NCBI GenBank assembly: GCA_051362555.1 | Contig: CM120641.1 | Location: forward strand, 17,670,001 to 17,734,000 | Length of the DNA: 64,000 bases | Direction of reading: 5' to 3' | Origin: Lingula anatina | Lineage: Eukaryota; Animalia; Brachiopoda | In this document: piece after piece, positions 1-64,000 of the stretch | Layout: the number at the start of each line of letters is the position of its first letter | Position numbering within the stretch: position 1 is the first letter of the stretch | The notes under the pieces: generated by a model | Database searches by the model: none | What the model was told of the DNA's origin: nothing | The model's input: only the letters and a program-made list of their open reading frames with translations | Position numbers and translations under genes: made by a program

Positions 1-1945
1 GAAACTATGTTGATATGACGTTGACTATGAAAGTTGAATCAACGTTGAACCATCAAGGTTGAATCAACCTTGAGGTATCAATGTTGAATCAACGTTGACA
101 GTCAACATTGAAACTATGTTGATATGACGTTGACTATGAAAGTTGAATCAATGTTGCACCATCAAGGTTGAATCACCCTTGAACCATCAAGGTTGAATCA
201 ACGTTGAACCATCAAGGTTGAAACAACCTTGAGGTATCAATGCTGAATCAACATTGATACCTCAATGTTGAATCAATGTTGAAATAAAGTTGAATTTGAA
301 AATTGAATTAACGTTGATATATCAATTAGGCTATCAGGATATTTGATTGAAATTTGCCTGATGGCTGAGTTGTTCTCCAAGATATCAAGCATTTCTTGAA
401 ATAAAAAGACTCAGATCTGAAAAGGGGGGGAAATTGGGAAAATTACCTACAAAAAAAGGTAATTTGGGAAGAAAAGGGGGTGGGGTCCAGACCCCGGGAC
501 CGGCCCCTGTATCCACCTATGGGTCGTCAGATTCTTTTTAAACTTTCCAGTTTGATGCTCAGTGTTACGGACCAAAACAGCCCGAACATAAAAAAACACA
601 AACAACAACTAACTTAACTATGAATATAATATATTACAAACAATGAACATACACTACATAAACTAACTACATGTAATACTATCATGTTGCATAAACTTTA
701 ACATTTGTCAAATACAGTTAAATTGTAACAGATTCGTAGACAGTCAAGTTTTGAAGACGCAATGTCACAGTTTTACGAGTCCTTTTCTGTTAAACGTTCC
801 TCCTGATAATGTGGGGTTTTGAAGACGCAATGTCACCGTTTTCCATGTCCTTATCTGTTGAACGATCCTCCTGATAGTGTGGGGTTTTGAAGACGCAATG
901 TCACCGTTTTCCATGTCCTTATCTGTTGAACGATCCTCCTGATAGTGTGGCCTCACAAAGTACTGTTAATAAAGTACAGTTTTTGTACTGTAAAAGTGTT
1001 ACACACTGTCCACACTCACGTGTTGCATCAGTTCATGTTATCCGGAGTCTCGCACTTAATAACAGTCCCGCACTTCATTTACATTATACAAGTATGCAGG
1101 CACATACGGTAATTACTCATAAAAATTAAACAACAAATTAGCTTTACTAAAATAATTATAACGTCACATCAGGTAGTTAAGATTATTTTAAGAATACAAA
1201 AACAAAGGGTCACCAGTCTAATTTTTTTCTCACAGCTAACTTCAATTTCCAGAAAAACAGGCATTTTTGGCTTTTTCAAGCTTTTTCTTCAACCTTGAGT
1301 AAAATTTTGTCAATTTGCCATAAAGTAAGGCTGGTGACCCTATGTTTTTTCTTTTTCTTAAAGACCTGTGGAAAGTTAAAAAAAAAAAAACTGACGACCG
1401 CTTTTTTCACAAAATTAATTTTAATGAAAAAGGGGTAAAACAAGTGTTTTATGAGGGGTAATTACCCCTATGCATACCTCTCTAGTGAGATAATCATTTA
1501 AAACTATTATCAAGGTTATGATTAAGGTAATAAAGTTAAGGTTGGCCCAATGTTGAGATCCAGTTGATATGTCAACATTGACAAAGGGTTTACAAACACA
1601 GGTTGATTCAATGTTGAAATCCTGTTGATCTATCAACATTGAAAACTGATTGACAAAGAAAGGTAAAATCAATGTTGAGACCCTGTTGATCTATCAACAT
1701 TGACAATTGGTTGACAAGAAAAGGTTGATTCAATGTTGAAATCCTGTTGATCTATCAACATTGAAAATTGATTGACAAAGAAAGGTTAAATCAATGTTGA
1801 GACCCTGTTGATCTATCAACATTGACAATTGGATGACAAGAAAAGGTTGATTCAATGTTGAGATCTTGTTGATCTATCAATATTGATGGATCAACATCAT
1901 CTCAACCTATCCTCAATGTTGAATCAACGTTGAGTGCCCGCTGGG
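1..1945. mobile_element. Right-hand part of a non-autonomous DNA transposon with arrays of short subterminal repeats (CACTA/EnSpm-like); left end lies outside the window
   Basis: GTTGAATCAAC/GTTGATCTATCAAC repeat arrays at 1-330 and about 1545-1932, ending in GTGCCCGCTGGG at 1945 (reverse complement CCCAGCGGGCAC, a terminus type seen in animal EnSpm-like elements). The target-site duplication (TSD) cannot be checked. Confidence 0.55.
748..951. repeat. Minisatellite, about 3 copies of a 68-bp unit
   Basis: GAAGACGCAATGTCAC recurs at 753, 821 and 889. Confidence 0.9.
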
Positions 1946-1984
1946 TTAACACTTCAAAGGCTGCTTGAAAGTGTAGTGGATTGT

Positions 1985-2775
1985 TTAATTTATTGAGATG
2001 ATGTCATTGTTTTCACCAGAAAAATGTTACCGAATTGAAAGATGTGCTGGCACGATTGGGAGTCAAGCCTTATAAATGCTGTCTATTTTAGCATTAGGTT
2101 CAATATCATGGCCACATTGTTTCCAAAACAGGCATTCAGACAGATGCATCAAAGATTGAAGTTGTGAATTCATGGCCATGACAAACATTTGTGCAAGATG
2201 CTCTCTCTTTCATAGGATTTGTCAGATAATGCTGCTTTCATTGAAAATTTCAATAGAATAGCTCGCCCATTGCATGAATTTGAAAAATCAAGTCAAAAAA
2301 GTCTAGAAAGTCTCAACAGAATTTTAATTGGTTGCCTGACCACTAAAAACTAATAGATGCTAAACCACTCATCTTAGCATTTGCAGATTTCTCTAAAACG
2401 TTTGCATTGCCAGTTGATGTCAGCAGAATTGGTCTGGGACCAGTACTACAACAGAAGCAGGAGGGTCAAGATAGGGCAATTGCATATGCATGCAGATCGA
2501 GGGCTTCAACAAGCAGAAAATAATTATTCAATTCACAAATTAGGATTTTTAGCTTATAAATGGGCAGTTACAGAGAATTAAATCCTGATTACTTATATGG
2601 AAATTCTTTTACAATTACAACAATCTTTTACAACAACCCATTAACACATATATATTGACATCTTCAAAGTTGGATTCAGTAGGTCAACATTGGGTTGCAG
2701 AGCTGTCAAATTATAATTTCAATATTGTTTATGTTTCAGGCAACTCCAATGTTGAATCAGATTCTCTATATCGCA
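1985..2775 (+). mobile_element. Degenerate Ty3/Gypsy LTR-retrotransposon pol fragment (RT-RNase H), frameshifted
   Basis: Interrupted peptides resembling YxDDVIVF, FIENFNRIARPLH, ILAFADFSKTF, GLGPVLQQKQEGQDRAIAYA, ENNYSIHKLGFLAYKWAVTE and WVAELSNYNFNIVY, with many stops and frameshifts. Confidence 0.85.
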
Positions 2776-2817
2776 TTAGGTGACAGCAGAAAATTGCATC
2801 TGATAGTTGCAATGCTA

Positions 2818-2990
2818 TTTACCTCCGCCAAGGAGGTTATGTTTTCACCCCTGTTTGTTTGTTTGTTTGTTTGTCTGTTTGTCTGTTTGTCTGTCATCAA
2901 CAAAACTCAAAAAGTTATGGACCAATTTTTCAGGAACTGTCAGAAGTGGGCCAAGGAACAGATGATTAGTTTTTGGTGGTGATCCAGATT
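2818..2990. mobile_element. Fragment of a non-autonomous repeat with a GTTT/GTCT microsatellite (Helentron/HINE-like)
   Basis: Begins TTTACCTCCGCCAAGGAGGTTATG (short hairpin) followed by a (GTTT/GTCT)n tract, the typical head of this repeat class. Confidence 0.55.
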
Positions 2991-3329
2991 AATGATCAAT
3001 CAATAGTCAATAATTTCTGGTTTGGTCCTAGCTTTGTAACATAATTTCTGATTATGAAGAACAACATGACACAGGGTATATTTCAAAATAACAGATGTGG
3101 AGGTGATTTTATACTCTATCTTTTATATGAAGAGACAGTGTATACAATTGAAAACTGAGACATTATCAATATCCAGTAAGTCATACTTAAATTATGGAAT
3201 AAACACAAAGCAATACAACCAAGTTAATTTTGAAATTCTTCCTCAGTAGGCCCTGTAACTCACTATAGTTTCCTTATGGAACATGCTACTTTCATGTACT
3301 GCTTGAGAGACTCTTGGGCATAATGACGA

Positions 3330-3375
3330 AAGGACGTGAAATGCGGCATCTTCCTTTGAAGCTATGTGCATTCAG
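3330..3375 (+). promoter_or_regulatory. Possible promoter and non-coding first exon of the ACSL gene
   Basis: Locally CpG-containing stretch followed by a donor CAG|GTAAAC at 3376; an acceptor TTCCAG at 4538 precedes the first coding exon. Inference only. Confidence 0.3.
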
Positions 3376-3739
3376 GTAAACATTCGCCCATTGTCTCAGA
3401 TAAGCTGTTTTGATAGCTCCACAGGAGCCTGAACAGCTTAATTATTATCAAGGAAGGGCGCGCTATGCCTCAGTGAATTTATTTTGTTCTATTGCATGGA
3501 TAACGCAATTTCTCGTGGTCCCTCGTGGTTGCTATGATACAGCATTGCTGCCATCTTGCAGTTTTGAGCACATAGGCTTGCGTCAACATGTGGAAATTTG
3601 TTTCGGGTTTTCATGATCTTTTTCCTGTTACCTCATTAAAACGGGTTCTGGCGTTTGTCTTTACTTGTTAGCATTTCAAAGATTGTATTGATCTATGTTG
3701 AACTGATATACTGTATACCTGGTTTTAAAGCAATATATC

Positions 3740-4195
3740 GGCCGATTCATGTGTGGTGTCATTTTCCAATGAGAGCTGATATTGAGAGTAAAGAAATTAT
3801 CAATTAGCATCCACAAATTCGAGCAGACAATAGCCGGTAAAATGATCATATATATATACGTACAGTTCACAGTAGTGTTGATGTCAACTTTGATAAAAGG
3901 ATATTGAAAGCATCCCGCGCGCATTTTTGTGTGTCACGAATGCATTTGTTCTGCCATATTGCAACGAGAACCGATATTGAGGGTAAAAAAATACTAATTA
4001 GCATCCCCAAATTTGAGAAGACATTAGCTGGTAAAATGAATTTGTATATATAGTTCACAAAAGTGTTGATGTCAACTTTGATAAAGGAATAGTGAAAGGC
4101 ATTATGGGTGCGTTTTTGTGTGTCACAAATGCATGTGTAGTGCCATATTGCAACGAGAGTAAGAAAATTAATTATCATCCCAAAAATCGCGCATA
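3740..4195. repeat. Diverged tandem repeat, unit about 185-190 bp, 2-3 copies
   Basis: GATGTCAACTTTGATAAA and TGCCATATTGCAACGAGA each recur at about 185-190 bp spacing. Confidence 0.75.
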
Positions 4196-4609
4196 TTTTA
4201 GCAAATTTCGACTATAGATATATTTTCCTATCGGATCATAGCTAAAAACAAGTATGCTTCAATGCAATTATACAATTTTGAATGCTCATTTTACGGCAAC
4301 AAACAAGATTGCCTTTACCACATAGGGCATTTTGAATTCCTCCATGAACAAACATATCAAATTCTCATATAGCTTCCAAATTGATAGAACAAATTGTACT
4401 TATACTTTAAGTCTATAAGTTTATTGTCTCATCCACCCGAATGTTTGCCTCACATTACTCTTTGTATTATGCAATTGTTGGTGACATGTTTTGTCAGGCT
4501 AAATATACTCTCTCCAGTAATACTGTCCTACATTCCAGGCTGATGTCTCTTCCAACCTGTTTGATGTTAAAGCTGAGATGAATGGTCAAATTTAAATGCT
4601 TCACTGCTC

Positions 4610-6684
4610 ATGTGTAATAAACCTGCCCTTCAGAGGTATCAAAATTTAGGTCAACTGAGGGCTGTGGCTTGTGGGACAGCAGTTGTGTTGGTCTTGTGTA
4701 GGTTTCATTCCATCACTGCAGTATTTAGGAAGTGGTTTCTTGGTAAAATGGGAGCACAACAATCTCAAAGTTCAGAGCAGAAGTATAGAGTACATGTAGA
4801 TGGAGAGGAGGGCACTGAGTTCTCTCCCACTAATCAGTCTGTCCAGCTTGAGGTAAGACCTGTTCTGTAATATACAATATATACATGCATATTGTGACCA
4901 CATAGTAGCCTGACACCTGAAAGATTCACTGTGAGTGTAAATGCCAGTCTCTTTTTTATCTATATGTCACTCTCCTTATACCAAATTATTGAATTCTGAC
5001 CATTATACATACCCCTCATCCAGTAGCATTAAACTGTACAGTACTTACCATAAATAACTTTGCATGGACAAATTTCCACAATGTAAGTTTTAAGGTCAGA
5101 ATTTAGAATTTAATTATTGATAAGTATGACATTTTAGCTAAAAAGATCAACATTTCATATCTGACAGTACATCTGTTTCCCTTAATAATTTATTCAGCTT
5201 CTTGATTCAGGATGGAATCCGTGGTTCTTATTTGGCAGAGCCTGGGAAATACACAGAATACTTGTATGAAGATGCGAAGACCCTAAATGAGGGCTTTTTG
5301 AGGGGAATGAAAGTGTCAGGTAATCCATTTTTTTCATGTTTGGCTTATTGAAACTATATATACTTTCAGGAACTTTACACTGAATTTATATACTATAGCT
5401 CTAATTTTTCTTCACTTTTTACCATTGGTGACTTGTGTTGACTTAATGTCTCAAAGTAAGGTAAATAATTTGAATTTTCAAACACCATATACTTATTCTT
5501 ATCTTGGTCTTCCAAGATTTATCATTTTTAATCATGCATAGAAATAACATTTGATTTTATAAAAGTCTTACTGTTGTGCTTTTGCAAACTTTGTATGCAT
5601 CACTAATAAAACATTGCTTTTTGGAATTAACTAATTTTGTTCAAAACTTTATAAGCAATCTGTTTTACTGCCTTTGAAGGTACTAGTAACATTTTGAAAT
5701 GACTCAATTTCCTATTTGTGCAACCACAACATTCTTATGCTAATTGAAATGTATTCTGATTTTCAATTAGAGGGATAATAACTATTCACTGAACTTTCCT
5801 GGAGTAAACAACAATTTTCCCATACTTACCAATGGTTAATGAATCCATTTTTACATTCAAAGTTAGTCCCTGTTTTTTTTTTTGTTTTTTTTTAAGTTTG
5901 TTTTTTTGTTATAATCTCTTAAGAGACTATAACAGAGTATATAGCCATCAATGGAGGTCACATGGTCTAAAGACAAGCTCAGATATCAGAATAATAGCTG
6001 TAACTGCTGTTTTTTTGGTACAACAGAATATATTATACCGGTATTTCTGTGAGTTGTTCACAATTTTTTTTATTGTGAAATATATATCTTGTACTAAGAG
6101 TTATTATTCCTTTAAAGGAATAACAACTCTTCATATTAGGTCTATATTTCACTATAAATACATCTAATTATCTAATTATTCAGATAATCTTTCTTTCTCT
6201 CTTTCATGTGTTGAATTTAGATTTACAATTGCCTTTAGTTAGTAATTTGGTCTGGATAAAGGAAATCAAAGGTGATCATGAAAGTCCCTTTGAAAAATTG
6301 CTCCTGTCATTAAAAACTTTTGTCTTTTATAACCTTAAAACTAGCACTGTGGCATTCTGATCTTTATAATATTTAATTATCCTTGCAGTGCACTTTGATA
6401 TCTGTATGAAGGTCAATGACAATGCATACATACATATTTAAAGATGCTTATCAAGAAATAGGCCTTGTCATTCTTTGGTCAAATTTTTGCCATGTAACCC
6501 GACCCAGTGCTGCCATATAGTTTTAAATAGCTTAACTTTACCACTACCACCACCACATGTTATTTCCCTGATATTTGCATGGGTATTTTCTACTTATCTT
6601 GCCTTACATACTGGAGGGAGAATATGTAGGTCAAACTTAGACTGGAAATTGGAAGAAGGCCCAATTTAAATCCTTTTCTGAGAG

Positions 6685-6727
<43 letters not shown>

Positions 6728-9700
6728 TTGTGTTGTGTGAGAAAGTAGCACTATTTAATTTTAGGTGTTACAGCTAGGCATTTTCCCCCACTTCATGTGC
6801 AAAGCTAACAGGATGCTATCATGCAGGCACTCCAAAAGGGACGCTTCAAGGGATTGTTATGACCACAACCTTTTATATATATTTTTCCCAATCTGTTTAT
6901 TTTCTAGAGAATGGACCTTGTCTTGGCACCAGAACTGGCCCCAACAAGACTTATGAGTGGATGAGCTATGGTGAAGTATATGAGAGAGCAAAGAACTTTG
7001 GGTGTGGACTGATCACCAAGGGAATGAAACCATGCACAGAAAGCTTTCTAGGAATATACTCACAGAACATTCCAGAGGTAGACAACTTTTGTGTTACAGA
7101 GCAAGAAACATTGCAATTACATTAATTAATGTCAAACTAAAGTTTACTGAATGGTATTATATAACTCTTGCTTATTTAGAGCTTGAATGTTTTCATCGTT
7201 GACATGCCCCACTGTTGATGATGGACACGGTTTTTAAACAGCACACTGGAAAATTACATTACTTCAATTAATGCTTAAGAAATTTGATTGGCTAGCTTAT
7301 GAAGATGTCCCCAGCAAAACAACCAAAAACATGACAATAGCCAGGGACATATCTTGGAACATTGGCTCATTGATATCTCAACATTTTAGTCTTCATTAAA
7401 GGACAAGAGCTGGTCTTATTGCCGTAAGTGTCAGCAATGCATCAAGTTTGAATTGTCTGTAATTCAATATTATTGTTGATGTTCCAGTGGGTGATTGCAG
7501 AGCAGGCATGTAACATGTTCTCAATGGTGACTGTTCCACTGTACGATACACTTGGAATGGAGGCATGCATTTTTATCATTAACCAAAGTAAGAAATTGTC
7601 ATAGTTTAACATTAATTTTTCATTGGGATTCAACAAAATAAGAAATGTAAATAAAGACTGGTCCTTAAATCATCTGGACCAATCTGACCTTTATGAGGTC
7701 TATGGAAACTGATGAAGCTTACTTTAAGGTTATATAACATGTCAGCCAAAACCAGGCTAAAATGAATTCATATAAAACTACTGATATTATCATATTATAT
7801 TGTGGACATTATTTGCCTACAGAAAAAGTATAGTAATTAACAATTTTCTGATGATGTCATATTTGGGGATGATTTAGGGGTGAAAGTGTTCTTTTTTGGG
7901 GGATGCTCTCTACTGCATGTACCTATTTCAGTAAAAATACCAACATCTACATGTAACAGGAGCTGTGCATTAGTACTATCAGATGGCTATTCCAATTTTC
8001 TGATAATGACTCAATTTTATTGAATCTTTGTAAACAAGACTGAATAACATCCACTTTAAACATGTTGTCAAAAATGTATGACACTTGATTGTTTCTCAGA
8101 CCTTTATCAACAACAACACCAATTTTGGCTTTTTATGTACAGACACAGATGTGTCTGTACATATAGCCATCATCTGCGTCTGTCGTCGCCGTCGCCGTCG
8201 TCGCCGTCGCAGTGCACTTTTACCGATAACACGATAAGTGGAAAACTGTTTTTTCTTTTGGCTTGAAACTTACAGAACTGATGAATATTCATAATACGCA
8301 GGTCAAGTTCGAAAATCAGCATGATCGGGTCACTAATAGGGAATTTATGCTGTTTTTTTCACTTTTTTCAGCATATATGCAGCACCGATAACACGATAAG
8401 TGGAAAACCGTTTTACCTTTTGGCTTGAAACTTACAGAACTGATGAATATTCATAATACGCAGGTCAAGTTCGAAAATCAGCATGATCGGGTCACTAATA
8501 GGGAATTTATGCTGTTTTTTCACTTTTTTCAGCATATATGCAGCACCGATAACACGATAAGTGGAAAACCATTTTACCTTTTGGCTTGAAACTTACAGAA
8601 CTGGTGAATATTCATAATACGCAGGTCAAGTTCGAAAATCAGCATGATCGGGTCATTTTTAGTGAATTTAGGCTATTTTTTCTCTTTTTTCAGCATATGT
8701 GCAGCACCAATAACACCATAAATGGAAAACCATTTTACCTTTTGGCTTGAAACTTACAGAACTGATGAATATTCATAATACGCAGGTCAAGTTCAAAAAT
8801 CAGCATGATCGGGCCATTTTTAGGGAAGTTATGCTGTTTTTTCACTTCTTTCAACATATATGCAACGCTAATAACACAATATAAGTAAAACAGATAGGCC
8901 AATTGTCATTATACTCACAGGAGTAGTCAAACTAACTCAAACGCAGGTTGAGTTCCAAAATCAGCATAATCTGGCCATTCTTTTAGAAGTAACAGTTATG
9001 CTATTTTTTCGCATTTCCTCAGATTCAATTGTTAGGCATGTTAACAGTCTCATTATTGAACTAATAAGATACGTAAAAGTGTTTGTTTGACATTTCCTGC
9101 ATCTTAATAACATTGTTAGTTGATTATGTAAAAATGATGGTAAACTTGTTATTGTGTATTATGTTATAAAGTGTCAAAAATGGAAATAAACAAATATCAT
9201 TGCAGTTTGTCAGATTCAATCATCTACTATATTCATTATCTCAGAATGGAGGAAATTGGACATTTAACACTGTTCTATTGATATTTTCCCCATCTCATCA
9301 ATTTTCTTAGTTGATCATATACAAATGGTAGAAAACTGTTTATTTTGTTTTATGTTAAAAAAGTGTTTTAAAAATGGAAGTAAACCCATTGCAGAACAGT
9401 GCTGTCTTGTTTCAGCATATATGCAGCACCGATAACACGATAAGTGGAAAACCATTTTACCTTTTCCCTTGAAACTTACAAAACTGATGAATATTCATAA
9501 TACGCAGGTCAAGTTCGAAAATCAGCATGATCGGGTAATTTTTAGGGAAGTTATGCTGTTTTTCACTTTTTCCACCATATATGCAACACTGATAACATGA
9601 TAAGTGAAAAATCATTTTACCTTTTGGCTTGAAACTTGCAGAACTAATGAATATTCATATTACGCAGGTCAAGTTCGAAAATCAGCATGATCGGGTCATT

Positions 9701-11456
9701 TTTAGGGTAGTTATGCTGTTTTTCACTTTTTTCAACATATATGCAGCACCGATAACATGATAAGTGGAAAACCATTTTACCTTTTGGTTTCAAACTTACA
9801 GAACTAATGAATATTCATAATATGCAGGTCAAGTTTGAAAATCAGTATGATTGGGTCATTTTTAGGGAAGTTATGCTGTTTTTCACTTTTTTCAGCATAT
9901 ATGCAACACTGATAACATGATAAGTGGAAAACCATTTTACCTTTTGGTTTGAAACTTGCAGAACTAATGAATATTCATAATACGCAGGTCAAGTTTGAAA
10001 ATCAGCATGATCGGGTCATTTTTAGGGAAGTAATGCTGTTTTTTCACTTTTTTCAGCATGTATGCAACACCTTTGTGCTATATGATGGTACTGTATGGAT
10101 GGCAGTCTATAAAATTGTCCCTTGGGTGATCACTAATTAAATTAAGGTCTATACAGTCACTTGCCTACTCATTAATTTTCAATTGGCCATTAAATGAGAT
10201 TACATAAAAGACTCCTTGAGATTTCCCTGTAAAGTCCCATAGGTTTAGCTCTCTTAACTGTGTCACAAAATTAGGATTTGGTGATAATTGTGCAGATAAA
10301 TGGTGTTTAACATTGCAAATAAATTTACAACAAAAAGAATGTGTTATGCCAACATGCTATAGATGAATAACAGTGCTTTATTTTTCTCAAACTTGGTGGG
10401 GTTATTAATATCAAGTTAATACAGCTAGATTAAAAGTTTGAATAGCAGCTTTATTGGAATTTTTTTTTACGTTTTATTTAAAAAATTTTTTAAATTATTT
10501 TTCAAACACTAGCATCTTCAAGATGTGATTTTTTACTCCCATCCACCAGAAGTGCTGTGCATTTTCTGTATTTTTGTATATAATTGTTATTTCTTCAGAT
10601 TTAATTCTTAGGCATGTTAACAGTCTCATTATGGAACTAATAAGATATGTAAAAGTGTTGTTTTGACATTTTATGCTTCTTAACAATATTGTTTGTTGAT
10701 TATATAAAAATGACAGTAAACCTGTTATAATATTGTGCATTGTGTAATAAAGTATCATAAATGGAAAGGAACTCATCATTGCAGTTTGTCAGATTTAATC
10801 ATTCACTATGTTCAGCATCTGCAAATGGAGCAAATTGGACATTGAAAATTGTTCTATTGATATTTTTCCTATGTCAACAATTTTCCTAGTTGAACATTTA
10901 AAAATGACAGTTTATTGATCATTTTGTTTTAAAAAAGGTGTTGAAAATGGAAAGAAAATCATTTCAGTACAGTTATCTCTTGTTTACATTTTGGCATTTT
11001 GAAAGTGTGACTCTGAACTTCCATGGCCTTGAAGACCTTCCCAAATCACATTTTCTGAATATTCATGATACTTTTATTTTTTTATAAAAAATTATATGGT
11101 CATTATGCTGTTAAGTATTATGTTTTATTGCATGAAAGTTGAAGAAAACCCTATTTTGGACACTGCTGCCAGGAAAGCGATTAAGGGAAAACCATGGTAC
11201 TTACGATACTGAAACTTACTGAAAAGTTTCATAAGACAGAAGTGCAGCTTGTGTTTGAAAACCAGTGTGATTGTTTTCTGTTTTGGAGGCAATGCAGGTT
11301 TATAGAGTGCTATACTGGCATTTTCAAGTTGTGACTTATCACTCCCATCTGCCAGGAGCCCTGTACTCTTACTTTGTAACATTTTCTGTATTTTGTTAAG
11401 TTACAAGAATGATTCTTAGGATTGACATACAGCCAAAAAAAAAAAATAAAAATAAA

Positions 11457-11487
<31 letters not shown>

Positions 11488-14400
11488 TAATAATAATTGT
11501 TATATATATATAGATATATATAGATATATATATATATTTTTTTTTTTTTTGAGTTTAAGCAATTTTTTTTTTTGTGTGTGTGTGTAATTTTCACTGTACC
11601 TCATTCTGGCATTTCCAAAGTTTAACTCTTATCAGCCTGACACCTTAGGGACTATTTCCAGGCCCTATCACGCTAACTGTGGATTGATCTATCTCCATGG
11701 GAATTCTCGCTAAATTGCAATCAATGTAAGTGGCTTAGTTGTCTGTCACGCCTACTGAAACTGGCATGCCAGAATCCTAAGACTCTCAAACTGAAAGCAA
11801 TTTAGTGAGAAACCCCTTGGAGTTGGATTGATCCTGTAAGATTGATCTAGGTATGGGAACTTAGTCTAATGCTTGATACACATTTTACTTTCATCCTAAT
11901 CCAATGTTATGCAGAATAAGAATTTGATGTTGGCTATGCAGTTACAGTAAGCATAATACATTAGTTCATCAGAATTGACAGTATCCTATTTCCTGCGTTT
12001 TTATTTTCTGGTTTTTGTCTGTACATTTGACAGCTTTGCTGCCTTGTTTTATAAAGTTTTCCTCTGAAACGAACGCTATCTACACCCAATTAAGATACTT
12101 GAGTTATAGTCCAAAAATGCTTCCATGTACTTTTACAGGTGTCCTTGGCACCTAAACTAACACAGTCATACCTGTTATCATCATGTTGATCAGCATTTAT
12201 GCCTTGGTATATGTTGATGTGACAGATTGATAAAGAAGAACATATAAGAAAAATAATCAAATTAGGTGATATAAAATTACATTTTAGATTTTAGGCTATA
12301 TGATCTTAACTGTAATTGTTCTAGAATAACGGGTCCGGAGTTATTTGACACCACAGGTTGCATACTGTACCATGTGAATATCTAAATCAGTGCTATTTGT
12401 TCATGCACAATGTGATGTCTCTTTAATTTTTGTCTCATTTTAATTCCAGCTGAGATGACTACTGTTGTATGTGATAAAGTGGAGAAAGTGACCTCTCTGC
12501 TGGAACATGCTGAACAAATACCAACATTACGCCACATTGTCTATGTTTCTGATGTGACAGAAGATTTGACAGCACAAGCAGCTAAATACAGCATAGAGCT
12601 GATTGCTTTTAAAGAACTAGAGGTATAATTTATTTTATGAATAATCAGATTTCTATGTAAAATCTGTCTTGAGTCAATGATGCATAATCCTCAATAAATT
12701 CTGTTTTGAGTAAGTGTATTGTTCTGTTATTTTATTATGAATAGATACTGAATTTTTTCAATTCACTCTTAATTTTTGCTAATTGACATGATTTGTGTGT
12801 TTTTTCAGGTTCTTGGGCTAAATAATTTACAAGATCCTGTGGTAAGAATAATAGCATCTTAACTTAGATCGCATTCACAACGAGTTGAGCCAGGCTTTAC
12901 AAATCATGGAACTAAATATGGCGGACGTACATGAAAGAAAAACCGCCTAATCTTTTAATAGTCTCTCCTGCTTTCACACGCCTCCCCACACGTCGTCCCT
13001 GCGGGGTACAGTCATTAAATCTCGGCTCCGTTTGCCATGCGGAAGCTACCTGAGAAATATTAAGTGCGCATGCTCATTGGTCTTGGGTCAGCTGATCAGC
13101 TGGGTAGGCCTTTCTCCATGAATATCTCTGGTGACATTATCTCCATAGATAGCAGATTCATTGCTGCTCTACGGGCCAATTAATTTCTTTTTCGTCTCTG
13201 TTTTGAAAGATAATAGAACAGAAGAGCTTTTTTCCTTCGATCGCCTCCAGCCGCCATGCTTTCTTCACCTCGAGTTTAATTGATGAGCATGCGCACTTAA
13301 TATTTCTCAGGTAGCTTCCGCATGGTGAACGGAGCCGAGATTTAATGACTGTACCCCGCAGGGATGATGTATGGGGAGGCATGTGAGAGGCGGAGAGACT
13401 ATTAAAAGATAAGGCGGTTTTTCTTTCATGTATGTCCGCCATATTTAGTTCCAGGATTTGTAAAGCCTGGCTCAACTTGTTGTGAATGCGATCTTATTAA
13501 TGCTGCAGTTGACTACAGTTGAAAGTTGTTTTGAGAGAGTCAATAATTAATTCAGTAAAAGAAGCAACTTCCTAAAAATACACAATCATTATGTTAAATA
13601 TATATACTGAAACAAAATAGAAATGCATAAAGAAAAAAAAAGGTTTATTCTTATGTAATTTTCTATAATGTATGATCAACAAAAACAGCATATATTCCTT
13701 AACAACTAAGCTTTAAAATTGTGGGCTTTACAGTCAATTTGAAATCAATAATCCCAGAGCAATGGCATCAATAGCACAGAGGGGGGTCAATGGTCTGAGT
13801 TTACAAAGGTCAGTAAACCAAGTGTGCCCTACCGGGTGGAAATGCCCAAACTGGGTGTATACTCACTGGGAATGACCAAATGAACCTGAACCAGTTGATT
13901 CAAACAAAGTAAACCAATCCAATCACAAAAAAATAATAAGACATAAATTTGAGCACATTTCTTGAAAGTTGGTATATTTTCATTCAAAATTTGGATTCAT
14001 GCATTTATATTTTGGTTCAGTATACATTTAATAACAAAATAGATATAAACTGCATATTTGCATTTATGATTTTGTAGCCTCCAAGCCCATCTGATCTAGC
14101 AACAATCTGTTTCACAAGTGGCACAACAGGTTTGATATATTTTGCATTGCATGAACATATGGCAAGTGTGTGCATGTGAGTGTGTGCAATTATGATCTTT
14201 GGCAGAGATGTTTTCGAAAATTTTTAGTATGAAATTCTCTTTCCCTCTTTTACTTTCTCTAATATTTTCACTGCAATAAATACTTTATATTTATTTCTAA
14301 GATCTCATGTTTTCAGGAACCCCCAAAGGCGTCATGTTGAGTCATGGAAATATTATTGCAAATGTTGCAGCTGTGTGTAAGGCGGTGAGTTTAATTGGTG

Positions 14401-17400
14401 TAAATATATTGTAAATATAACTGACCAGCACATTCTTTAAAAAAAGTCCACCCTCCCCCATCTCAGCTAAATGTCTGAATATAAAAAAATACTGTTTTTC
14501 ACTTTTCTCCATTTTTCTAGCTCCATTTCAATTAAAACTTGCATGTTTTGCCTTTTTTCTTTTGAAGTCAAGTTTGAATATGTATTAATGTATTCATATT
14601 TATTATATAGGCTGAGTTGGTTGCCAGTCCAGCAGATAGTCATATTTCTTATCTTCCTCTGGCCCACATGTTTGAAAGAAACATGCAGGTAAATTATATT
14701 ACCTTTGTTGAAGTATAGTTTAATTCCCTATGTTAATAAAGGACCGGAAAATTTGTTAAGCAAAGAGAAATAACCTTGATGTAGAATCAAGTTGTTTAAA
14801 ATAGATCAGTATCAGAACTTAATTAAAACTGGTCTCCCTTCTAGGCTCTATCTTTTCAATCAGGAGTGCGGGTAGGTTTTTACCAGGGTGATGTGAAGTT
14901 GCTTATGGATGACATGCAAGCTCTCCAACCCACATTATTTCCAGTTGTTCCTCGTTTGCTGAACAGGCTGTATGACAAGGTATATCTTACTAGTAATTTT
15001 TACCTTTACACAAAAAACAAAACAAAAAAATTTATGAGTAATATTGGATTTTGCTATCAAAAAAAAGGTAAATTTTGTGTCTATGAATCTTATTTAGTGA
15101 GCAGAAAAGCAGCCTTAAGGATATTGTCACCCTTCACCCAAAACTCCTTATTTACTGCCTTACATACATTCTTTTGGGTAATAAATAAATCTTCAGTCTT
15201 TGGTGACTAAACATTTACACATATGTAATCTTACAGGCGACATCATAATTGTGATTTGGGGGTAAAAACTGAAAAATCGGTTCCTCAAATTTTTCTTTTA
15301 CCTCAGCACCCATGACCACCATTTTAATGCTGATTTAACATAGATGAAATTGTCTGTAAAGCTCAGCAATGACTTTACTTTCTACAGCGATTGAGGTCAT
15401 TCTATGTTAACCAAGAACTGCTGGCAAAATTATAGCGGGCACTGATTGAGAGTGTACTAACACAATCTTTCACCATCTGGTACGGTAGTGCTACAGCAGA
15501 GGACAAGAATCGCTTCAATCGTGTAGTAAAAACTGCCAGGCACATTGTAGGTAGGGACTTGCCATCAATTGAATGTTTGTATACGAGATGGGTGCTCAAG
15601 GAATTGAAGTCAATCATGGGTAACCCTGGTCACCCAGGGAATAGCCTACTTATGCAAAAGTTATCGAGCCGACTACGGTCATTAAAAGCAACCTCCACGC
15701 ACACTAAAATAGTTTTTATCCATTAGCAGTACATATTTTTAATGAACAAAATGTATTTTAATTATTCCCATTGTATTACATTTTATCAACAGATCATACC
15801 AATTTTCATTTTATACTTGTATAAATATGACAATAAATTATTATTATTATTATTATTATTATTTAATGAAACCATTTAGTGTGCCAAAACCCTCCCAGCA
15901 ATTTTTCTTGAAAGTCTTAGTTCAGATTTTATTGATAAGCAAAATAATACCTTTGTTTAATGAAAATCTGTAATTAGAGGGGTATAACTCCATAACAAAA
16001 ACATTTATACCAAAATGACAGCATGGGATTGTAGCCTATACACTACTGGTCAACTCTCAATTTTCGTAATTAAATCTCGGAATGAAGTTATGTCCCACAC
16101 CTATTGCTATCTCACCTTAAAATAGAATAGTGTTAAATTGACGTTTAAAGCTTTGAATTGCCTATGCTTTTACATTGCAATGAAAAAATGTAAATGCTGA
16201 TATTTTATATTTTTGAGGGGTTTTTTTCATTGTTTTAAATCAGCATAAAGATAGATGCATTATTGAATAATTAGATGTAGAAAAAAACTCATTTTCGGTA
16301 CCTGGATGAAAATAAAGGGTAACAATATCCTTAAGTATCTAAGAATCTGCATCAATTGCGAAATTATATTAAGATATCTCAAATCAAACCATACTTTGCC
16401 TAGTGGGCCCATCCTTAAACATTGAGGTTTTGCCTGAAATCAAAGTTGGCCTTGGATTTTTTCTCAAGAAATAGATGAAGGATTATGTTTTCAAAGATCA
16501 AAATTTCAACTTTCACAATTAGATTTTCTGTGATAAGACATTAAGGGTGGATTGTTGTACTTTAGGTCTAGTTATAGTAGAGTGACTTCTCGATCCTTTA
16601 TCAGATTTTAGCTGGAGCATCAGAAAGCTGGATTAAACAATACTTGGTGTCTAAGGCTTTGGAAAGTAAGAGCGCAGAAGTAAAAAGGTAAATATCAGGT
16701 ACCAAAACAATCGCACCAGGTAACAACATCTCAACCCACCAAGGTAGAAAAATTTGTTTCGTATCTCTGTAAGTTGAAAGTTGCACCAATTACATGTAAT
16801 ATATTAGTGCATTCAGAATAAGTTGATCCCCAGATTAACAGAACTCCGACTAAATAGATTATATATGGCCCAGTCACTTAAAAGCCATGCTGCTAATTCC
16901 CTGATGGTCTCCCCGCCTCCACACGTGCCATATTAAATGGATTGAATATTGGCTCCAAGGTTGAATTGCTAGGTCCCTGCAAGGATGGCAGGTGTAGAGA
17001 CGGGGAGACCATCAGGAAATGAGGGGCACTGCTTTTAAGTGGAGCCGGACATATTTAGTTGGTGGATCAGTTAATTCACGGATCATTTGTTTTAAATGCA
17101 CTGTATGATTGACTAGGATCATTTACCTGCTACTGGTTCAAATAAAAACTGTGATGGCTGATGGCAAGGAACAAACAGACACCACCATATAATCAACTGT
17201 CACTGTTCTTTGTCTTTGTTATCATGATTGTTATCAATGAAAAATAATTGGAACATATATTTTCATAATCTGGTTTATATTTAGTACTACCTGTATGACA
17301 TTTTTCGTCCTCAGTTTATATACTTATCAAATCCTTATCTATTTTTTCACATTTCAGGGGCATTATTAGAAAGGATAGCATATGGGATACACTAGTTTTC

Positions 17401-18509
17401 AGAAAGGTTCAAGATTTGCTGGGTGGTAATGTCCGTTTTGTAGTAACTGGGTCAGCTCCGCTTGCACAGAATGTTATCAACTTTGCTCGATGTGCTTTTG
17501 GATGTCCAGTGAGTTCAGCTTGAGTTCATTGTGTAACTTCCTTGGAGTTAGCCGTTATCACTGTAATATTTTAATTATATATCGCAGTTGATTTTTTGTG
17601 CCTGTTGACTTCTCTCCTAGCAAACTTGAGAAATAAACATGTCATTTGGATTGGTTTTATTATATTATGGAAAGTGATAATTTTTACTTGAACCATACTG
17701 AGTACCCTTAAAACTGAAAACCATTTCCACGGCAATGAATATATTGTATTCTGCTTTGTATTGCCTCTATTTTAATGTTTCCTGTCAGTTATATGAGGCT
17801 TATGGTCAGACTGAAGCTACAGCTGGAGTTACAGTGACTATTCCAAGAGCTCCAGTTTTAGGCAAGTACATTTATTCCTTCTTTCTTATTATAATTGTTA
17901 TGGAATTCTACTTGTACTCTCTCATATGGAAATCTGAGTAAATTGGAGATGTGTGAGAGTGAGACAGATGGCAGCTTACAAAAGATTGCTGAAATCAGTT
18001 GGGTAAGTGGTATTATAAAGTTCTTTGTAAAAAATTCTGGTTTGTTTGTGGTTTTTACAGATAAGGACAGTTGTATAATAAGGGCTATATGCCATTTTTC
18101 TGAAGATATAGGTATTGATCATCAATAATGTAAATTATGAGATGTAAATTAAAACTGTTATTGTATTTCTGAAAATACAGCACATAAAGTTTTCAATTGA
18201 AAACTGCAGAAAGTTGTAATGTTGAGCATTATGGTCAGCATCTGGTCATCTATCTCCAGGTATTAATGTGGGGCCACCAATTCCCTGTAACATTGTCAAG
18301 TTGATAGATGTGCCAGATATGGGATACTTTTCCAAAGATGGAAAAGGAGAGGTACTTGTAGACTTAATAACAGTATACATTTATTAAGCTTGCTGAAATA
18401 GTTTTTTATGTACAGACACAGATGTATCTGTACATATAGCCATCATCTTTATCTGTATGACAAAAGATAAAGATGATGGCTATATGTACAGATACATCCG
18501 TGTAAGTTG

Positions 18510-18542
<33 letters not shown>

Positions 18543-21032
18543 GTCTTCAGATTCAATTCTTAGGCATGTTAACAGTCTCAATATTGAATATTTAGCTTTG
18601 TTAAGTGTTCATTTAACATTATCTGCATCTAAGCAATTATGTTAGTTAATTATTTATAATAAAATGATAGTAAATCTGTTACTGCATATTGTATTATATT
18701 GTCTGAGATGTTTAAAAGGATTTGTTAAACTGATAAAGATTTTAGTATTGTTTTCAGACAATTTCCATGGTATTCAAGTTTATTTGCCACATATTAAGGA
18801 TTACCTGTTGACGATAAATACTTTAAATATAAGACTCCTCCTTATGATTCTGTATTTGTGCACAATCTGTTAGACATTAACATTCCTACTTAAGAAGGGT
18901 AATTACACTGTCAAACCAAATTTTTTAGATTAAGTATGTGTGTTTTCTCTTAATTGATCATTAAACTATTTTCATATTGTACAAAATCCCTTCATATTTC
19001 AGGTATGTGTGAAGGGATCTAACCTGATGATGGGATATTTCAAGGAGCCAGAAAAGACCAAAGAAGCTATTGATGAAGATGGCTGGTTACATACAGGGGA
19101 CATTGGGGAATGGACACTAGTAGGATGTTTTTTATGTGTCATATATTTATCACATTAGAGTATTATGGAAAATGCAAATGTTACATTTAACTTTTCTGTA
19201 TAAAGAGCTGTGTACTTTACCATATATGTTCACATATATGTAGTATTTCTCAGTTATTATATAAGCATTGATTGAATACATTCAATGACTTGTTTTTAGA
19301 ATAACACATTTAATGTAAATTTAATTTTTGATTGACATATTTTCTTTCTAGAATGGAGCTTTAAGGATCATAGACAGAAAGAAACACATCTTTAAGCTGG
19401 CTCAGGGAGAATACATTGCACCAGAGAAGATTGAGAATATTTATGTCCGCAGCCCTCTGGTGGCACAAATGTTTGTTGATGGAAACAGTCTTCAGGTGAG
19501 TATTTAGAGGTTTTACTCTGCCCTCTTCAGTGACTGTGTACAGATGTGAAATATAAAACCATATGAATTTACTTTGCAAGATTCAAGTTGAATGATTAGC
19601 CTTCCAGACTGTTGAATATATGCTCTGCTGTAAAATGTATTTTGTAAAAGTAATCAATATTTTTCCAGTCCTGTATAGTTGGCATAGCTGTTCCAGATCC
19701 AGAGGTCTTGCCTGCTTGGATCAAGAAACAAAATATCACAGGGTCCACAATGGAGGAATGGTGCAAGAATGATGTGAGCATTTATTGAAAAAGTTAATAT
19801 TGATAAAGTCTGTTGCACATGGGTGCTTAATTTTGGCTTACTAAAATATTCTTATGTGGCAATTGCTTTAAGGAGAAAGCCATTGTGTGCAGATGATTGA
19901 TTTTTGTCTTTTTAAGCACTTCATGGGTTATGTATGATATTTTTGCAGTGCATAGAGAAAGCTTTCCCATGTGTGCTAAGAGAAAACTTTTTCCAAGAAG
20001 AGCATAAATAACAATATGAAATGCATAGTCAGCAGCACTTCAAAGGGTAAAAATCATTTATGAGTCACACCACACTTCAGAGCTTTCTCCTTCATGAAAG
20101 TGCAATTCAACTGACTTTTTGGTGTGCAGCAGGCTTAAGTTTGTAAGCTCATGCATGAAGTCCATTGTGTAGAAAAGAATATATGGATGTATGGGTGCTC
20201 TTCTCTCTATGCCCCATCCTCCTTTAAGGACAGTTAAATATTATTGGCTGTCAAGTATTCCATATGAAACTAATGTTATCTATCCTACACAGCTAGTACC
20301 AGTATTATTATTCCCTGTAAAGAGATTATTTATTAGCATTCAAATGTAACACTTTTTAAAATAAAAATGCAATTTGACATTATATGATTACTGACATAAT
20401 TGTTTTTAAGGTCCTGAAAGATGCCATTTTGAATGACATTTTGGAATGTGGAAAGAAGGCAGGTCTTCACTCCTTTGAACAGGTATTTATTTCCTCCCAC
20501 AATTTTTATCTGCTCATAATATTGAACTGGGGCATTTTATCAAATTTCTTTTGCTCCATTTTGATATACTACACTACACATAATTGGCAAGGAATTCATG
20601 TTTTAATGTCAATATTAAGTTAACGGTAATGTCCTTTAAGTTAACGGTAACTGTTCATGAAATAGAACTTTTATTACTTGAAGTTTATCAAAACTAATTT
20701 GATTCCTTACAATTATGACAAATGACCATCACTTTGATGTACAGACATCAAAATGCCGGATTATATTGTTAAACATTGGTTGAGGGGGTTAAGTAAAATA
20801 ACTAGTGCAATTATTTTCTCAGAATGACAGAAGTTCGTGTATTTGTTCATTTTGCTGAAGACTTTGTTGATTTATGATTTGAATTTTTTTTCAGGTGAAG
20901 GATATCTTCCTTTATCCTGAGTTGTTTTCAGTGGAGAATGATCTGCTAACACCCACATTCAAAGCCAAGAGGCCACTACTCCGCAAACATTTTGCTAAAC
21001 AAATTGAAGAAATGTATGAAAAATTGTCTTAA
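4610..21032 (+). CDS. ACSL1: Long-chain-fatty-acid--CoA ligase, ACSL1/5/6 group (19 coding exons; about 711 aa from ATG 4610 or 665 aa from ATG 4748)
   Basis: Exons 4610(4748)-4852, 5211-5319, 6908-7077, 7488-7587, 12450-12622, 12809-12841, 14078-14129, 14317-14384, 14611-14688, 14845-14979, 16605-16687, 17358-17508, 17789-17861 (GC donor), 18260-18351, 19003-19119, 19352-19495, 19669-19773, 20411-20482 and 20895-21032 join in frame. Motifs: AMP-binding [13 protein letters not shown], gate [48 protein letters not shown] and [10 protein letters not shown]. The symbol is indicative; the gene is probably co-orthologous to vertebrate ACSL1/5/6. Confidence 0.95.
5771..6111. mobile_element. Kolobok-like MITE, family K1, copy 1
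   Basis: Terminal inverted repeats (TIRs) AGGGATAATAACT...AGTTATTATTCCT followed by TTAA; homologous to 47307-47638 and 52467-52800. Confidence 0.75.
8131..10140. mobile_element. Helentron/HINE-like non-autonomous element carrying two arrays of a ~161-bp satellite (ACSL intron 4)
   Basis: T-rich head with hairpin ATGTACAGACAC-AGAT-GTGTCTGTACAT, then a (GTC/GCC) microsatellite. ACCGATAACACGATAAGTGGAAAA units start at 8222, 8384, 8545 and 8706, with a second array of about 4 units at about 9415-10068. Confidence 0.75.
10595..10985. repeat. Diverged copy of the internal segment (about 9020-9405) of the Helentron-like element; a further copy lies at about 18545-18700
   Basis: Shared CAGATT(C/T)AATT(G/C)TTAGGCATGTTAACAGTCTCA and downstream sequence. 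Confidence 0.75.
12867..13493. mobile_element. PIF/Harbinger (Tourist-like) MITE, copy 1
   Basis: About 210-bp inverted arms GATCGCATTCACAAC...GTTGTGAATGCGATC flanked by TTA on both sides (TWA TSD). Confidence 0.85.
13605..14022. mobile_element. Tc1/mariner-type MITE remnant
   Basis: TACTGAAACAAAATAGAAATGCAT...ATGCATTTATATTTTGGTTCAGTA flanked by TA; the TIR resembles that of the Tc1 element at 49573. Confidence 0.6.
15119..16330. mobile_element. Kolobok-like MITE, family K2, copy 1, interrupted by a LINE insertion
   Basis: TTAA|GGATATTGTCACCCTT...AAGGGTAACAATATCC|TTAA; an uninterrupted homologue lies at 55212-55915. Confidence 0.8.
15339..15865 (+). mobile_element. 5'-truncated LINE 3' end (Rex1/Babar- or CR1-like), degenerate
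   Basis: Peptide [13 protein letters not shown]...[38 protein letters not shown], then AATAAA and an (ATT)n tail; absent from the K2 copy at 55212. Confidence 0.75.
16807..17102. mobile_element. Old, diverged Harbinger-like MITE related to 12867-13493
   Basis: Imperfect inverted arms AGTGCATTCAGAATAAG...TTAAATGCACT and internal inverted CTGATGGTCTCCCCG/CGGGGAGACCATCAG. Confidence 0.6.
18404..18700. mobile_element. Second, truncated Helentron-like head with a perfect 34-bp fold-back and (GT)n
   Basis: Same TTTTTATGTACAGACACAGATG head as 8131; 18421-18454 is the exact reverse complement of 18465-18498. Confidence 0.75.
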
Positions 21033-23135
21033 GGTGTAATTGACATACAATTTAATTTTTGCTTTTCAAATGGGAATCATATGCGGTAGCCCAAACTCTC
21101 CTGACTTGGCATAAAATCAAGAGGGATTGCTTGGATATAGTCTCAGATACCGATATAGTCTTGTATGCAAATACACAGCACTGAAAGTCTCACTTATGGC
21201 TGTCTCTGATGATCCCCATTCTAACATACCTCTTCCATCCCTATTGCTCTTCAAAAACTTTGTACCATGGCCTGGAGTTTTAGATACTTAGATGAACTTG
21301 ATAACTACATTGATTCAGAAGGGAAATTTCATCTACTTGGGCCTCACACCTGTTCATAAACTAAATGCACAAGAGCAGAAAGACTGCCCTCTTGTTTGCA
21401 GTGTGTTTTCAACTAGTCATCTATGTTTGCAAAGATCAACACTTGTGGTTAATTCATGTGGCCCAATTTCTGAAGATTTCAGTAAAAATCTATGCATTTT
21501 TGACTGACTGGTTGTTAGATTCATTTTTCAAATTCCTTGTAAACTAGCAGATATATGCAGTATACATGTAATGGTAACCTTTTGTGCGTTATCTTATATA
21601 CTTTTGGATTGTGTACTTTATTACATAACAAGATAGATTATAGATTCATTTTTATGCCAAAGCATTATTTTATGTACAACATTATTAAGTTTTGATATAG
21701 TAATATTAGATCTATGTTTCTTAGAATTTATATGTAAAGTTTCAGAAACATTCCTTAAATCTGACTTGTCAGAACTTTTGATAGCCTTTTTTTGGTTATT
21801 GATAACACAACATTATATAGGGAAAGATGGTTATTTATTTAGTGCAGGGGTGTTTTAATGTACCATTAACAATTGCCATAGTAGTTGCGTTTTCATGAAA
21901 TATTGTACCATGGTCAAATAAACGTTCATAATTATGCATATTAATGTAAAGCAGGTAATGCAATTAAATTTATCAAGATGTGGGAGATGCAGTTTCCTTT
22001 AACAAATTTACCTTATAATTAATGAAAATAATCATATGTAATTTGGAAGTAAAAGTTAGATAATGCATGTTCTATAAAAGAGTGCTTTAAGTAATTGAAA
22101 CATTATAATAATATCTACTGAGTACATAAAAATATTGGTATCTAAGATATGAGATCGATACTTTAGGGCTACTTGAACTTGCTGGTTTATTCATTAAAAT
22201 GTATGGGTGCTTAAAGGACAAAGTCGATCTTTGCATATCTAAGAGGGTCCCATTGGGTATTTTCATTACCCATGAAAGCTACTTTCTTTAGCATGATTTG
22301 TGAAACGCCCCATTCCCATGACTCTTGCATGCAGCTTTTTACTCTCCAACCTTTGTGAAACAAAGTCATTATACCCAGTGATCCATGATTTTCAGGATTT
22401 TTGAAACACATTATCAGTGAAATATGAATTAAGTATTATTTACTGTGATTTATGAATTGATGATCTTATTTCCTGGGAATTGTAATTTCTACTCCCCCCA
22501 AAGGGACCCTCGTCTAACAGTCCAGCTTGGTTTTGGAACATAATTTCTGACTGTGCCTTAGAGTATTCAAGTGTTAATAAAATACATCCAGTTAAAACTT
22601 TTCTGTACTGTACTACATAGTATTTAATTTTTCTTCCCTTTGCACCTCAAAGTTTAAAACTAACCTCTACCAGAGAGGCAGATATTATAGGCAGATTTTC
22701 CAGAAGTCACCCTGTAACTTTTGGCCAGATGGAAGCAATTAAATCTGCATGGGCAGATGGCATTATACCGTTCTGTAGGGAGCTACTACAGGATATTCCT
22801 CAGTTAACTTCAATCTGAAGTAACAAGCTATTCAGAAGGGGCTATTTTTATCTGTCATAAAAGAGCAAGTGATTAAAATTGGGGCAATTAACTGTTTTGA
22901 TTGCTGTCAAGGGGACTTGGCTTGGGCCTGTTGTGGCAGTGCCTGAGCAGTTATGCAAACATTTAACAACCATGTAATCATCCTTGGGATTTCATTACAG
23001 GGTGACAGAGAACCAAATGACCATCTATTTATCTAAAGACATATATCTGTGACTATCTTGTGAAAAATCTATCTGTTGCCCTGGTAGAGGCTAGTTTAAA
23101 ACCATACATATATGTAGTTTATATTTGATATTTTG

Positions 23136-23141
23136 AATAAA
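23136..23141 (+). terminator. Likely poly(A) signal of ACSL (3' UTR about 2.1 kb)
   Basis: AATAAA followed by T/GT-rich sequence; alternative sites exist upstream. Confidence 0.45.
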
Positions 23142-24169
23142 AGATAATATATCATTTTCTTTTATCATTACTTGTGTTTTCATAAAGAGTGTAAATTCTA
23201 TCAACATTTTTGTGAATTCTATCAAATGTTGAAGTTATTATATAGTATACAAAATGCCATGCCTAGTCCACCACTAACACTTTTATTATGAGAGGACACT
23301 GGAACCCCTCCCCCCTCCCTCTATGCTCAGCATTCCTCCACCATTTGCAGATATTAAGTCGAGGAGACATTAATGGTTTCTACAATCCAATGTTCATTGA
23401 AACTCTGGGTGGCCATTGATTGCTTTCCATTTAGCTGCCTAAAACATCTGGTTGACCCTATTCTTTTAAAGCCCCCTATTTTAGACATGATTTGAAGTAA
23501 ATGTGAAGGTGTTACAATTTTACTTGATTAATTTTATGCTAAGCCTACTAGAATGTGCCATATTTATAAGCAATAGCAAATAGACTTCTTATGCCATCTC
23601 TAGGGAATAAGGTTAAAATGTTAATTCATCTCATACCCGAGGTGTGCAAACCCCCTTGATATCTCTAAGTGCGAAAAAAAAGAAAGAAAGAAAGAAAAAG
23701 AAAATACATCATTGGCATTGAGAAGTATAGGGACTATTCAAAATCAATTTTTGCCCTAAATCAGCATCTGAATTTTTTAATGAAGACAATTTTAATTCTG
23801 TAAAATTAATGCTAGGAATCAAATTATTTTATCTACAAACAATTTGACTCTGTGTAACATAAATTATATATGTTATTTCCTTATGCAACATTTATTGGTG
23901 AAAGTATTCTGTTGAAATAAAATAATTGAGGTAATATTCTTTTTCATTATTAATGAAAAAGAATATAACCTCAATTATTTTAAAAATGAAACAATTAAGC
24001 TGATTGTAACATATGTAACGTTACGTTTTATGAACATATTTTGTGCATTAACGGTGATTAACTTATTTATTGTTACGTGTTATTATCATAAGTAGACCTA
24101 TGATTATTATTAATCTGTTTATTATATTTTAAGGGTGGTAGGGTGTGACTGTTTTAAAATTACCAACTC

Positions 24170-24361
24170 TACTGCTCACTGTGAGCGCACCACAGAAAAA
24201 AACGCAATCAAGAAGTGACGACAGGATGTGCCACTGCATTGCGTCGTCTCAACCAGCGGCAGAGTCGCCATCTTGGAATTTGTGCCCCTCGCGTGGTCAT
24301 TTGTCTGTTTTAATTTCGTATTTTATATCTATTTTACTTCGTATATAACCACATACAAACG
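24170..24361 (+). promoter_or_regulatory. ZNF207 promoter/5' UTR with a YY1-like motif
   Basis: CpG-containing stretch with CGCCATCTTG (YY1 consensus) at about 24266-24275, just upstream of the ATG. Confidence 0.5.
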
Positions 24362-27300
24362 ATGGGAAGAAAGAAGAAGAAGCAGACGAAGCCATGGTGT
24401 TGGTATCCTTTTATGAAAAGTCACAATTAACTTGATAAAGGTTGAAAGTTTGTACGGGCATTGTCTTGGTTGCGACGAGGCACATTGTTTTCATTTATGA
24501 TAACACAAATATATTGAAAGTGTGGGAAATGCAGCCAACAGAACGGTTGCTTTTTGTCACGGTGAGTACTTTTGGGTCAGAGTTTTGTATAATTTACCAC
24601 CGATCGACGTCATAAATATTCACTTCCGCACAGTCTCAAAAGTAGTTACATCCACGCTCGGCTGTCACCTTGATTGGATAGTAAACGATTGTCGTAAAAT
24701 CGCTAAATGATATTAAAACCGGGTGCATAAACTTGAAAACCACCTACAACAACCTTGGACTACCACATTAATCCAATACAATGCAAACATAAACTATAAC
24801 AAGTGGTTAAAGCCTTCAAACCGAATGTCGTAAAGTCCCCATATACCTCCATAGAGACAATAAAATAGAAGAAGCTTGTGAAACAAGAAAAATCCAGTTC
24901 CAACATAATAATCGAAATAAAATACTGCCGGGCATCGGAGCGGCCTAAAACTTGGCACGCTTACCGCTAATACTGCAGGCTACATCATCCCGTCGCTCGT
25001 TTGTAAATTCCGTGCATGGCATACGCACAATCAAACCGTAAAAAACAAATTCTCGGGGTGTCGTTGGCTAGGTCCACTCAATAATCCAATTCAGGATATG
25101 ACGTAACCGCAGAGGTCGCATTGTCCAATGGCATGGCTTCTTTTTCGTAATGGTAGGTTAGAGTGGACCTGGCCAACGACACCCTGAGAATTTGTTTTTT
25201 ACGGTTTGATTGTGCGTATGCCATGCACGGAATTTACAAACGAGCGACGGGATGATGTAGCCTGCAGTATTAGCGGTAAGCGTGCCAAGTTTTAGGCCGC
25301 TCCGATGCCCGGCAGTATTTTATTTCGATTATTATGTTGGAACTGGATTTTTCTTGTTTCACAAGCTTCTTCTATTTTATTGTCTCTATGGAGGTATATG
25401 GGGACTTTACGACATTCGGTTTGAAGGCTTTAACCACTTGTTATAGTTTATGTTTGCATTGTATTGGATTAATGTGGTAGTCCAAGGTTGTTGTAGGTGG
25501 TTTTCAAGTTTATGCACCCGGTTTTAATATCATTTAGCGATTTTACGACAATCGTTTACTATCCAATCAAGGTGACAGCCGAGCGTGGTTACATCCTGTT
25601 GTTGCGACAGTACGACGAGTGAAGCTTATTATACGTTTAAAACCTCCCCCGTCTCTTTATATTTTCTGAAGAGATCATTTGATAATGCCCATACCAGCAA
25701 AATAGTTTACTTGTTAATCATTGTAATATTTATCAGATAACTCTTACTCGCTGCCTCATCCTCAATTGGACTACTGCCAACAACTGGACACCGAAAATAA
25801 TAAGACAAGTGACTTCACATTAAAAAGAAATAATTAACTTGAAGACTTAGATGTGGACACTGATGACAATATTTACGGGATGTATACAGTTGTTTTTTTA
25901 TCGATAATACAACAAATTGCAGTCAATCTGTTCAACCATCAGTAACTTTCTGTTATTTACAAATGTACCTGGCCCCCATTTCACAAAGAATCCATAGTTG
26001 ACTAGCTCAAGCTGAGTAACCTAGCTAGGTTGACTGCGCTGCAGTCGACTAGTCACTGGAGTGTAGTGTATAGAATATTGCAGTACATGTTTATGATCCT
26101 TAATACCCACCTCAGGTATTGTAATAGGGAGTTTGATGATGAGAAAATCCTGATACAGCACCAAAAAGCAAAGCACTTCAAATGTCATATATGTCACAAA
26201 AAGCTATATACAGGCCCTGGGCTATCTATACACTGTATGCAGGTAGGAACCTTTTCTTTTTTAAAACAAGTCGTGCTGTTTTAGTTTCAGCCAAGCAAAT
26301 ATATTTCATGAAATCATTGACAGTATGTCAAATTGGAGAAAAATAGTCACAGCTGTTTCAACCCATAGGATTCTTAACCAAAGTAGAACATCTGAACATG
26401 TTTTTGAGAAGTTGCATACTATCTTGAACCATGTATCTTGTCCTAAAGCTGTTCATGCAAAGAAATTAAAATGTTCACCTCTGCAGTTATTTAATATTCA
26501 GCATTTCTCCTTTTTCCCTTCTAGGTACATAAGGAAAAAGTAGACAAGGTTCCTAATGCCCTACCTCATCGAAGCAATATAGACATAGAGATATATGGTA
26601 TGGAAGGTATACCTCCACAAGACTTAGAGGAACATGAGAAGCAGAGAGCTGGGAAATCAGGTATCATCTCTAAAGATCTAATTTGCAAGATTAGTTCATG
26701 AAAATATATAGTCATCTTAAATGTTTCAAATTGACCAAAGTAAAAATTAAGTAGAAAGTTATTTTGACCAAATTAAGAAATGTAAAGATATGTTAACTTG
26801 ACTGTTTGATACTGCCTGAAGTTATTTTATCGCCTTTCAGACGAACCTCCAAGTAAGAGAGCACGTTCTGATGATGAAGATTCACAAGATGCCACCAGTA
26901 ATAATCAAATGAACCCTAATGGACCTATGCCCCCTATGATGCCAGGTATGCCAGGCCCTGGCATGCCCCCCATGGGACCTATGGGAGGGCCAATGGGACC
27001 AGGGATGCCGCCCATGGGACCAATGGGCCCTGGGTTTATGCCAGGTTTTATGGGTCCTATGGGAGGACCTGGTATGCCTCCAATGCCTCCCATGGGTCCT
27101 ATGGGGCCCATGATGGGTGGACCTCGAGGACCTATGCCTCCGATGCATGGCATGCCTCCACAACAGAGACCCCAGCAACCTCCCCCAACTTCTACATCAA
27201 CCTTACAGAGTTTGCCTTCCAAGCCATTGTTTCCTGCTGCTGCAGCAGTTACACAGGTAAATCAAAGGGTAACCATAGTATCCAAATTCCAAGTGTCAGT

Positions 27301-29129
27301 TCAAATGTAGGCAATCTTAAACTGGAAACTATCAGCCAGTGTGTTTTATGAATTAGTGTTTGACATATTGTGTGCATTTCTGTAATCTGCATGTCTGATG
27401 ACACAATGACACAAATTGGAATGGTTTCGGTTCTAAAGAAGTCCTTGTCTAAGTGGTGTAGATAGTCTCTCTCACATTGATAACACTGATTTAAATGGGT
27501 TCATTTTGTTGGTTGATAATATTTAGTTACCTGAAATCTTCTAAATTTTAAAATTCGGGTATCTGCACAATACTCCCCATTATATATGTTTACATGCAAT
27601 TAATTTTGACTATGATGCTAAATACTTAAGGTGTTAAGTAGCTGACTGAACTGACACTATTACTGTCTCTCCTTGACAGGGGTAAGTGATTGAAATGGAC
27701 TAATCAAAGACATCCTGTAATATTGGGTTATATGTAATAATGCAAAACTTTCAACTTCACTCATCTGCGCAACTGCATTAAATGAATAAAAGAATGTCAG
27801 ATTCCATTTCTTGATAGCAGTCAGAGAGCTGATTATGATCATGCATTAAATGGCTACATATGACAAAATTTCAGTCACAGCCTAGACCGTCAGCACCTGT
27901 TGGCCCCGATTTCAAGCCTAAGATGTCAAACATGCCGACCTCCTCTCAGCAGTCTGGACCTGTGAAGCCCACGTTTCCAGCTTACTCCAGCTCTGCCACC
28001 CTGTCAGCACCCCCCACGGCACCCAGTGCCACAATCAGTGCAGCACCCACTGTCAAGAAACCAGAGTCGAGTTCAGGCATGACAACAAAGTTGGTCCACC
28101 CTGAGGAGGATATATCTCTGGTGAGGTGTAATATATATATATATATATATGTTTATTGAAACAAGCATTGCAGCAAGTGCATGTGTAAAAAGGATATTGA
28201 AGGACACCTCCTTATTGAGATTGGTGTTGTGTTATTTTGTATGTGCTGCAGAACTGCCATTAGTACATACCTGTCTGATAGTGCTGAGTGTTTGAATTGA
28301 TTCACCTTTAGGCCAATAAAATCTCTCGGGCTACATAAAATAGAAGTTTTTTTAAGTTGGCCAACTTTTGCAAGATCATGGTGTCAGCAAAATGAAGTTA
28401 CTGGTTTTGTTTTACATCAGTGGATAAGTGTACTTCAGTATAGTCCTTGCTAAAAAAGTTACATTAAAAAATTCACATAAATGTAAATGTGATAAGGGCA
28501 TATCAGTACAGTTATCTTTTCTAAAGAAGCTACATTAAAAATACACATAAATGTAAATGTGAAGATTCATTACTGGAACTTCTTGTGTATTTTAGGAAGA
28601 AAAACGAGCTAGCTTACCAAGGTATCAGAATCGTCAAATGGCGCCTCAAACTACAATATCAGCACCACCCATGATGAACATGCCACGGATGCCACAAGGT
28701 AGAGCAAAGTGAAATGCAGTTTGAAGTATCCCAAGATATAACAGTGAACTGTTATACTGTGTATATGGACTGTTGTCATATTCCCTTATATGCCACAGAA
28801 AACAGATAAAGTGATCACATATCTTTTTTCTCCAAAAATGAGAAGACTAGAGAGCAATTAAGTTCAAATTATGTTATCCCATTTACATACAGAACAAGCA
28901 ACATCAAAAAGCCATTGACATGAAAGGTAATCTTTATCATATTGTGGGATAGATAAATAGAATGAGGGTAGACAGTTATTTTTACCCAAATCTTTTTGTT
29001 CCAGGTGGTCAGATGCAGCCTCCTATGTCCCAGATGAACAACGGTGGGTCTAGACCTCCAGGTCCCCCAGGGCCTATGGGGTATGGCATGATGCGTCCCC
29101 CAATGATGGGAGCACAAGGGAGATATTGA
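24362..29129 (+). CDS. ZNF207: BUB3-interacting GLEBS-motif zinc-finger protein ZNF207/BuGZ (7 exons, about 397 aa)
   Basis: Exons 24362-24402, 26116-26242, 26525-26660, 26841-27256, 27875-28120, 28596-28698 and 29005-29129. N-terminus [60 protein letters not shown]; G/P/M low-complexity region; GLEBS motif [22 protein letters not shown]; C-terminus GRY*. Confidence 0.97.
24403..26115 (+). other. U12-type (minor spliceosome) GT-AG intron, ZNF207 intron 1
   Basis: 5' splice site GTATCCTTT and branch site TCCTTAAT about 10 nt before the AG, with no polypyrimidine tract. Confidence 0.9.
24653..25587. mobile_element. Fold-back MITE with 427-bp near-perfect arms and an 8-bp TSD (hAT/P-like)
   Basis: 24653-25079 is the reverse complement of 25161-25587 (two mismatches seen, near the centre); GTTACATC is duplicated at 24645-24652 and 25588-25595. 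Confidence 0.9.
27635..27771 (+). other. Duplicated structured element with AG-GG-GTAAGT, copy 1 (ZNF207 intron 4)
   Basis: About 85% identical by eye to 29310-29443; no TIR or TSD visible. Confidence 0.7.
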
Positions 29130-29309
29130 CAGCATGGAGCTAAGTGGGATACTGGGGAACTTTGAGTTACCTGTACTAGCATGTTCTACATCCACTGCTT
29201 TAGTGTTATTTCTTGTCTCCAATATGCTATTATCATTATGATTTTAAAAGTTTGTAACTGTGCTGTGTTTTTTGTACACACATGCCTGCTGCAACCTGAG
29301 CTACGGCGG

Positions 29310-29443
29310 TAAGTAGCTGGCTGGACTGACACTACTGTCTCTGCCTGACAGGGGTAAGTGATTGAAATGGACTAAGAAAAGACATTGTGTAATATTGGAT
29401 TATATGTGATAACCGAAACCTTTCATCTTCACTCATCTGTGCA
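29310..29443 (+). other. Duplicated structured element, copy 2 (ZNF207 3' UTR), beginning at a GTAAGT donor
   Basis: Homologous to 27635-27771; CG|GTAAGT at 29309 and AG-GG-GTAAGT at 29350-29359. Confidence 0.7.
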
Positions 29444-29980
29444 GCAGTAACGTCAGCAAAAGGTTTGTTAAAAGTTGGTTGATCTTGTATACTTTGAATG
29501 TAGAGAAAGAATATTATGTCAAAAAATACTTCACTAAAAGACATGCATCTGGAGTCACTTAATGTGACTGTATCAAATAAGTGATTAAAGTTGTATTACT
29601 TTCCTTTGTAACACCAAAATGAAATCTTGTATATATTGTAATTATGAGAAAGTTATCTGAAATTATATGAAATCTGTGCGCAGTTGTTCAAACATTGTCA
29701 TTTTTGAGCTTATTTTCCAAAGCAAAACTTAATAAAGGGAATGTAATCTGGTTACTATATTTTAACATAAGTTATATCTTAATAAAATTTGTAGAAAGAG
29801 GGTTTTTGTTTTTGTCCAGTTATAAGGTTTGTATGATAACGCATGTTCTTAGTAATATACATAAACATGTAGTTTGAAATAGCAATCAATCTTGCTTACA
29901 ATTAACATGGTGAAAAACTGCCAGTTCCATAACAAGGTACTGTGCCATGGATATCTTTGCTGTGAGATTCGTACTTATGT

Positions 29981-30720
29981 GTCACAACAAGTATCAGGAG
30001 GTGCTTGTTGTTGGGCTTAGGCCCCCAACTATGTTGGCGACATTTTAGTGCAAAATGACTATTTAAATAGTGATGTTGATATGCTCCACAATTATTGCTG
30101 GGCAGCAGCAGAAACTGGAGGCAAGTTTTTTTAATCTAAATCGACAAAAACATAAAAGTTCTCATAAAGGCAATCAGCAAATCTAACGTTTAATCCTTTG
30201 AAAACACAGGAGAAGCAGAGACGAGAGGCAAGTTTTGAAGTCACAACAGAAATGTTGTTGGGCCACAAGGTCCCCAACCTTTTTGGTTGGTGATGGATTT
30301 TTATCCCTTTTGATGTCCTGGAATCAAGCACCGTTACGATATTTAGTCACAACAGATTTAATTCTGTTGTTGGGCATCAGCCCCCAACACATGTTGGTGA
30401 CAAAAAGAGAAAGAATTATGGCGCTTCACACACATTTTTGCTTGCTTATTTCAAAATTCACTAAGACAGTAAGTTTTCTGTGCTAATCCTAATTCACACA
30501 AGAAACATAAATAGACATGAGCTTGCAGTCAGTGCAAGCTTCTAGAACTGCTAGTAACACACTTCTCTCTCCTTTGTTGTACAGTGTTGAAGATGAGAGG
30601 GAGAGGTGAGCATCTGCTGCTGTGACACATGGGACACTGTGACAGGCAAGTGCCTTAGTCCGTCACAGCAAGACAGTCTTGCTGTTGGGCTAACAATGGC
30701 CCCCAACATATGTTGGTGAC
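29981..30720 (+). ncRNA. Cluster of four putative four-way-junction RNA motifs (29981-30041, 30240-30294, 30346-30401, 30662-30720)
   Basis: Consensus GTC-[ACARCA..TGYTGT]-T-[GGGC..GYCC]-[CCAAC..GTTGG]-Y-GAY with variable loops, compensatory changes, G-U pairs and a GAAA tetraloop. Confidence 0.6.
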
Positions 30721-33097
30721 ATCGTTTTAATTTGTAAATTAGTACATATTTATTCCACGTTTTCCTACTGTGTGTGCAAACAGCTTCTTTTAACAGATAG
30801 GTTTAATTCCATAATGAAATTACTGAGTTAGGTCACTCAAGGAAGGGAGGTGATGGGGTACAGGGTACATTTTTAGTCTTCTGGCTTCTCCAGAAACTTG
30901 TCAATTTTTCTTTAAAAAACTTTTCAATATGAAGTGGATTGTTTGATGACCTCTGATAAGCTTGGACCAATTTCGTGACTGATGTCACTCTAAGAGTTTT
31001 TTTGGGAAGGGCAAGGCAAATGCTCCAATTTGGGATTACTGGAATTCTTTCCATTCCTGTTTTCTTGAAAACCCCTTCAACAGGTTCAAGCACTAGGGCA
31101 TTTATTTTCTCACCTCAAAATTCCATTTTTAAATATGCCTTTCTTTGGGAAAGAAATTGCAAACAAGAACAACTGCTTGGCAGTTGTATTTTTCATGCAG
31201 TTTTATTTCAGTTGCACCAGCAAAGGATCATTTCAGTCAGTACGTGGAGATAAGAAGTTAATATGAAGGTGGAGTATTTTGAATTATTCTGAAAGGAACA
31301 TTGAATGCTAAACTGCTTCACACACTTTTACCGTCCATATCATACTTCTCAGTTGTTGTGTAATGATGATTGCTAATTCTGTTGTGAATCAAATCAATTT
31401 TTAAAAAATACTTACTTGATATGTTAAATGTTTTGAGAGAACTGGAAGCATTTGCATGTAATCGTAATAAAGTTGATTTTGATAACCAATATCAGTTATA
31501 ACTAAAAGTTGAGTTGGTTGCTGTAATTTTTTTGAGTCATTAAAAATATTGTTAAAAGTTTTTAAAAATTCTCAGTAAGAAACAAAATAGAAGAGGTACG
31601 CGTTGAGTGGTTTTTATTCTAGTCAAGAGTAGAATGTCTATTTCTAATTACTCGGTATATTTTTTCACATACAGTAGCTAGAAAGTAGAATGACATTGCA
31701 GTATTTAGGAAAGTGTCAGACAGCTCTTTCTATGTTTAAGATTAATTGTTTTAGAAATATGTCAATTGTAAAAATGGAGGATGTTTAATAATGATAGATG
31801 ATGAGATGGCACTTGGGTTTTGTATCTGGATGTAGTCAGTGTAGTGGAGACTACAAAAAAGTTGTCTGAAAATAAACTATAAAGACATTTTTTTAGACAA
31901 GGCATTGCCCTGCACTGATTGGTCATATCTGGTTGTTGTCAGATATTTAGGCATTATCAGATGTCAAAGGACAGTTACCCGAACGCATGCAAGTCATTAC
32001 TAAAGACGGACAAGAAATATTGAATCAGTTTGACTGTGGCCATGATAAACTATGAACTGTTAATTGGAGGAACATCTGAATTGATTAATTTTCAAAAAGA
32101 AGAGATGTCATTCCAAGGAATGTAATCTTTATTTGATTTACTCACATTTATAGAAAGGTTTATTTTAAAGAACAATGAAGAGTAATAAAGTCTATTCAAA
32201 TTATATATTTTAAAAATTTTATTGTGTTATCTTCTGACATATGAAAGATGTGTAATAAGTTAAATCAAAAAATTTTCTTGCAAGATCTTTTACAGAACTT
32301 GTACCTACTTATGCTTATGTTGGTCACCCATAAAGTGGGCAAGCATTATATTATATAATTTGACATATTCAAGTATAATAAAAGTGTAAATATTGCTGAC
32401 AAAATAAATAGTCCAAATAAAAAATTTAATTAGACATCCCTGCTGCTAATTTTCAGAAGAAAAGTCATAATACAATTTTCCTCAGCCAAGTAGTTCACTA
32501 GTTTAAATCAAATTGTTAGCATTGTAAAAAATATTCCTCAAGATCAATATGTGATATGTTATTATCGACAAAGTAACATGAATGCTGTGAAGCTGAACTG
32601 CAGGCGGAAGCGATATGAGTAAAGAAGCACATTAAGCTGGTATTTATGTCAAACTATTGCCACTAAACTCAATTAAATACCTCCAGAGTGTTTCAAATAA
32701 TATAGGTGAAAGAAATTCCACAAATTTTTAGTTACATTCTTTTTCGAAAACGGATATTAATTTCTGTCCTTTAGGGACTGGAGGAAAAATTTACCACAAT
32801 TTGAAGACCATGCAGGTTAAAAGCCTTTTTTCTACTGCCCAAGAGATTTTGTTTTTGGCATGTGGATTTTACTTATGCAAAGAATCTGGTACTGATATCT
32901 CTATGTTGGAGTGCAGATTCTCTCGTTTATGTATCTTTAAGAAATTATCTCCATTATTTCTTTGCCATTTTTGCTTTATGCAAATCACTAAAATGTCCAG
33001 ACTGGAGAGAGGTCTCCTTAACAGCATATTTTGCTTCCTCCATTATCATCTGGCATTTCTCACTGACATCTTAAAAAGGAATGTGGAAAATATTGTT

Positions 33098-36000
33098 TTA
33101 TGATGTCACCATGTCCAACATCATCAGTGCCGCCTCCCCTGCATCTGCAGGTACCTGAAGAATTAAAAGAAAGAAAAGGGTCATCTTGGGTTTTTGGACA
33201 CTTAATCTTATAAAATCTGTAGAAAAAGAAACCTTTTCCATTATTAAGCTAGCAAAAATTGATGCCTTACATCCGTCTCTTCAGCACTTGCCATGTGAGC
33301 CAAACAACTTAATGACAATAAGGGAAATCCTAAAATGCGCTTTACAATTAACATTACTACAAGCCTGTGTAAATATCTTGCACATTAGACAAGAATTTGA
33401 GATGAGTGTGACCTTTCAATGAATGTTATATTGATGCCATCTCCAGAAAATGGAAACCTTAAATTTACCATGTGTCCAGCATCAAGAATCCAATAGAAAC
33501 CCAGATTCTTGTACTGCTTGACAAATGCAATGGGATTTTTCTTCAAGGGATCCAGCAGAGGTTTCCTTTTAGCTGTATTGAACTGATGTAAGTATGGCCA
33601 GGTAAGTTTTTGAACCCATGCCTCAGTGCCTAAATAAAGAAATTAATTTCAAAGCTTATTCCTGAACTTGGTACTTATCAAGTATTGAAAAAGATGAAGC
33701 AAGACATTTTTATTAGTTGCCTTAAAATTACTGGGGGTTTTCTTTGGAGATGCCCTGTTTTCATCACAGCGACTTTACATCCTTTGCTGGTAAAACCTTG
33801 TCTTCCTGTGGAAATGTGTGTAATGTTCATTTAGCTTCAGCCATGCAAAAGAAAAAACCTAAAAGTTGAATTTGTAGCATATTTGATTACCACATCATAA
33901 CTGAGAGAAAGTGGACTTTGTTACTCGTATTCTTAATGCACCAAAGGCATGTTTCTTTTAATTTCTGTACTTTCATTATCTAAATCAAACTGCCTGGCAC
34001 ACCTGCCCTTACAAGCATGCAATATTTACCCAAAGTGTCAACTATTAGGTCCAACTGCCCAGTATAAATGTTTACTGAAAGATTTGACATTCTAAGAAGC
34101 TCATCAACTGGAATATAAAGAAAATAAAAGTTCACTTTCTATGCTAGAAATTTGTACAAAACTATATTTTGTGTCAATATAAGAATTATAAATCTGGTCT
34201 CTTAAAAAAACTTGGTAAAATATCCAAATTCCCTTTGTAGGTTAAAGCCTGTAGCCAGCATTATTAAGGGGAGGATACCTTTTTTAAGTGGACCTTTTAT
34301 GTCCTTGCTTGACCCAACTTGAGGAATCTCACAGAATAAGATTTTGACTCAGAGTGGACCTTTCCAGCCAAAAGGGACGTTCTTTCAAATACATCTTCCT
34401 GCCTTTTTACAGACCAGAAGTTTTGATAACAATGTACAAAAAATTAGTCAATTTTCAGCAGCACACAAATATTCAAAATCAAACCTGATGCTCACCAACA
34501 TTTACTACAGGTTTCATGAAGTCCTCTTTTAGGTGCTCAAACACCTTATCAGACTGACCTGAGAAGGAACATAAATAGAAAACTTTTGAATATCCTGAAC
34601 AACATATTTTTTAATTCATGTTTATAGAGACAGTTTAGTAGAATTATTAAATTTATTTTTTCTTCAAAACCTTTTTTTTTTAAATCAACATAAAAAAGTA
34701 CACCCAAAACTGCAACATCACAATAAAAAATACACAGAATTTACATATTTCATAATAAATGGAACATTTTCCCCAATTCTAATTGTGATTCAGTATAATT
34801 CAGCTCAATTTTACTAACCTCCCCAAGTAACATTACGTGGGATGATCCCCAATTTTTTTCTAATTGGTCCATTCATCAACTGATCCAGGGAATCACTGCT
34901 TAAATGTGCCAAGTTTCTATGGACAAGCCTTTCTAAAAGAAGGAAGTAAAACATCTGTAGATTTTTTCTAGTTAAAATTAAGAAGGGGATAAAATATGGA
35001 ATATCAAAGGTTGCAAAATTAATTTTTTAGATGTGTACAATCATGATAAAGATATCTTATTACTCGTAGGATGGCTACAGACCTGTATAATTGTTTTCAT
35101 CCACTAGAGCATAGAGTATCTGTTCTATCAGATCTCTTCTAAAATCCTATCGGCTCAGGTAGACCATAATTTTATATTTACCAAATATAGATTGCTCTTT
35201 GTACTTCTTGTAACTGTGTTTGGTATCTTCCTGGCTGTTCCACTGTAGGATGTTGTAGAAGTTCACTCCACCAGTAAGACTTTCCAATATTTCTTGTGTC
35301 TTCCCCCATTCATCAGTCGCTAACCCATACTTCCCATTGTCGTAAGCTTTTCTGGCCACCACAACACTACCATTAATAAGCTGTAGTCCATGTTCATCAA
35401 TAAGAGACTGAAAGTGCAAAAACGCATTAAGATCATAACATAGATTGTGTTAATCTCTTGCACCAGACAAATTTTTAATTAATCTTCAAAAAATGAAAAA
35501 GGACAAGAATAATTTGCAGTCTCCTGGTAATATTTTACCTTTCACTGGTAACACCACTTCTAAAAGTTTATAGTTCTAAAAATACTCTTCCTATTTTACA
35601 TAAGCATCTGTACTACCTTACCGTAGCCTTCAAGTAAGGTCCCCATGTAAATGTGGAGTCCCAGGGTGAGATCCAGGAGTCACCCAGAGCAAAACCCTTG
35701 AAATTGCAATCAATTTGCCTGGCTATAATGGCCTGAAATGATAATATGAGAACAAAGAATAAAAAAGTAAAGAAACCAATAAAACAAACTGTTCTCAAAA
35801 AATGGCCTTTCTGTAGTAACAGAACAGTTTTAGTATCCTTTAAAAATGTCAACATGGACTCTTACGCAGTAGTTTATGTTGTGCCAACTTTAAAATCTAC
35901 TATTCTCAAATTCTATAATATGTAAAGCATTCCAAACTACCTTCTGCAGAGCCAAACTAAAGCCAGCTGTCATTTTGCCTCCATAGGATTCACAAAAGAT

Positions 36001-36659
36001 AAAGAAGGGTATGGTCTAAAAATAAACAAACACCTGAAAATTAAACATAAGCATGGTTTCGACATTATCTTCCATTCCCTTTTCTGTAGTGTATGTGGTT
36101 TATTATTCATTTCATACTGTAGTATAAATATTCCTCTTGTTGGACATCTAGCTATAGTATAAACCTCTTTACATATCAAACTGAGCAGCTAGTGAAGCGC
36201 AATGGTGTCTATACTGTTACAGTTGCAACAGGCCAAAGTCTCTAAACTATGACAACCACAAATCTTGTGCGTAACACTGGTTTTCAGGCCAGGCTTCACA
36301 TGTGCATGTAGATACCAGGTAATGATAGCTACCCTGAAGTCTGGTAATTCCTTCAAAAAGGCCATAAGCACTGTAAGTAGATCTGCAGCAATCATGTCAT
36401 TGTTGGTAGTGTATGCCGAGTCATCAGTGACATAACTGAAGCCAGCTCCCACAGGATTGTCTATAAATAACAGGCTCACCTTGGACAGCTGCAAGCCAAA
36501 TTAAAGTTACGTGACAGTGATACGGTTAACCAAAGATTTGAAATACAATTAAGTATATAATTTATATTAAACATACACAAACAAAGTTAATATCCTGAAG
36601 TTTATATTTGTTCTGTACTTTATTGTCTCATCCATTTCACTGTTTATTATAGATATTTC

Positions 36660-36693
<34 letters not shown>

Positions 36694-38835
36694 TGAGTGA
36701 AAGAGAGAGAAAGGGAGAGAGATTGAGTGTATATTTAATTTTAAATCATACCTTTTCAAATTGTACTTTAGTGAACTTTTGCAATAAAAAAGTGAAGATC
36801 CTATATCAAAATTTTAAAAATGAAAACAATTTTTACGTATCCTATAAAATGAGGAAATTTTTGAAATTCAAATTCTGTAAATTCAAAACATTAACTGAAC
36901 ATTACATATTAGAAGACTAAATGTAAATACTCACAAACATTCTAGCATAATTTTAACATTATGTGTGAAATTCCATGTCTGAATTTACAAATTGAAATAC
37001 ATCTGAAATTTACCCAAGTTGTACGCCTGGGATTTTGATTGACATCTAAAGGCCCTATTTCTCCAAAATTGCCAAAACCTGTTGAAGAACCTCCAGGTCC
37101 ACCCTTGAAAATATGAAAAAAAAAATCAGGTCAATTGAATGCCCAAGCATGCCAAATCACGTCATTAATTATTCAATTGATTGACAATCCTGTTTACTAC
37201 AAAACTATATTAAATATTTTTCAAAATAATGGATAATATACCCGTGTTCTACGTGTACGTGTATGAAGCCATGGAAGAAATTACTATCATAAACCGAGGC
37301 CAGCAAATAAGTTAAAATTTATCTCTGTAAATAAAAATGTTAACTGAACATTTTGTATTAGAATACTACAATCCCAACAGAATAATGTTGGATTGTAATA
37401 CATTCAGGGAACTAATTATATAATGAAGCAGTGCCTGTACTCTGAAGTGCAAGAATTAAAAGTGTCAGATGATATGTGGAGGAGAATGAATCAAATCTAA
37501 ACTTGACAAAGAATGTTTATGATATAAGCCACATCATTAAAAATGCTTATAAAATAAACCCTATATAACAAAGAAATTTTTTAAGTGAGTAACCTATATA
37601 ATAAACATTTTTTGTCGTTTTTACTCCTTCAATGTCATATACATGTAGCATCCACCCTTCACTATGCATGTACTTCACTATGGGAGACTACTTCACAGGC
37701 CCGTAGTCAGGGGGGTTCTGGGGGGTTCAAAAGAACCCCCCTTTTTGGCCAGGAAACAGTACCCTCTGGGTAAAATTTTATCTAGGTATGTGAAGGTTTC
37801 AAGGTAAAAAGTTCACTTTTTCAGAAAAAGAGCCCCCCTTTTAAAATTCCTGGCTATGGACCTGCTTCATTAGTTTCCTGAATGTATTGTTTTCCAAAGT
37901 TTTGTTGGGAACTTCGGAATATAATATTCCTCTCAAAGAGAGCATGGATATTCTTGGCAACTAATTTGCAGGTCTCAGTGTATGACAGTGATTGTTTCCC
38001 CAGCTTCATACTTGTAAATCAGAGATATATCATACATCTTTTTTAAAAATAATTTTAATATATCTAGTTGTTTGAGGTTTGGATAATACTGATCGATTCT
38101 TCCTCAGTTATTTACATGTACATCATCTATAGTCTCCTTGTACTAATTTTTGCTTTATCCAATCAGTGGCCAGTTGGAAAAGAAAGAAAATTTTCATTTT
38201 CTGCATTAGCTAAATTCAATTTTATCTGAAACATAGGTTATATAAGTATATGTGACATGAGCTAAGATCGATATATTTCATTTAACATTACCTGTAGCCA
38301 CAATACCAGAGGCTTGGACTGGTAGTTGGTGCTTGCTGTTGTGTAGTAAAGCCACCAAAACATGTGAGCATTCTGTCGCACTTGGACATAATTCCATCGT
38401 TGTTTAGCTTCCTGGTATGTGTGTTTCAGCTGTTTGTCTACATAAAAATTGAAATTGAAAAAAAAAAGATCATTCATTCAAGGAAATTCAAATGCATTTA
38501 AAGCTATAACAGTATAGCAGTTCCTTTTGCTTCCCAAGCATAGAGGAGAAGGTGCATACGACCTTTCTGGTGTATTCTGAGGCAACATACGATCCCAGCA
38601 TGATTGCACATCTTGTCACGAGATCAGTCAGTACCAAAGTGCAGATGAATAGGTAAAAATATAATTGAAAAGAATGTCTTTTTCAAAATGCTTTAGGTTT
38701 TCCATAACTTTGATGGTCACAAAATAACGCTTTATGCTTTTTTCAGCACTCATGACATAACTCACAGCTCTGGGTTCCATGAATGACTCCTAGCACGATA
38801 AACAAGGAAATCAAATGGCTTCTGCTACCCGCCAT
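33098..38835 (-). CDS. SCPEP1: Retinoid-inducible serine carboxypeptidase (peptidase S10), 12 exons, about 448 aa
   Basis: Minus-strand exons 38835-38766 (signal peptide MAGSRSHLISLFIVLGVIHGTQS), 38437-38292, 37103-37014, 36488-36333, 36015-35941, 35732-35622, 35407-35182, 34932-34819, 34558-34496, 34107-34030, 33629-33469 and 33154-33098 join in frame. Motifs: HMFWWLY, WLQGGPGGSSTGFGNF, DNPVGAGFSY, catalytic ESYGG, ALGDSWISP, GQLDLIV and AGHMVP. Confidence 0.96.
37696..37864. mobile_element. Small MITE with CAGG termini and a 5-bp TSD, copy 1
   Basis: CAGGCCCGTAGTCAGG...CCTGGCTATGGACCTG flanked by CTTCA on both sides; homologue at 44017-44184. Confidence 0.8.
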
Positions 38836-39126
38836 GTTGGGATTATCACAATGTACGCTGACGCTAAACTTGAACATGCCTGTACAATAAACACTATCTC
38901 ACCGTTGTAATTTATGCATCCAAATGTAAAAAAGACAAAATTTTGAGGTTAGTCACTACAACACTTATACAAAAACGCTCGCCCACAAAAAGACCACGTA
39001 AACATAATCTTCATTTCATGATTTTATCATAAACGTCTACATGAAGACGTTACCCTTCCAGGAAGTGACCCTGCAGAATGGGGTCGAGTACATCATAAAA
39101 TTCTTGGTGGAGGGAAGTGCTGGGCG
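38836..39126. promoter_or_regulatory. Bidirectional promoter shared by SCPEP1 and PH-PTB-DD gene 1
   Basis: Divergent start codons 291 bp apart; ETS-like CAGGAAGTG (about 39059) and GGGAAGTG (about 39112); YY1-like AACATGGCG around the SCPEP1 ATG. Confidence 0.7.
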
Positions 39127-42100
39127 ATGAGTAGATTCAGCAGAGACAGAAGTCGATCAGAAAAATACAGTGGTGCTGCATCCGATGTTAGCGAAAGGGT
39201 GATCCTCAAAGGAAAAGTACACGTTTTGAATATTGAGAAACATAGCAAGCAGGTGAGTCTAAACTTAGTTCACTTCAGCGTCAGCTTATTACTATATTGC
39301 TTTTCCAGCTGTATGTCTGCGTCTAGTAGTCAGGGAGAAGTAAAAGTGGTATAAAGTGTTCAGCAATAGTACTGTCTAACCCTTCGTTTACCTATTGCTC
39401 CCCTTAAAGCCTGATTTTTAAAGTAAATTCATATATGTGTGTGCCTTTCATTTTTGTTTAGATAAACAGATTTTGGAGGGAAGGCGGGGGGGAGGGGGGG
39501 GACAAAAGCTGGCCAGTGCTGTCTGTTGTTTGATCAGTTTGACAAGATCTTTTTTCAATGGGGGATATTCTTTAAACAGTTTTTAATTCACTTTGATTTT
39601 ATATAAATAAATGATGAATTGTTTCGTGGTTCAGCACAATTGCTTTTAACAGAGCTATTATAATCAAGTTCAATAAAACAGGTCTTTGATTTTTATCTCT
39701 GTGGTCATTATATAGAACTAGGATCATATGAAAAGTAGAATTATTTATTTATTTATCTTCTAGTATTTATTAGTATTTATATGTTTTTGGCGATAAATAA
39801 CCCTTGGTAATGTTTGTGTTAGCTTGTAAAATTGCATGCATTTTTCAATGATTAGTAACAGAGCTATTGTTAAATTAACTGAAGAGGCCAACATCATTTC
39901 AAGCAGCTAGCTTTGATTACCTTTTAAAACTATGCATAGTTTTTTAAGGTAATATGTGTTTATATGTTTGCAAAATCACAGTGTATCTAGTTTGGCTTCT
40001 ACACATTCACAGACTGAGGTAAGAATTTAATTGTATAAGCGTATTCATGTATTGGTTATACCTGGATTACACAAGTATTAATTTCAAACCTGTCTTTGTT
40101 ACAAAGAAAGCCATATGTTGGAGGAAAACTAAAACATTGTTCATTTTATTGATTTTTCTTTTTACCTTTATCTGCACAGCAGCTGTTATGAGATCTGCTG
40201 TGTTAACAAGTCATGTAAAGCATTGTTAACATTAGTGCATATACACAGAATTTAAATTTAAAATTGATATGTATTTTTCCAACTGCTTTGCCTTGTTTTC
40301 ATTGCTGTCAATTAACCTTTTAAAAGGCAATTTGAATGTGGTTTGACACCACAGAGAGGGATGTGTATTTTCAGAAAGAAATGAACGTAAGAATCAATAT
40401 GTGATTAAGCCATCAAATGAAACAGAAATTTCTGTGTCAGTTTCATTTGAAGGCTCAATTACATGAAACTAAATTTTAGATTTGCTATTTGAATTTATAT
40501 TTTCAACATGATTTTAGTAGTAATAAAGGAATATGATTTAAGAATAGTAATTTGAATTAAAATAGAAAAAATAAATAAATAGGTTCTTGACCCAGGGTTA
40601 TGTTTGAAGATATTTGATGTCATATGTTAACATCATCACATACAGGTTACTCACCATTGGCAATTTCAACATTATGGATTAATAGTTTTTTTAAAGACAT
40701 TTTGTTTGGTAAGCAGACATTTTCAACTATAGATCTGTAGTGTATTCACACTTAATAAGTTCTATATAATTCACTTTTTACATGATGAACTTGCACAAGA
40801 CTTTCCAGCCACACATAAACTGTATGATGCACAAATTATACACATACAAGTTTTACCACATACCTTCGTCCAGTATGGATTTTCTTTGCATAAGTTAATG
40901 TAAAGGTTCTAAGAAAAATGGGATTATTGATTTAATTACCCCCATCTACACATCAGTTGATGGAACACAGGTGAGGTAAACAATTAAAGCAGGTATCATA
41001 GTCACAGGTGGTATCCACCTGTCAGAAAGAACTGTTTTATATATAAAGTAAAGTGTGTGTGTGTGTTTTACTTCCCTAAGCAGTGAATTCTACACTTTGA
41101 ACCTTTGTATATGTATGTAATAATGAGCTAATTAAGCCTCATAAAAATCGAAGACTGCTTAGTTGTGGCTTATGATGATCAATTAGTATGTCACAAAAAA
41201 AACAGCCAGGCTTTAAACAATATAAAAGCGCATAATTGCAACTAAGCCTAGGCAGTTTCAGTAGTATTGAAACAGTTGCCTCAACTTGTCTGTTTGCCTG
41301 TTGAGCCTAGAGCAAATTTACTTATGTGTGATTTGCATTATCATATACCCCTCAGTATGGCTGTTTCTTAATTAGAAGATATGGCACGTCATCTAGGTAA
41401 AGAAAATGATAAATCACATGTAATTAAGACCTAGTGTTATACATATGGTCAGGTATTTATTTCAGAACTATATTGCCATTTCAGGTTGTGTGTAATGTTT
41501 TTCTGTTGCTAGAAACTTGGTCATTGCTATCTGAAATCATTGGTCCATATTTACTTGAGACTTTATGTTTAATCAGCAGGATGGCCCTAGCCATCTTTCA
41601 TACTGTAAAATGTTAATATTATAGTAGCTAGCACTTTGTTGACAGTTGCAATCACTTATGGTTATTAGTTGATTTCTGGCTTGATTGCACTCAATTTGAT
41701 AGCTCAAATGCAAACAGAGTTTCCATTACTTTCTAATCATGCTTTTAGAAATTCTATTAGTCATAGTTTTGATATCACTGACTGATTTCATAGTGGGCGA
41801 ATAATGTCACCCATTGGCAATAATCTAAAGAGCAGTATGTTTCCAGAGCATTGTCTGATGATGTGATCAATAGTAATTGCATAGAGATAATAGAAAATGT
41901 TGTGCACTGGCCAACGTGCACTAACTCAATGGCAGTCAGTGGTGTTATGGTGACCAGATACAGTTTCCAGTTAATTAGTTTGGTTGACATATGGAACCAA
42001 CAAAGACAAATTTTTTTTTGTTCTTTTCTTTTTTTCAAACAATGAGTAATACGTGCTAACAGCAGCGTCCACTACAGTGCCCATAGAATATTGCTAGACC

Positions 42101-45100
42101 ACAAATTGCTGAAAATATTATCGTCCATGTAAAAGGATGACTACCTCTCTGCAAATGTGTCTGAACACAGATACAGTATCTCTCCTAAAAATTGTTCCCT
42201 GAAAATAAATCAGTCTTTAGACTGTTGCCGTCAGCTCAGATTACAGAAGGCCATTAATAAGTCACTCAGTGTTAGATAGATTAATGGTGGCTGGCCTAAC
42301 TTACTGTTAATTCATCTCCCTTGATCCATATCTGATTGTATCAGTTCACTCTGAATCAATCTAGAATCATGTTTTAGTAAGTGGTTACCATATGGCACAT
42401 GCAAAATTCTTGATCATGTAACAATGTTATATCATATCACATCACATCACATCATATTGTACAAAATCATATAATGTATGCACCAGTACAGGAGTACATT
42501 GAATCAAATGAAATAACAGTAATGCAATTATTTGTCATATGGCAAGAATGGAAAATTCTGTATTTATATTTACCTGGACATAATACTAGTAATTCATTTT
42601 CAAATGTAATCTTTTTGTTTGTTCATTTATTGATTGTTTCATTTAAATTTTTTCCATTTAAATTTTTTTTTTTTGTAATAGCTTGATTTATCATTGTTTT
42701 TTTTTTTTTGTTGTTGTTGTTGTTGAATGGTTAACCCCCCCCCCCCCCCCCAAACACTCACAATTGTACAGAAAGATTATATTAATGGGAGAGCATGGAT
42801 GCAGTTCAATTAAGGTACTCGGGGACTAATGCATCTGAGGAATTTAATCAAAGCCATTAAGCCCGAAGCTGTAGTCTGGGGAATGTTTCATTATTTATTA
42901 ATGCTGTGTGGAGTGCTGCTTCTACATTATTCAATAAAGCCTGATGTTCATGTTATGTATTGAATAGTAGGGGATTCTAGAAGCTTTCAGTTTGTTTTAC
43001 TGAATGTAGGTCTTTGTCTTTGGAAAATCTGTTATATTCTGTGCAAATTCATATTATTTCATCACATAGTTGCAGCAGGCCCTGGTTCATTAGCAGTGTG
43101 CATGTGGGCCTAACTATGTTAAAATCCTCATAATTACTGTTTTAAGGTTGCCAACAGTGACTAGAATGATACATTTATTCTGGAAAAAAAACTTGTTAGC
43201 TTTACCATTGGAAAGTGTATATTTACCAGTTTTATTGATTGATTTTCATTTATATTTTTAAATTGTCTTCAATGAAAATACACGCATATATATATATATA
43301 AGAAAGCATGTCCTTATTGGATAGGGAAACATAATTAGACATTATTGTAGTCCATCTTTTATACTGTACCCCACCTTGGCACTTGTGATTCTACATGTTG
43401 AATCTCCTTTGCTCAGTTTTAACTTATTTCATACCATGCTGGGAAACTGCTTTTAACTCATATGTAAAAACAGACTTCTATTCTTGTTTCCTTCAGGCCA
43501 AACATGGAAGTTCAAACAAAAAGGAATACAATGTATTTCAACAAAATAAAACCTCTGATGTACTGAATGTACATTGTGTGTTTGAGTGTGCAGTGTTTAA
43601 AGTGGTTATTTATACAAATTCTATGACACTTCAGGTGGTGGGGGGGGGGGGAGCTTAATCCATGTATTTGAGGTTTTTGTGTTTAATTAAACAAAAATAG
43701 AATAAACTGTTGCATAAAATCTTCAAATTTTGAATCAAACAGTCCATGTAATAGGGAGTAATTTGATATGAAAGAAACTAAATGAAAAGAAGTCATTAAA
43801 GAGAATTTTGTGATATGTATTTGGTAATGCTTTTGTGTTTTTTTTGTTTTTTTTTTTTTTTTTTTTGTTTTTTTTTATGAGAACTGTTGTATTATGATTT
43901 TTTAACTCCCCCTCTCCTCCCCTTAAACCAGTATTACATACATCCAATTGCTCCTATGCCCAAGTAATTTATTTTCACTAAATGAATCATACTTTCTGAA
44001 CACTCACTATTTAATGCAGGCCCATAGCCAGCAATTTCAAAAGGGGGGTTCTTTTTCTGAAAAAGTGGACCTTTTCCCATAAAAACTTCATGTACCTAGA
44101 TCAAATTTTACCCAGAGTGGGCCTTTTCCCAGCAAAAGGGCCGGTTCTTTCAAACCCCCTGAACCTCCCCTGGCTACGGGCCTGTAATGCATTGATAAAC
44201 ATAACAATTCTATTCTGATTTCATTTTTTTTCTTTCAGAGATATGTGGTTTTTGGTGCTTACATGAGATCCAATGATGAAACGACTAAAGGTAAATACTC
44301 AGTGTAGATTTACCATTTCATTGTATATATTCCATAACTATAGTTTAGATTTAACATTTTCAGTGTAAACTTCACAACTGTAGTGTAGATTTAGCATATA
44401 AGTATTACCTAGTATATCCTTGTTTCCCGGACCTAAAAGAAACTACCCTGTGGTTTGTGATGAGGAAATACATATAATATAATAATATAATATGTTTTGA
44501 ATCTGCATAAAGATTGAAATCTTTATTACAAGGTAATTGTGGGAGGAGGATTTTCTGAACCAAATATGAATTGCAGTATTTATAAGGTCAAACAGTGTAC
44601 AGTATATATTTTTCAAAGTATGACACAGTTTTAGCATGAATATTTTACAGATCTGAGATGGATAAAATTATGGCAGAAGAGTAACTTAGACATCCATTAT
44701 GCTTCATGCAAAATTGATAACCAGATTTACCAATATGTTATTACTTGCTAGTGAAGTGTCCCCTTGGGATAAAGCTAATTTGCTTTATCTAATGCGAAAT
44801 TTGATGTCCTCTTCAGTCTTGCTTCTATAGCTAACTGCTTCCAACAAGGTTCAGCATCATAATCAACATTGGTGGTTGTCACAAAGAAATAGTTAGCAAT
44901 AAATTCATTATTGTGAACTTAAGATACTATATTATGTTATGTCTGTTAAAAAGTTTTTATTATGATGGCTGCTAAGAGTGTGTGGTAAAGGTATATTTTG
45001 AAGAATATAGATTATGTTACGTCTGACTGATTCATTTCATAAAAGTGAGTTGTTCCTCCTAGCAGTTCACTTTATTCTGATGATAGGTGTCTCAAGTGAG

Positions 45101-46430
45101 AGAAAGGTTTGTTTTTTATTTATTTTTATCAAACTGTTAATTGCTTATAAATCCTTCTCAACATCTAGACCTCCACTAATTGTTTATTGACAGAAGTGAC
45201 ATGTAACAAATGGTTAAAAAATATTATCTAAAGACTTTATCTCTAATAAATAGGCCATACCTATGTTAACAAGATCAACCCTTCGTAAATATCTTGGTAA
45301 GCGTATTGGCCCTCTATAGTAACCAGCAACTGTTGTTGAAATGGTCATCAAAACTGCTAGTATTACTCTTCTGTTTGAGATTGGAGTAGAAAGAAAACAA
45401 ATAGATTGATAATTTGGCCTTAAAAAGCTGTTCTTTATTAATAATGGGATATAAGGACATTTACATGATAAAAAATATAAATGGTAAAAATGATTAGGAA
45501 AAAAAAACAACTGTTGTTAGCTTTTATTTAACTGTCATACTGATATAGTGCTGCAGCATGATAATCTACCTATGTCTGCCGTGCAATGCCAAATCCCCAT
45601 GATAAGACTGAATTATCTTGCCAAATCCAATTATAGGTATTTCTATCAACTGCAAATTGAATTATCTAGGATAGATGTTTTCATGCTGCTTAACCGTTTT
45701 GAAATAGAACATGTTAGCAGAAGTTTGATTTTTAAACCTGAAACCTTATACTTATATACAAAGTGCTAATATTTCTTGCGACATGCCTCATACTAATATA
45801 AATGTGCAAAGGATTATTTTTTCTTCTATGTCTCAGTGTACAGAAGGCCACTGCACTAGCTAACAGCTGACTAAGGCAAAATCTCCATTATCAGTGGTTC
45901 ATTACCACAAAGTAAAAAGGAAATAGATAATCAGTGGTCAGGATGGTAGTTTGAAAGGACTATCACATCTGCTCAAATTCATGTTCTAATGAAAATAATG
46001 GAAACCATACAGCTATCTTGTTTTAGGAACAAAATTGAAAAGAAAACCCTCATATGCTCAATCTCAAGAAATTGAACACTTTCAAGGCACAACTTCTTTC
46101 ATATTCTTAGATCTAAATTGTAGGAACCAATACTCTTTATCAGCAGGCCTTCGATGGTAATATTTCATTTATATAAATATGATTTATTTAACATGAATAT
46201 GTCAGTATGGACATTAATTTTAAAATGTGTCCTAAGGAGCACTAACATTAAAAGTCAGTCATTTCCAGTTGAGCTGATATTTTTGTGATTCCTCTATGTT
46301 GATAAAATGAAGATTTTTCAAGAAAGCTATTTTGGACATACCCAGTATGATCTCTTTCCTGGATCTCTAAATGGTACTCAATTATTTAAAACCGTATCCC
46401 ATTAAAAAATCTTTTGTTAGTGGAATGTTC

Positions 46431-46498
<68 letters not shown>

Positions 46499-49400
46499 AC
46501 CCTGCACCTTGAAAGTGGTATGATTGCAATATGAATATATAAATGTATTTTCCTCATATACTTTCAGAGCATTATTTTCTCAAGTTGTTCAAGGATGAAA
46601 AGGAAGTCATCTGTAAGGGAATTTATGAATTTACCGCTGACCAATTCTGTGGAACAGAGTTGGGGAGTTTAGAGACGCAAAAATCTTTTGTAACCGTCAT
46701 GTTTTCTAAACACAAGGATGCCTACTTAGCTCTGTTTCTAGAGGATGATACTGTGATTTTTAAAGTTCGTGAGAGTGACCAACAAGCCAAGAAACTGCTG
46801 GATGACTGGAAAACAAGAATCGAAAATGAATTCAAATTAAGTGAGTTATTGCATTTTTTCCCACCTACGTGCATTTCTTATTTGTTTTACTTCATAATGG
46901 TAGATATTAGTATTAACACATAGCACACATTAAAATTGAATGGGATTTTGCTGTATTTGTTTTCCTTTCTGTGTTCTTCTGACCTTCATTGTCTGTATCA
47001 GTATATAATCTCGTCAAACCTTTATAATGTGATATTGATTAAGAACAGGATGGTCCTTATGATTTGTTACTTTAATTAGTTGTCTTTTTTATCTGTTATA
47101 AGTTCATTGGTGTTTGTTGTATTGATTTTCATTTGTAAAATCATGAATTATTTTACAAATATTTTTTAAATTATTATTTTTCTTTTGATTAATTGCCATT
47201 TATCATGATAAATTACCAGCACACCTTTTAAAATAAGTATAATTTAAGAATACAGGAATGTGTGTAGCATGATTTTTAATAAAAAGAATGAGCTTTGTTT
47301 GATTAAAGGGATAATAACTCTTCATTTTGGCCAAAAAATGAATTTTCCTGGAGTAAACAACAATTTTCCCATAATTACCAATGGTTAATCCATTTTTACA
47401 TTCAAAGTTAGTCCCTGGTTTTTTTCTCAAAAGTTTGGTTTTTTGTTAAAATCTCTTAAGAGATTATAACAGAGTATAGCCATCAATGGGGTCATGTGGT
47501 CTAAAGACAAGCTCAGATATCAGAATAATAGCTATAACTGCCATTTTTGTGGTAAAACAGAATATATTATATTTCTATGAGTTACTCACAATGTTTTTAT
47601 TGTGAAAGATAGATCTCATACGAAGAGTTATTATCCCTTTAAATTCAAATTATTAAAAGAAAAGTGCACAAGAATTTGTGTCAAAAATCAAAAATTTGTG
47701 ACAGATACATTGTTTCTCTTGAATAATAAGGCCACATTCGTATCGTGTTGAGCCATGGCTCTACAAAGCCACGACCTAAATATGGCGGACGTTCATGAAA
47801 AGAAAAACGCCTAATCATGTCAGCCGCATTTGTTGTAAAAAAAAAGACGAAATACAACATCAGTTACAGGATGGCAACAGTAAGAGAAAAACTGAAAAAT
47901 TCATATACAATCATGTTTATGGTGTCAGACAGCAGTCCCATGTAATATAATTTTGATTGCTTGGAAACAGTATATGTGACATTTCATTTCTAGCAAAAAT
48001 ATATAATTATGTATGTACATATATTTTTTTTAATTTTCAAGCACAGGGTTATCACCAAATAGGATGTGGTATGGCTTTGAGATGCACTAGTAATGAAAGC
48101 CAGTTTAATATGGGAAATTAAAAACCATGTATATCCCCAAAACAATCATTTAAGGTTATGTCATTGGTAAGATTCGGCCCATTTTCGATCAGAAATACCT
48201 ACAGTAATTAATCTTTTTGTTTCAGAGGAGCACTGGATCATAACTGCTCTGGAGGGCAATGGTTTGCCACATGATAAGGTCACTCTACACATCACAGAGC
48301 GTTCCGTCAGCATAACTCTGATCAACCCGCCTCATTGTCTTCGTCGCTGGGACCTTAACAAATGTATTAATGTGAGCCACCATAAAGACATCCTAGAAAT
48401 AGAAGTCAGTGACCCACTTGCAGAGAAGGATGTCAATAGACCAGGCAAGTTTCTTATGTATTTTTATGTGATTGTTGATATAGTGAAGTGTTACAGATAC
48501 CATTGTGAAAGTTTCTAAGGCACTTTTTTTATTTGCAGGTGTTTACAAATTTAGAACAAAAAGATCTCACCTGATTGCCCCTAAGATAGAATCCTCTAGA
48601 ATTCTCTACACAAAGAGACTTCGTTCAAGGTCTGTACATGTATCAAGTAGAGCCCCGCCTTCTTTTCCCCAACACAAGGGTGCTAGCTCGCCATCAGCTT
48701 CCAGCCACTCTTCCTGTAGCCCTACTATTACACCTGAGAAGAAAAGACCTCTACCGCCAGTCCCACCTTTGGTAGAGGAAGAAGAAGCCGCCACTACCTA
48801 TATACCTTTACCTTTACATGCAGTCCCCCCTGTTAGTGGTGGGGTAGCAAGATCAGCATCAGTGGGTGACCTGGTACAGGAACGTGGTCTTAGTGCAATG
48901 AAAAACAAAGCTGGATTGAATCGTTGTGGAAGTTTTAATGACTTGGCAGAATTGGCTACTATGTATAGAGCATTCCATTTGGGCAGTAGACATCCTTTAA
49001 AAAGTATGAACGACCTTGGTCAGTCACTGAAATCTGAAAGCTCAGTGACAACTATGGGAAGGAAAAGATTAATGGCAAAATTGTGGAGTATACTTCGTCA
49101 CATCCAGGAAGAAGATATCTATTGGTGCATGAAGCACAGGTGAGATAGGACATGCTTTAGAGGTGATTAGTGAACACAAATGAACAATGTAATATATAAA
49201 TATATATTTAGGTTTTTAATTAGCTTTGTTGCTTTAATGAAAAACCAGTAACAATGTGATGTACTGTTAACTACACTAAACCTATTATCCCCAGTATGGG
49301 GGTTTACTCTTGATATTTTCACCAAACAGCAGATATATGATTGAACCTTGTTTATGAATTAGTCTTTTAAATCCCTGTTGTTCATTTAACTTTTTTTAAT

Positions 49401-51847
49401 GATTCTAGAAATATGCAGAGGCCATGCTATGATGCTGACTACCTGAATACAGATGTAAGTAAGATGTAAAGGCCTTTAATTGTACTGCCAGAGCTGTTGT
49501 GGCCAAAAACTACCACAGCTACAACCCCATCAGCCCCACTGTTACAGCCAAGATGGAATCTTCTTATAACTATACTGAACAAAAATATAAACACACGAAA
49601 CTAAAAGGGTCAGATGAAATGGATAATCATGAAATATGCCCAAGTTTATGGTTTATTTGTGAATTGATGGATTTGTTTTGATCAAGTATAGTGGTCTGGT
49701 TTCACTTGGCCGCTCCCCGTGAGTATACTCAAAGGTTCAGTTTTTACACCCATAAGACTAATGGAGCATGACAGAGTGGAGGTCAATCTGCATGACCTAT
49801 ACAAAGACACTCCTTACAGTCTAGGCAATAAAAGGGCACACCAAAATGTGCATTTCTGTCACTTGTCAACATGCCACAGATGTCTGAAATCATGAGGGAT
49901 AGTGCCATCGGCATGCTCAATGCTGGCTTGTCGGTAACAGAAGTTGCAGCATGCCAGAATGTGCATCATTCCACTGTCAGCCATCTGAGAACACGCTTCA
50001 GAGACACCGTCAACCACTTGTTACCACACCCGATTTGTTGCCCATCGAACACATGTGGCATGTTCTGGATCAGCGTTTTTGCCATCATGGTCCAGCTCCC
50101 GAGAATATGTTTTCCAACTGCGAGTGGCACTTCAGGAGGAATGGGATAATGTCCCTCAGGCCACTATTGTCAACTTAGTGATGCCCATGTTCTGCTGGTG
50201 TAGTGCTTTGCACGAAGCTTATGGTGGCCTATTGTAGTGTCTGTGAACTCAGGATGTTGACCTTCATGGTGTATTTGATACCCTAACTCTTGGACTATGC
50301 ATTTAAACTTCCCATAATGCTCTCAAAGTGATGTCTGTTTGTTGAGGAAAATATGCTGTTATTGTTGGCTAAATACTCTAGTTCTATACATGAAAATAAA
50401 TCAAGATATTCTTTCGTGCGTTTATATTTTTGTTCAGTATACTTCTTCCAAATCAATTATCAGTGTTGTCAGTCCTCTTTAGGATGTCCATTACCCCCCC
50501 CCCCTCCTTTTTTTTTTTTCATCCGGTACTATTGAAAAGCTTGACATCAGGTGTATGGCTAAACCATAAAGTTAATGTATTTTCAACAGATAATTATTGA
50601 ACTTTGCTTATCAACTCAAGCTGCATTTGATTTCTGGTAAAAGAATTAATGTAAATTTTGATGTAATATTGTCATACAAGGACATATATTCATTCAAGGA
50701 CAGCGATTTGGAACATGATTTGGCTTAATGCCAAATTTCAATAATTTAATGATGTTTTTAAACTGCTATTTTTATTTCTTCACCTCAAACAAGTTGATAT
50801 GATTTTCTCAACCTTTTTTTCTAAAATTTTTTTTTAAATTTCCATATAAATTTATATTTTGGTTTCTTACCTATCAGATAAGCTACACATTAATGTGTGC
50901 TCTCCGAGGCAGCAAACCAAGAAAGAACATCTTGGGTCTATCAAGAGCCACTAGGGACAGACTGGTCTGCAAGCTACATGTGAAGGAAGGCTGGGAGATC
51001 CTTGCTGAGCACATAGGTAGGTAAAGCAAGACCACACTATATTTGTGGGACATGCACCTGAACTGTTTGTTCTTTTAAGATTTATTGAACATCTCAATGC
51101 CTTAAAAAGTCTAAGACCGCATTCTCAATGAATTGAGCCAGGCTTTACAAATCCTGGGGACTAAATATGGTGGACGTACATGAAAGAAAAAACGCCTAAT
51201 CGTTTAAGTCTCTCCACCTCTCACACGCCTCCCCATGTGTAGTCCCAATGGAGCAGAGATATAATGACTGTACCCCCGCAGGGATGACGCGTGGGGAGGC
51301 GTGTGAGAGGCGGAGAGACTTAAACGATTAGGCGGTTTTTCTTTCATGTACGTCCGCCATCTTTAGTCCCCAGGATTTGTAAAGCCTGGCTCAATTCGTT
51401 GTGAATGCGGTCTAAATTTCACGTGAGAACCTTGAGGTTCGGATCTGATGCATACCAGGTTCTTCATTTTCAAACTCATTACATAGGGGCACTTCCTAAA
51501 AAAGGGAAGCAACTGATCTGAAATTCAAGATACATACGTTGGAAGAGAAAGGTCAATTAAAAATCTTCTTAAGAATAATCTTGTTGATATTTTACTTTGT
51601 CCTTTTAACAGGAATGTCATATGAAGAGATGAATTTGGTAGAAGTTGTGTGCCGCTTCTACAATGTTGTAGTCGGAGATGTGATTCTTCAACACTGGCAA
51701 CTCCTGTCAGACAAATCCAAAGACTTTGAACCAAGCTGTACCAAGAAAAATCTAGTCAAATTTGTCAAAGACAAAATGCCAGAGAGGCAAGACATACTGA
51801 CAATCTTAGAAAATGACAAATCATTTCAGGAGACAGATTTCAGTTGA
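39127..51847 (+). CDS. DOK-like PH-PTB adaptor with C-terminal death domain, paralogue 1 (8 exons, about 563 aa)
   Basis: Exons 39127-39252, 44239-44290, 46568-46840, 48226-48444 (GC donor), 48539-49139, 49409-49454, 50878-51016 and 51612-51847 join in frame. PH-like (ILKGKV..RYVVF..LKLFKDEK..KGIYEF..LDDWKTRI), IRS-PTB-like (LRRWDL..LEIEV..GVYKFRT), KRPLPPVPP, TYIPL and death-domain-like (GWEILAEHIGMSYEEM..ILQHW..CTKKNL..ERQDILTIL). Confidence 0.8.
44017..44184. mobile_element. Small MITE with CAGG termini and a 5-bp TSD, copy 2 (a partial copy lies at about 34247-34390)
   Basis: CAGGCCCATAGCCAG...CTGGCTACGGGCCTG flanked by TAATG on both sides. Confidence 0.8.
46434..46496. repeat. (GT)n microsatellite
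   Basis: About 30 GT units. Confidence 0.95.
47307..47638. mobile_element. Kolobok-like MITE, family K1, copy 2
   Basis: TTAA|AGGGATAATAACTCTTC...GAAGAGTTATTATCCCT|TTAA. Confidence 0.85.
47730..47820. mobile_element. Fragment of the Harbinger MITE arm
   Basis: GTTGAGCC...CTAAATATGGCGGACGT.CATGAAA matches the 12867 arm. Confidence 0.6.
49573..50439 (+). mobile_element. Internally deleted Tc1/mariner transposon
   Basis: TA|TACTGAACAAAAATATAAAC...GTTTATATTTTTGTTCAGTA|TA. Transposase remnants: AIGMLNAGLSVTEVA (HTH), PDLLPIEHMWHVLDQR and QLRVALQEEWDNVPQATIVNLV. Confidence 0.9.
51115..51412. mobile_element. PIF/Harbinger MITE, copy 2 (short, nearly palindromic)
   Basis: TAA|GACCGCATTC...GAATGCGGTC|TAA; arms homologous to the 12867 element. 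Confidence 0.85.
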
Positions 51848-52466
51848 CCTTGAAGGTTGACTTAGTAAGTTAGTAATATGACTGGTGCCCTATATGAGAC
51901 CTGTTATCAGTTCAGCCGGCCTCAGACATCCCTGTATTAAGGTCTTTTGATTTTAGTATAACTGTTATTTGTCCATTTTATTGCCAAAAATGTTTTTTTT
52001 TTCAAGTATTTAAGATAATAAATCTACAGCAAATGTAAATGTGTATGTACCAGCATATATGTTTTGTCTGTTTTTTAACTTCCAGATGCACATGGCAGTC
52101 TGTTATTTACTACTGGTATTCATTTAGATATATTCAGGTTGACATAGCATAATGAAAAAAAAATGTTTTGTACCAATATTGGTCCTGTGAAAATGGTGTC
52201 AAAACAATACTGAAAGTCAAATATTTTTGCATAACAGTCTGTGCTAACCCTTAGTGCTGATTTTCATACATCAGTGACTTAAAATGTCTAGAGCAGAAAG
52301 CCCAACTTTGGGCGGGGTGGATTGAGGGCAGAGGGACATTTGCCCCCTCTCTCTTTCATTCTCCCCTACCCCCTCCAGGTTTTTGGATTAATAGTGTCCT
52401 ACTGTAGTCCTACAGTCCTACCTGCTGTTGGATTTCCAACAGCTGCCTCCCAAGCATCTGCTTTAA

Positions 52467-52800
52467 AGGGATAACTGTTCATTTTGGCCTAAAATTGAAT
52501 TTTCCTGGGGTAAAGGACAATTTTCCCATACATACAAATGGTATATGAATCCGTTCCCACATTAGTCCTTGGTTTTTTTCTAAAAAGTTGTTTTTTGTAA
52601 TAATCTCTTAAGAGATCTCAAGAGATTATTACAGAGTGTAGCCATCTATGGAGGTCACGTGATGTGATGTCAAGTACAAATTCCAAAATAATTGTGTTAA
52701 CTGCCATTTTGGGGGTAAAATAGAATTTTATGTATTTTGAAGAATTAATACAATGTATTTATTGTGAAATAAGGATATCATACGAATGGTTGTTATCCCC
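52467..52800. mobile_element. Kolobok-like MITE, family K1, copy 3 (in the predicted 3' UTR of paralogue 1)
   Basis: TTAA|AGGGATAAC...GTTATCCCC|TTAA, with internal homology to 47307. Confidence 0.75.
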
Positions 52801-53904
52801 TTAAGCTAATTTAAATTTGAAACAGAAAAGAAACCAGTAAAATATTTTGAATTAAATTGTTCATGATTCTACTTATATAATTTAATTTAAGCAGATTTTT
52901 TAACAAAGTTGCATGAGGACAAAAGCCAATTTTTAAGCAACTATAATACTGCCGTCCATTCTGGAAGTTGAATCTATACCGTTTTTTGTTCTGCTTTCTC
53001 ATTTTTCTTCAAAGTGAATACTTTGCCATGTACATTTCTTTACAAAAGAGTTTTGTGCTTAATGTTCAGGTGTTTTACATGTTTGGTGCATAATGAGTTA
53101 ATCTAATTGTTGCTTTTGATAAATTAATGTCTTTGAAAATCCCATTAAAAAAAGGCAGCTATCTGTGTAAAATTGGTAATTATTTTTCCATTTTTGACCT
53201 CTGTCACCGTCTTTGCATACATACGGGTTAAAAGGGAGATCCCTGAAATCATTTTCTCAAATTCACAGCTGCAAGAGTAATCAAATAATATATGTCATTT
53301 ATATGTCTTATGTTTTTTAAATTGTAGTAGTGATGTTTTATTATTTTGAAAGTCCCATAGTATTTGTGAGATCACTTGAGCACATGACTTCACAAAGTCC
53401 CACTTTTTTGTTAAAAGTAATAGAAGGTGCAGGGCTTTAAAAAAGTCACATTTGCATGTTAGTTATTTTCATGTTAAGAGTTGAATGACTGTTTAACCAG
53501 ATAAGAAGAGTTATAGCAACTTTTCAAGTTTAATAGAGTAAGTATATATTTACTGATGTTTAAGGTATAGTAATCACTTTCTTTGGAACAAAATATTAGT
53601 GAAATAGCTATTACAAGAGTGAAATGAACTGTTTTACTAAAAATTTGTTCCAAAGAAAGTGATTACTATCACTAAAACATAATACAATTTCTTGGAACCA
53701 TAAACAATCTTTCTGATTACTTAGTATGTAGTAATATGTGAGGAATTCAAATCTTGCCTTAGCCTCAAATACACGTATCAATTAAAGTGTGGATTTTCGA
53801 ATATTTTATTGCATGTTTTGTGCTACTTTTATTCACGTTATCCTGTTCTCTGAACCATGTTATTTTACTTACTTTGTCCAGTGTTTCACATGAAACTGTA
53901 TTTG

Positions 53905-53910
53905 AATAAA
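53905..53910 (+). terminator. Likely poly(A) signal of PH-PTB-DD paralogue 1
   Basis: AATAAA with TGTA upstream and T-rich sequence downstream, about 2 kb after the stop. Confidence 0.45.
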
Positions 53911-54604
53911 TGTGCATATTAAATTATAAGTACTAACATTTTCTTTCATTAAATTGTTATGCCCTAAAAAAAAGTTTTAACATAAACACCGAAACAGTAT
54001 ATAAATTCTGGTTTAAAAAACAAGTACAATTTATTGTCTCAAACAATGTTAGCAAATTTTGACAAAATTATAGTTAAAATTGCTAACAGAATTGAAATTA
54101 CAAATGCCTAAGGTGTCAATAGTGGAAAAAATGAATCTTCGTCATACAATAATTAAAAATGACTTCGGTCTTGATATCAGCCTTTTATCCACACCATGTG
54201 CAATTCCACTCTAAATTAATATCTTGTTGAAAGCTTTCAGAATTTTGTCACCTGTTTAATTAAAAACAAGGCAAGCAACAGGAGCTAGCACGAAGCAAAT
54301 TGCCTTTTATTTCTGCGTTCACATGAGGAACTTGAAAAGAGCGAGGTGGATAGATTAACAATTTTTTTTCTCGTTATTGTTCTTATAACAATGAGTGCAC
54401 CACAACATCATAGGTCTCCTTGTGATGCATCCTCCTACTCAATAAATTTATACTCAAGAATAATATCAGGGGCAGACCAGGCCAGTCTTCTACTAGGCTG
54501 TCAGAATTTTTCAAGTTTACATCTAATCTTTTCTAATTTCTTTTGTCAGAAGATGGTCCAAAAAGAGAGATTAATAAACCTGGGGTAATTTGGAAGACAG
54601 AAAA

Positions 54605-54901
54605 CAGTGGCAGATCCAGGATTATTTGAAAGGGGGGGGGGGGGGGGGGGTCCAGAACGACAGGCCTCGGATGAGAAGCCGACCATCGCCCCCCTTGGTG
54701 TGAGGTTCAGGGCCTGCTCAAGGGCCCCAAATGTTTGTTGGTGTTTTGGAGAGCAAACAGTGCCCTTTGGTACGGTTTAGAACTATCATTTAGCTAGTCA
54801 AAATTCTAATTTCAAGAGGGGAATGTTGGTGTGATATATTTTTCAGAAACCAAAGGGGAGAGGGGCAGGAACCCCCTCACCCCCCTTTAAATTGGCCACT
54901 G
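54605..54901. mobile_element. Small MITE with CAGTGGC termini
   Basis: CAGTGGC...GCCACTG with G/C runs, flanked by AGAAAA on both sides. Confidence 0.55.
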
Positions 54902-55211
54902 AGAAAATATCTCTGGATCAGCCCCTAAATATCTCTTCCTCATATTTTCTTTTAAAGCACTTCCCTGTCTGTTACTGAATAAAAATGTCTCTATAAAGTT
55001 CAGTTACAATTTGCTAGCCAAGTAGAAACAGTTATCATTGTAGTAAATTGATGCATGCAAACAAGCTAGGTTGACAGGTTTTATGCAGTTCCTCTTTCAG
55101 AGACTTTTTAAATCAGTTTCTTCAACTGCTTGGTGTGGTAGCTGTGCATAAACACAACTAATACAATAACAAGTGCTAAGTGTAAGTAGGACTTTTTGAC
55201 TGCAATGTTAA

Positions 55212-55915
55212 GGATGTTGTCACCCTTCGCCCAAGACTCCTTATTTACTGCCTTACATGCATTCTTTTGGGTAATAAATAAATCTTCAGTCTTCAGTGAC
55301 TAAATTAATTAATATTTACATATATGTCATCTTACAGGTGACGTCATTATGCGATTTTGTGGTTAAAACAGAAAAAATCAGTTTCTCAAATTTCTCTTTT
55401 ACCTGAGCACCCACGATCACCATTTTAACGCCGACTTCATGACACCATTTAGTGTTCCAATACCCTGCACGCGATTTTTCTTAAAAGTCTTAGTTCAGAT
55501 TTTATCATTGATAAAGCAAAATAATCCCTTTGTTTGATGACATTCCATTATTAGGGGCTCATGATTCCATAACAAAAACATTAAACCAAAATGACGATAT
55601 GGGATTGTAGCCTATACAACCCTGGTCAACTCTGCAAATTTTTGTGATAAGATCTTGTTCAGGGATGAAGTTAGGCCCCATACGGATTGCTATCTCACCT
55701 CAAAGTATAAAGGTGTTAAATTGGCAATTCAAGTTTTGAGTTGAATATGCTTATACATTGTAACAAAATATATAAAGGCCAATATTTTATGTTTTCGATG
55801 TTTTTTTTTTATTGTTTTAAATCAGCACAAAGATAGATGCATATAAATAAATAATTAGATGCAGGAAAAAAACTAATTTTCGGTATCTGGATGAAAATAA
55901 AGGGTTACAACAACC
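55212..55915. mobile_element. Kolobok-like MITE, family K2, copy 2
   Basis: TTAA|GGATGTTGTCACCCTT...AAGGGTTACAACAACC|TTAA; homologous to 15119-16330 without the LINE. Confidence 0.8.
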
Positions 55916-56535
55916 TTAAAAGTTTGAAAACTTTGTTTGCTGCATGAAGAAAGGCATTTTTGCAGTATTCCCCCACCCTACAGCTCTTCAATTTCTAATG
56001 GTTATCAAAATTATATTATGTGGTGACTTTGATCAATGTCCCTGCTATTCAAATAAATTAGTTTAGAAATTATAATTAACTAAACTGATATCTTTTTTCA
56101 GTAATTTTTTTAGTTCTTTGATCACTGAGATGTTATAGCGAGTATGTGATTTCATCTTACTCTGTCCCTGCATGAAACGTTACAACAGGGTAGTTTTAAA
56201 ACTTGTTTGTCAAATGCAGCGCATCGCCCCCTCAAATTCCTAGACTATACGATTCTCTATCAGTCAATGGACATCCCTTAACGTCATAATTGCTCATGAG
56301 TGCCGTGCATGCAACAAGGAAGTAGATTTTTATAAAGAGTCACAGTGTATTAGGTCACCTCTTTCTTCTTGTCTTGGGTACCTAATGCATTGCTCTGACC
56401 TCTATCGGATTATAAGATGAGAAACCTGCTAGACGCAAGGTCTCTCGATTAGGAATTGAAACTGAGGTGACTATGATAGTTGTACAGTGCCAAAAACAGA
56501 ATGATAGATAAGCATAACTGTGGCACGGATCGAAA

Positions 56536-59500
56536 ATGCCTCGAGTAAAAGAGATTAAAACCGGAAAGTTGGATCACATGAAGAGACAGAACTACTTTAA
56601 ACCGGTAAGACTTGCGGAAGTTCGAATTGAACTTTAACTCGAAGCAGATATCTGTATAAAAGAAATTCAGTTTGTTACAAAGTATAATTTAAATGAAATA
56701 TACATTATGCGCATGATGTTGTTAAAGAGGGTCCCATTGAAAGCCGCTTTTCTTAACCGAGATGCTTGAAACGAGCACATTATTACATCTTGAAAACCAT
56801 GAGGACTCAATATCTGTAGGCTACTTTTAGGTATGTCAGAAAAAATTCATACTGATCAGAAAAAATAATATTCATATCTTGTGAAAGGTAATGCAAAACA
56901 GATTGCAATTCTTTTGGAATTTTTAAAATATTCCTACAAGTAACAAAGATATTTATTTTTTTATTTAGTACTATATCACACCCAAAGTGTCCTCACTTTT
57001 CAGCCCAGGTGACCACTGACTGACATTGGACAGCACATCAAATTAACTATACTTCACATCGTTCAATTTTCATGTTTTTTTCCCATTAGATTGCAAATTT
57101 CCTGTACTTTTAAATGGTATAACTTACATGTGCTAAAAAAGAGATTTGAAAGGGATGTTATACAGGACCTGTCAGCAGGCCAGTCACAGATTTGCCCTGC
57201 ACTGCTGCTGGACAGTGTCTACAGTACTGTGGCACCCCTGGCAGATTGTGATATACCTGTTTGTTCTTGTGGATGCTTGTAGACACTTGTGGACGCAACG
57301 TACCATATTCTCTCTGTTATCGTTTCATAGGTCTACATATTAGCTACGGCACTATACTTAAAATTCCTTCTTGTGCTATATATATATGTGATTTCCCAAC
57401 CATTTTATGCTTGTGGACATTTGTGGTCATTAATTAGACAGACCTCACCAGTAATATAAAGAAATTCAATTTGTCACTTGGCATTTTCAGCATGCTTACC
57501 TATGTATGAAAATGGGAGTCTGCTGTTTTTCCATTGGTGGATGTGGTCAGGGGGTTCCAAAACATTGGCCCTCAAATCCAGCTAACTGTACTTTGGAGGG
57601 GAATCCTTTAAAACCTATTGCTGGGGTAGCACTAACACTTACCAATTTAGCCAAATGCTAAAACTGACTTAAATTGGCTAAACAAAAAGGGGTTGATTTG
57701 ACTAATTTAAGTCAAATTAAAACCATTTGGATAACAAATTGACAAAAGAGTGGTGATTTGGCTAAGCAAAAAAAAAAAAATTGTTGCCACTACCCCAGTA
57801 TCGAGGGTCCTTATTGATTCTTAAGGTCAAGTTCAGATATCCAGTCCACTTGGATTATTTAATGTTTCTCTTTTTTTTTTTTTTTTTTTTTTCAATTTTT
57901 ACAAATTGGCACTTTCCTGATGTCTTAAAATTCCCACAGGTTAAAATCTCTGTGTCACTACATTTTGTGAATATCCACAAGGTGCGTGATTTAATGGTGG
58001 CGATTACACTGTTAGGTGTGTAATATTGCATCAAGATTCAAATTTTCCAAACAATATTTTATGAGCTATCTTTCATATCATAAGCAAAATTTTAAAAAAG
58101 CCTTGTAACTTTATATATATAGATTGCTAATAGGTGTGGGATGAAGACCATTTCTTTTTGTAAAGTTCATGTTTTTTGCCTTAATGTAAAAAAAAAACCC
58201 TGAAATTTTAATATAAATATGTAGTTGGAAAACCCATTGACATTTTTTTTTCTAATTTTATATTTTTTGTTATCGATGTTATCTCATCAATTGCATGAAC
58301 TGATATTAGATCATGACTTCTTCCAATTTGTATCATAATTAAATCACATTTTGTTTGTGTTACTGGGCGTAAACCTTTGCAGTCTTGTAGTTTATTTGTC
58401 TCTTATAAGCAATGAGCATTTCTTCTTGTGGTTTATTTATTTTTTTTTTCAGAGACAAGTTCAGTTTTGTAAGGTGATTGAAGGACTAGATACAGGTATA
58501 GCAATTTCTTTTCCACATTTTGTATGAGGTCACTTAAAGTCTAAATAAATCTAAATACTTATATAGTTGAATGAAGCAGTATTTTTTTTTTTTTTTTTTT
58601 TTTTTGACAGACAGTGTGTTTGGACTAGAGCAATCAACTGCATCTATTTCAATGAACTGTTGGCATTTCTGTCATAGAGCACTTTCCTGGAATTTTTACT
58701 TGTAACACAATCAGAGGAAAAGTTTAATTGTTATTTTTAAACAAATAGGAACAATCCATAGTATTAAGTAACAGGAGTCCTGCGAGAATTTGTGCATAGA
58801 ATTGACATGGACACAATTTGCATCTGTGCCTCTGACAACCAGAGCACCACCCTGATGATACTGCTACTTTTGTTTTGCAGAGTACTACCTCATCAAACTC
58901 TTCAGACATGATGATAAGCTTCACCGCAGGGTGCCGAAAGGTTCTATTCAGTTCAACAAAGCTGATGTCTGTGCAGTTCACATGTGGGAGGCAAAGGAAG
59001 AGAAAAAGAAATTGCTTCGGTCTCAAGTTATTTTGAAAAATCATGTTATTTTGTTTTTACCTGAACCAGTCGTTTTTCTTGAGAAGAGTAGTGATGAGTC
59101 TCTTGAAGCACTAGAGTTGTTGGAGTGGTACAACTGCTTTGTGAAAGAATTCAAGCACAGTAAGTTTTGGTCACCAAAACCATCATTTTGTAAGATGACA
59201 TTCATTTTACACTGGTTTCTTTACACTGATAAGTTCTTTGCTCTCCCATAGTTAATTTAGTTAATTATCCCTATAAACAAACAAACAAAAAAATATTGTT
59301 TTTTTGCATTCAGTTAATCATAGATTCTGTAGTGAGACTGACATCCACATTACAGGGCACCACTGGGAAGTAGAAGTGCCAGAGAAGGACTACTATAAAC
59401 CTGGTCAGTATTGGTTACACCTTATGGAACAGTCATTGTGCTTAGTGTCCAGGTCCAACTTGTATGGTCCATGTGACCCAGTCTTTGCATGCTATGACCA

Positions 59501-60046
59501 CTACTCTTTAGAGGATGTGGAGGTGTCATGGTCTCCTGGAATTCTAGACTTGAATGTCTATGATAGTGAGTACAAAGGTTCTAGCCATATTTTTATAATG
59601 GAATGTACATAACAATTTATTATAGTGGTTAAGTCCATAACAAAGATGTCTACAGGGGGTATATTCTTTTGAAAATACTACTGATTCTTTTTGACTGTAA
59701 CTTGAAATTTGTTAGAAATATTTGGAAATTCAAGTTGCTTAATTAGCTGCTATTATCATTAGAGTTATGTCCTGCACAGTGTAAAGGTTATCCTGATATT
59801 TTTTAAAGTTGACCAACTTTACATCTTTTGATTTAATGAAAATTAAGATCTGAATCCTTAAACTTTTATTTACATGTTGCTTTTGGATCAAAAACTTATA
59901 CTATATGTAGCCATATAATGAAAAAATATTTTTCTTGGTTTCTAAACAGTATGATAAAACAGAGATTTTATGACCCAAACAGGGACAAATATCTTTAAGT
60001 GAATATTTAATGTGACCTTGAATTAGACATTTGACCTGCTTTTCCA

Positions 60047-60087
<41 letters not shown>

Positions 60088-63000
60088 ACACATATTTGCT
60101 ATTTCTCCACAACTAAAACAAAGACCCATTGCTACTCTAACTTAAATGAGCATAATCTACTTAAAATTGGTGTTGATTTTCATGTTACTTAAGCATCATG
60201 TAAGATTGCATCAAAATTGACAAAATAACCTATTTTGTGAATTATTTGCTTTCATGTCTGTATATTTTACAGTTTTGCTGCTTGTATATAATTGTAATGA
60301 GATGAAAATATGGCAGTTTGCATTACATTTATGATATTATTCCTGTTTCGTATTGACCCCATAAATATTGTTGGAGCTGCTTGTGACTCAAATGGCTTCT
60401 TTTACTTTGTCAAATAGTACAAAAAAGGAGTTCTTTTTTAGAATTAATTTTCCAAAACCAAATTATGAACTTATGTTTAGAATTTCAGGTTACTGCCTTT
60501 ATCAGTGATGTAAGCAAGAATATGAAGTAATGTCACTTATTATTAATTTACTATTTCGTATATATGACTAAATTAATAGGGGTGTACCAACTGCACCTTA
60601 ATACCTGCAATACTTCTTGTGAGTGTTTTTTTTTTCTACAGAACAACAGATTAAACTCAAGACACCATTTGCAAAGGACATTTATAATGTTATTAGTGAG
60701 AAGACAGCAGAGTTATCAGCCCATAAGCAATCTGATGTTGTTAAGCCTGTTTCTCCGACAACACCTTTCCCCCCTCAGAGACCAGATGGCGCAGCGGTGT
60801 CAGTGAAAGTAGAGCCACCTGACTGCCCTCCCACCCCTCCCCTAAGGAAGGATGTAGAGTCTCCGCTTGTGAATCCAGATATAAATGCTTCCATTGTCCC
60901 ACCAAGGCCACCCAGAAGTCCTTTACATACAAGAAAGGATGCAAATCTTGACAAAGATATGTCACTGGACAGTTCCGAGGAGGATTTTAAAAACTTATCG
61001 ACTGAAAATGTTCATCGTCCTTTGCAGATGTCTGCCAGCATTCCTTATTCTGTAGAAGCTATACGTCCCCCCTTACCTCCCTTGAGAAGTAACAGTGATC
61101 AAAGTGGCTTAGTGTCCAATTTCCAAACCATGCCACCACCTCTTCCGCCAAGGACACCCTGTAAAAAAAGCGACCAGCAGAAAAGTAAACCATCAGACCT
61201 TTCAAGTAGTTATCATGATGTTAAAGCAGGAAAAAAGTGGCAGAATGTAATGGTCTCTACAGAAGAAGAGCAAGGGAAGACGAATGAAATGATTTTAAAC
61301 ATTCCAGTACAAAGTTTTGATCAAAATGTCACCATTCCTTGCAGTCCCAAGACGCCTAGCCCAACTCTGACTGTAAATCCTAAGGGCTCCAAAAAGGATG
61401 ATTATAAAAATGTGAGAAGACCTCTTCCTGCTCCTCGGACGAAAAATAATTCAACTGGAGGAACATCAGCATTAGACTCAACAGATCAAACTTTTATAAA
61501 ATTTGAAGATTTACAATCATTCAACAATGGTACAGTTCAGTCATTGAATTTAGAAAGTGACCATGCAGATCAAATGCTTCAGTTCCATGATATCTCTGCT
61601 CATCAACCTTTGACAGACAGTGACTATGATACAGTGGCATGTGTGCAATCAAAAGCTTTATTTCCTTCAGGGCGAAGCCGTTCTTATTCACTTGAACGTT
61701 TATCAATCCACAGTGACTCGTCCGACTTGCCTGTTGAGACAATTTATGGAAGTGCGGAAGATTTGTATGACATTCATAAATTGGAAGAATTTAGAGAAAA
61801 AGTGTTGAGAGGGGATTTCAGTACACTGTACAGTGGAATCAATCGAGACCAACTTAGTAAAGGGCGTGGCAGTGGCAGAAAACACTGGATGAGAAGTGCA
61901 CTTGTTCAAAGTGAATGCATGTATGTAAATGATGACCTTCAAAGTAAAGAGCCGGCCCCACAACTGCCACCACGAGATTACCCCCAAGCACGGTACATAA
62001 ACAAATGAGATAACAGTTTTATATCCTCTTGCACTACTATCAAAAAAATTACTACTCTGATACAGCACTAATTTAATCGATTAAGTTTTGTTCACATACA
62101 ATGGGATAGAGAAAGATGAATGTCAATAAACTGGTTAAACTAACATAACTCTTCTCAGACAAGATAATTAAGATACTGGAAATTTTAAAACCCTCAGATA
62201 CCATTTGCATGAATTTAAAAAAATTGTGTAAAATTATTTTAGGCCAGGCTATGCAACTTTGCCTAATTTGAGACGCAGAGAAGATAGGAATACGATTCTG
62301 GATATGGATTACTGGGCTTCAGAGGTATGAGATGTTTCTGTTTATTTTTGATACAGCAGAAAAAAATTTTTAATGTATTCAAGTGGACAGTTTTTTTTCC
62401 AATATATGATCTATTTAGAAAAAAAATTGATAAAATTAGTGTTGATTCACTGATTATATTTTTTTGGATTCTTTTGTTGATAATTTTATTCAATCATTTA
62501 TTTATTTGTTTTATTTATTAGTATATTTTTTAATTATATGTTGTAACAAGAATAGGATAACTGAGTGCTCAGGCAATTTGGCCCCCAAATGTCTTTTTTA
62601 ACTCCAGAGCATATGGAATTTTAGTTTAGAAAACTGCAAGATAGTTATTTTTCTTTTTCTCAGAACTGTCTCCACGTTTTCATCAAATTTACCATTGCAG
62701 ATGTTTTGAAAAAAATGTGAAGCAAATCAGAACTTCAAATCTTGAACTCTTGATTTTCCCTCAGTTTTTTAGTTTTGTTGAATTATTAAATTTGCAGATC
62801 AGTCAAACTCTCCAACTAATATTAGAAAAGACCAATCCTGTGCCAGATACCCTTCTGATATCTTCACTGGTAAAGGAAAGAATTTGCTTTAAACTTTCTT
62901 ACATTCCTGCTTCAACTGACTGGCATAATTTTGCGGAGGAGATAGGTAGGTGTATAAGCTACGTACAGTGTGTTCTAGAAATATGTTATTAGCAAAAGAT

Positions 63001-63425
63001 AGCATAACAATATGAATCAAGACTTATTCTGTTATGATGATTGGCATGTACATTGGGTACCTGCAGTTTTTTCTGCACTTAACATTTCTTCATTATAATC
63101 AGTCCTGTTTGATCGAAATACTACTTTATTGAATTTATATAACTAGTATTTAATATTTTTTTATTATTAAATATTGTTAAACGCTTTTCTGGTAGGTCTT
63201 CATGCAGATGACATTGGTATCATAGAAAACTTTGCCAGATTCCACAACGTTTGCCCAGCCAAGATAGTGCTAAACCACTGGCAGGTGCTAGAAAATAATG
63301 GTGTGATTGCCAGTGATTCCACAAGTATCAAACACTGTACCAAGCAGTCTCTGTTGGACATATTGGAAAAATTGGAGAGATTAGATTTAGTAGAACTTAT
63401 TAAGAACCGGGATAGAAAACAGTAG
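56536..63425 (+). CDS. DOK-like PH-PTB adaptor with C-terminal death domain, paralogue 2 (8 exons, about 803 aa)
   Basis: Exons 56536-56604, 58453-58495, 58881-59159, 59356-59565, 60642-61992, 62243-62324, 62798-62945 and 63196-63425; intron phases 0,1,1,1,2,0,1 match paralogue 1. EYYLIKLF..KGSIQF..LEWYNCFVKEFK (PH-like), HHWEV..IKLKTPFAKDIYNVI (PTB-like), many PxxPxR and Tyr motifs, and a death-domain-like end DWHNFAEEIGLHADDIGIIE..PAKIVLNHW..CTKQSLLDILEKLERLDLVELI. Confidence 0.8.
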
Positions 63426-63454
63426 GAAAATGGTCAGTCGTTTCTATATGCAAG

Positions 63455-63485
<31 letters not shown>

Positions 63486-64000
63486 GCAAAACTGTGTAAA
63501 TATCATTCAGTATTTTAGTCAAAGATTGTTCATGTTTCACAATGTTAAATTGTGTATGATATGCTCACTGCCGCACATTTTATAAGAGCTTAAACTTACC
63601 AATGTTTTAGCACCAATTACTGGAACTGAGGCAAAATTTTCTGAGAAAATAAAATTGTCTTATGATGATAACCAGAAGACTATTATGTACAAAATTATTG
63701 AAAAGTGAGAAACTTGCATCTTAATTGTGTATTTTTTTATGAATTTAATGTGAAATGCAGTTCTGTTTAAATATGTAAGTATATATGTGGTTTTATAGAT
63801 ATATATATTGGAAATTTTAACATTGGTGCTTGGGGAAGAAATTTTAAGTTCCTGCAACATTTCCTCCTAGCACCAGTTATAAGATGTGTGATTTAAAAGA
63901 TTCAAATCAATAACTTAAAGTATAAATGGTTACAAGCAGCTCACCAGGAGACACCAATATCAATGTATTTTCTGATTTATAGACTTATCTTGTACTTTTA

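Follow-up and report, generated by a model that had tools for sequence, protein, structure and literature searches.

The closest described counterparts of the element reported here are the USSE and the conserved U1 site of RNPC3 (U11/U12-65K) and SNRNP48, where, in the part of the source available, repeated and conserved donor-like sites lie in the gene of an snRNP factor (PMC5473595). That system uses tandem U12-type sites and U11; in RNPC3, snRNP-bound sites switch the transcript from a short productive to a long nuclear-retained 3′ UTR in a negative-feedback arrangement, and a moderate U1 site blocks cleavage and polyadenylation (PMC5473595). A structured 3′-UTR element is also present in the mRNA of the U1-associated protein U1A, whose PIE autoregulates at the level of 3′ end formation and binds U1A via loop sequences near the poly(A) site, according to the excerpted text (PMC6884704). 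In MAT2A, several conserved copies of a hairpin bound by METTL16 lie within one 3′ UTR and are tied to feedback, retention, and splicing, as the available section has it (PMC12179342).

ZNF207 (BuGZ) itself is a recent addition to this field. The zinc fingers of the human protein bind U1 snRNA directly, as well as U1-70K, with K42 being required, and ZNF207/BuGZ has only lately been shown to be a U1 snRNP helper; the RNA contacts that matter for its zinc fingers were left undefined, a limitation named in the accessible part of that paper (PMC12952242). Another recent finding, from a preprint, makes ZNF207, together with LENG8 and ZFC3H1, a factor of 5′-splice-site-dependent nuclear retention and decay: it was enriched on a reporter with an unspliced 3′-UTR donor and required for the retention and decay of that reporter, both of which were relieved by ZNF207 depletion (PMC12363940). 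These were human single-site reporters, and the available portion of the preprint describes neither a structured partner nor ZNF207 autoregulation (PMC12363940).

At the ZNF207 locus analyzed here, the repeated unit consists of a four-way junction with a GC-type donor look-alike before it and a U run after it. It resembles the USSE in that the gene for an snRNP factor contains conserved donor-like sites in several copies. Unlike the USSE, the array holds two to six GC-type look-alikes, each coupled to the junction and the U run, and is accompanied by an AG|CT site; the sites fit the major-class consensus with GC, CT, or GT at +1/+2, not the U12-type one, and feedback is something we infer here. 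The ZNF207 array may thus work like the USSE, but it is not a USSE. It differs from the PIE in that the junction loops are free, the fold is four-way, and the position is usually downstream of the proximal poly(A) signal. With the retention and decay system it shares the 3′-UTR donor, apparently unspliced here as well, ZNF207 being the factor required there, and with MAT2A the presence of several conserved structure copies in one 3′ UTR, although the hairpin fold of MAT2A is different. When the 33 aligned copies (see below) were scored with what we take to be the consensuses of the two binding motifs, both the METTL16 motif and the U1A-binding loop motif were found in 0/33, so that an earlier suggestion of a METTL16/MAT2A-type hairpin was not supported.

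The 5′ domain of U1 snRNA, as described in the part of the source consulted, has its parts in the same order as the ZNF207 junction, a likeness at the level of topology (PMC9311317). An earlier note on this DNA had raised the possibility of a U1 mimic, and it is the topology of that proposal which stood; the loops show no constraint and contain neither U1A- nor U1-70K-type motifs. Unlike U1 snRNA, the unit also has the strict Sm form after only 3 of 36 copies, a count that equally led us to reject a strict Sm site as the reading of the U run. The window motifs gave no match to Rfam 15 on the + strand at E values up to 10, and 11 related loci gave 0 family matches. Without an Rfam U1 match or U1-70K/U1A loops, we rejected a U1 snRNA or U1-derived copy; a single U1-like pattern match elsewhere (L016) was likewise not called U1 by Rfam. 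We regard the ZNF207 unit as a structured RNA family of a new kind, whose likely role is a variation on feedback schemes already known.

The junction array in the 3′ flank of ZNF207

Within the window, i.e., the whole 64-kb stretch of DNA that was analyzed, the gene and the array comprise the following features.

24362..29129, + strand: ZNF207/BuGZ coding region, seven exons from ATG to TGA (homologues named ZNF207; last intron spliced in 4/4 RNA runs)
29731..29786, + strand: two AATAAA (29731 and 29781), likely the main (proximal) poly(A) signals (depth fall in run X12)
29790..32100, + strand: low-level RNA that includes the array, from either a minor isoform with a long 3′ UTR or read-through (stranded runs X12, X15, and X16; also X19 and X20)
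29981..30041, + strand: four-way junction copy 1 (59.7 bits with the covariance model; no GC donor upstream; ATTTTA after)
30240..30294, + strand: four-way junction copy 2 (50.3 bits with the covariance model; U run after)
30346..30401, + strand: four-way junction copy 3 (61.5 bits with the covariance model; no donor, no U run)
30662..30720, + strand: four-way junction copy 4 (62.8 bits with the covariance model; U run after)

All four motifs that had been proposed here, with stems P1 to P4, were located on the + strand, 850 to 1,590 nt 3′ of the ZNF207 stop codon (TGA, 29127-29129). Their 3′-half pattern matched exactly 4 times in the 64-kb window and 0 times in each of 100 shuffles; the motifs are real and not due to chance. 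The covariance model detected no fifth full-length + strand copy in the window. The spacers between copies are unrelated, as had been claimed and as locus comparison bore out.

On the + strand, copies 1 to 4 gave folding z-scores of −4.35, −2.01, −4.14, and −3.76, and on the − strand copies 3 and 4 folded equally well (−4.60 and −3.89). Contrary to what had been asserted, the four copies alone therefore cannot give the strand, and the GNRA loop adduced for it was found in copy 2 alone; the + strand is nevertheless backed by 27 G-U versus 2 A-C pairs across 33 copies and by stranded reads. The closing stem of copy 2 is weak (predicted pairing probability, 0.14), and copy 4 has competing folds (predicted probabilities of 0.29 for P1 and 0.37 for P3). 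A conformational switch based on an alternative GTTGGG/CCCAAC pairing was rejected, since the predicted probability of this pairing was ≤0.06 in 33/33 copies.

The encoded protein, whose best named relatives are one annelid and one nemertean protein, has H41-K42-K43 of the second zinc finger. In run X12, read depth was 105 near the stop, fell through 61, 43, 15, and 3.4 across 29235-29902, and stayed at 0 to 4 over the array and on to ∼32,100, where a convergent gene starts. Exons and all reads to ∼31,700 had one orientation in the stranded runs, indicating that the array is transcribed on the + strand. The array had been placed downstream of ZNF207; it does lie 3′ of the stop, but in a region that continues the 3′ UTR and is transcribed at a low level, and short reads cannot assign this region to a minor long 3′ UTR or to read-through RNA. 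In X19 and X20, reads covered 30/30 bins of 29900-30800, and neither joints nor an accumulation of read ends was seen there. In X18, from a diverged lineage, the long form is less rare, with a depth of ∼3 to 10 versus 17 to 28 for the proximal UTR. The array occurs in poly(A)-selected and in assembled transcripts. In 6/7 loci, a poly(A) hexamer separates the stop from the array, the exception being L011.

Some further features of this region were recorded in their own right. Runs X10 and X18 to X20 carry the same species label and show ∼4 to 5% fixed differences from the window (over 29000-33100), suggesting a cryptic lineage. The convergent expressed gene (32241-38477, − strand) resembles a serine carboxypeptidase of the SCPEP1 type, and near 31,740-32,400 its 3′ end adjoins the long ZNF207 RNA or overlaps with it; exons at 14845-20623 (+ strand) resemble a long-chain acyl-CoA ligase. 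Intron 1 of ZNF207 contains a fold-back element (24652-25588) with 428-nt arms that are 100% complementary, probably a young MITE, which has a sub-threshold Rfam MIR171 match. A 145-nt duplicate, 85% identical between intron 4 (27627-27771) and the proximal 3′ UTR (29302-29443), contains CTGAC as a possible branch point, along with a pyrimidine run and CAG|GG|GTAAGT, and resembles a 2-nt microexon or composite acceptor-donor; it was not found in the other loci, and 3 X15 reads carry the flank of the intron copy. The window also holds a tandem repeat with a unit of ∼160 bp (8222-10071) and a dispersed inverted-repeat (MITE-like) family (12854-13506, 47757-47829, and 51114-51413).

Recurrence and covariation at ZNF207 of other animals

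One strict scan of metagenome contigs yielded 12 loci, mostly multi-copy; since the scan selects on the motif, this number is silent on how many animals are without it. All 7 loci with a coding exon upstream proved to be ZNF207, on the same strand as the motif: ZNF207 exons precede the array in L004, L007, L008, L011, L012, and L015, and L014 has a ZNF207-like last exon. L005 shares downstream sequence with L015, and the contigs of L006, L009, L010, and L013 carry no coding exon. L007 and L012 are 96% identical, and L012 was dropped from the counts; no other pair of loci shows long near-identity, so that up to 11 further species are represented. In a 30-residue comparison supplemented by C termini, which is a grouping and not a tree, L004 and L007 resembled bivalves and the window, whereas L008, L011, and L015 resembled an annelid. 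Every locus that could be assigned is ZNF207, and the hosts fall into two groups at phylum level, annelid-like and bivalve-like. In L008 and L011, an uninterrupted reading frame runs into the motif-bearing UTR, as expected of spliced transcripts.

Prokaryote genomes gave 0 matches to the motif pattern, and the 3 matches to a relaxed pattern in viral contigs, none of which folds as the motif, were put down to chance; one of them, L002, scores 28 bits with the covariance model since it was chosen by the same search words. No ZNF207 locus was found in the prokaryote and viral collections. No reads of run X11, from another organism, align to the stretch, which is no proof of absence.

For the alignment, 33 copies were used, omitting one four-C variant (L005), copies without the 5′ strand, and copies found by the model only. 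RNAalifold returned the four-way junction as the consensus unprompted. The named structure paired 91.2% of cells, compared to 82.8% after shuffling, with 0/500 shuffles as high, and pairing dropped to 31 to 53% when the structure was slid along the alignment as a control. Double changes occurred in 11 of the 24 pairs, a count equalled in 25/500 shuffles. The outer P1 pair is G-C in 23, A-U in 6, and G-U in 4 copies, and P2 pairs 4 to 8 covary; the 5′ strands of P1 and P2 lay outside the scan pattern. The P3 and P4 cores belonged to the search words, which makes their invariance partly circular, and model-only copies in L004 and L007 carry compensatory P4 changes. P1/P2 and P3/P4 abut without gaps, with one unpaired base per crossover (an invariant U and a pyrimidine). 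The helical core is invariant in sequence and the loops are free, there being a single invariant unpaired base.

The diverged lineage (X10, X19, and X20), ∼4% off the window, has 36 substitutions in 899 nt. Six of these fall in the motifs; three are located in loops, two leave a pair intact, and one breaks a distal G-U of copy 1. In copy 2, G-U changed to G-C at 30271, and in copy 4, A-U changed to G-U at 30692. The core was substituted at 1/144 positions versus 30/644 in the spacers (P = 0.014), and 0/6 indels lie inside motifs. The L007/L012 pair showed the same trend (3/325 versus 25/1233), which was not significant (P = 0.13). Selection on RNA structure, as postulated previously, is supported by covariation, by the RNAalifold consensus, and by the spared core. 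Given also the link to one gene, the proposal of a cis-regulatory element is likewise supported, and we have very little doubt that the junction is a conserved structured cis-element of ZNF207.

U1-site look-alikes and U runs beside the junction

The earlier note had missed the GC donor look-alike and the U run that flank the junction, as well as the other U1-site look-alikes of the region; together these offer the best hint at how the unit works. In the window, these sites are as follows.

29137..29145, + strand: AG|CTAAGT look-alike without +1 G, likely not spliceable, 9 nt past the stop
29306..29314, + strand: proximal 3′ UTR, GT-type donor look-alike with the sequence GCG|GTAAGT (no joint in reads)
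29351..29359, + strand: proximal 3′ UTR, GT-type donor look-alike with the sequence GGG|GTAAGT
30118..30126, + strand: GC donor look-alike GAG|GCAAGT, without a junction and with a U run directly after
30225..30233, + strand: GC donor look-alike that precedes copy 2 by 6 nt
30643..30651, + strand: GC donor look-alike CAG|GCAAGT, 10 nt upstream of copy 4

The MAG|GCAAGT donor look-alike AGGCAAGT lies ≤20 nt upstream of the junction in 25/34 copies, compared to 4 occurrences in 55 kb of flanking sequence, both strands included; the other 9 copies, including window copies 1 and 3, are without a donor. Among 36 GGCAAG sites, A is found at −2 in 32, A or C at −3 in 31, and T at +6 in 35. This context is that of the major-class donor consensus, with GC replacing GT. 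Downstream of the junction, a TTTT run begins within 12 nt in 21/36 copies, compared to 12% of background windows.

In the six UTRs with a located stop, 40 sites have at most one mismatch to AGGTAAGT, versus 4.4 after shuffling and 5 on the antisense strand; 5/6 UTRs individually exceed all 300 shuffles, and the excess in L011 is not significant (16/300 shuffles). AG|CTAAGT is found 9 to 69 nt past the stop in 6/6 scored loci (9 nt in the window and 10 to 69 nt in the other five), L014 having only a variant of it, and GT look-alikes come next, at ∼180 to 490 nt. The look-alikes of the window match 7 to 8 of nine consensus bases, and the real donors of the gene match 4 to 8. No splice joints were observed in the UTR in 6 RNA runs (threshold, 3 reads; array depth, 0 to 11 per run), a depth at which rare splicing at the GC sites, or splicing whose products are removed by nonsense-mediated decay, could go unnoticed, and assembled L008 and L011, which are contigs with a spliced coding sequence, keep the donor look-alikes unspliced.

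Two variant arrangements were noted. L011 has a single junction (1572-1632, − strand) ∼115 nt past the stop, preceded by AG|CTAAGT and without a GC donor; it comes before all poly(A) hexamers and represents a constitutive-UTR version of the element. In L005 (sense 890-940) and L015 (5650-5700), the sequence 3′ of the array shows a tandem donor pair with an acceptor-like front: AG|GTAAGT preceded by a pyrimidine run, and GAG|GTAAG as the second donor ∼19 nt further on.

Putative U1-dependent feedback and its alternatives

Because human ZNF207 binds U1 and takes part in the decay of mRNAs with a 3′-UTR donor, a U1-based feedback is likely, and we lean toward the view that the unit acts as a negative feedback switch through which ZNF207, by way of U1 snRNP, turns down its own mRNA. 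The donor look-alikes would pair with U1 snRNP without being spliced. When abundant, ZNF207 would stabilize U1 at the CT and GT sites that precede the proximal poly(A) signals, leading to less proximal cleavage and more read-through into the array, where the GC-donor/junction units could hold several U1 snRNPs on the terminal exon and thereby bring about nuclear retention and decay. Folding would place the U run next to the donor. The junction itself, with its invariant helical core and free loops, would probably act as a protein dock beside the U1 site, the simplest candidate for its ligand being the ZNF207 zinc fingers, although this is the least certain step.

A bolder version, which we regard as conceivable but rather doubtful, takes the unit as a natural U1 snRNA mimic beside a dead-end U1 site: the zinc fingers would bind the junction as they bind U1 snRNA, and the multivalent array would count free ZNF207 and commit its own mRNA to nuclear decay. 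Work by Zhou et al. from 2025 on ZFP207-U1 condensates reportedly places the binding on U1 stem-loop 3. What counts against feedback in general is that 9/34 copies have no donor, that the L011 junction lies upstream of every poly(A) hexamer, that the long form is less rare in the diverged lineage, and that the functional data on ZNF207 are human.

It is also possible, though unlikely, that the GC and GT sites function as genuine donors under regulation, with ZNF207 or another factor bound to the junction activating a 3′-UTR intron >50 nt past the stop and thus nonsense-mediated decay (NMD). MAG|GCAAGT is, after all, the usual form of GC-AG donors, both the window (29349) and L005 contain pyrimidine-AG stretches that resemble acceptors, and NMD targets would be scarce in these RNA runs. 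ZNF207 is moreover described, in the portion of the source available, as controlling poison exons of LUC7L genes (PMC12952242). However, the lack of a UTR joint in the 6 runs and the unspliced state of L008 and L011 speak against such an intron, no conserved acceptor was found, and several interchangeable donors together with an AG|CT site that is likely not spliceable fit binding better than splicing.

We consider it quite improbable that the array is read by another protein, be it a U1 helper or a cytoplasmic localization, translation, or stability factor, which would make ZNF207 the target but not the sensor. Junctions without a donor, as in L011 and the 9 copies mentioned above, would suit such a reader, as would the occurrence of the array in poly(A)-selected and assembled transcripts, but the junction is tightly coupled to U1-site look-alikes in the mRNA of a U1-binding factor, and none of the 12 loci is tied to another gene.

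That the motif is multi-copy and folds compactly into several stems around an invariant core might also suggest a self-cleaving ribozyme, or else a tRNA-like/RNase P substrate from which small RNAs are released or which defines a 3′ end. This we think very unlikely, given a single invariant unpaired base, no Rfam match, no ARAGORN call, and no T-loop (0/33) or hammerhead core in the 33 copies; reads and contigs run through the motifs with no end pile-up, albeit at low depth, and the tRNA-like processing signal proposed earlier is not supported. Finally, remnants of a transposon, a satellite, or a DNA-level cruciform repeat are hardly credible: the motif is multi-copy, and the copy search covered the 64-kb window and the scanned contigs, but the same gene and strand in 7/7 assignable loci, unrelated spacers, the excess of G-U over A-C pairs, and the constrained core all argue against a repeat, in agreement with the previous view that this is neither satellite nor MITE, as does, weakly, the fact that just one X10 contig matches the stretch at 80% likeness.

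Full-text literature searches found no description of the ZNF207 element, subscription papers and supplements being outside their scope; this applied equally to full texts on molluscs and annelids, in which no such motif was described, and to those on feedback through GC donors in terminal exons. To our knowledge, few deeply conserved, covarying cis-regulatory RNA structures are described for animal mRNAs.

Returning to U1-dependent feedback, a short natural junction beside U1-site look-alikes makes both the ligand of ZNF207 and its dose control testable, and the array suggests that GC- and CT-type donor look-alikes have been selected as bind-only U1 sites. If the reading as a U1 mimic were true, the unit would provide a 50-nt model ligand with which to define ZNF207 recognition, and its RNA family would be autoregulatory and date back at least to the split between annelids and molluscs.

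Follow-up and report, generated by a model that had tools for sequence, protein, structure and literature searches.

A DOK7-like PH-PTB module joined to a predicted death domain in two neighbouring genes of Lingula anatina

The docking proteins DOK1-6, IRS-1, and FRS2 have an IRS-type PTB fold and a low-complexity tail with SH2/SH3 docking motifs. DOK1-3 are inhibitory adaptors, and YxxP is the signature of those DOK proteins that recruit RasGAP, Nck, and Crk. We know of no death domain in DOK1-6, IRS-1, or FRS2, and the pairing of a DOK/IRS docking module with a death domain is, to our knowledge, known only from engineered chimeras. Dok-7 binds pTyr553 of MuSK by means of its PH-PTB module (PMC4961371). 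Its R158 is required for the Dok-7-MuSK interaction (PMC5658635), and Crk is recruited via YxxP tyrosines in Dok-7 (PMC5043372). The history of DOK7 in invertebrates has received little study, as PMC12445529 states for non-vertebrate chordates. Marine invertebrates frequently shuffle their death domains, according to PMC2575513, a paper that mentions PTB domains for engineered chimeras only. These DED-PTB and DED-SH2 chimeras (Howard et al., via PMC2575513) resemble the proteins described below in joining a PTB-type module to a death-fold module; however, they are artificial and combine a DED with a phosphotyrosine reader that works, whereas here the reader arginines are gone and the death-fold module is a death domain.

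Genes A and B of the brachiopod Lingula anatina are spliced paralogues that encode a DOK7-like PH-PTB module and a predicted death domain. Compared with the DOK docking plan they carry an extra folded domain, the death domain, after the tail. A literature search covering invertebrates, including amphioxus and sea urchin, found no description of an IRS-type PTB or a Dok-7-like protein combined with a death domain, in keeping with the original prediction that no characterised protein has this layout. Among the papers searched, the one that has Dok7, Dok-7, and death domain together is a muscle CK2 paper, and a Lingula paper on death domains mentions neither PTB nor Dok.

Gene structure and splicing

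The 64-kb stretch of L. anatina DNA analysed here (the window) contains the two genes as neighbours on the forward (+) strand, with eight exons each. When the exons are joined by coordinate, gene A gives an open frame of 563 aa (39127-51847) and gene B one of 803 aa (56536-63425), and the introns of both have the phases 0,1,1,1,2,0,1; the genes thus lie where they had been predicted, with the frames and phases described. Thirteen of the 14 introns are of the GT-AG type, the sole GC-AG intron being intron 4 of gene A (94 nt). The gene A model is identical at every letter to RefSeq XP_013395535.1 (LOC106162706 isoform X1). Gene B is found in RefSeq as LOC106162724, a 453-aa model ending within exon 5.

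The RNA evidence comes from raw-read runs under the same species label that were checked junction by junction, where short reads show each junction singly. In gene A, reads cross the junctions 3-4, 4-5, 5-6, 6-7, and 7-8 (five of five examined), and exons 1 and 2 are taken from the RefSeq model. In gene B all seven junctions are crossed, and the exon-5 donor is at 61992, as needed for the 803-aa protein; two runs (X7 and X8) use a donor at 62004 instead. These reads show that the death-domain exons are spliced to the upstream exons in both genes, as predicted, and the RNA check of the exon 5-6-7-8 junctions that had been proposed is thereby answered for A and B. An alternative exon-5 donor at 61920, which would give a protein of 779 aa, was ruled out as reads splice at 61992. 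In each gene an in-frame stop lies shortly after the start of intron 5, and an AATAAA is found at 62125 in gene B. An isoform lacking the death domain through exon-5 read-through is unsupported, since the depth of the bin 61954-62210 (1.6-2.0 in runs X2 and X3) matches its 39 exon bases. In gene A, RNA reads continue past the stop codon to about 54000.

The PH-PTB module and the death domain

In gene A, exon 1 (39127-39252) contains the start codon and the first PH strand, and exon 2 (44239-44290) the second strand, with K41-x-R43 spanning the joint between them; both are placed by the RefSeq model. RNA, alignment, and the structural model place the remaining PH domain in exon 3 (46568-46840) and the core of the PTB fold in exon 4 (48226-48444), which has the GC donor. 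Exon 5 (48539-49139) encodes the final PTB strand and helix followed by a low-confidence Ser/Pro linker (RNA, model). In gene B, exons 1 (56536-56604) and 2 (58453-58495) are followed by exon 3 (58881-59159) with the PH domain, exon 4 (59356-59565) with a PTB-like core, and exon 5 (60642-61992), where the PTB ends. All five are placed by RNA, exons 3 and 4 also by alignment.

The N-terminal family profile has a single match under E 0.01 in the PDB, namely Dok-7 (3ml4, the PH-PTB with a MuSK juxtamembrane peptide; E 6.1e-11), and IRS-1 is a far weaker match (E 0.026). The model of gene A has a pLDDT of about 90 in its folded blocks, and its PH-PTB superposes as one rigid unit on that of Dok-7 (Foldseek E 6.9e-11; VIA Z 18.9, rmsd 2.6 Å, 193 residues), while the PH-PTB of IRS-1 is packed differently (Z 14.0, rmsd 9.3 Å). 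An Atlas structure search likewise places two Dok-7 clusters on top, although with TM scores (0.40 and 0.37) below the Atlas bar, and Atlas features of the whole protein stay under 0.8. Single-sequence searches of the PDB gave no match under E 0.06, Pfam matches to IRS and Death in single exons and in A were all below cut-off, and 11 of the 32 aligned rows match Pfam IRS with E <= 0.05.

Human DOK7 intron 3 lies at c.331+1 (PMC6207248). It falls within codon 111 (phase 1), and the aromatic residue three positions further on aligns with W154 in A and W134 in B; intron 3 of A and B, at the end of exon 3, interrupts the same codon in the same phase. Introns 1 and 4 share their phase with those of DOK7 but are 2-3 codons away (three for intron 1), intron 4 within a variable loop (DOK7 exon 4 being 201 nt by arithmetic). 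Intron 2 would be at the identical position only if the boundary in DOK7 is c.100/101. Dok-7 is thus the nearest known relative of the N-terminus by profile, structure, and intron 3. The predicted docking-protein module therefore stands, but as specifically DOK7-like (E 6e-11, Z 18.9, intron 3) rather than of a generic DOK/IRS type.

The C-terminal domain starts in exon 7 of gene A (50878-51016; RNA, model) with an extra, family-specific helix followed by death-domain helices 1 and 2, and the other helices and the stop codon are found in the coding part of exon 8 (51612-51847; RNA, model). In gene B the extra helix and the start of the death domain are in exon 7 (62798-62945) and the remainder, with the stop codon, in the coding part of exon 8 (63196-63425), as placed by RNA and profile. 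For A, the C-terminal model has a pLDDT of 87.9 and shows a death fold of six helices that also comprises the segment ahead of helix 1. When compared with 48,161 chains using VIA the best 16 matches were all death domains, the top one with Z 10.0 and rmsd 2.8 Å over 92 aa. Pelle (10.0), MyD88 (9.8 and 9.8), and ankyrin-G (9.2) lie within 1 Z and are tied, with an identity of 23-24% to Pelle and MyD88, and FADD follows at 8.4. The likeness to MyD88, IRAK4, and Pelle/Tube is in the fold; A and B differ from these in having neither TIR nor kinase domain, and in a C-terminal death domain with an extra helix before it. The death domain of B was assigned by profile (E 2e-32). Pfam Death (PF00531) gives 16.6 bits for A and 16.9 bits for exon 8 of B against a cut-off of 22.6, which is passed by two of nine homologues (39.4 and 31 bits). 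Foldseek found no match to the death-domain model under E 0.001, Atlas features put the C-terminus at 0.89-0.90 to Death clusters, to be read as leads only, and the Atlas structure search with the C-terminus returned unrelated matches. Profile and predicted structure together match the PH, IRS-type PTB, and death-domain folds that had been expected, and we regard this domain architecture and the kinship to DOK7 as nearly certain.

When it comes to the phosphotyrosine pocket A and B differ from Dok-7. As counted on alignments of about 17% identity to Dok-7, the Arg-Arg pair at R158/R159 is found in none of the 22 family rows, with Arg at the first site in none and at the second in one; A has I198/N199 here, and B E186/V187. 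R159 and a third arginine we also take to be pocket residues of Dok-7. This third site has no Arg in any of the 22 rows and is Asp in both A (D213) and B. Lys occupies the first site in three rows, one of them a crinoid Lys-Lys, and the third site in two. As judged by alignment, the phosphotyrosine-binding arginines are absent from A, B, and all 22 rows. The equivalents of K20 and R22 are kept in the PH domain, which makes two of the four lipid-binding positions of Dok-7, while R54 is replaced by I78 in A. Dok-7 G64 is kept in A and in nine of nine death-domain homologues, and is Ala in B.

Talin F3, Numb, and Dab-type PTBs bind unphosphorylated tails. The PTB of A and B might likewise bind an unphosphorylated receptor tail, the death domain then being the output that nucleates an assembly or clusters the receptor, and this we regard as the foremost, though still doubtful, alternative to the docking role discussed below. 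An intact PTB fold under constraint speaks for it, and after Dok-7 the best structural matches include the phospho-independent PTB/FERM-F3 domains of GULP1 (Z 14.5) and X11 (14.2), with talin F3 picked weakly by the N-terminal profile (E 0.001-0.08). However, these scores tie with that of the Dok-5 PTB (14.1; IRS-1 13.4, Dok1 12.9) and reflect a fold that all of them share, the analysis turned up no receptor whose tail would match, and the Grb2-type motifs of the linkers, though compatible with such a role, are not explained by it alone.

Distribution and origin of the family

Nine further proteins share the layout, from a nemertean, a chiton, an annelid, a hemichordate, echinoderms, and two other records, and the combination of PH-PTB and death domain is found across six animal phyla. 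The putative adaptor family proposed for one invertebrate lineage thus extends well beyond it. Named matches included no chordate, arthropod, nematode, or cnidarian; the same search also missed vertebrate Dok-7, and this lack is therefore no evidence of absence. Homologue searches by word index brought up no proteins beyond the animal's own. A profile built from the four ambulacrarian rows alone recovers both ends of all seven other rows. In trees made without any vertebrate DOK sequence, the joined PH-PTB and death-domain alignment sets five spiralian rows apart from four ambulacrarian rows (96/95), while trees of the PH-PTB only are mostly unresolved and do not separate the phyla.

The two Lingula proteins share 24% identity in the N-terminal block (E 1e-10) and 28% in the C-terminal block (E 2e-15). 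Among 1000 shuffles the PH and death-domain scores were reached by none and the PTB score by 13, so that for the PTB block by itself the likeness is marginal. The best tree does not join A and B as sisters, but their sisterhood is not rejected (p-AU 0.07).

The family probably arose as a sister paralogue of DOK7, with a single gain of the death domain before spiralians and ambulacrarians diverged. That A and B are instead direct invertebrate orthologues of DOK7, the death domain having been lost in vertebrates, seems unlikely. Dok-7 is nearest by profile, structure, and intron 3, and leads the Atlas ranking, albeit under the bar, but the Arg-Arg pair is common to Dok-7 and IRS-1 and hence ancestral, and orthology would require two separate losses of the pair, one among spiralians and one among ambulacrarians. 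The displacement of introns 1 and 4 by 2-3 codons also argues against it.

Linker motifs and possible function

The linker continues in exon 6, which in gene A (49409-49454; RNA) is short and holds the sole YxN site (Y435); exon 6 of gene B (62243-62324) is likewise placed by RNA. In the 11 death-domain members, with linkers of unequal length and six motif types tried against 2000 shuffles, YxN is found 14 times (3.7 expected) and PxxPx[RK] 24 times (3.9 expected), neither count being reached by any shuffle, and YxxL/V/I 22 times (11.9 expected; 3/2000). YxN is absent from four of the 11 members. YxxP occurs four times (7.9 expected) and not at all in the linkers of A and B, and TRAF-type, YxxM, and class I SH3 motifs are not enriched. 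The family tail is thus enriched in YxN and PxxPxR/K rather than in the YxxP Crk sites of Dok-7. The predicted Tyr/Pro-rich tail holds for B, which has seven PxxPx[RK] and two YxN motifs in the long linker of exon 5, and is weak in A (none and one). Among 42 read differences listed for gene B, out of hundreds of rows, the folded domains have 12 silent and no replacement changes, and the linker 12 silent and 18 replacement changes (Fisher p 3e-4).

Our best reading is that the family is an old bilaterian offshoot of DOK7 that is recruited via its death domain and passes signals to SH2/SH3 adaptors. To A and B as docking scaffolds with an output to Grb2-type SH2/SH3 adaptors we give an even chance, and to the direction of signalling, with death-domain recruitment as input, slightly less. 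The PH domain would bind membrane phosphoinositides weakly, because two of the four lipid-binding positions are kept, and the death domain would bind an assembly of death domains close to the membrane, for which the MyD88/IRAK/Pelle type is the most plausible candidate. A tyrosine kinase could then phosphorylate the YxN and YxxL/V/I sites of the linker, which together with the PxxPxR/K motifs would bring in Grb2 and SHP2-type partners, in the direction of Ras-MAPK. The PTB fold may be retained for a structural purpose or for binding that does not depend on phosphorylation. Gene B would have the full output tail, while gene A has almost none and may be more of a modulator.

The original prediction was a coupling of phosphotyrosine receptors to death-domain signalling. 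In such a scheme a receptor tyrosine kinase (MuSK/ROR/Trk-like), once phosphorylated, would be bound by the PTB, and the output through the death domain would be NF-kB or apoptosis, in a natural analogue of the PTB-DED chimeras. The binding of MuSK pTyr553 by the PH-PTB of Dok-7 (PMC4961371), on which that of A superposes, and, as told in PMC2575513, the diversion of kinase signalling to apoptosis by artificial DED-PTB/SH2 chimeras speak for such a coupling. We nevertheless find it quite improbable, as the residue needed for the MuSK interaction, R158 (PMC5658635), is kept in 0/22 rows, the third site is Asp in A and B, and the pocket arginines are missing throughout. Least probable is a decoy or brake in which a membrane-tethered death domain caps or sequesters Myddosome or death-receptor assemblies and the tail recruits inhibitory phosphatases, which would suit A best with its missing PxxPx[RK] and single YxN, and agrees with the family-wide YxxL/V/I enrichment and the inhibitory DOK1-3, but not with the unenriched YxxP (4 vs 7.9) or with B and three deuterostome members, which resemble activating scaffolds.

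In its widest form the docking-scaffold reading describes, tentatively, a bilaterian-old adaptor class in which a DOK7 duplicate traded phosphotyrosine reading for a death domain. It may wire Toll/MyD88-type or death-receptor assemblies into Grb2-Ras-MAPK, kept in spiralians and ambulacrarians and absent from the pathway model animals, and might have been overlooked because it falls below the Pfam cut-offs. The significance is tempered by the inferred role of A and B and by how common death-domain shuffling is in marine invertebrates. Even so, a natural version of this pairing conserved in six phyla would hard-wire innate-immune or cell-death complexes to kinase signalling, and DOK7, a human disease gene encoding a nerve-muscle docking protein, would gain an old sister lineage.

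Gene models and transcripts

Genes A (39127-51847) and B (56536-63425) lie on the same strand. When joined by coordinate, each gives eight exons, encoding 563 and 803 aa, respectively, and the intron phases are 0,1,1,1,2,0,1 in both, as originally predicted. Thirteen of the 14 introns are GT-AG; the GC-AG exception, A intron 4 (94 nt, 48445-48538), is spanned by 20, 20, 2, and 3 reads in four RNA runs. The A protein is an exact letter match to LOC106162706 isoform X1. In RefSeq isoform X2 of A (P0002; region 44239-44290) the start is at M51, and PH strands 1 and 2 would be missing. Exons 1-5 of B show 99% identity with Lingula anatina LOC106162724 (P0001, a 453-aa model at 56536-61400), which terminates within exon 5 and so is without the death domain of B. 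Both ends align between A and B (E 2e-15 and 1e-10). Their PH and death-domain scores were reached by none of 1000 shuffles, while the PTB block is marginal (13 of 1000).

Raw RNA reads from six of the nine listed runs were mapped, using 46500-64000 for A. All five A junctions inside this stretch are spanned (four runs; 8, 11, 0, and 6 reads per run for exon 5-6, and 10, 12, 0, and 13 for exon 6-7), and introns 1 and 2, which lie outside it, are based on the RefSeq model. In B, reads cross all seven junctions. The death-domain exons therefore belong to the transcripts of both genes, which confirms the assumed joining of exons 5-6-7-8; the public model of B omits them. Among 42 read differences in the exons of B, counting the best-supported ones only, the folded domains carry 12 silent and no replacement changes and the linker 12 silent and 18 replacement changes (p 3e-4), showing that the folded domains are constrained.

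In two runs (X2, X3) B exon 5-6 uses a donor at 61992 (11 and 6 reads), while two others (X7, X8) use 62004 (10 and 4 reads), 12 nt or four codons further on. The window has AT at 62004, where X7 and X8 are spliced, and because of this the X7/X8 animals probably carry another donor allele. Reads from these two runs also show several mismatches per 100 letters against the window, which suggests a distinct population or a cryptic species under a single label.

The neighbours at 4500-37000 are of housekeeping type, with no immune cluster among them: an acyl-CoA ligase of the AMP-binding type (+), a C2H2 zinc-finger gene that resembles ZNF207 and has a part rich in Met, Gly, and Pro (+), and an S10 serine carboxypeptidase (-). 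A intron 6 holds a decayed helix-turn-helix fragment (49832-50234; Pfam HTH_23, E 8e-5), probably a remnant of a Tc1/mariner-type transposase. A 300-nt hairpin element is found in A intron 7 (51114-51413; arms of 133 nt, 92% complementary), with a partial copy at 47776-47823. The two copies of a dispersed repeat, at 47300-47640 (A intron 3) and 52470-52800 (A 3' region), both attract hundreds of RNA reads originating elsewhere in the genome.

Folded domains and relation to DOK7

The AlphaFold model of A has confident blocks at about 23-147, 150-256, and 440-553, and a low-confidence linker. Its top Foldseek match is Dok-7 (PDB 3ml4; E 6.9e-11). VIA gives Z 18.9 and an rmsd of 2.6 Å across 193 residues, and the PH and PTB domains are therefore predicted to pack as in Dok-7; the modelled packing differs from that of IRS-1 (rmsd 9.3 Å, VIA). 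The family profile matches Dok-7 with E 2.3e-4 when built from 10 rows and 6.1e-11 from 17, while IRS-1 and talin F3 score 0.02 or worse in both searches.

The DOK7 intron 2 boundary, which we take to be c.100/101, would if right be identical in position to intron 2 of A and B. The Dok-7 chain numbering was anchored on K18, K20, R22, and R54 (PMC4961371) and on G64 and G109 (PMC10117378). According to PMC6207248, human DOK7 intron 3 follows c.331; it interrupts codon 111 in phase 1. F114, which lies three residues further on, is aligned with the tryptophan of the family (W154 of A, W134 of B). Intron 3 of A (codon 151) and B (codon 131), also phase 1, is thus in the identical position. DOK7 intron 1, at c.54 (PMC13545678), has the same phase as in A and B and lies three codons earlier. 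Intron 4, located from an exon 4 of 201 nt (arithmetic on data in PMC5585400), shares its phase and falls within a loop of variable length.

Residues 432-563 of A, modelled alone, reach a pLDDT of 87.9. Against 48,161 chains (VIA) the best 16 rows were all death domains, with Pelle at the top (Z 10.0, rmsd 2.8 Å, 92 aa), followed by MyD88 (Z 9.8 twice), ankyrin-G (9.2), and FADD (8.4); Foldseek also placed death domains first but weakly (best E 0.31). B matches the family death-domain profile, built without it, at E 2e-32. The anticipated PH, IRS/PTB, and Death folds are accordingly recovered in A by modelling, and the Death fold in B by profile only. An extra helix precedes the death domain in 11 of the 11 long members, i.e., those with both ends.

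Distribution and ancestry of the family

A phmmer search with A against 1.84 billion representatives gave 21 matches at E <= 0.001, including A's own short isoform. The remaining 20 comprise nine long rows (Lineus, Liolophura, Paralvinella, Glandiceps, Patiria, Anneissia, Antedon, and two more records) and 11 short rows with the N-terminal module alone, all echinoderm among those carrying a name. With Lingula, the long rows represent six phyla. The architecture thus holds for Lingula, as predicted, but is not confined to that lineage. Named records are annotated as "uncharacterized," "hypothetical," or automatically as "Death domain-containing" or "PH domain-containing." PH-PTB-death domain is a real, conserved domain combination, undescribed in the accessible literature, and an earlier listing in genome-paper supplements is possible.

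Built solely from the four ambulacrarian long rows, a profile recovered both ends of the seven others, at E <= 3e-13 for the death domain and E <= 6e-7 for the N-terminus, with reversed decoys at E >= 0.01. In an unrooted mixture-model tree of the joined domains, five spiralian rows separate from four ambulacrarian rows with support of 96/95; the split has 81/94 with the death domain alone and is left unresolved by PH-PTB alone. All but one of the 11 short rows fall on a single branch (95/96, unrooted). The simplest reading of these sequences would be a single ancient fusion, followed by loss of the death domain in an echinoderm duplicate. The branch (records P0005, P0006, P0008, P0009, P0013, P0014, P0015, P0023, P0030, and P0036) is without death domain and without the arginine pair discussed below, and several species have two copies.

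For residue counts a set of 22 rows was used: A, B, nine long rows, in which the longer isoforms P0027 and P0028 replace P0019 and P0021, and 11 short rows, in which P0036 replaces P0018, P0030 is added, and the 104-aa fragment P0020 is omitted.

Phosphotyrosine pocket, linker, and proposed mode of action

The PH motif K/R-x-R (K20/R22 of Dok-7) is kept in 12 of the 22 rows, A and B included, while no equivalent of R54 is kept in A. In the PTB domain of Dok-7, R159 and a third arginine are taken here as pocket residues besides R158. The latter is needed for contact with MuSK, according to PMC5658635 and PMC8120944. Profile alignments place an Arg-Arg pair in both Dok-7 and IRS-1 at +6 and +7 from a conserved aromatic, and the third arginine of IRS-1 at D213 of A. 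The pair is found in none of the 22 aligned rows. Arginine occupies the first, second, and third sites in 0, 1, and 0 rows, and lysine in 3, 1, and 2; the residues are I, N, and D in A and E, V, and D in B. Judged from this alignment the pocket arginines have been lost in the family, which weakens the original prediction of a coupling of phosphotyrosine receptors to death-domain signalling, as far as the PTB domain is to provide it.

Since the Arg-Arg pair is common to Dok-7 and IRS-1, it is ancestral. If the family were the DOK7 orthologue, the pair would have been lost twice within DOK7 itself, against a single loss in a duplicate, and a sister paralogue of DOK7 is therefore the preferred reading of the sequences. 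The layout of A and B is like that of DOK/IRS docking proteins, but two defining features differ, as the pocket arginines are absent and a further folded domain is present. The family is thus placed neither among the DOK proteins in the strict sense nor with DOK7.

YxN and PxxPxR are ligands of the SH2 and SH3 domains of Grb2, while YxxP is a ligand of Crk, Nck, and RasGAP. In the linkers of the 11 long members, each compared with 2000 shuffles of itself, YxN (14 observed, 3.7 expected) and PxxPx[RK] (24 vs. 3.9) are enriched, while YxxP is not (4 vs. 7.9); by its motifs the tail thus still resembles a substrate of kinases, with outputs of Grb2 type, in contrast to the Crk type of DOK7 (for Crk and Dok-7 Y406, see PMC5043372). 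YxxL/V/I was found 22 times (11.9 expected), YxxM once (1.5), and class I SH3 sites six times (3.9). The A linker is an exception, with one YxN and no class II SH3 site. Within 48539-49139 it has two basic-x-x-S-x-x-D/E-L motifs (0.04 expected, for a pattern defined post hoc), also seen once in record P0004 and once in Lineus; these are possible kinase or 14-3-3 sites.

A docking protein unable to read receptor phosphotyrosine would need another recruitment route, and the death domain would be the obvious one. We tentatively favour a direction opposite to that first proposed, with the death domain as input and the Grb2-type tail as output. Less likely is a receptor bound independently of phosphorylation, the death domain then serving as output. 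Classical phosphotyrosine binding is improbable with the pocket residues found, and a decoy role slightly more so. With the death domain as the entry, the PH domain would assist in membrane placement, and the tail, phosphorylated at the membrane, would recruit adaptors of Grb2 type.
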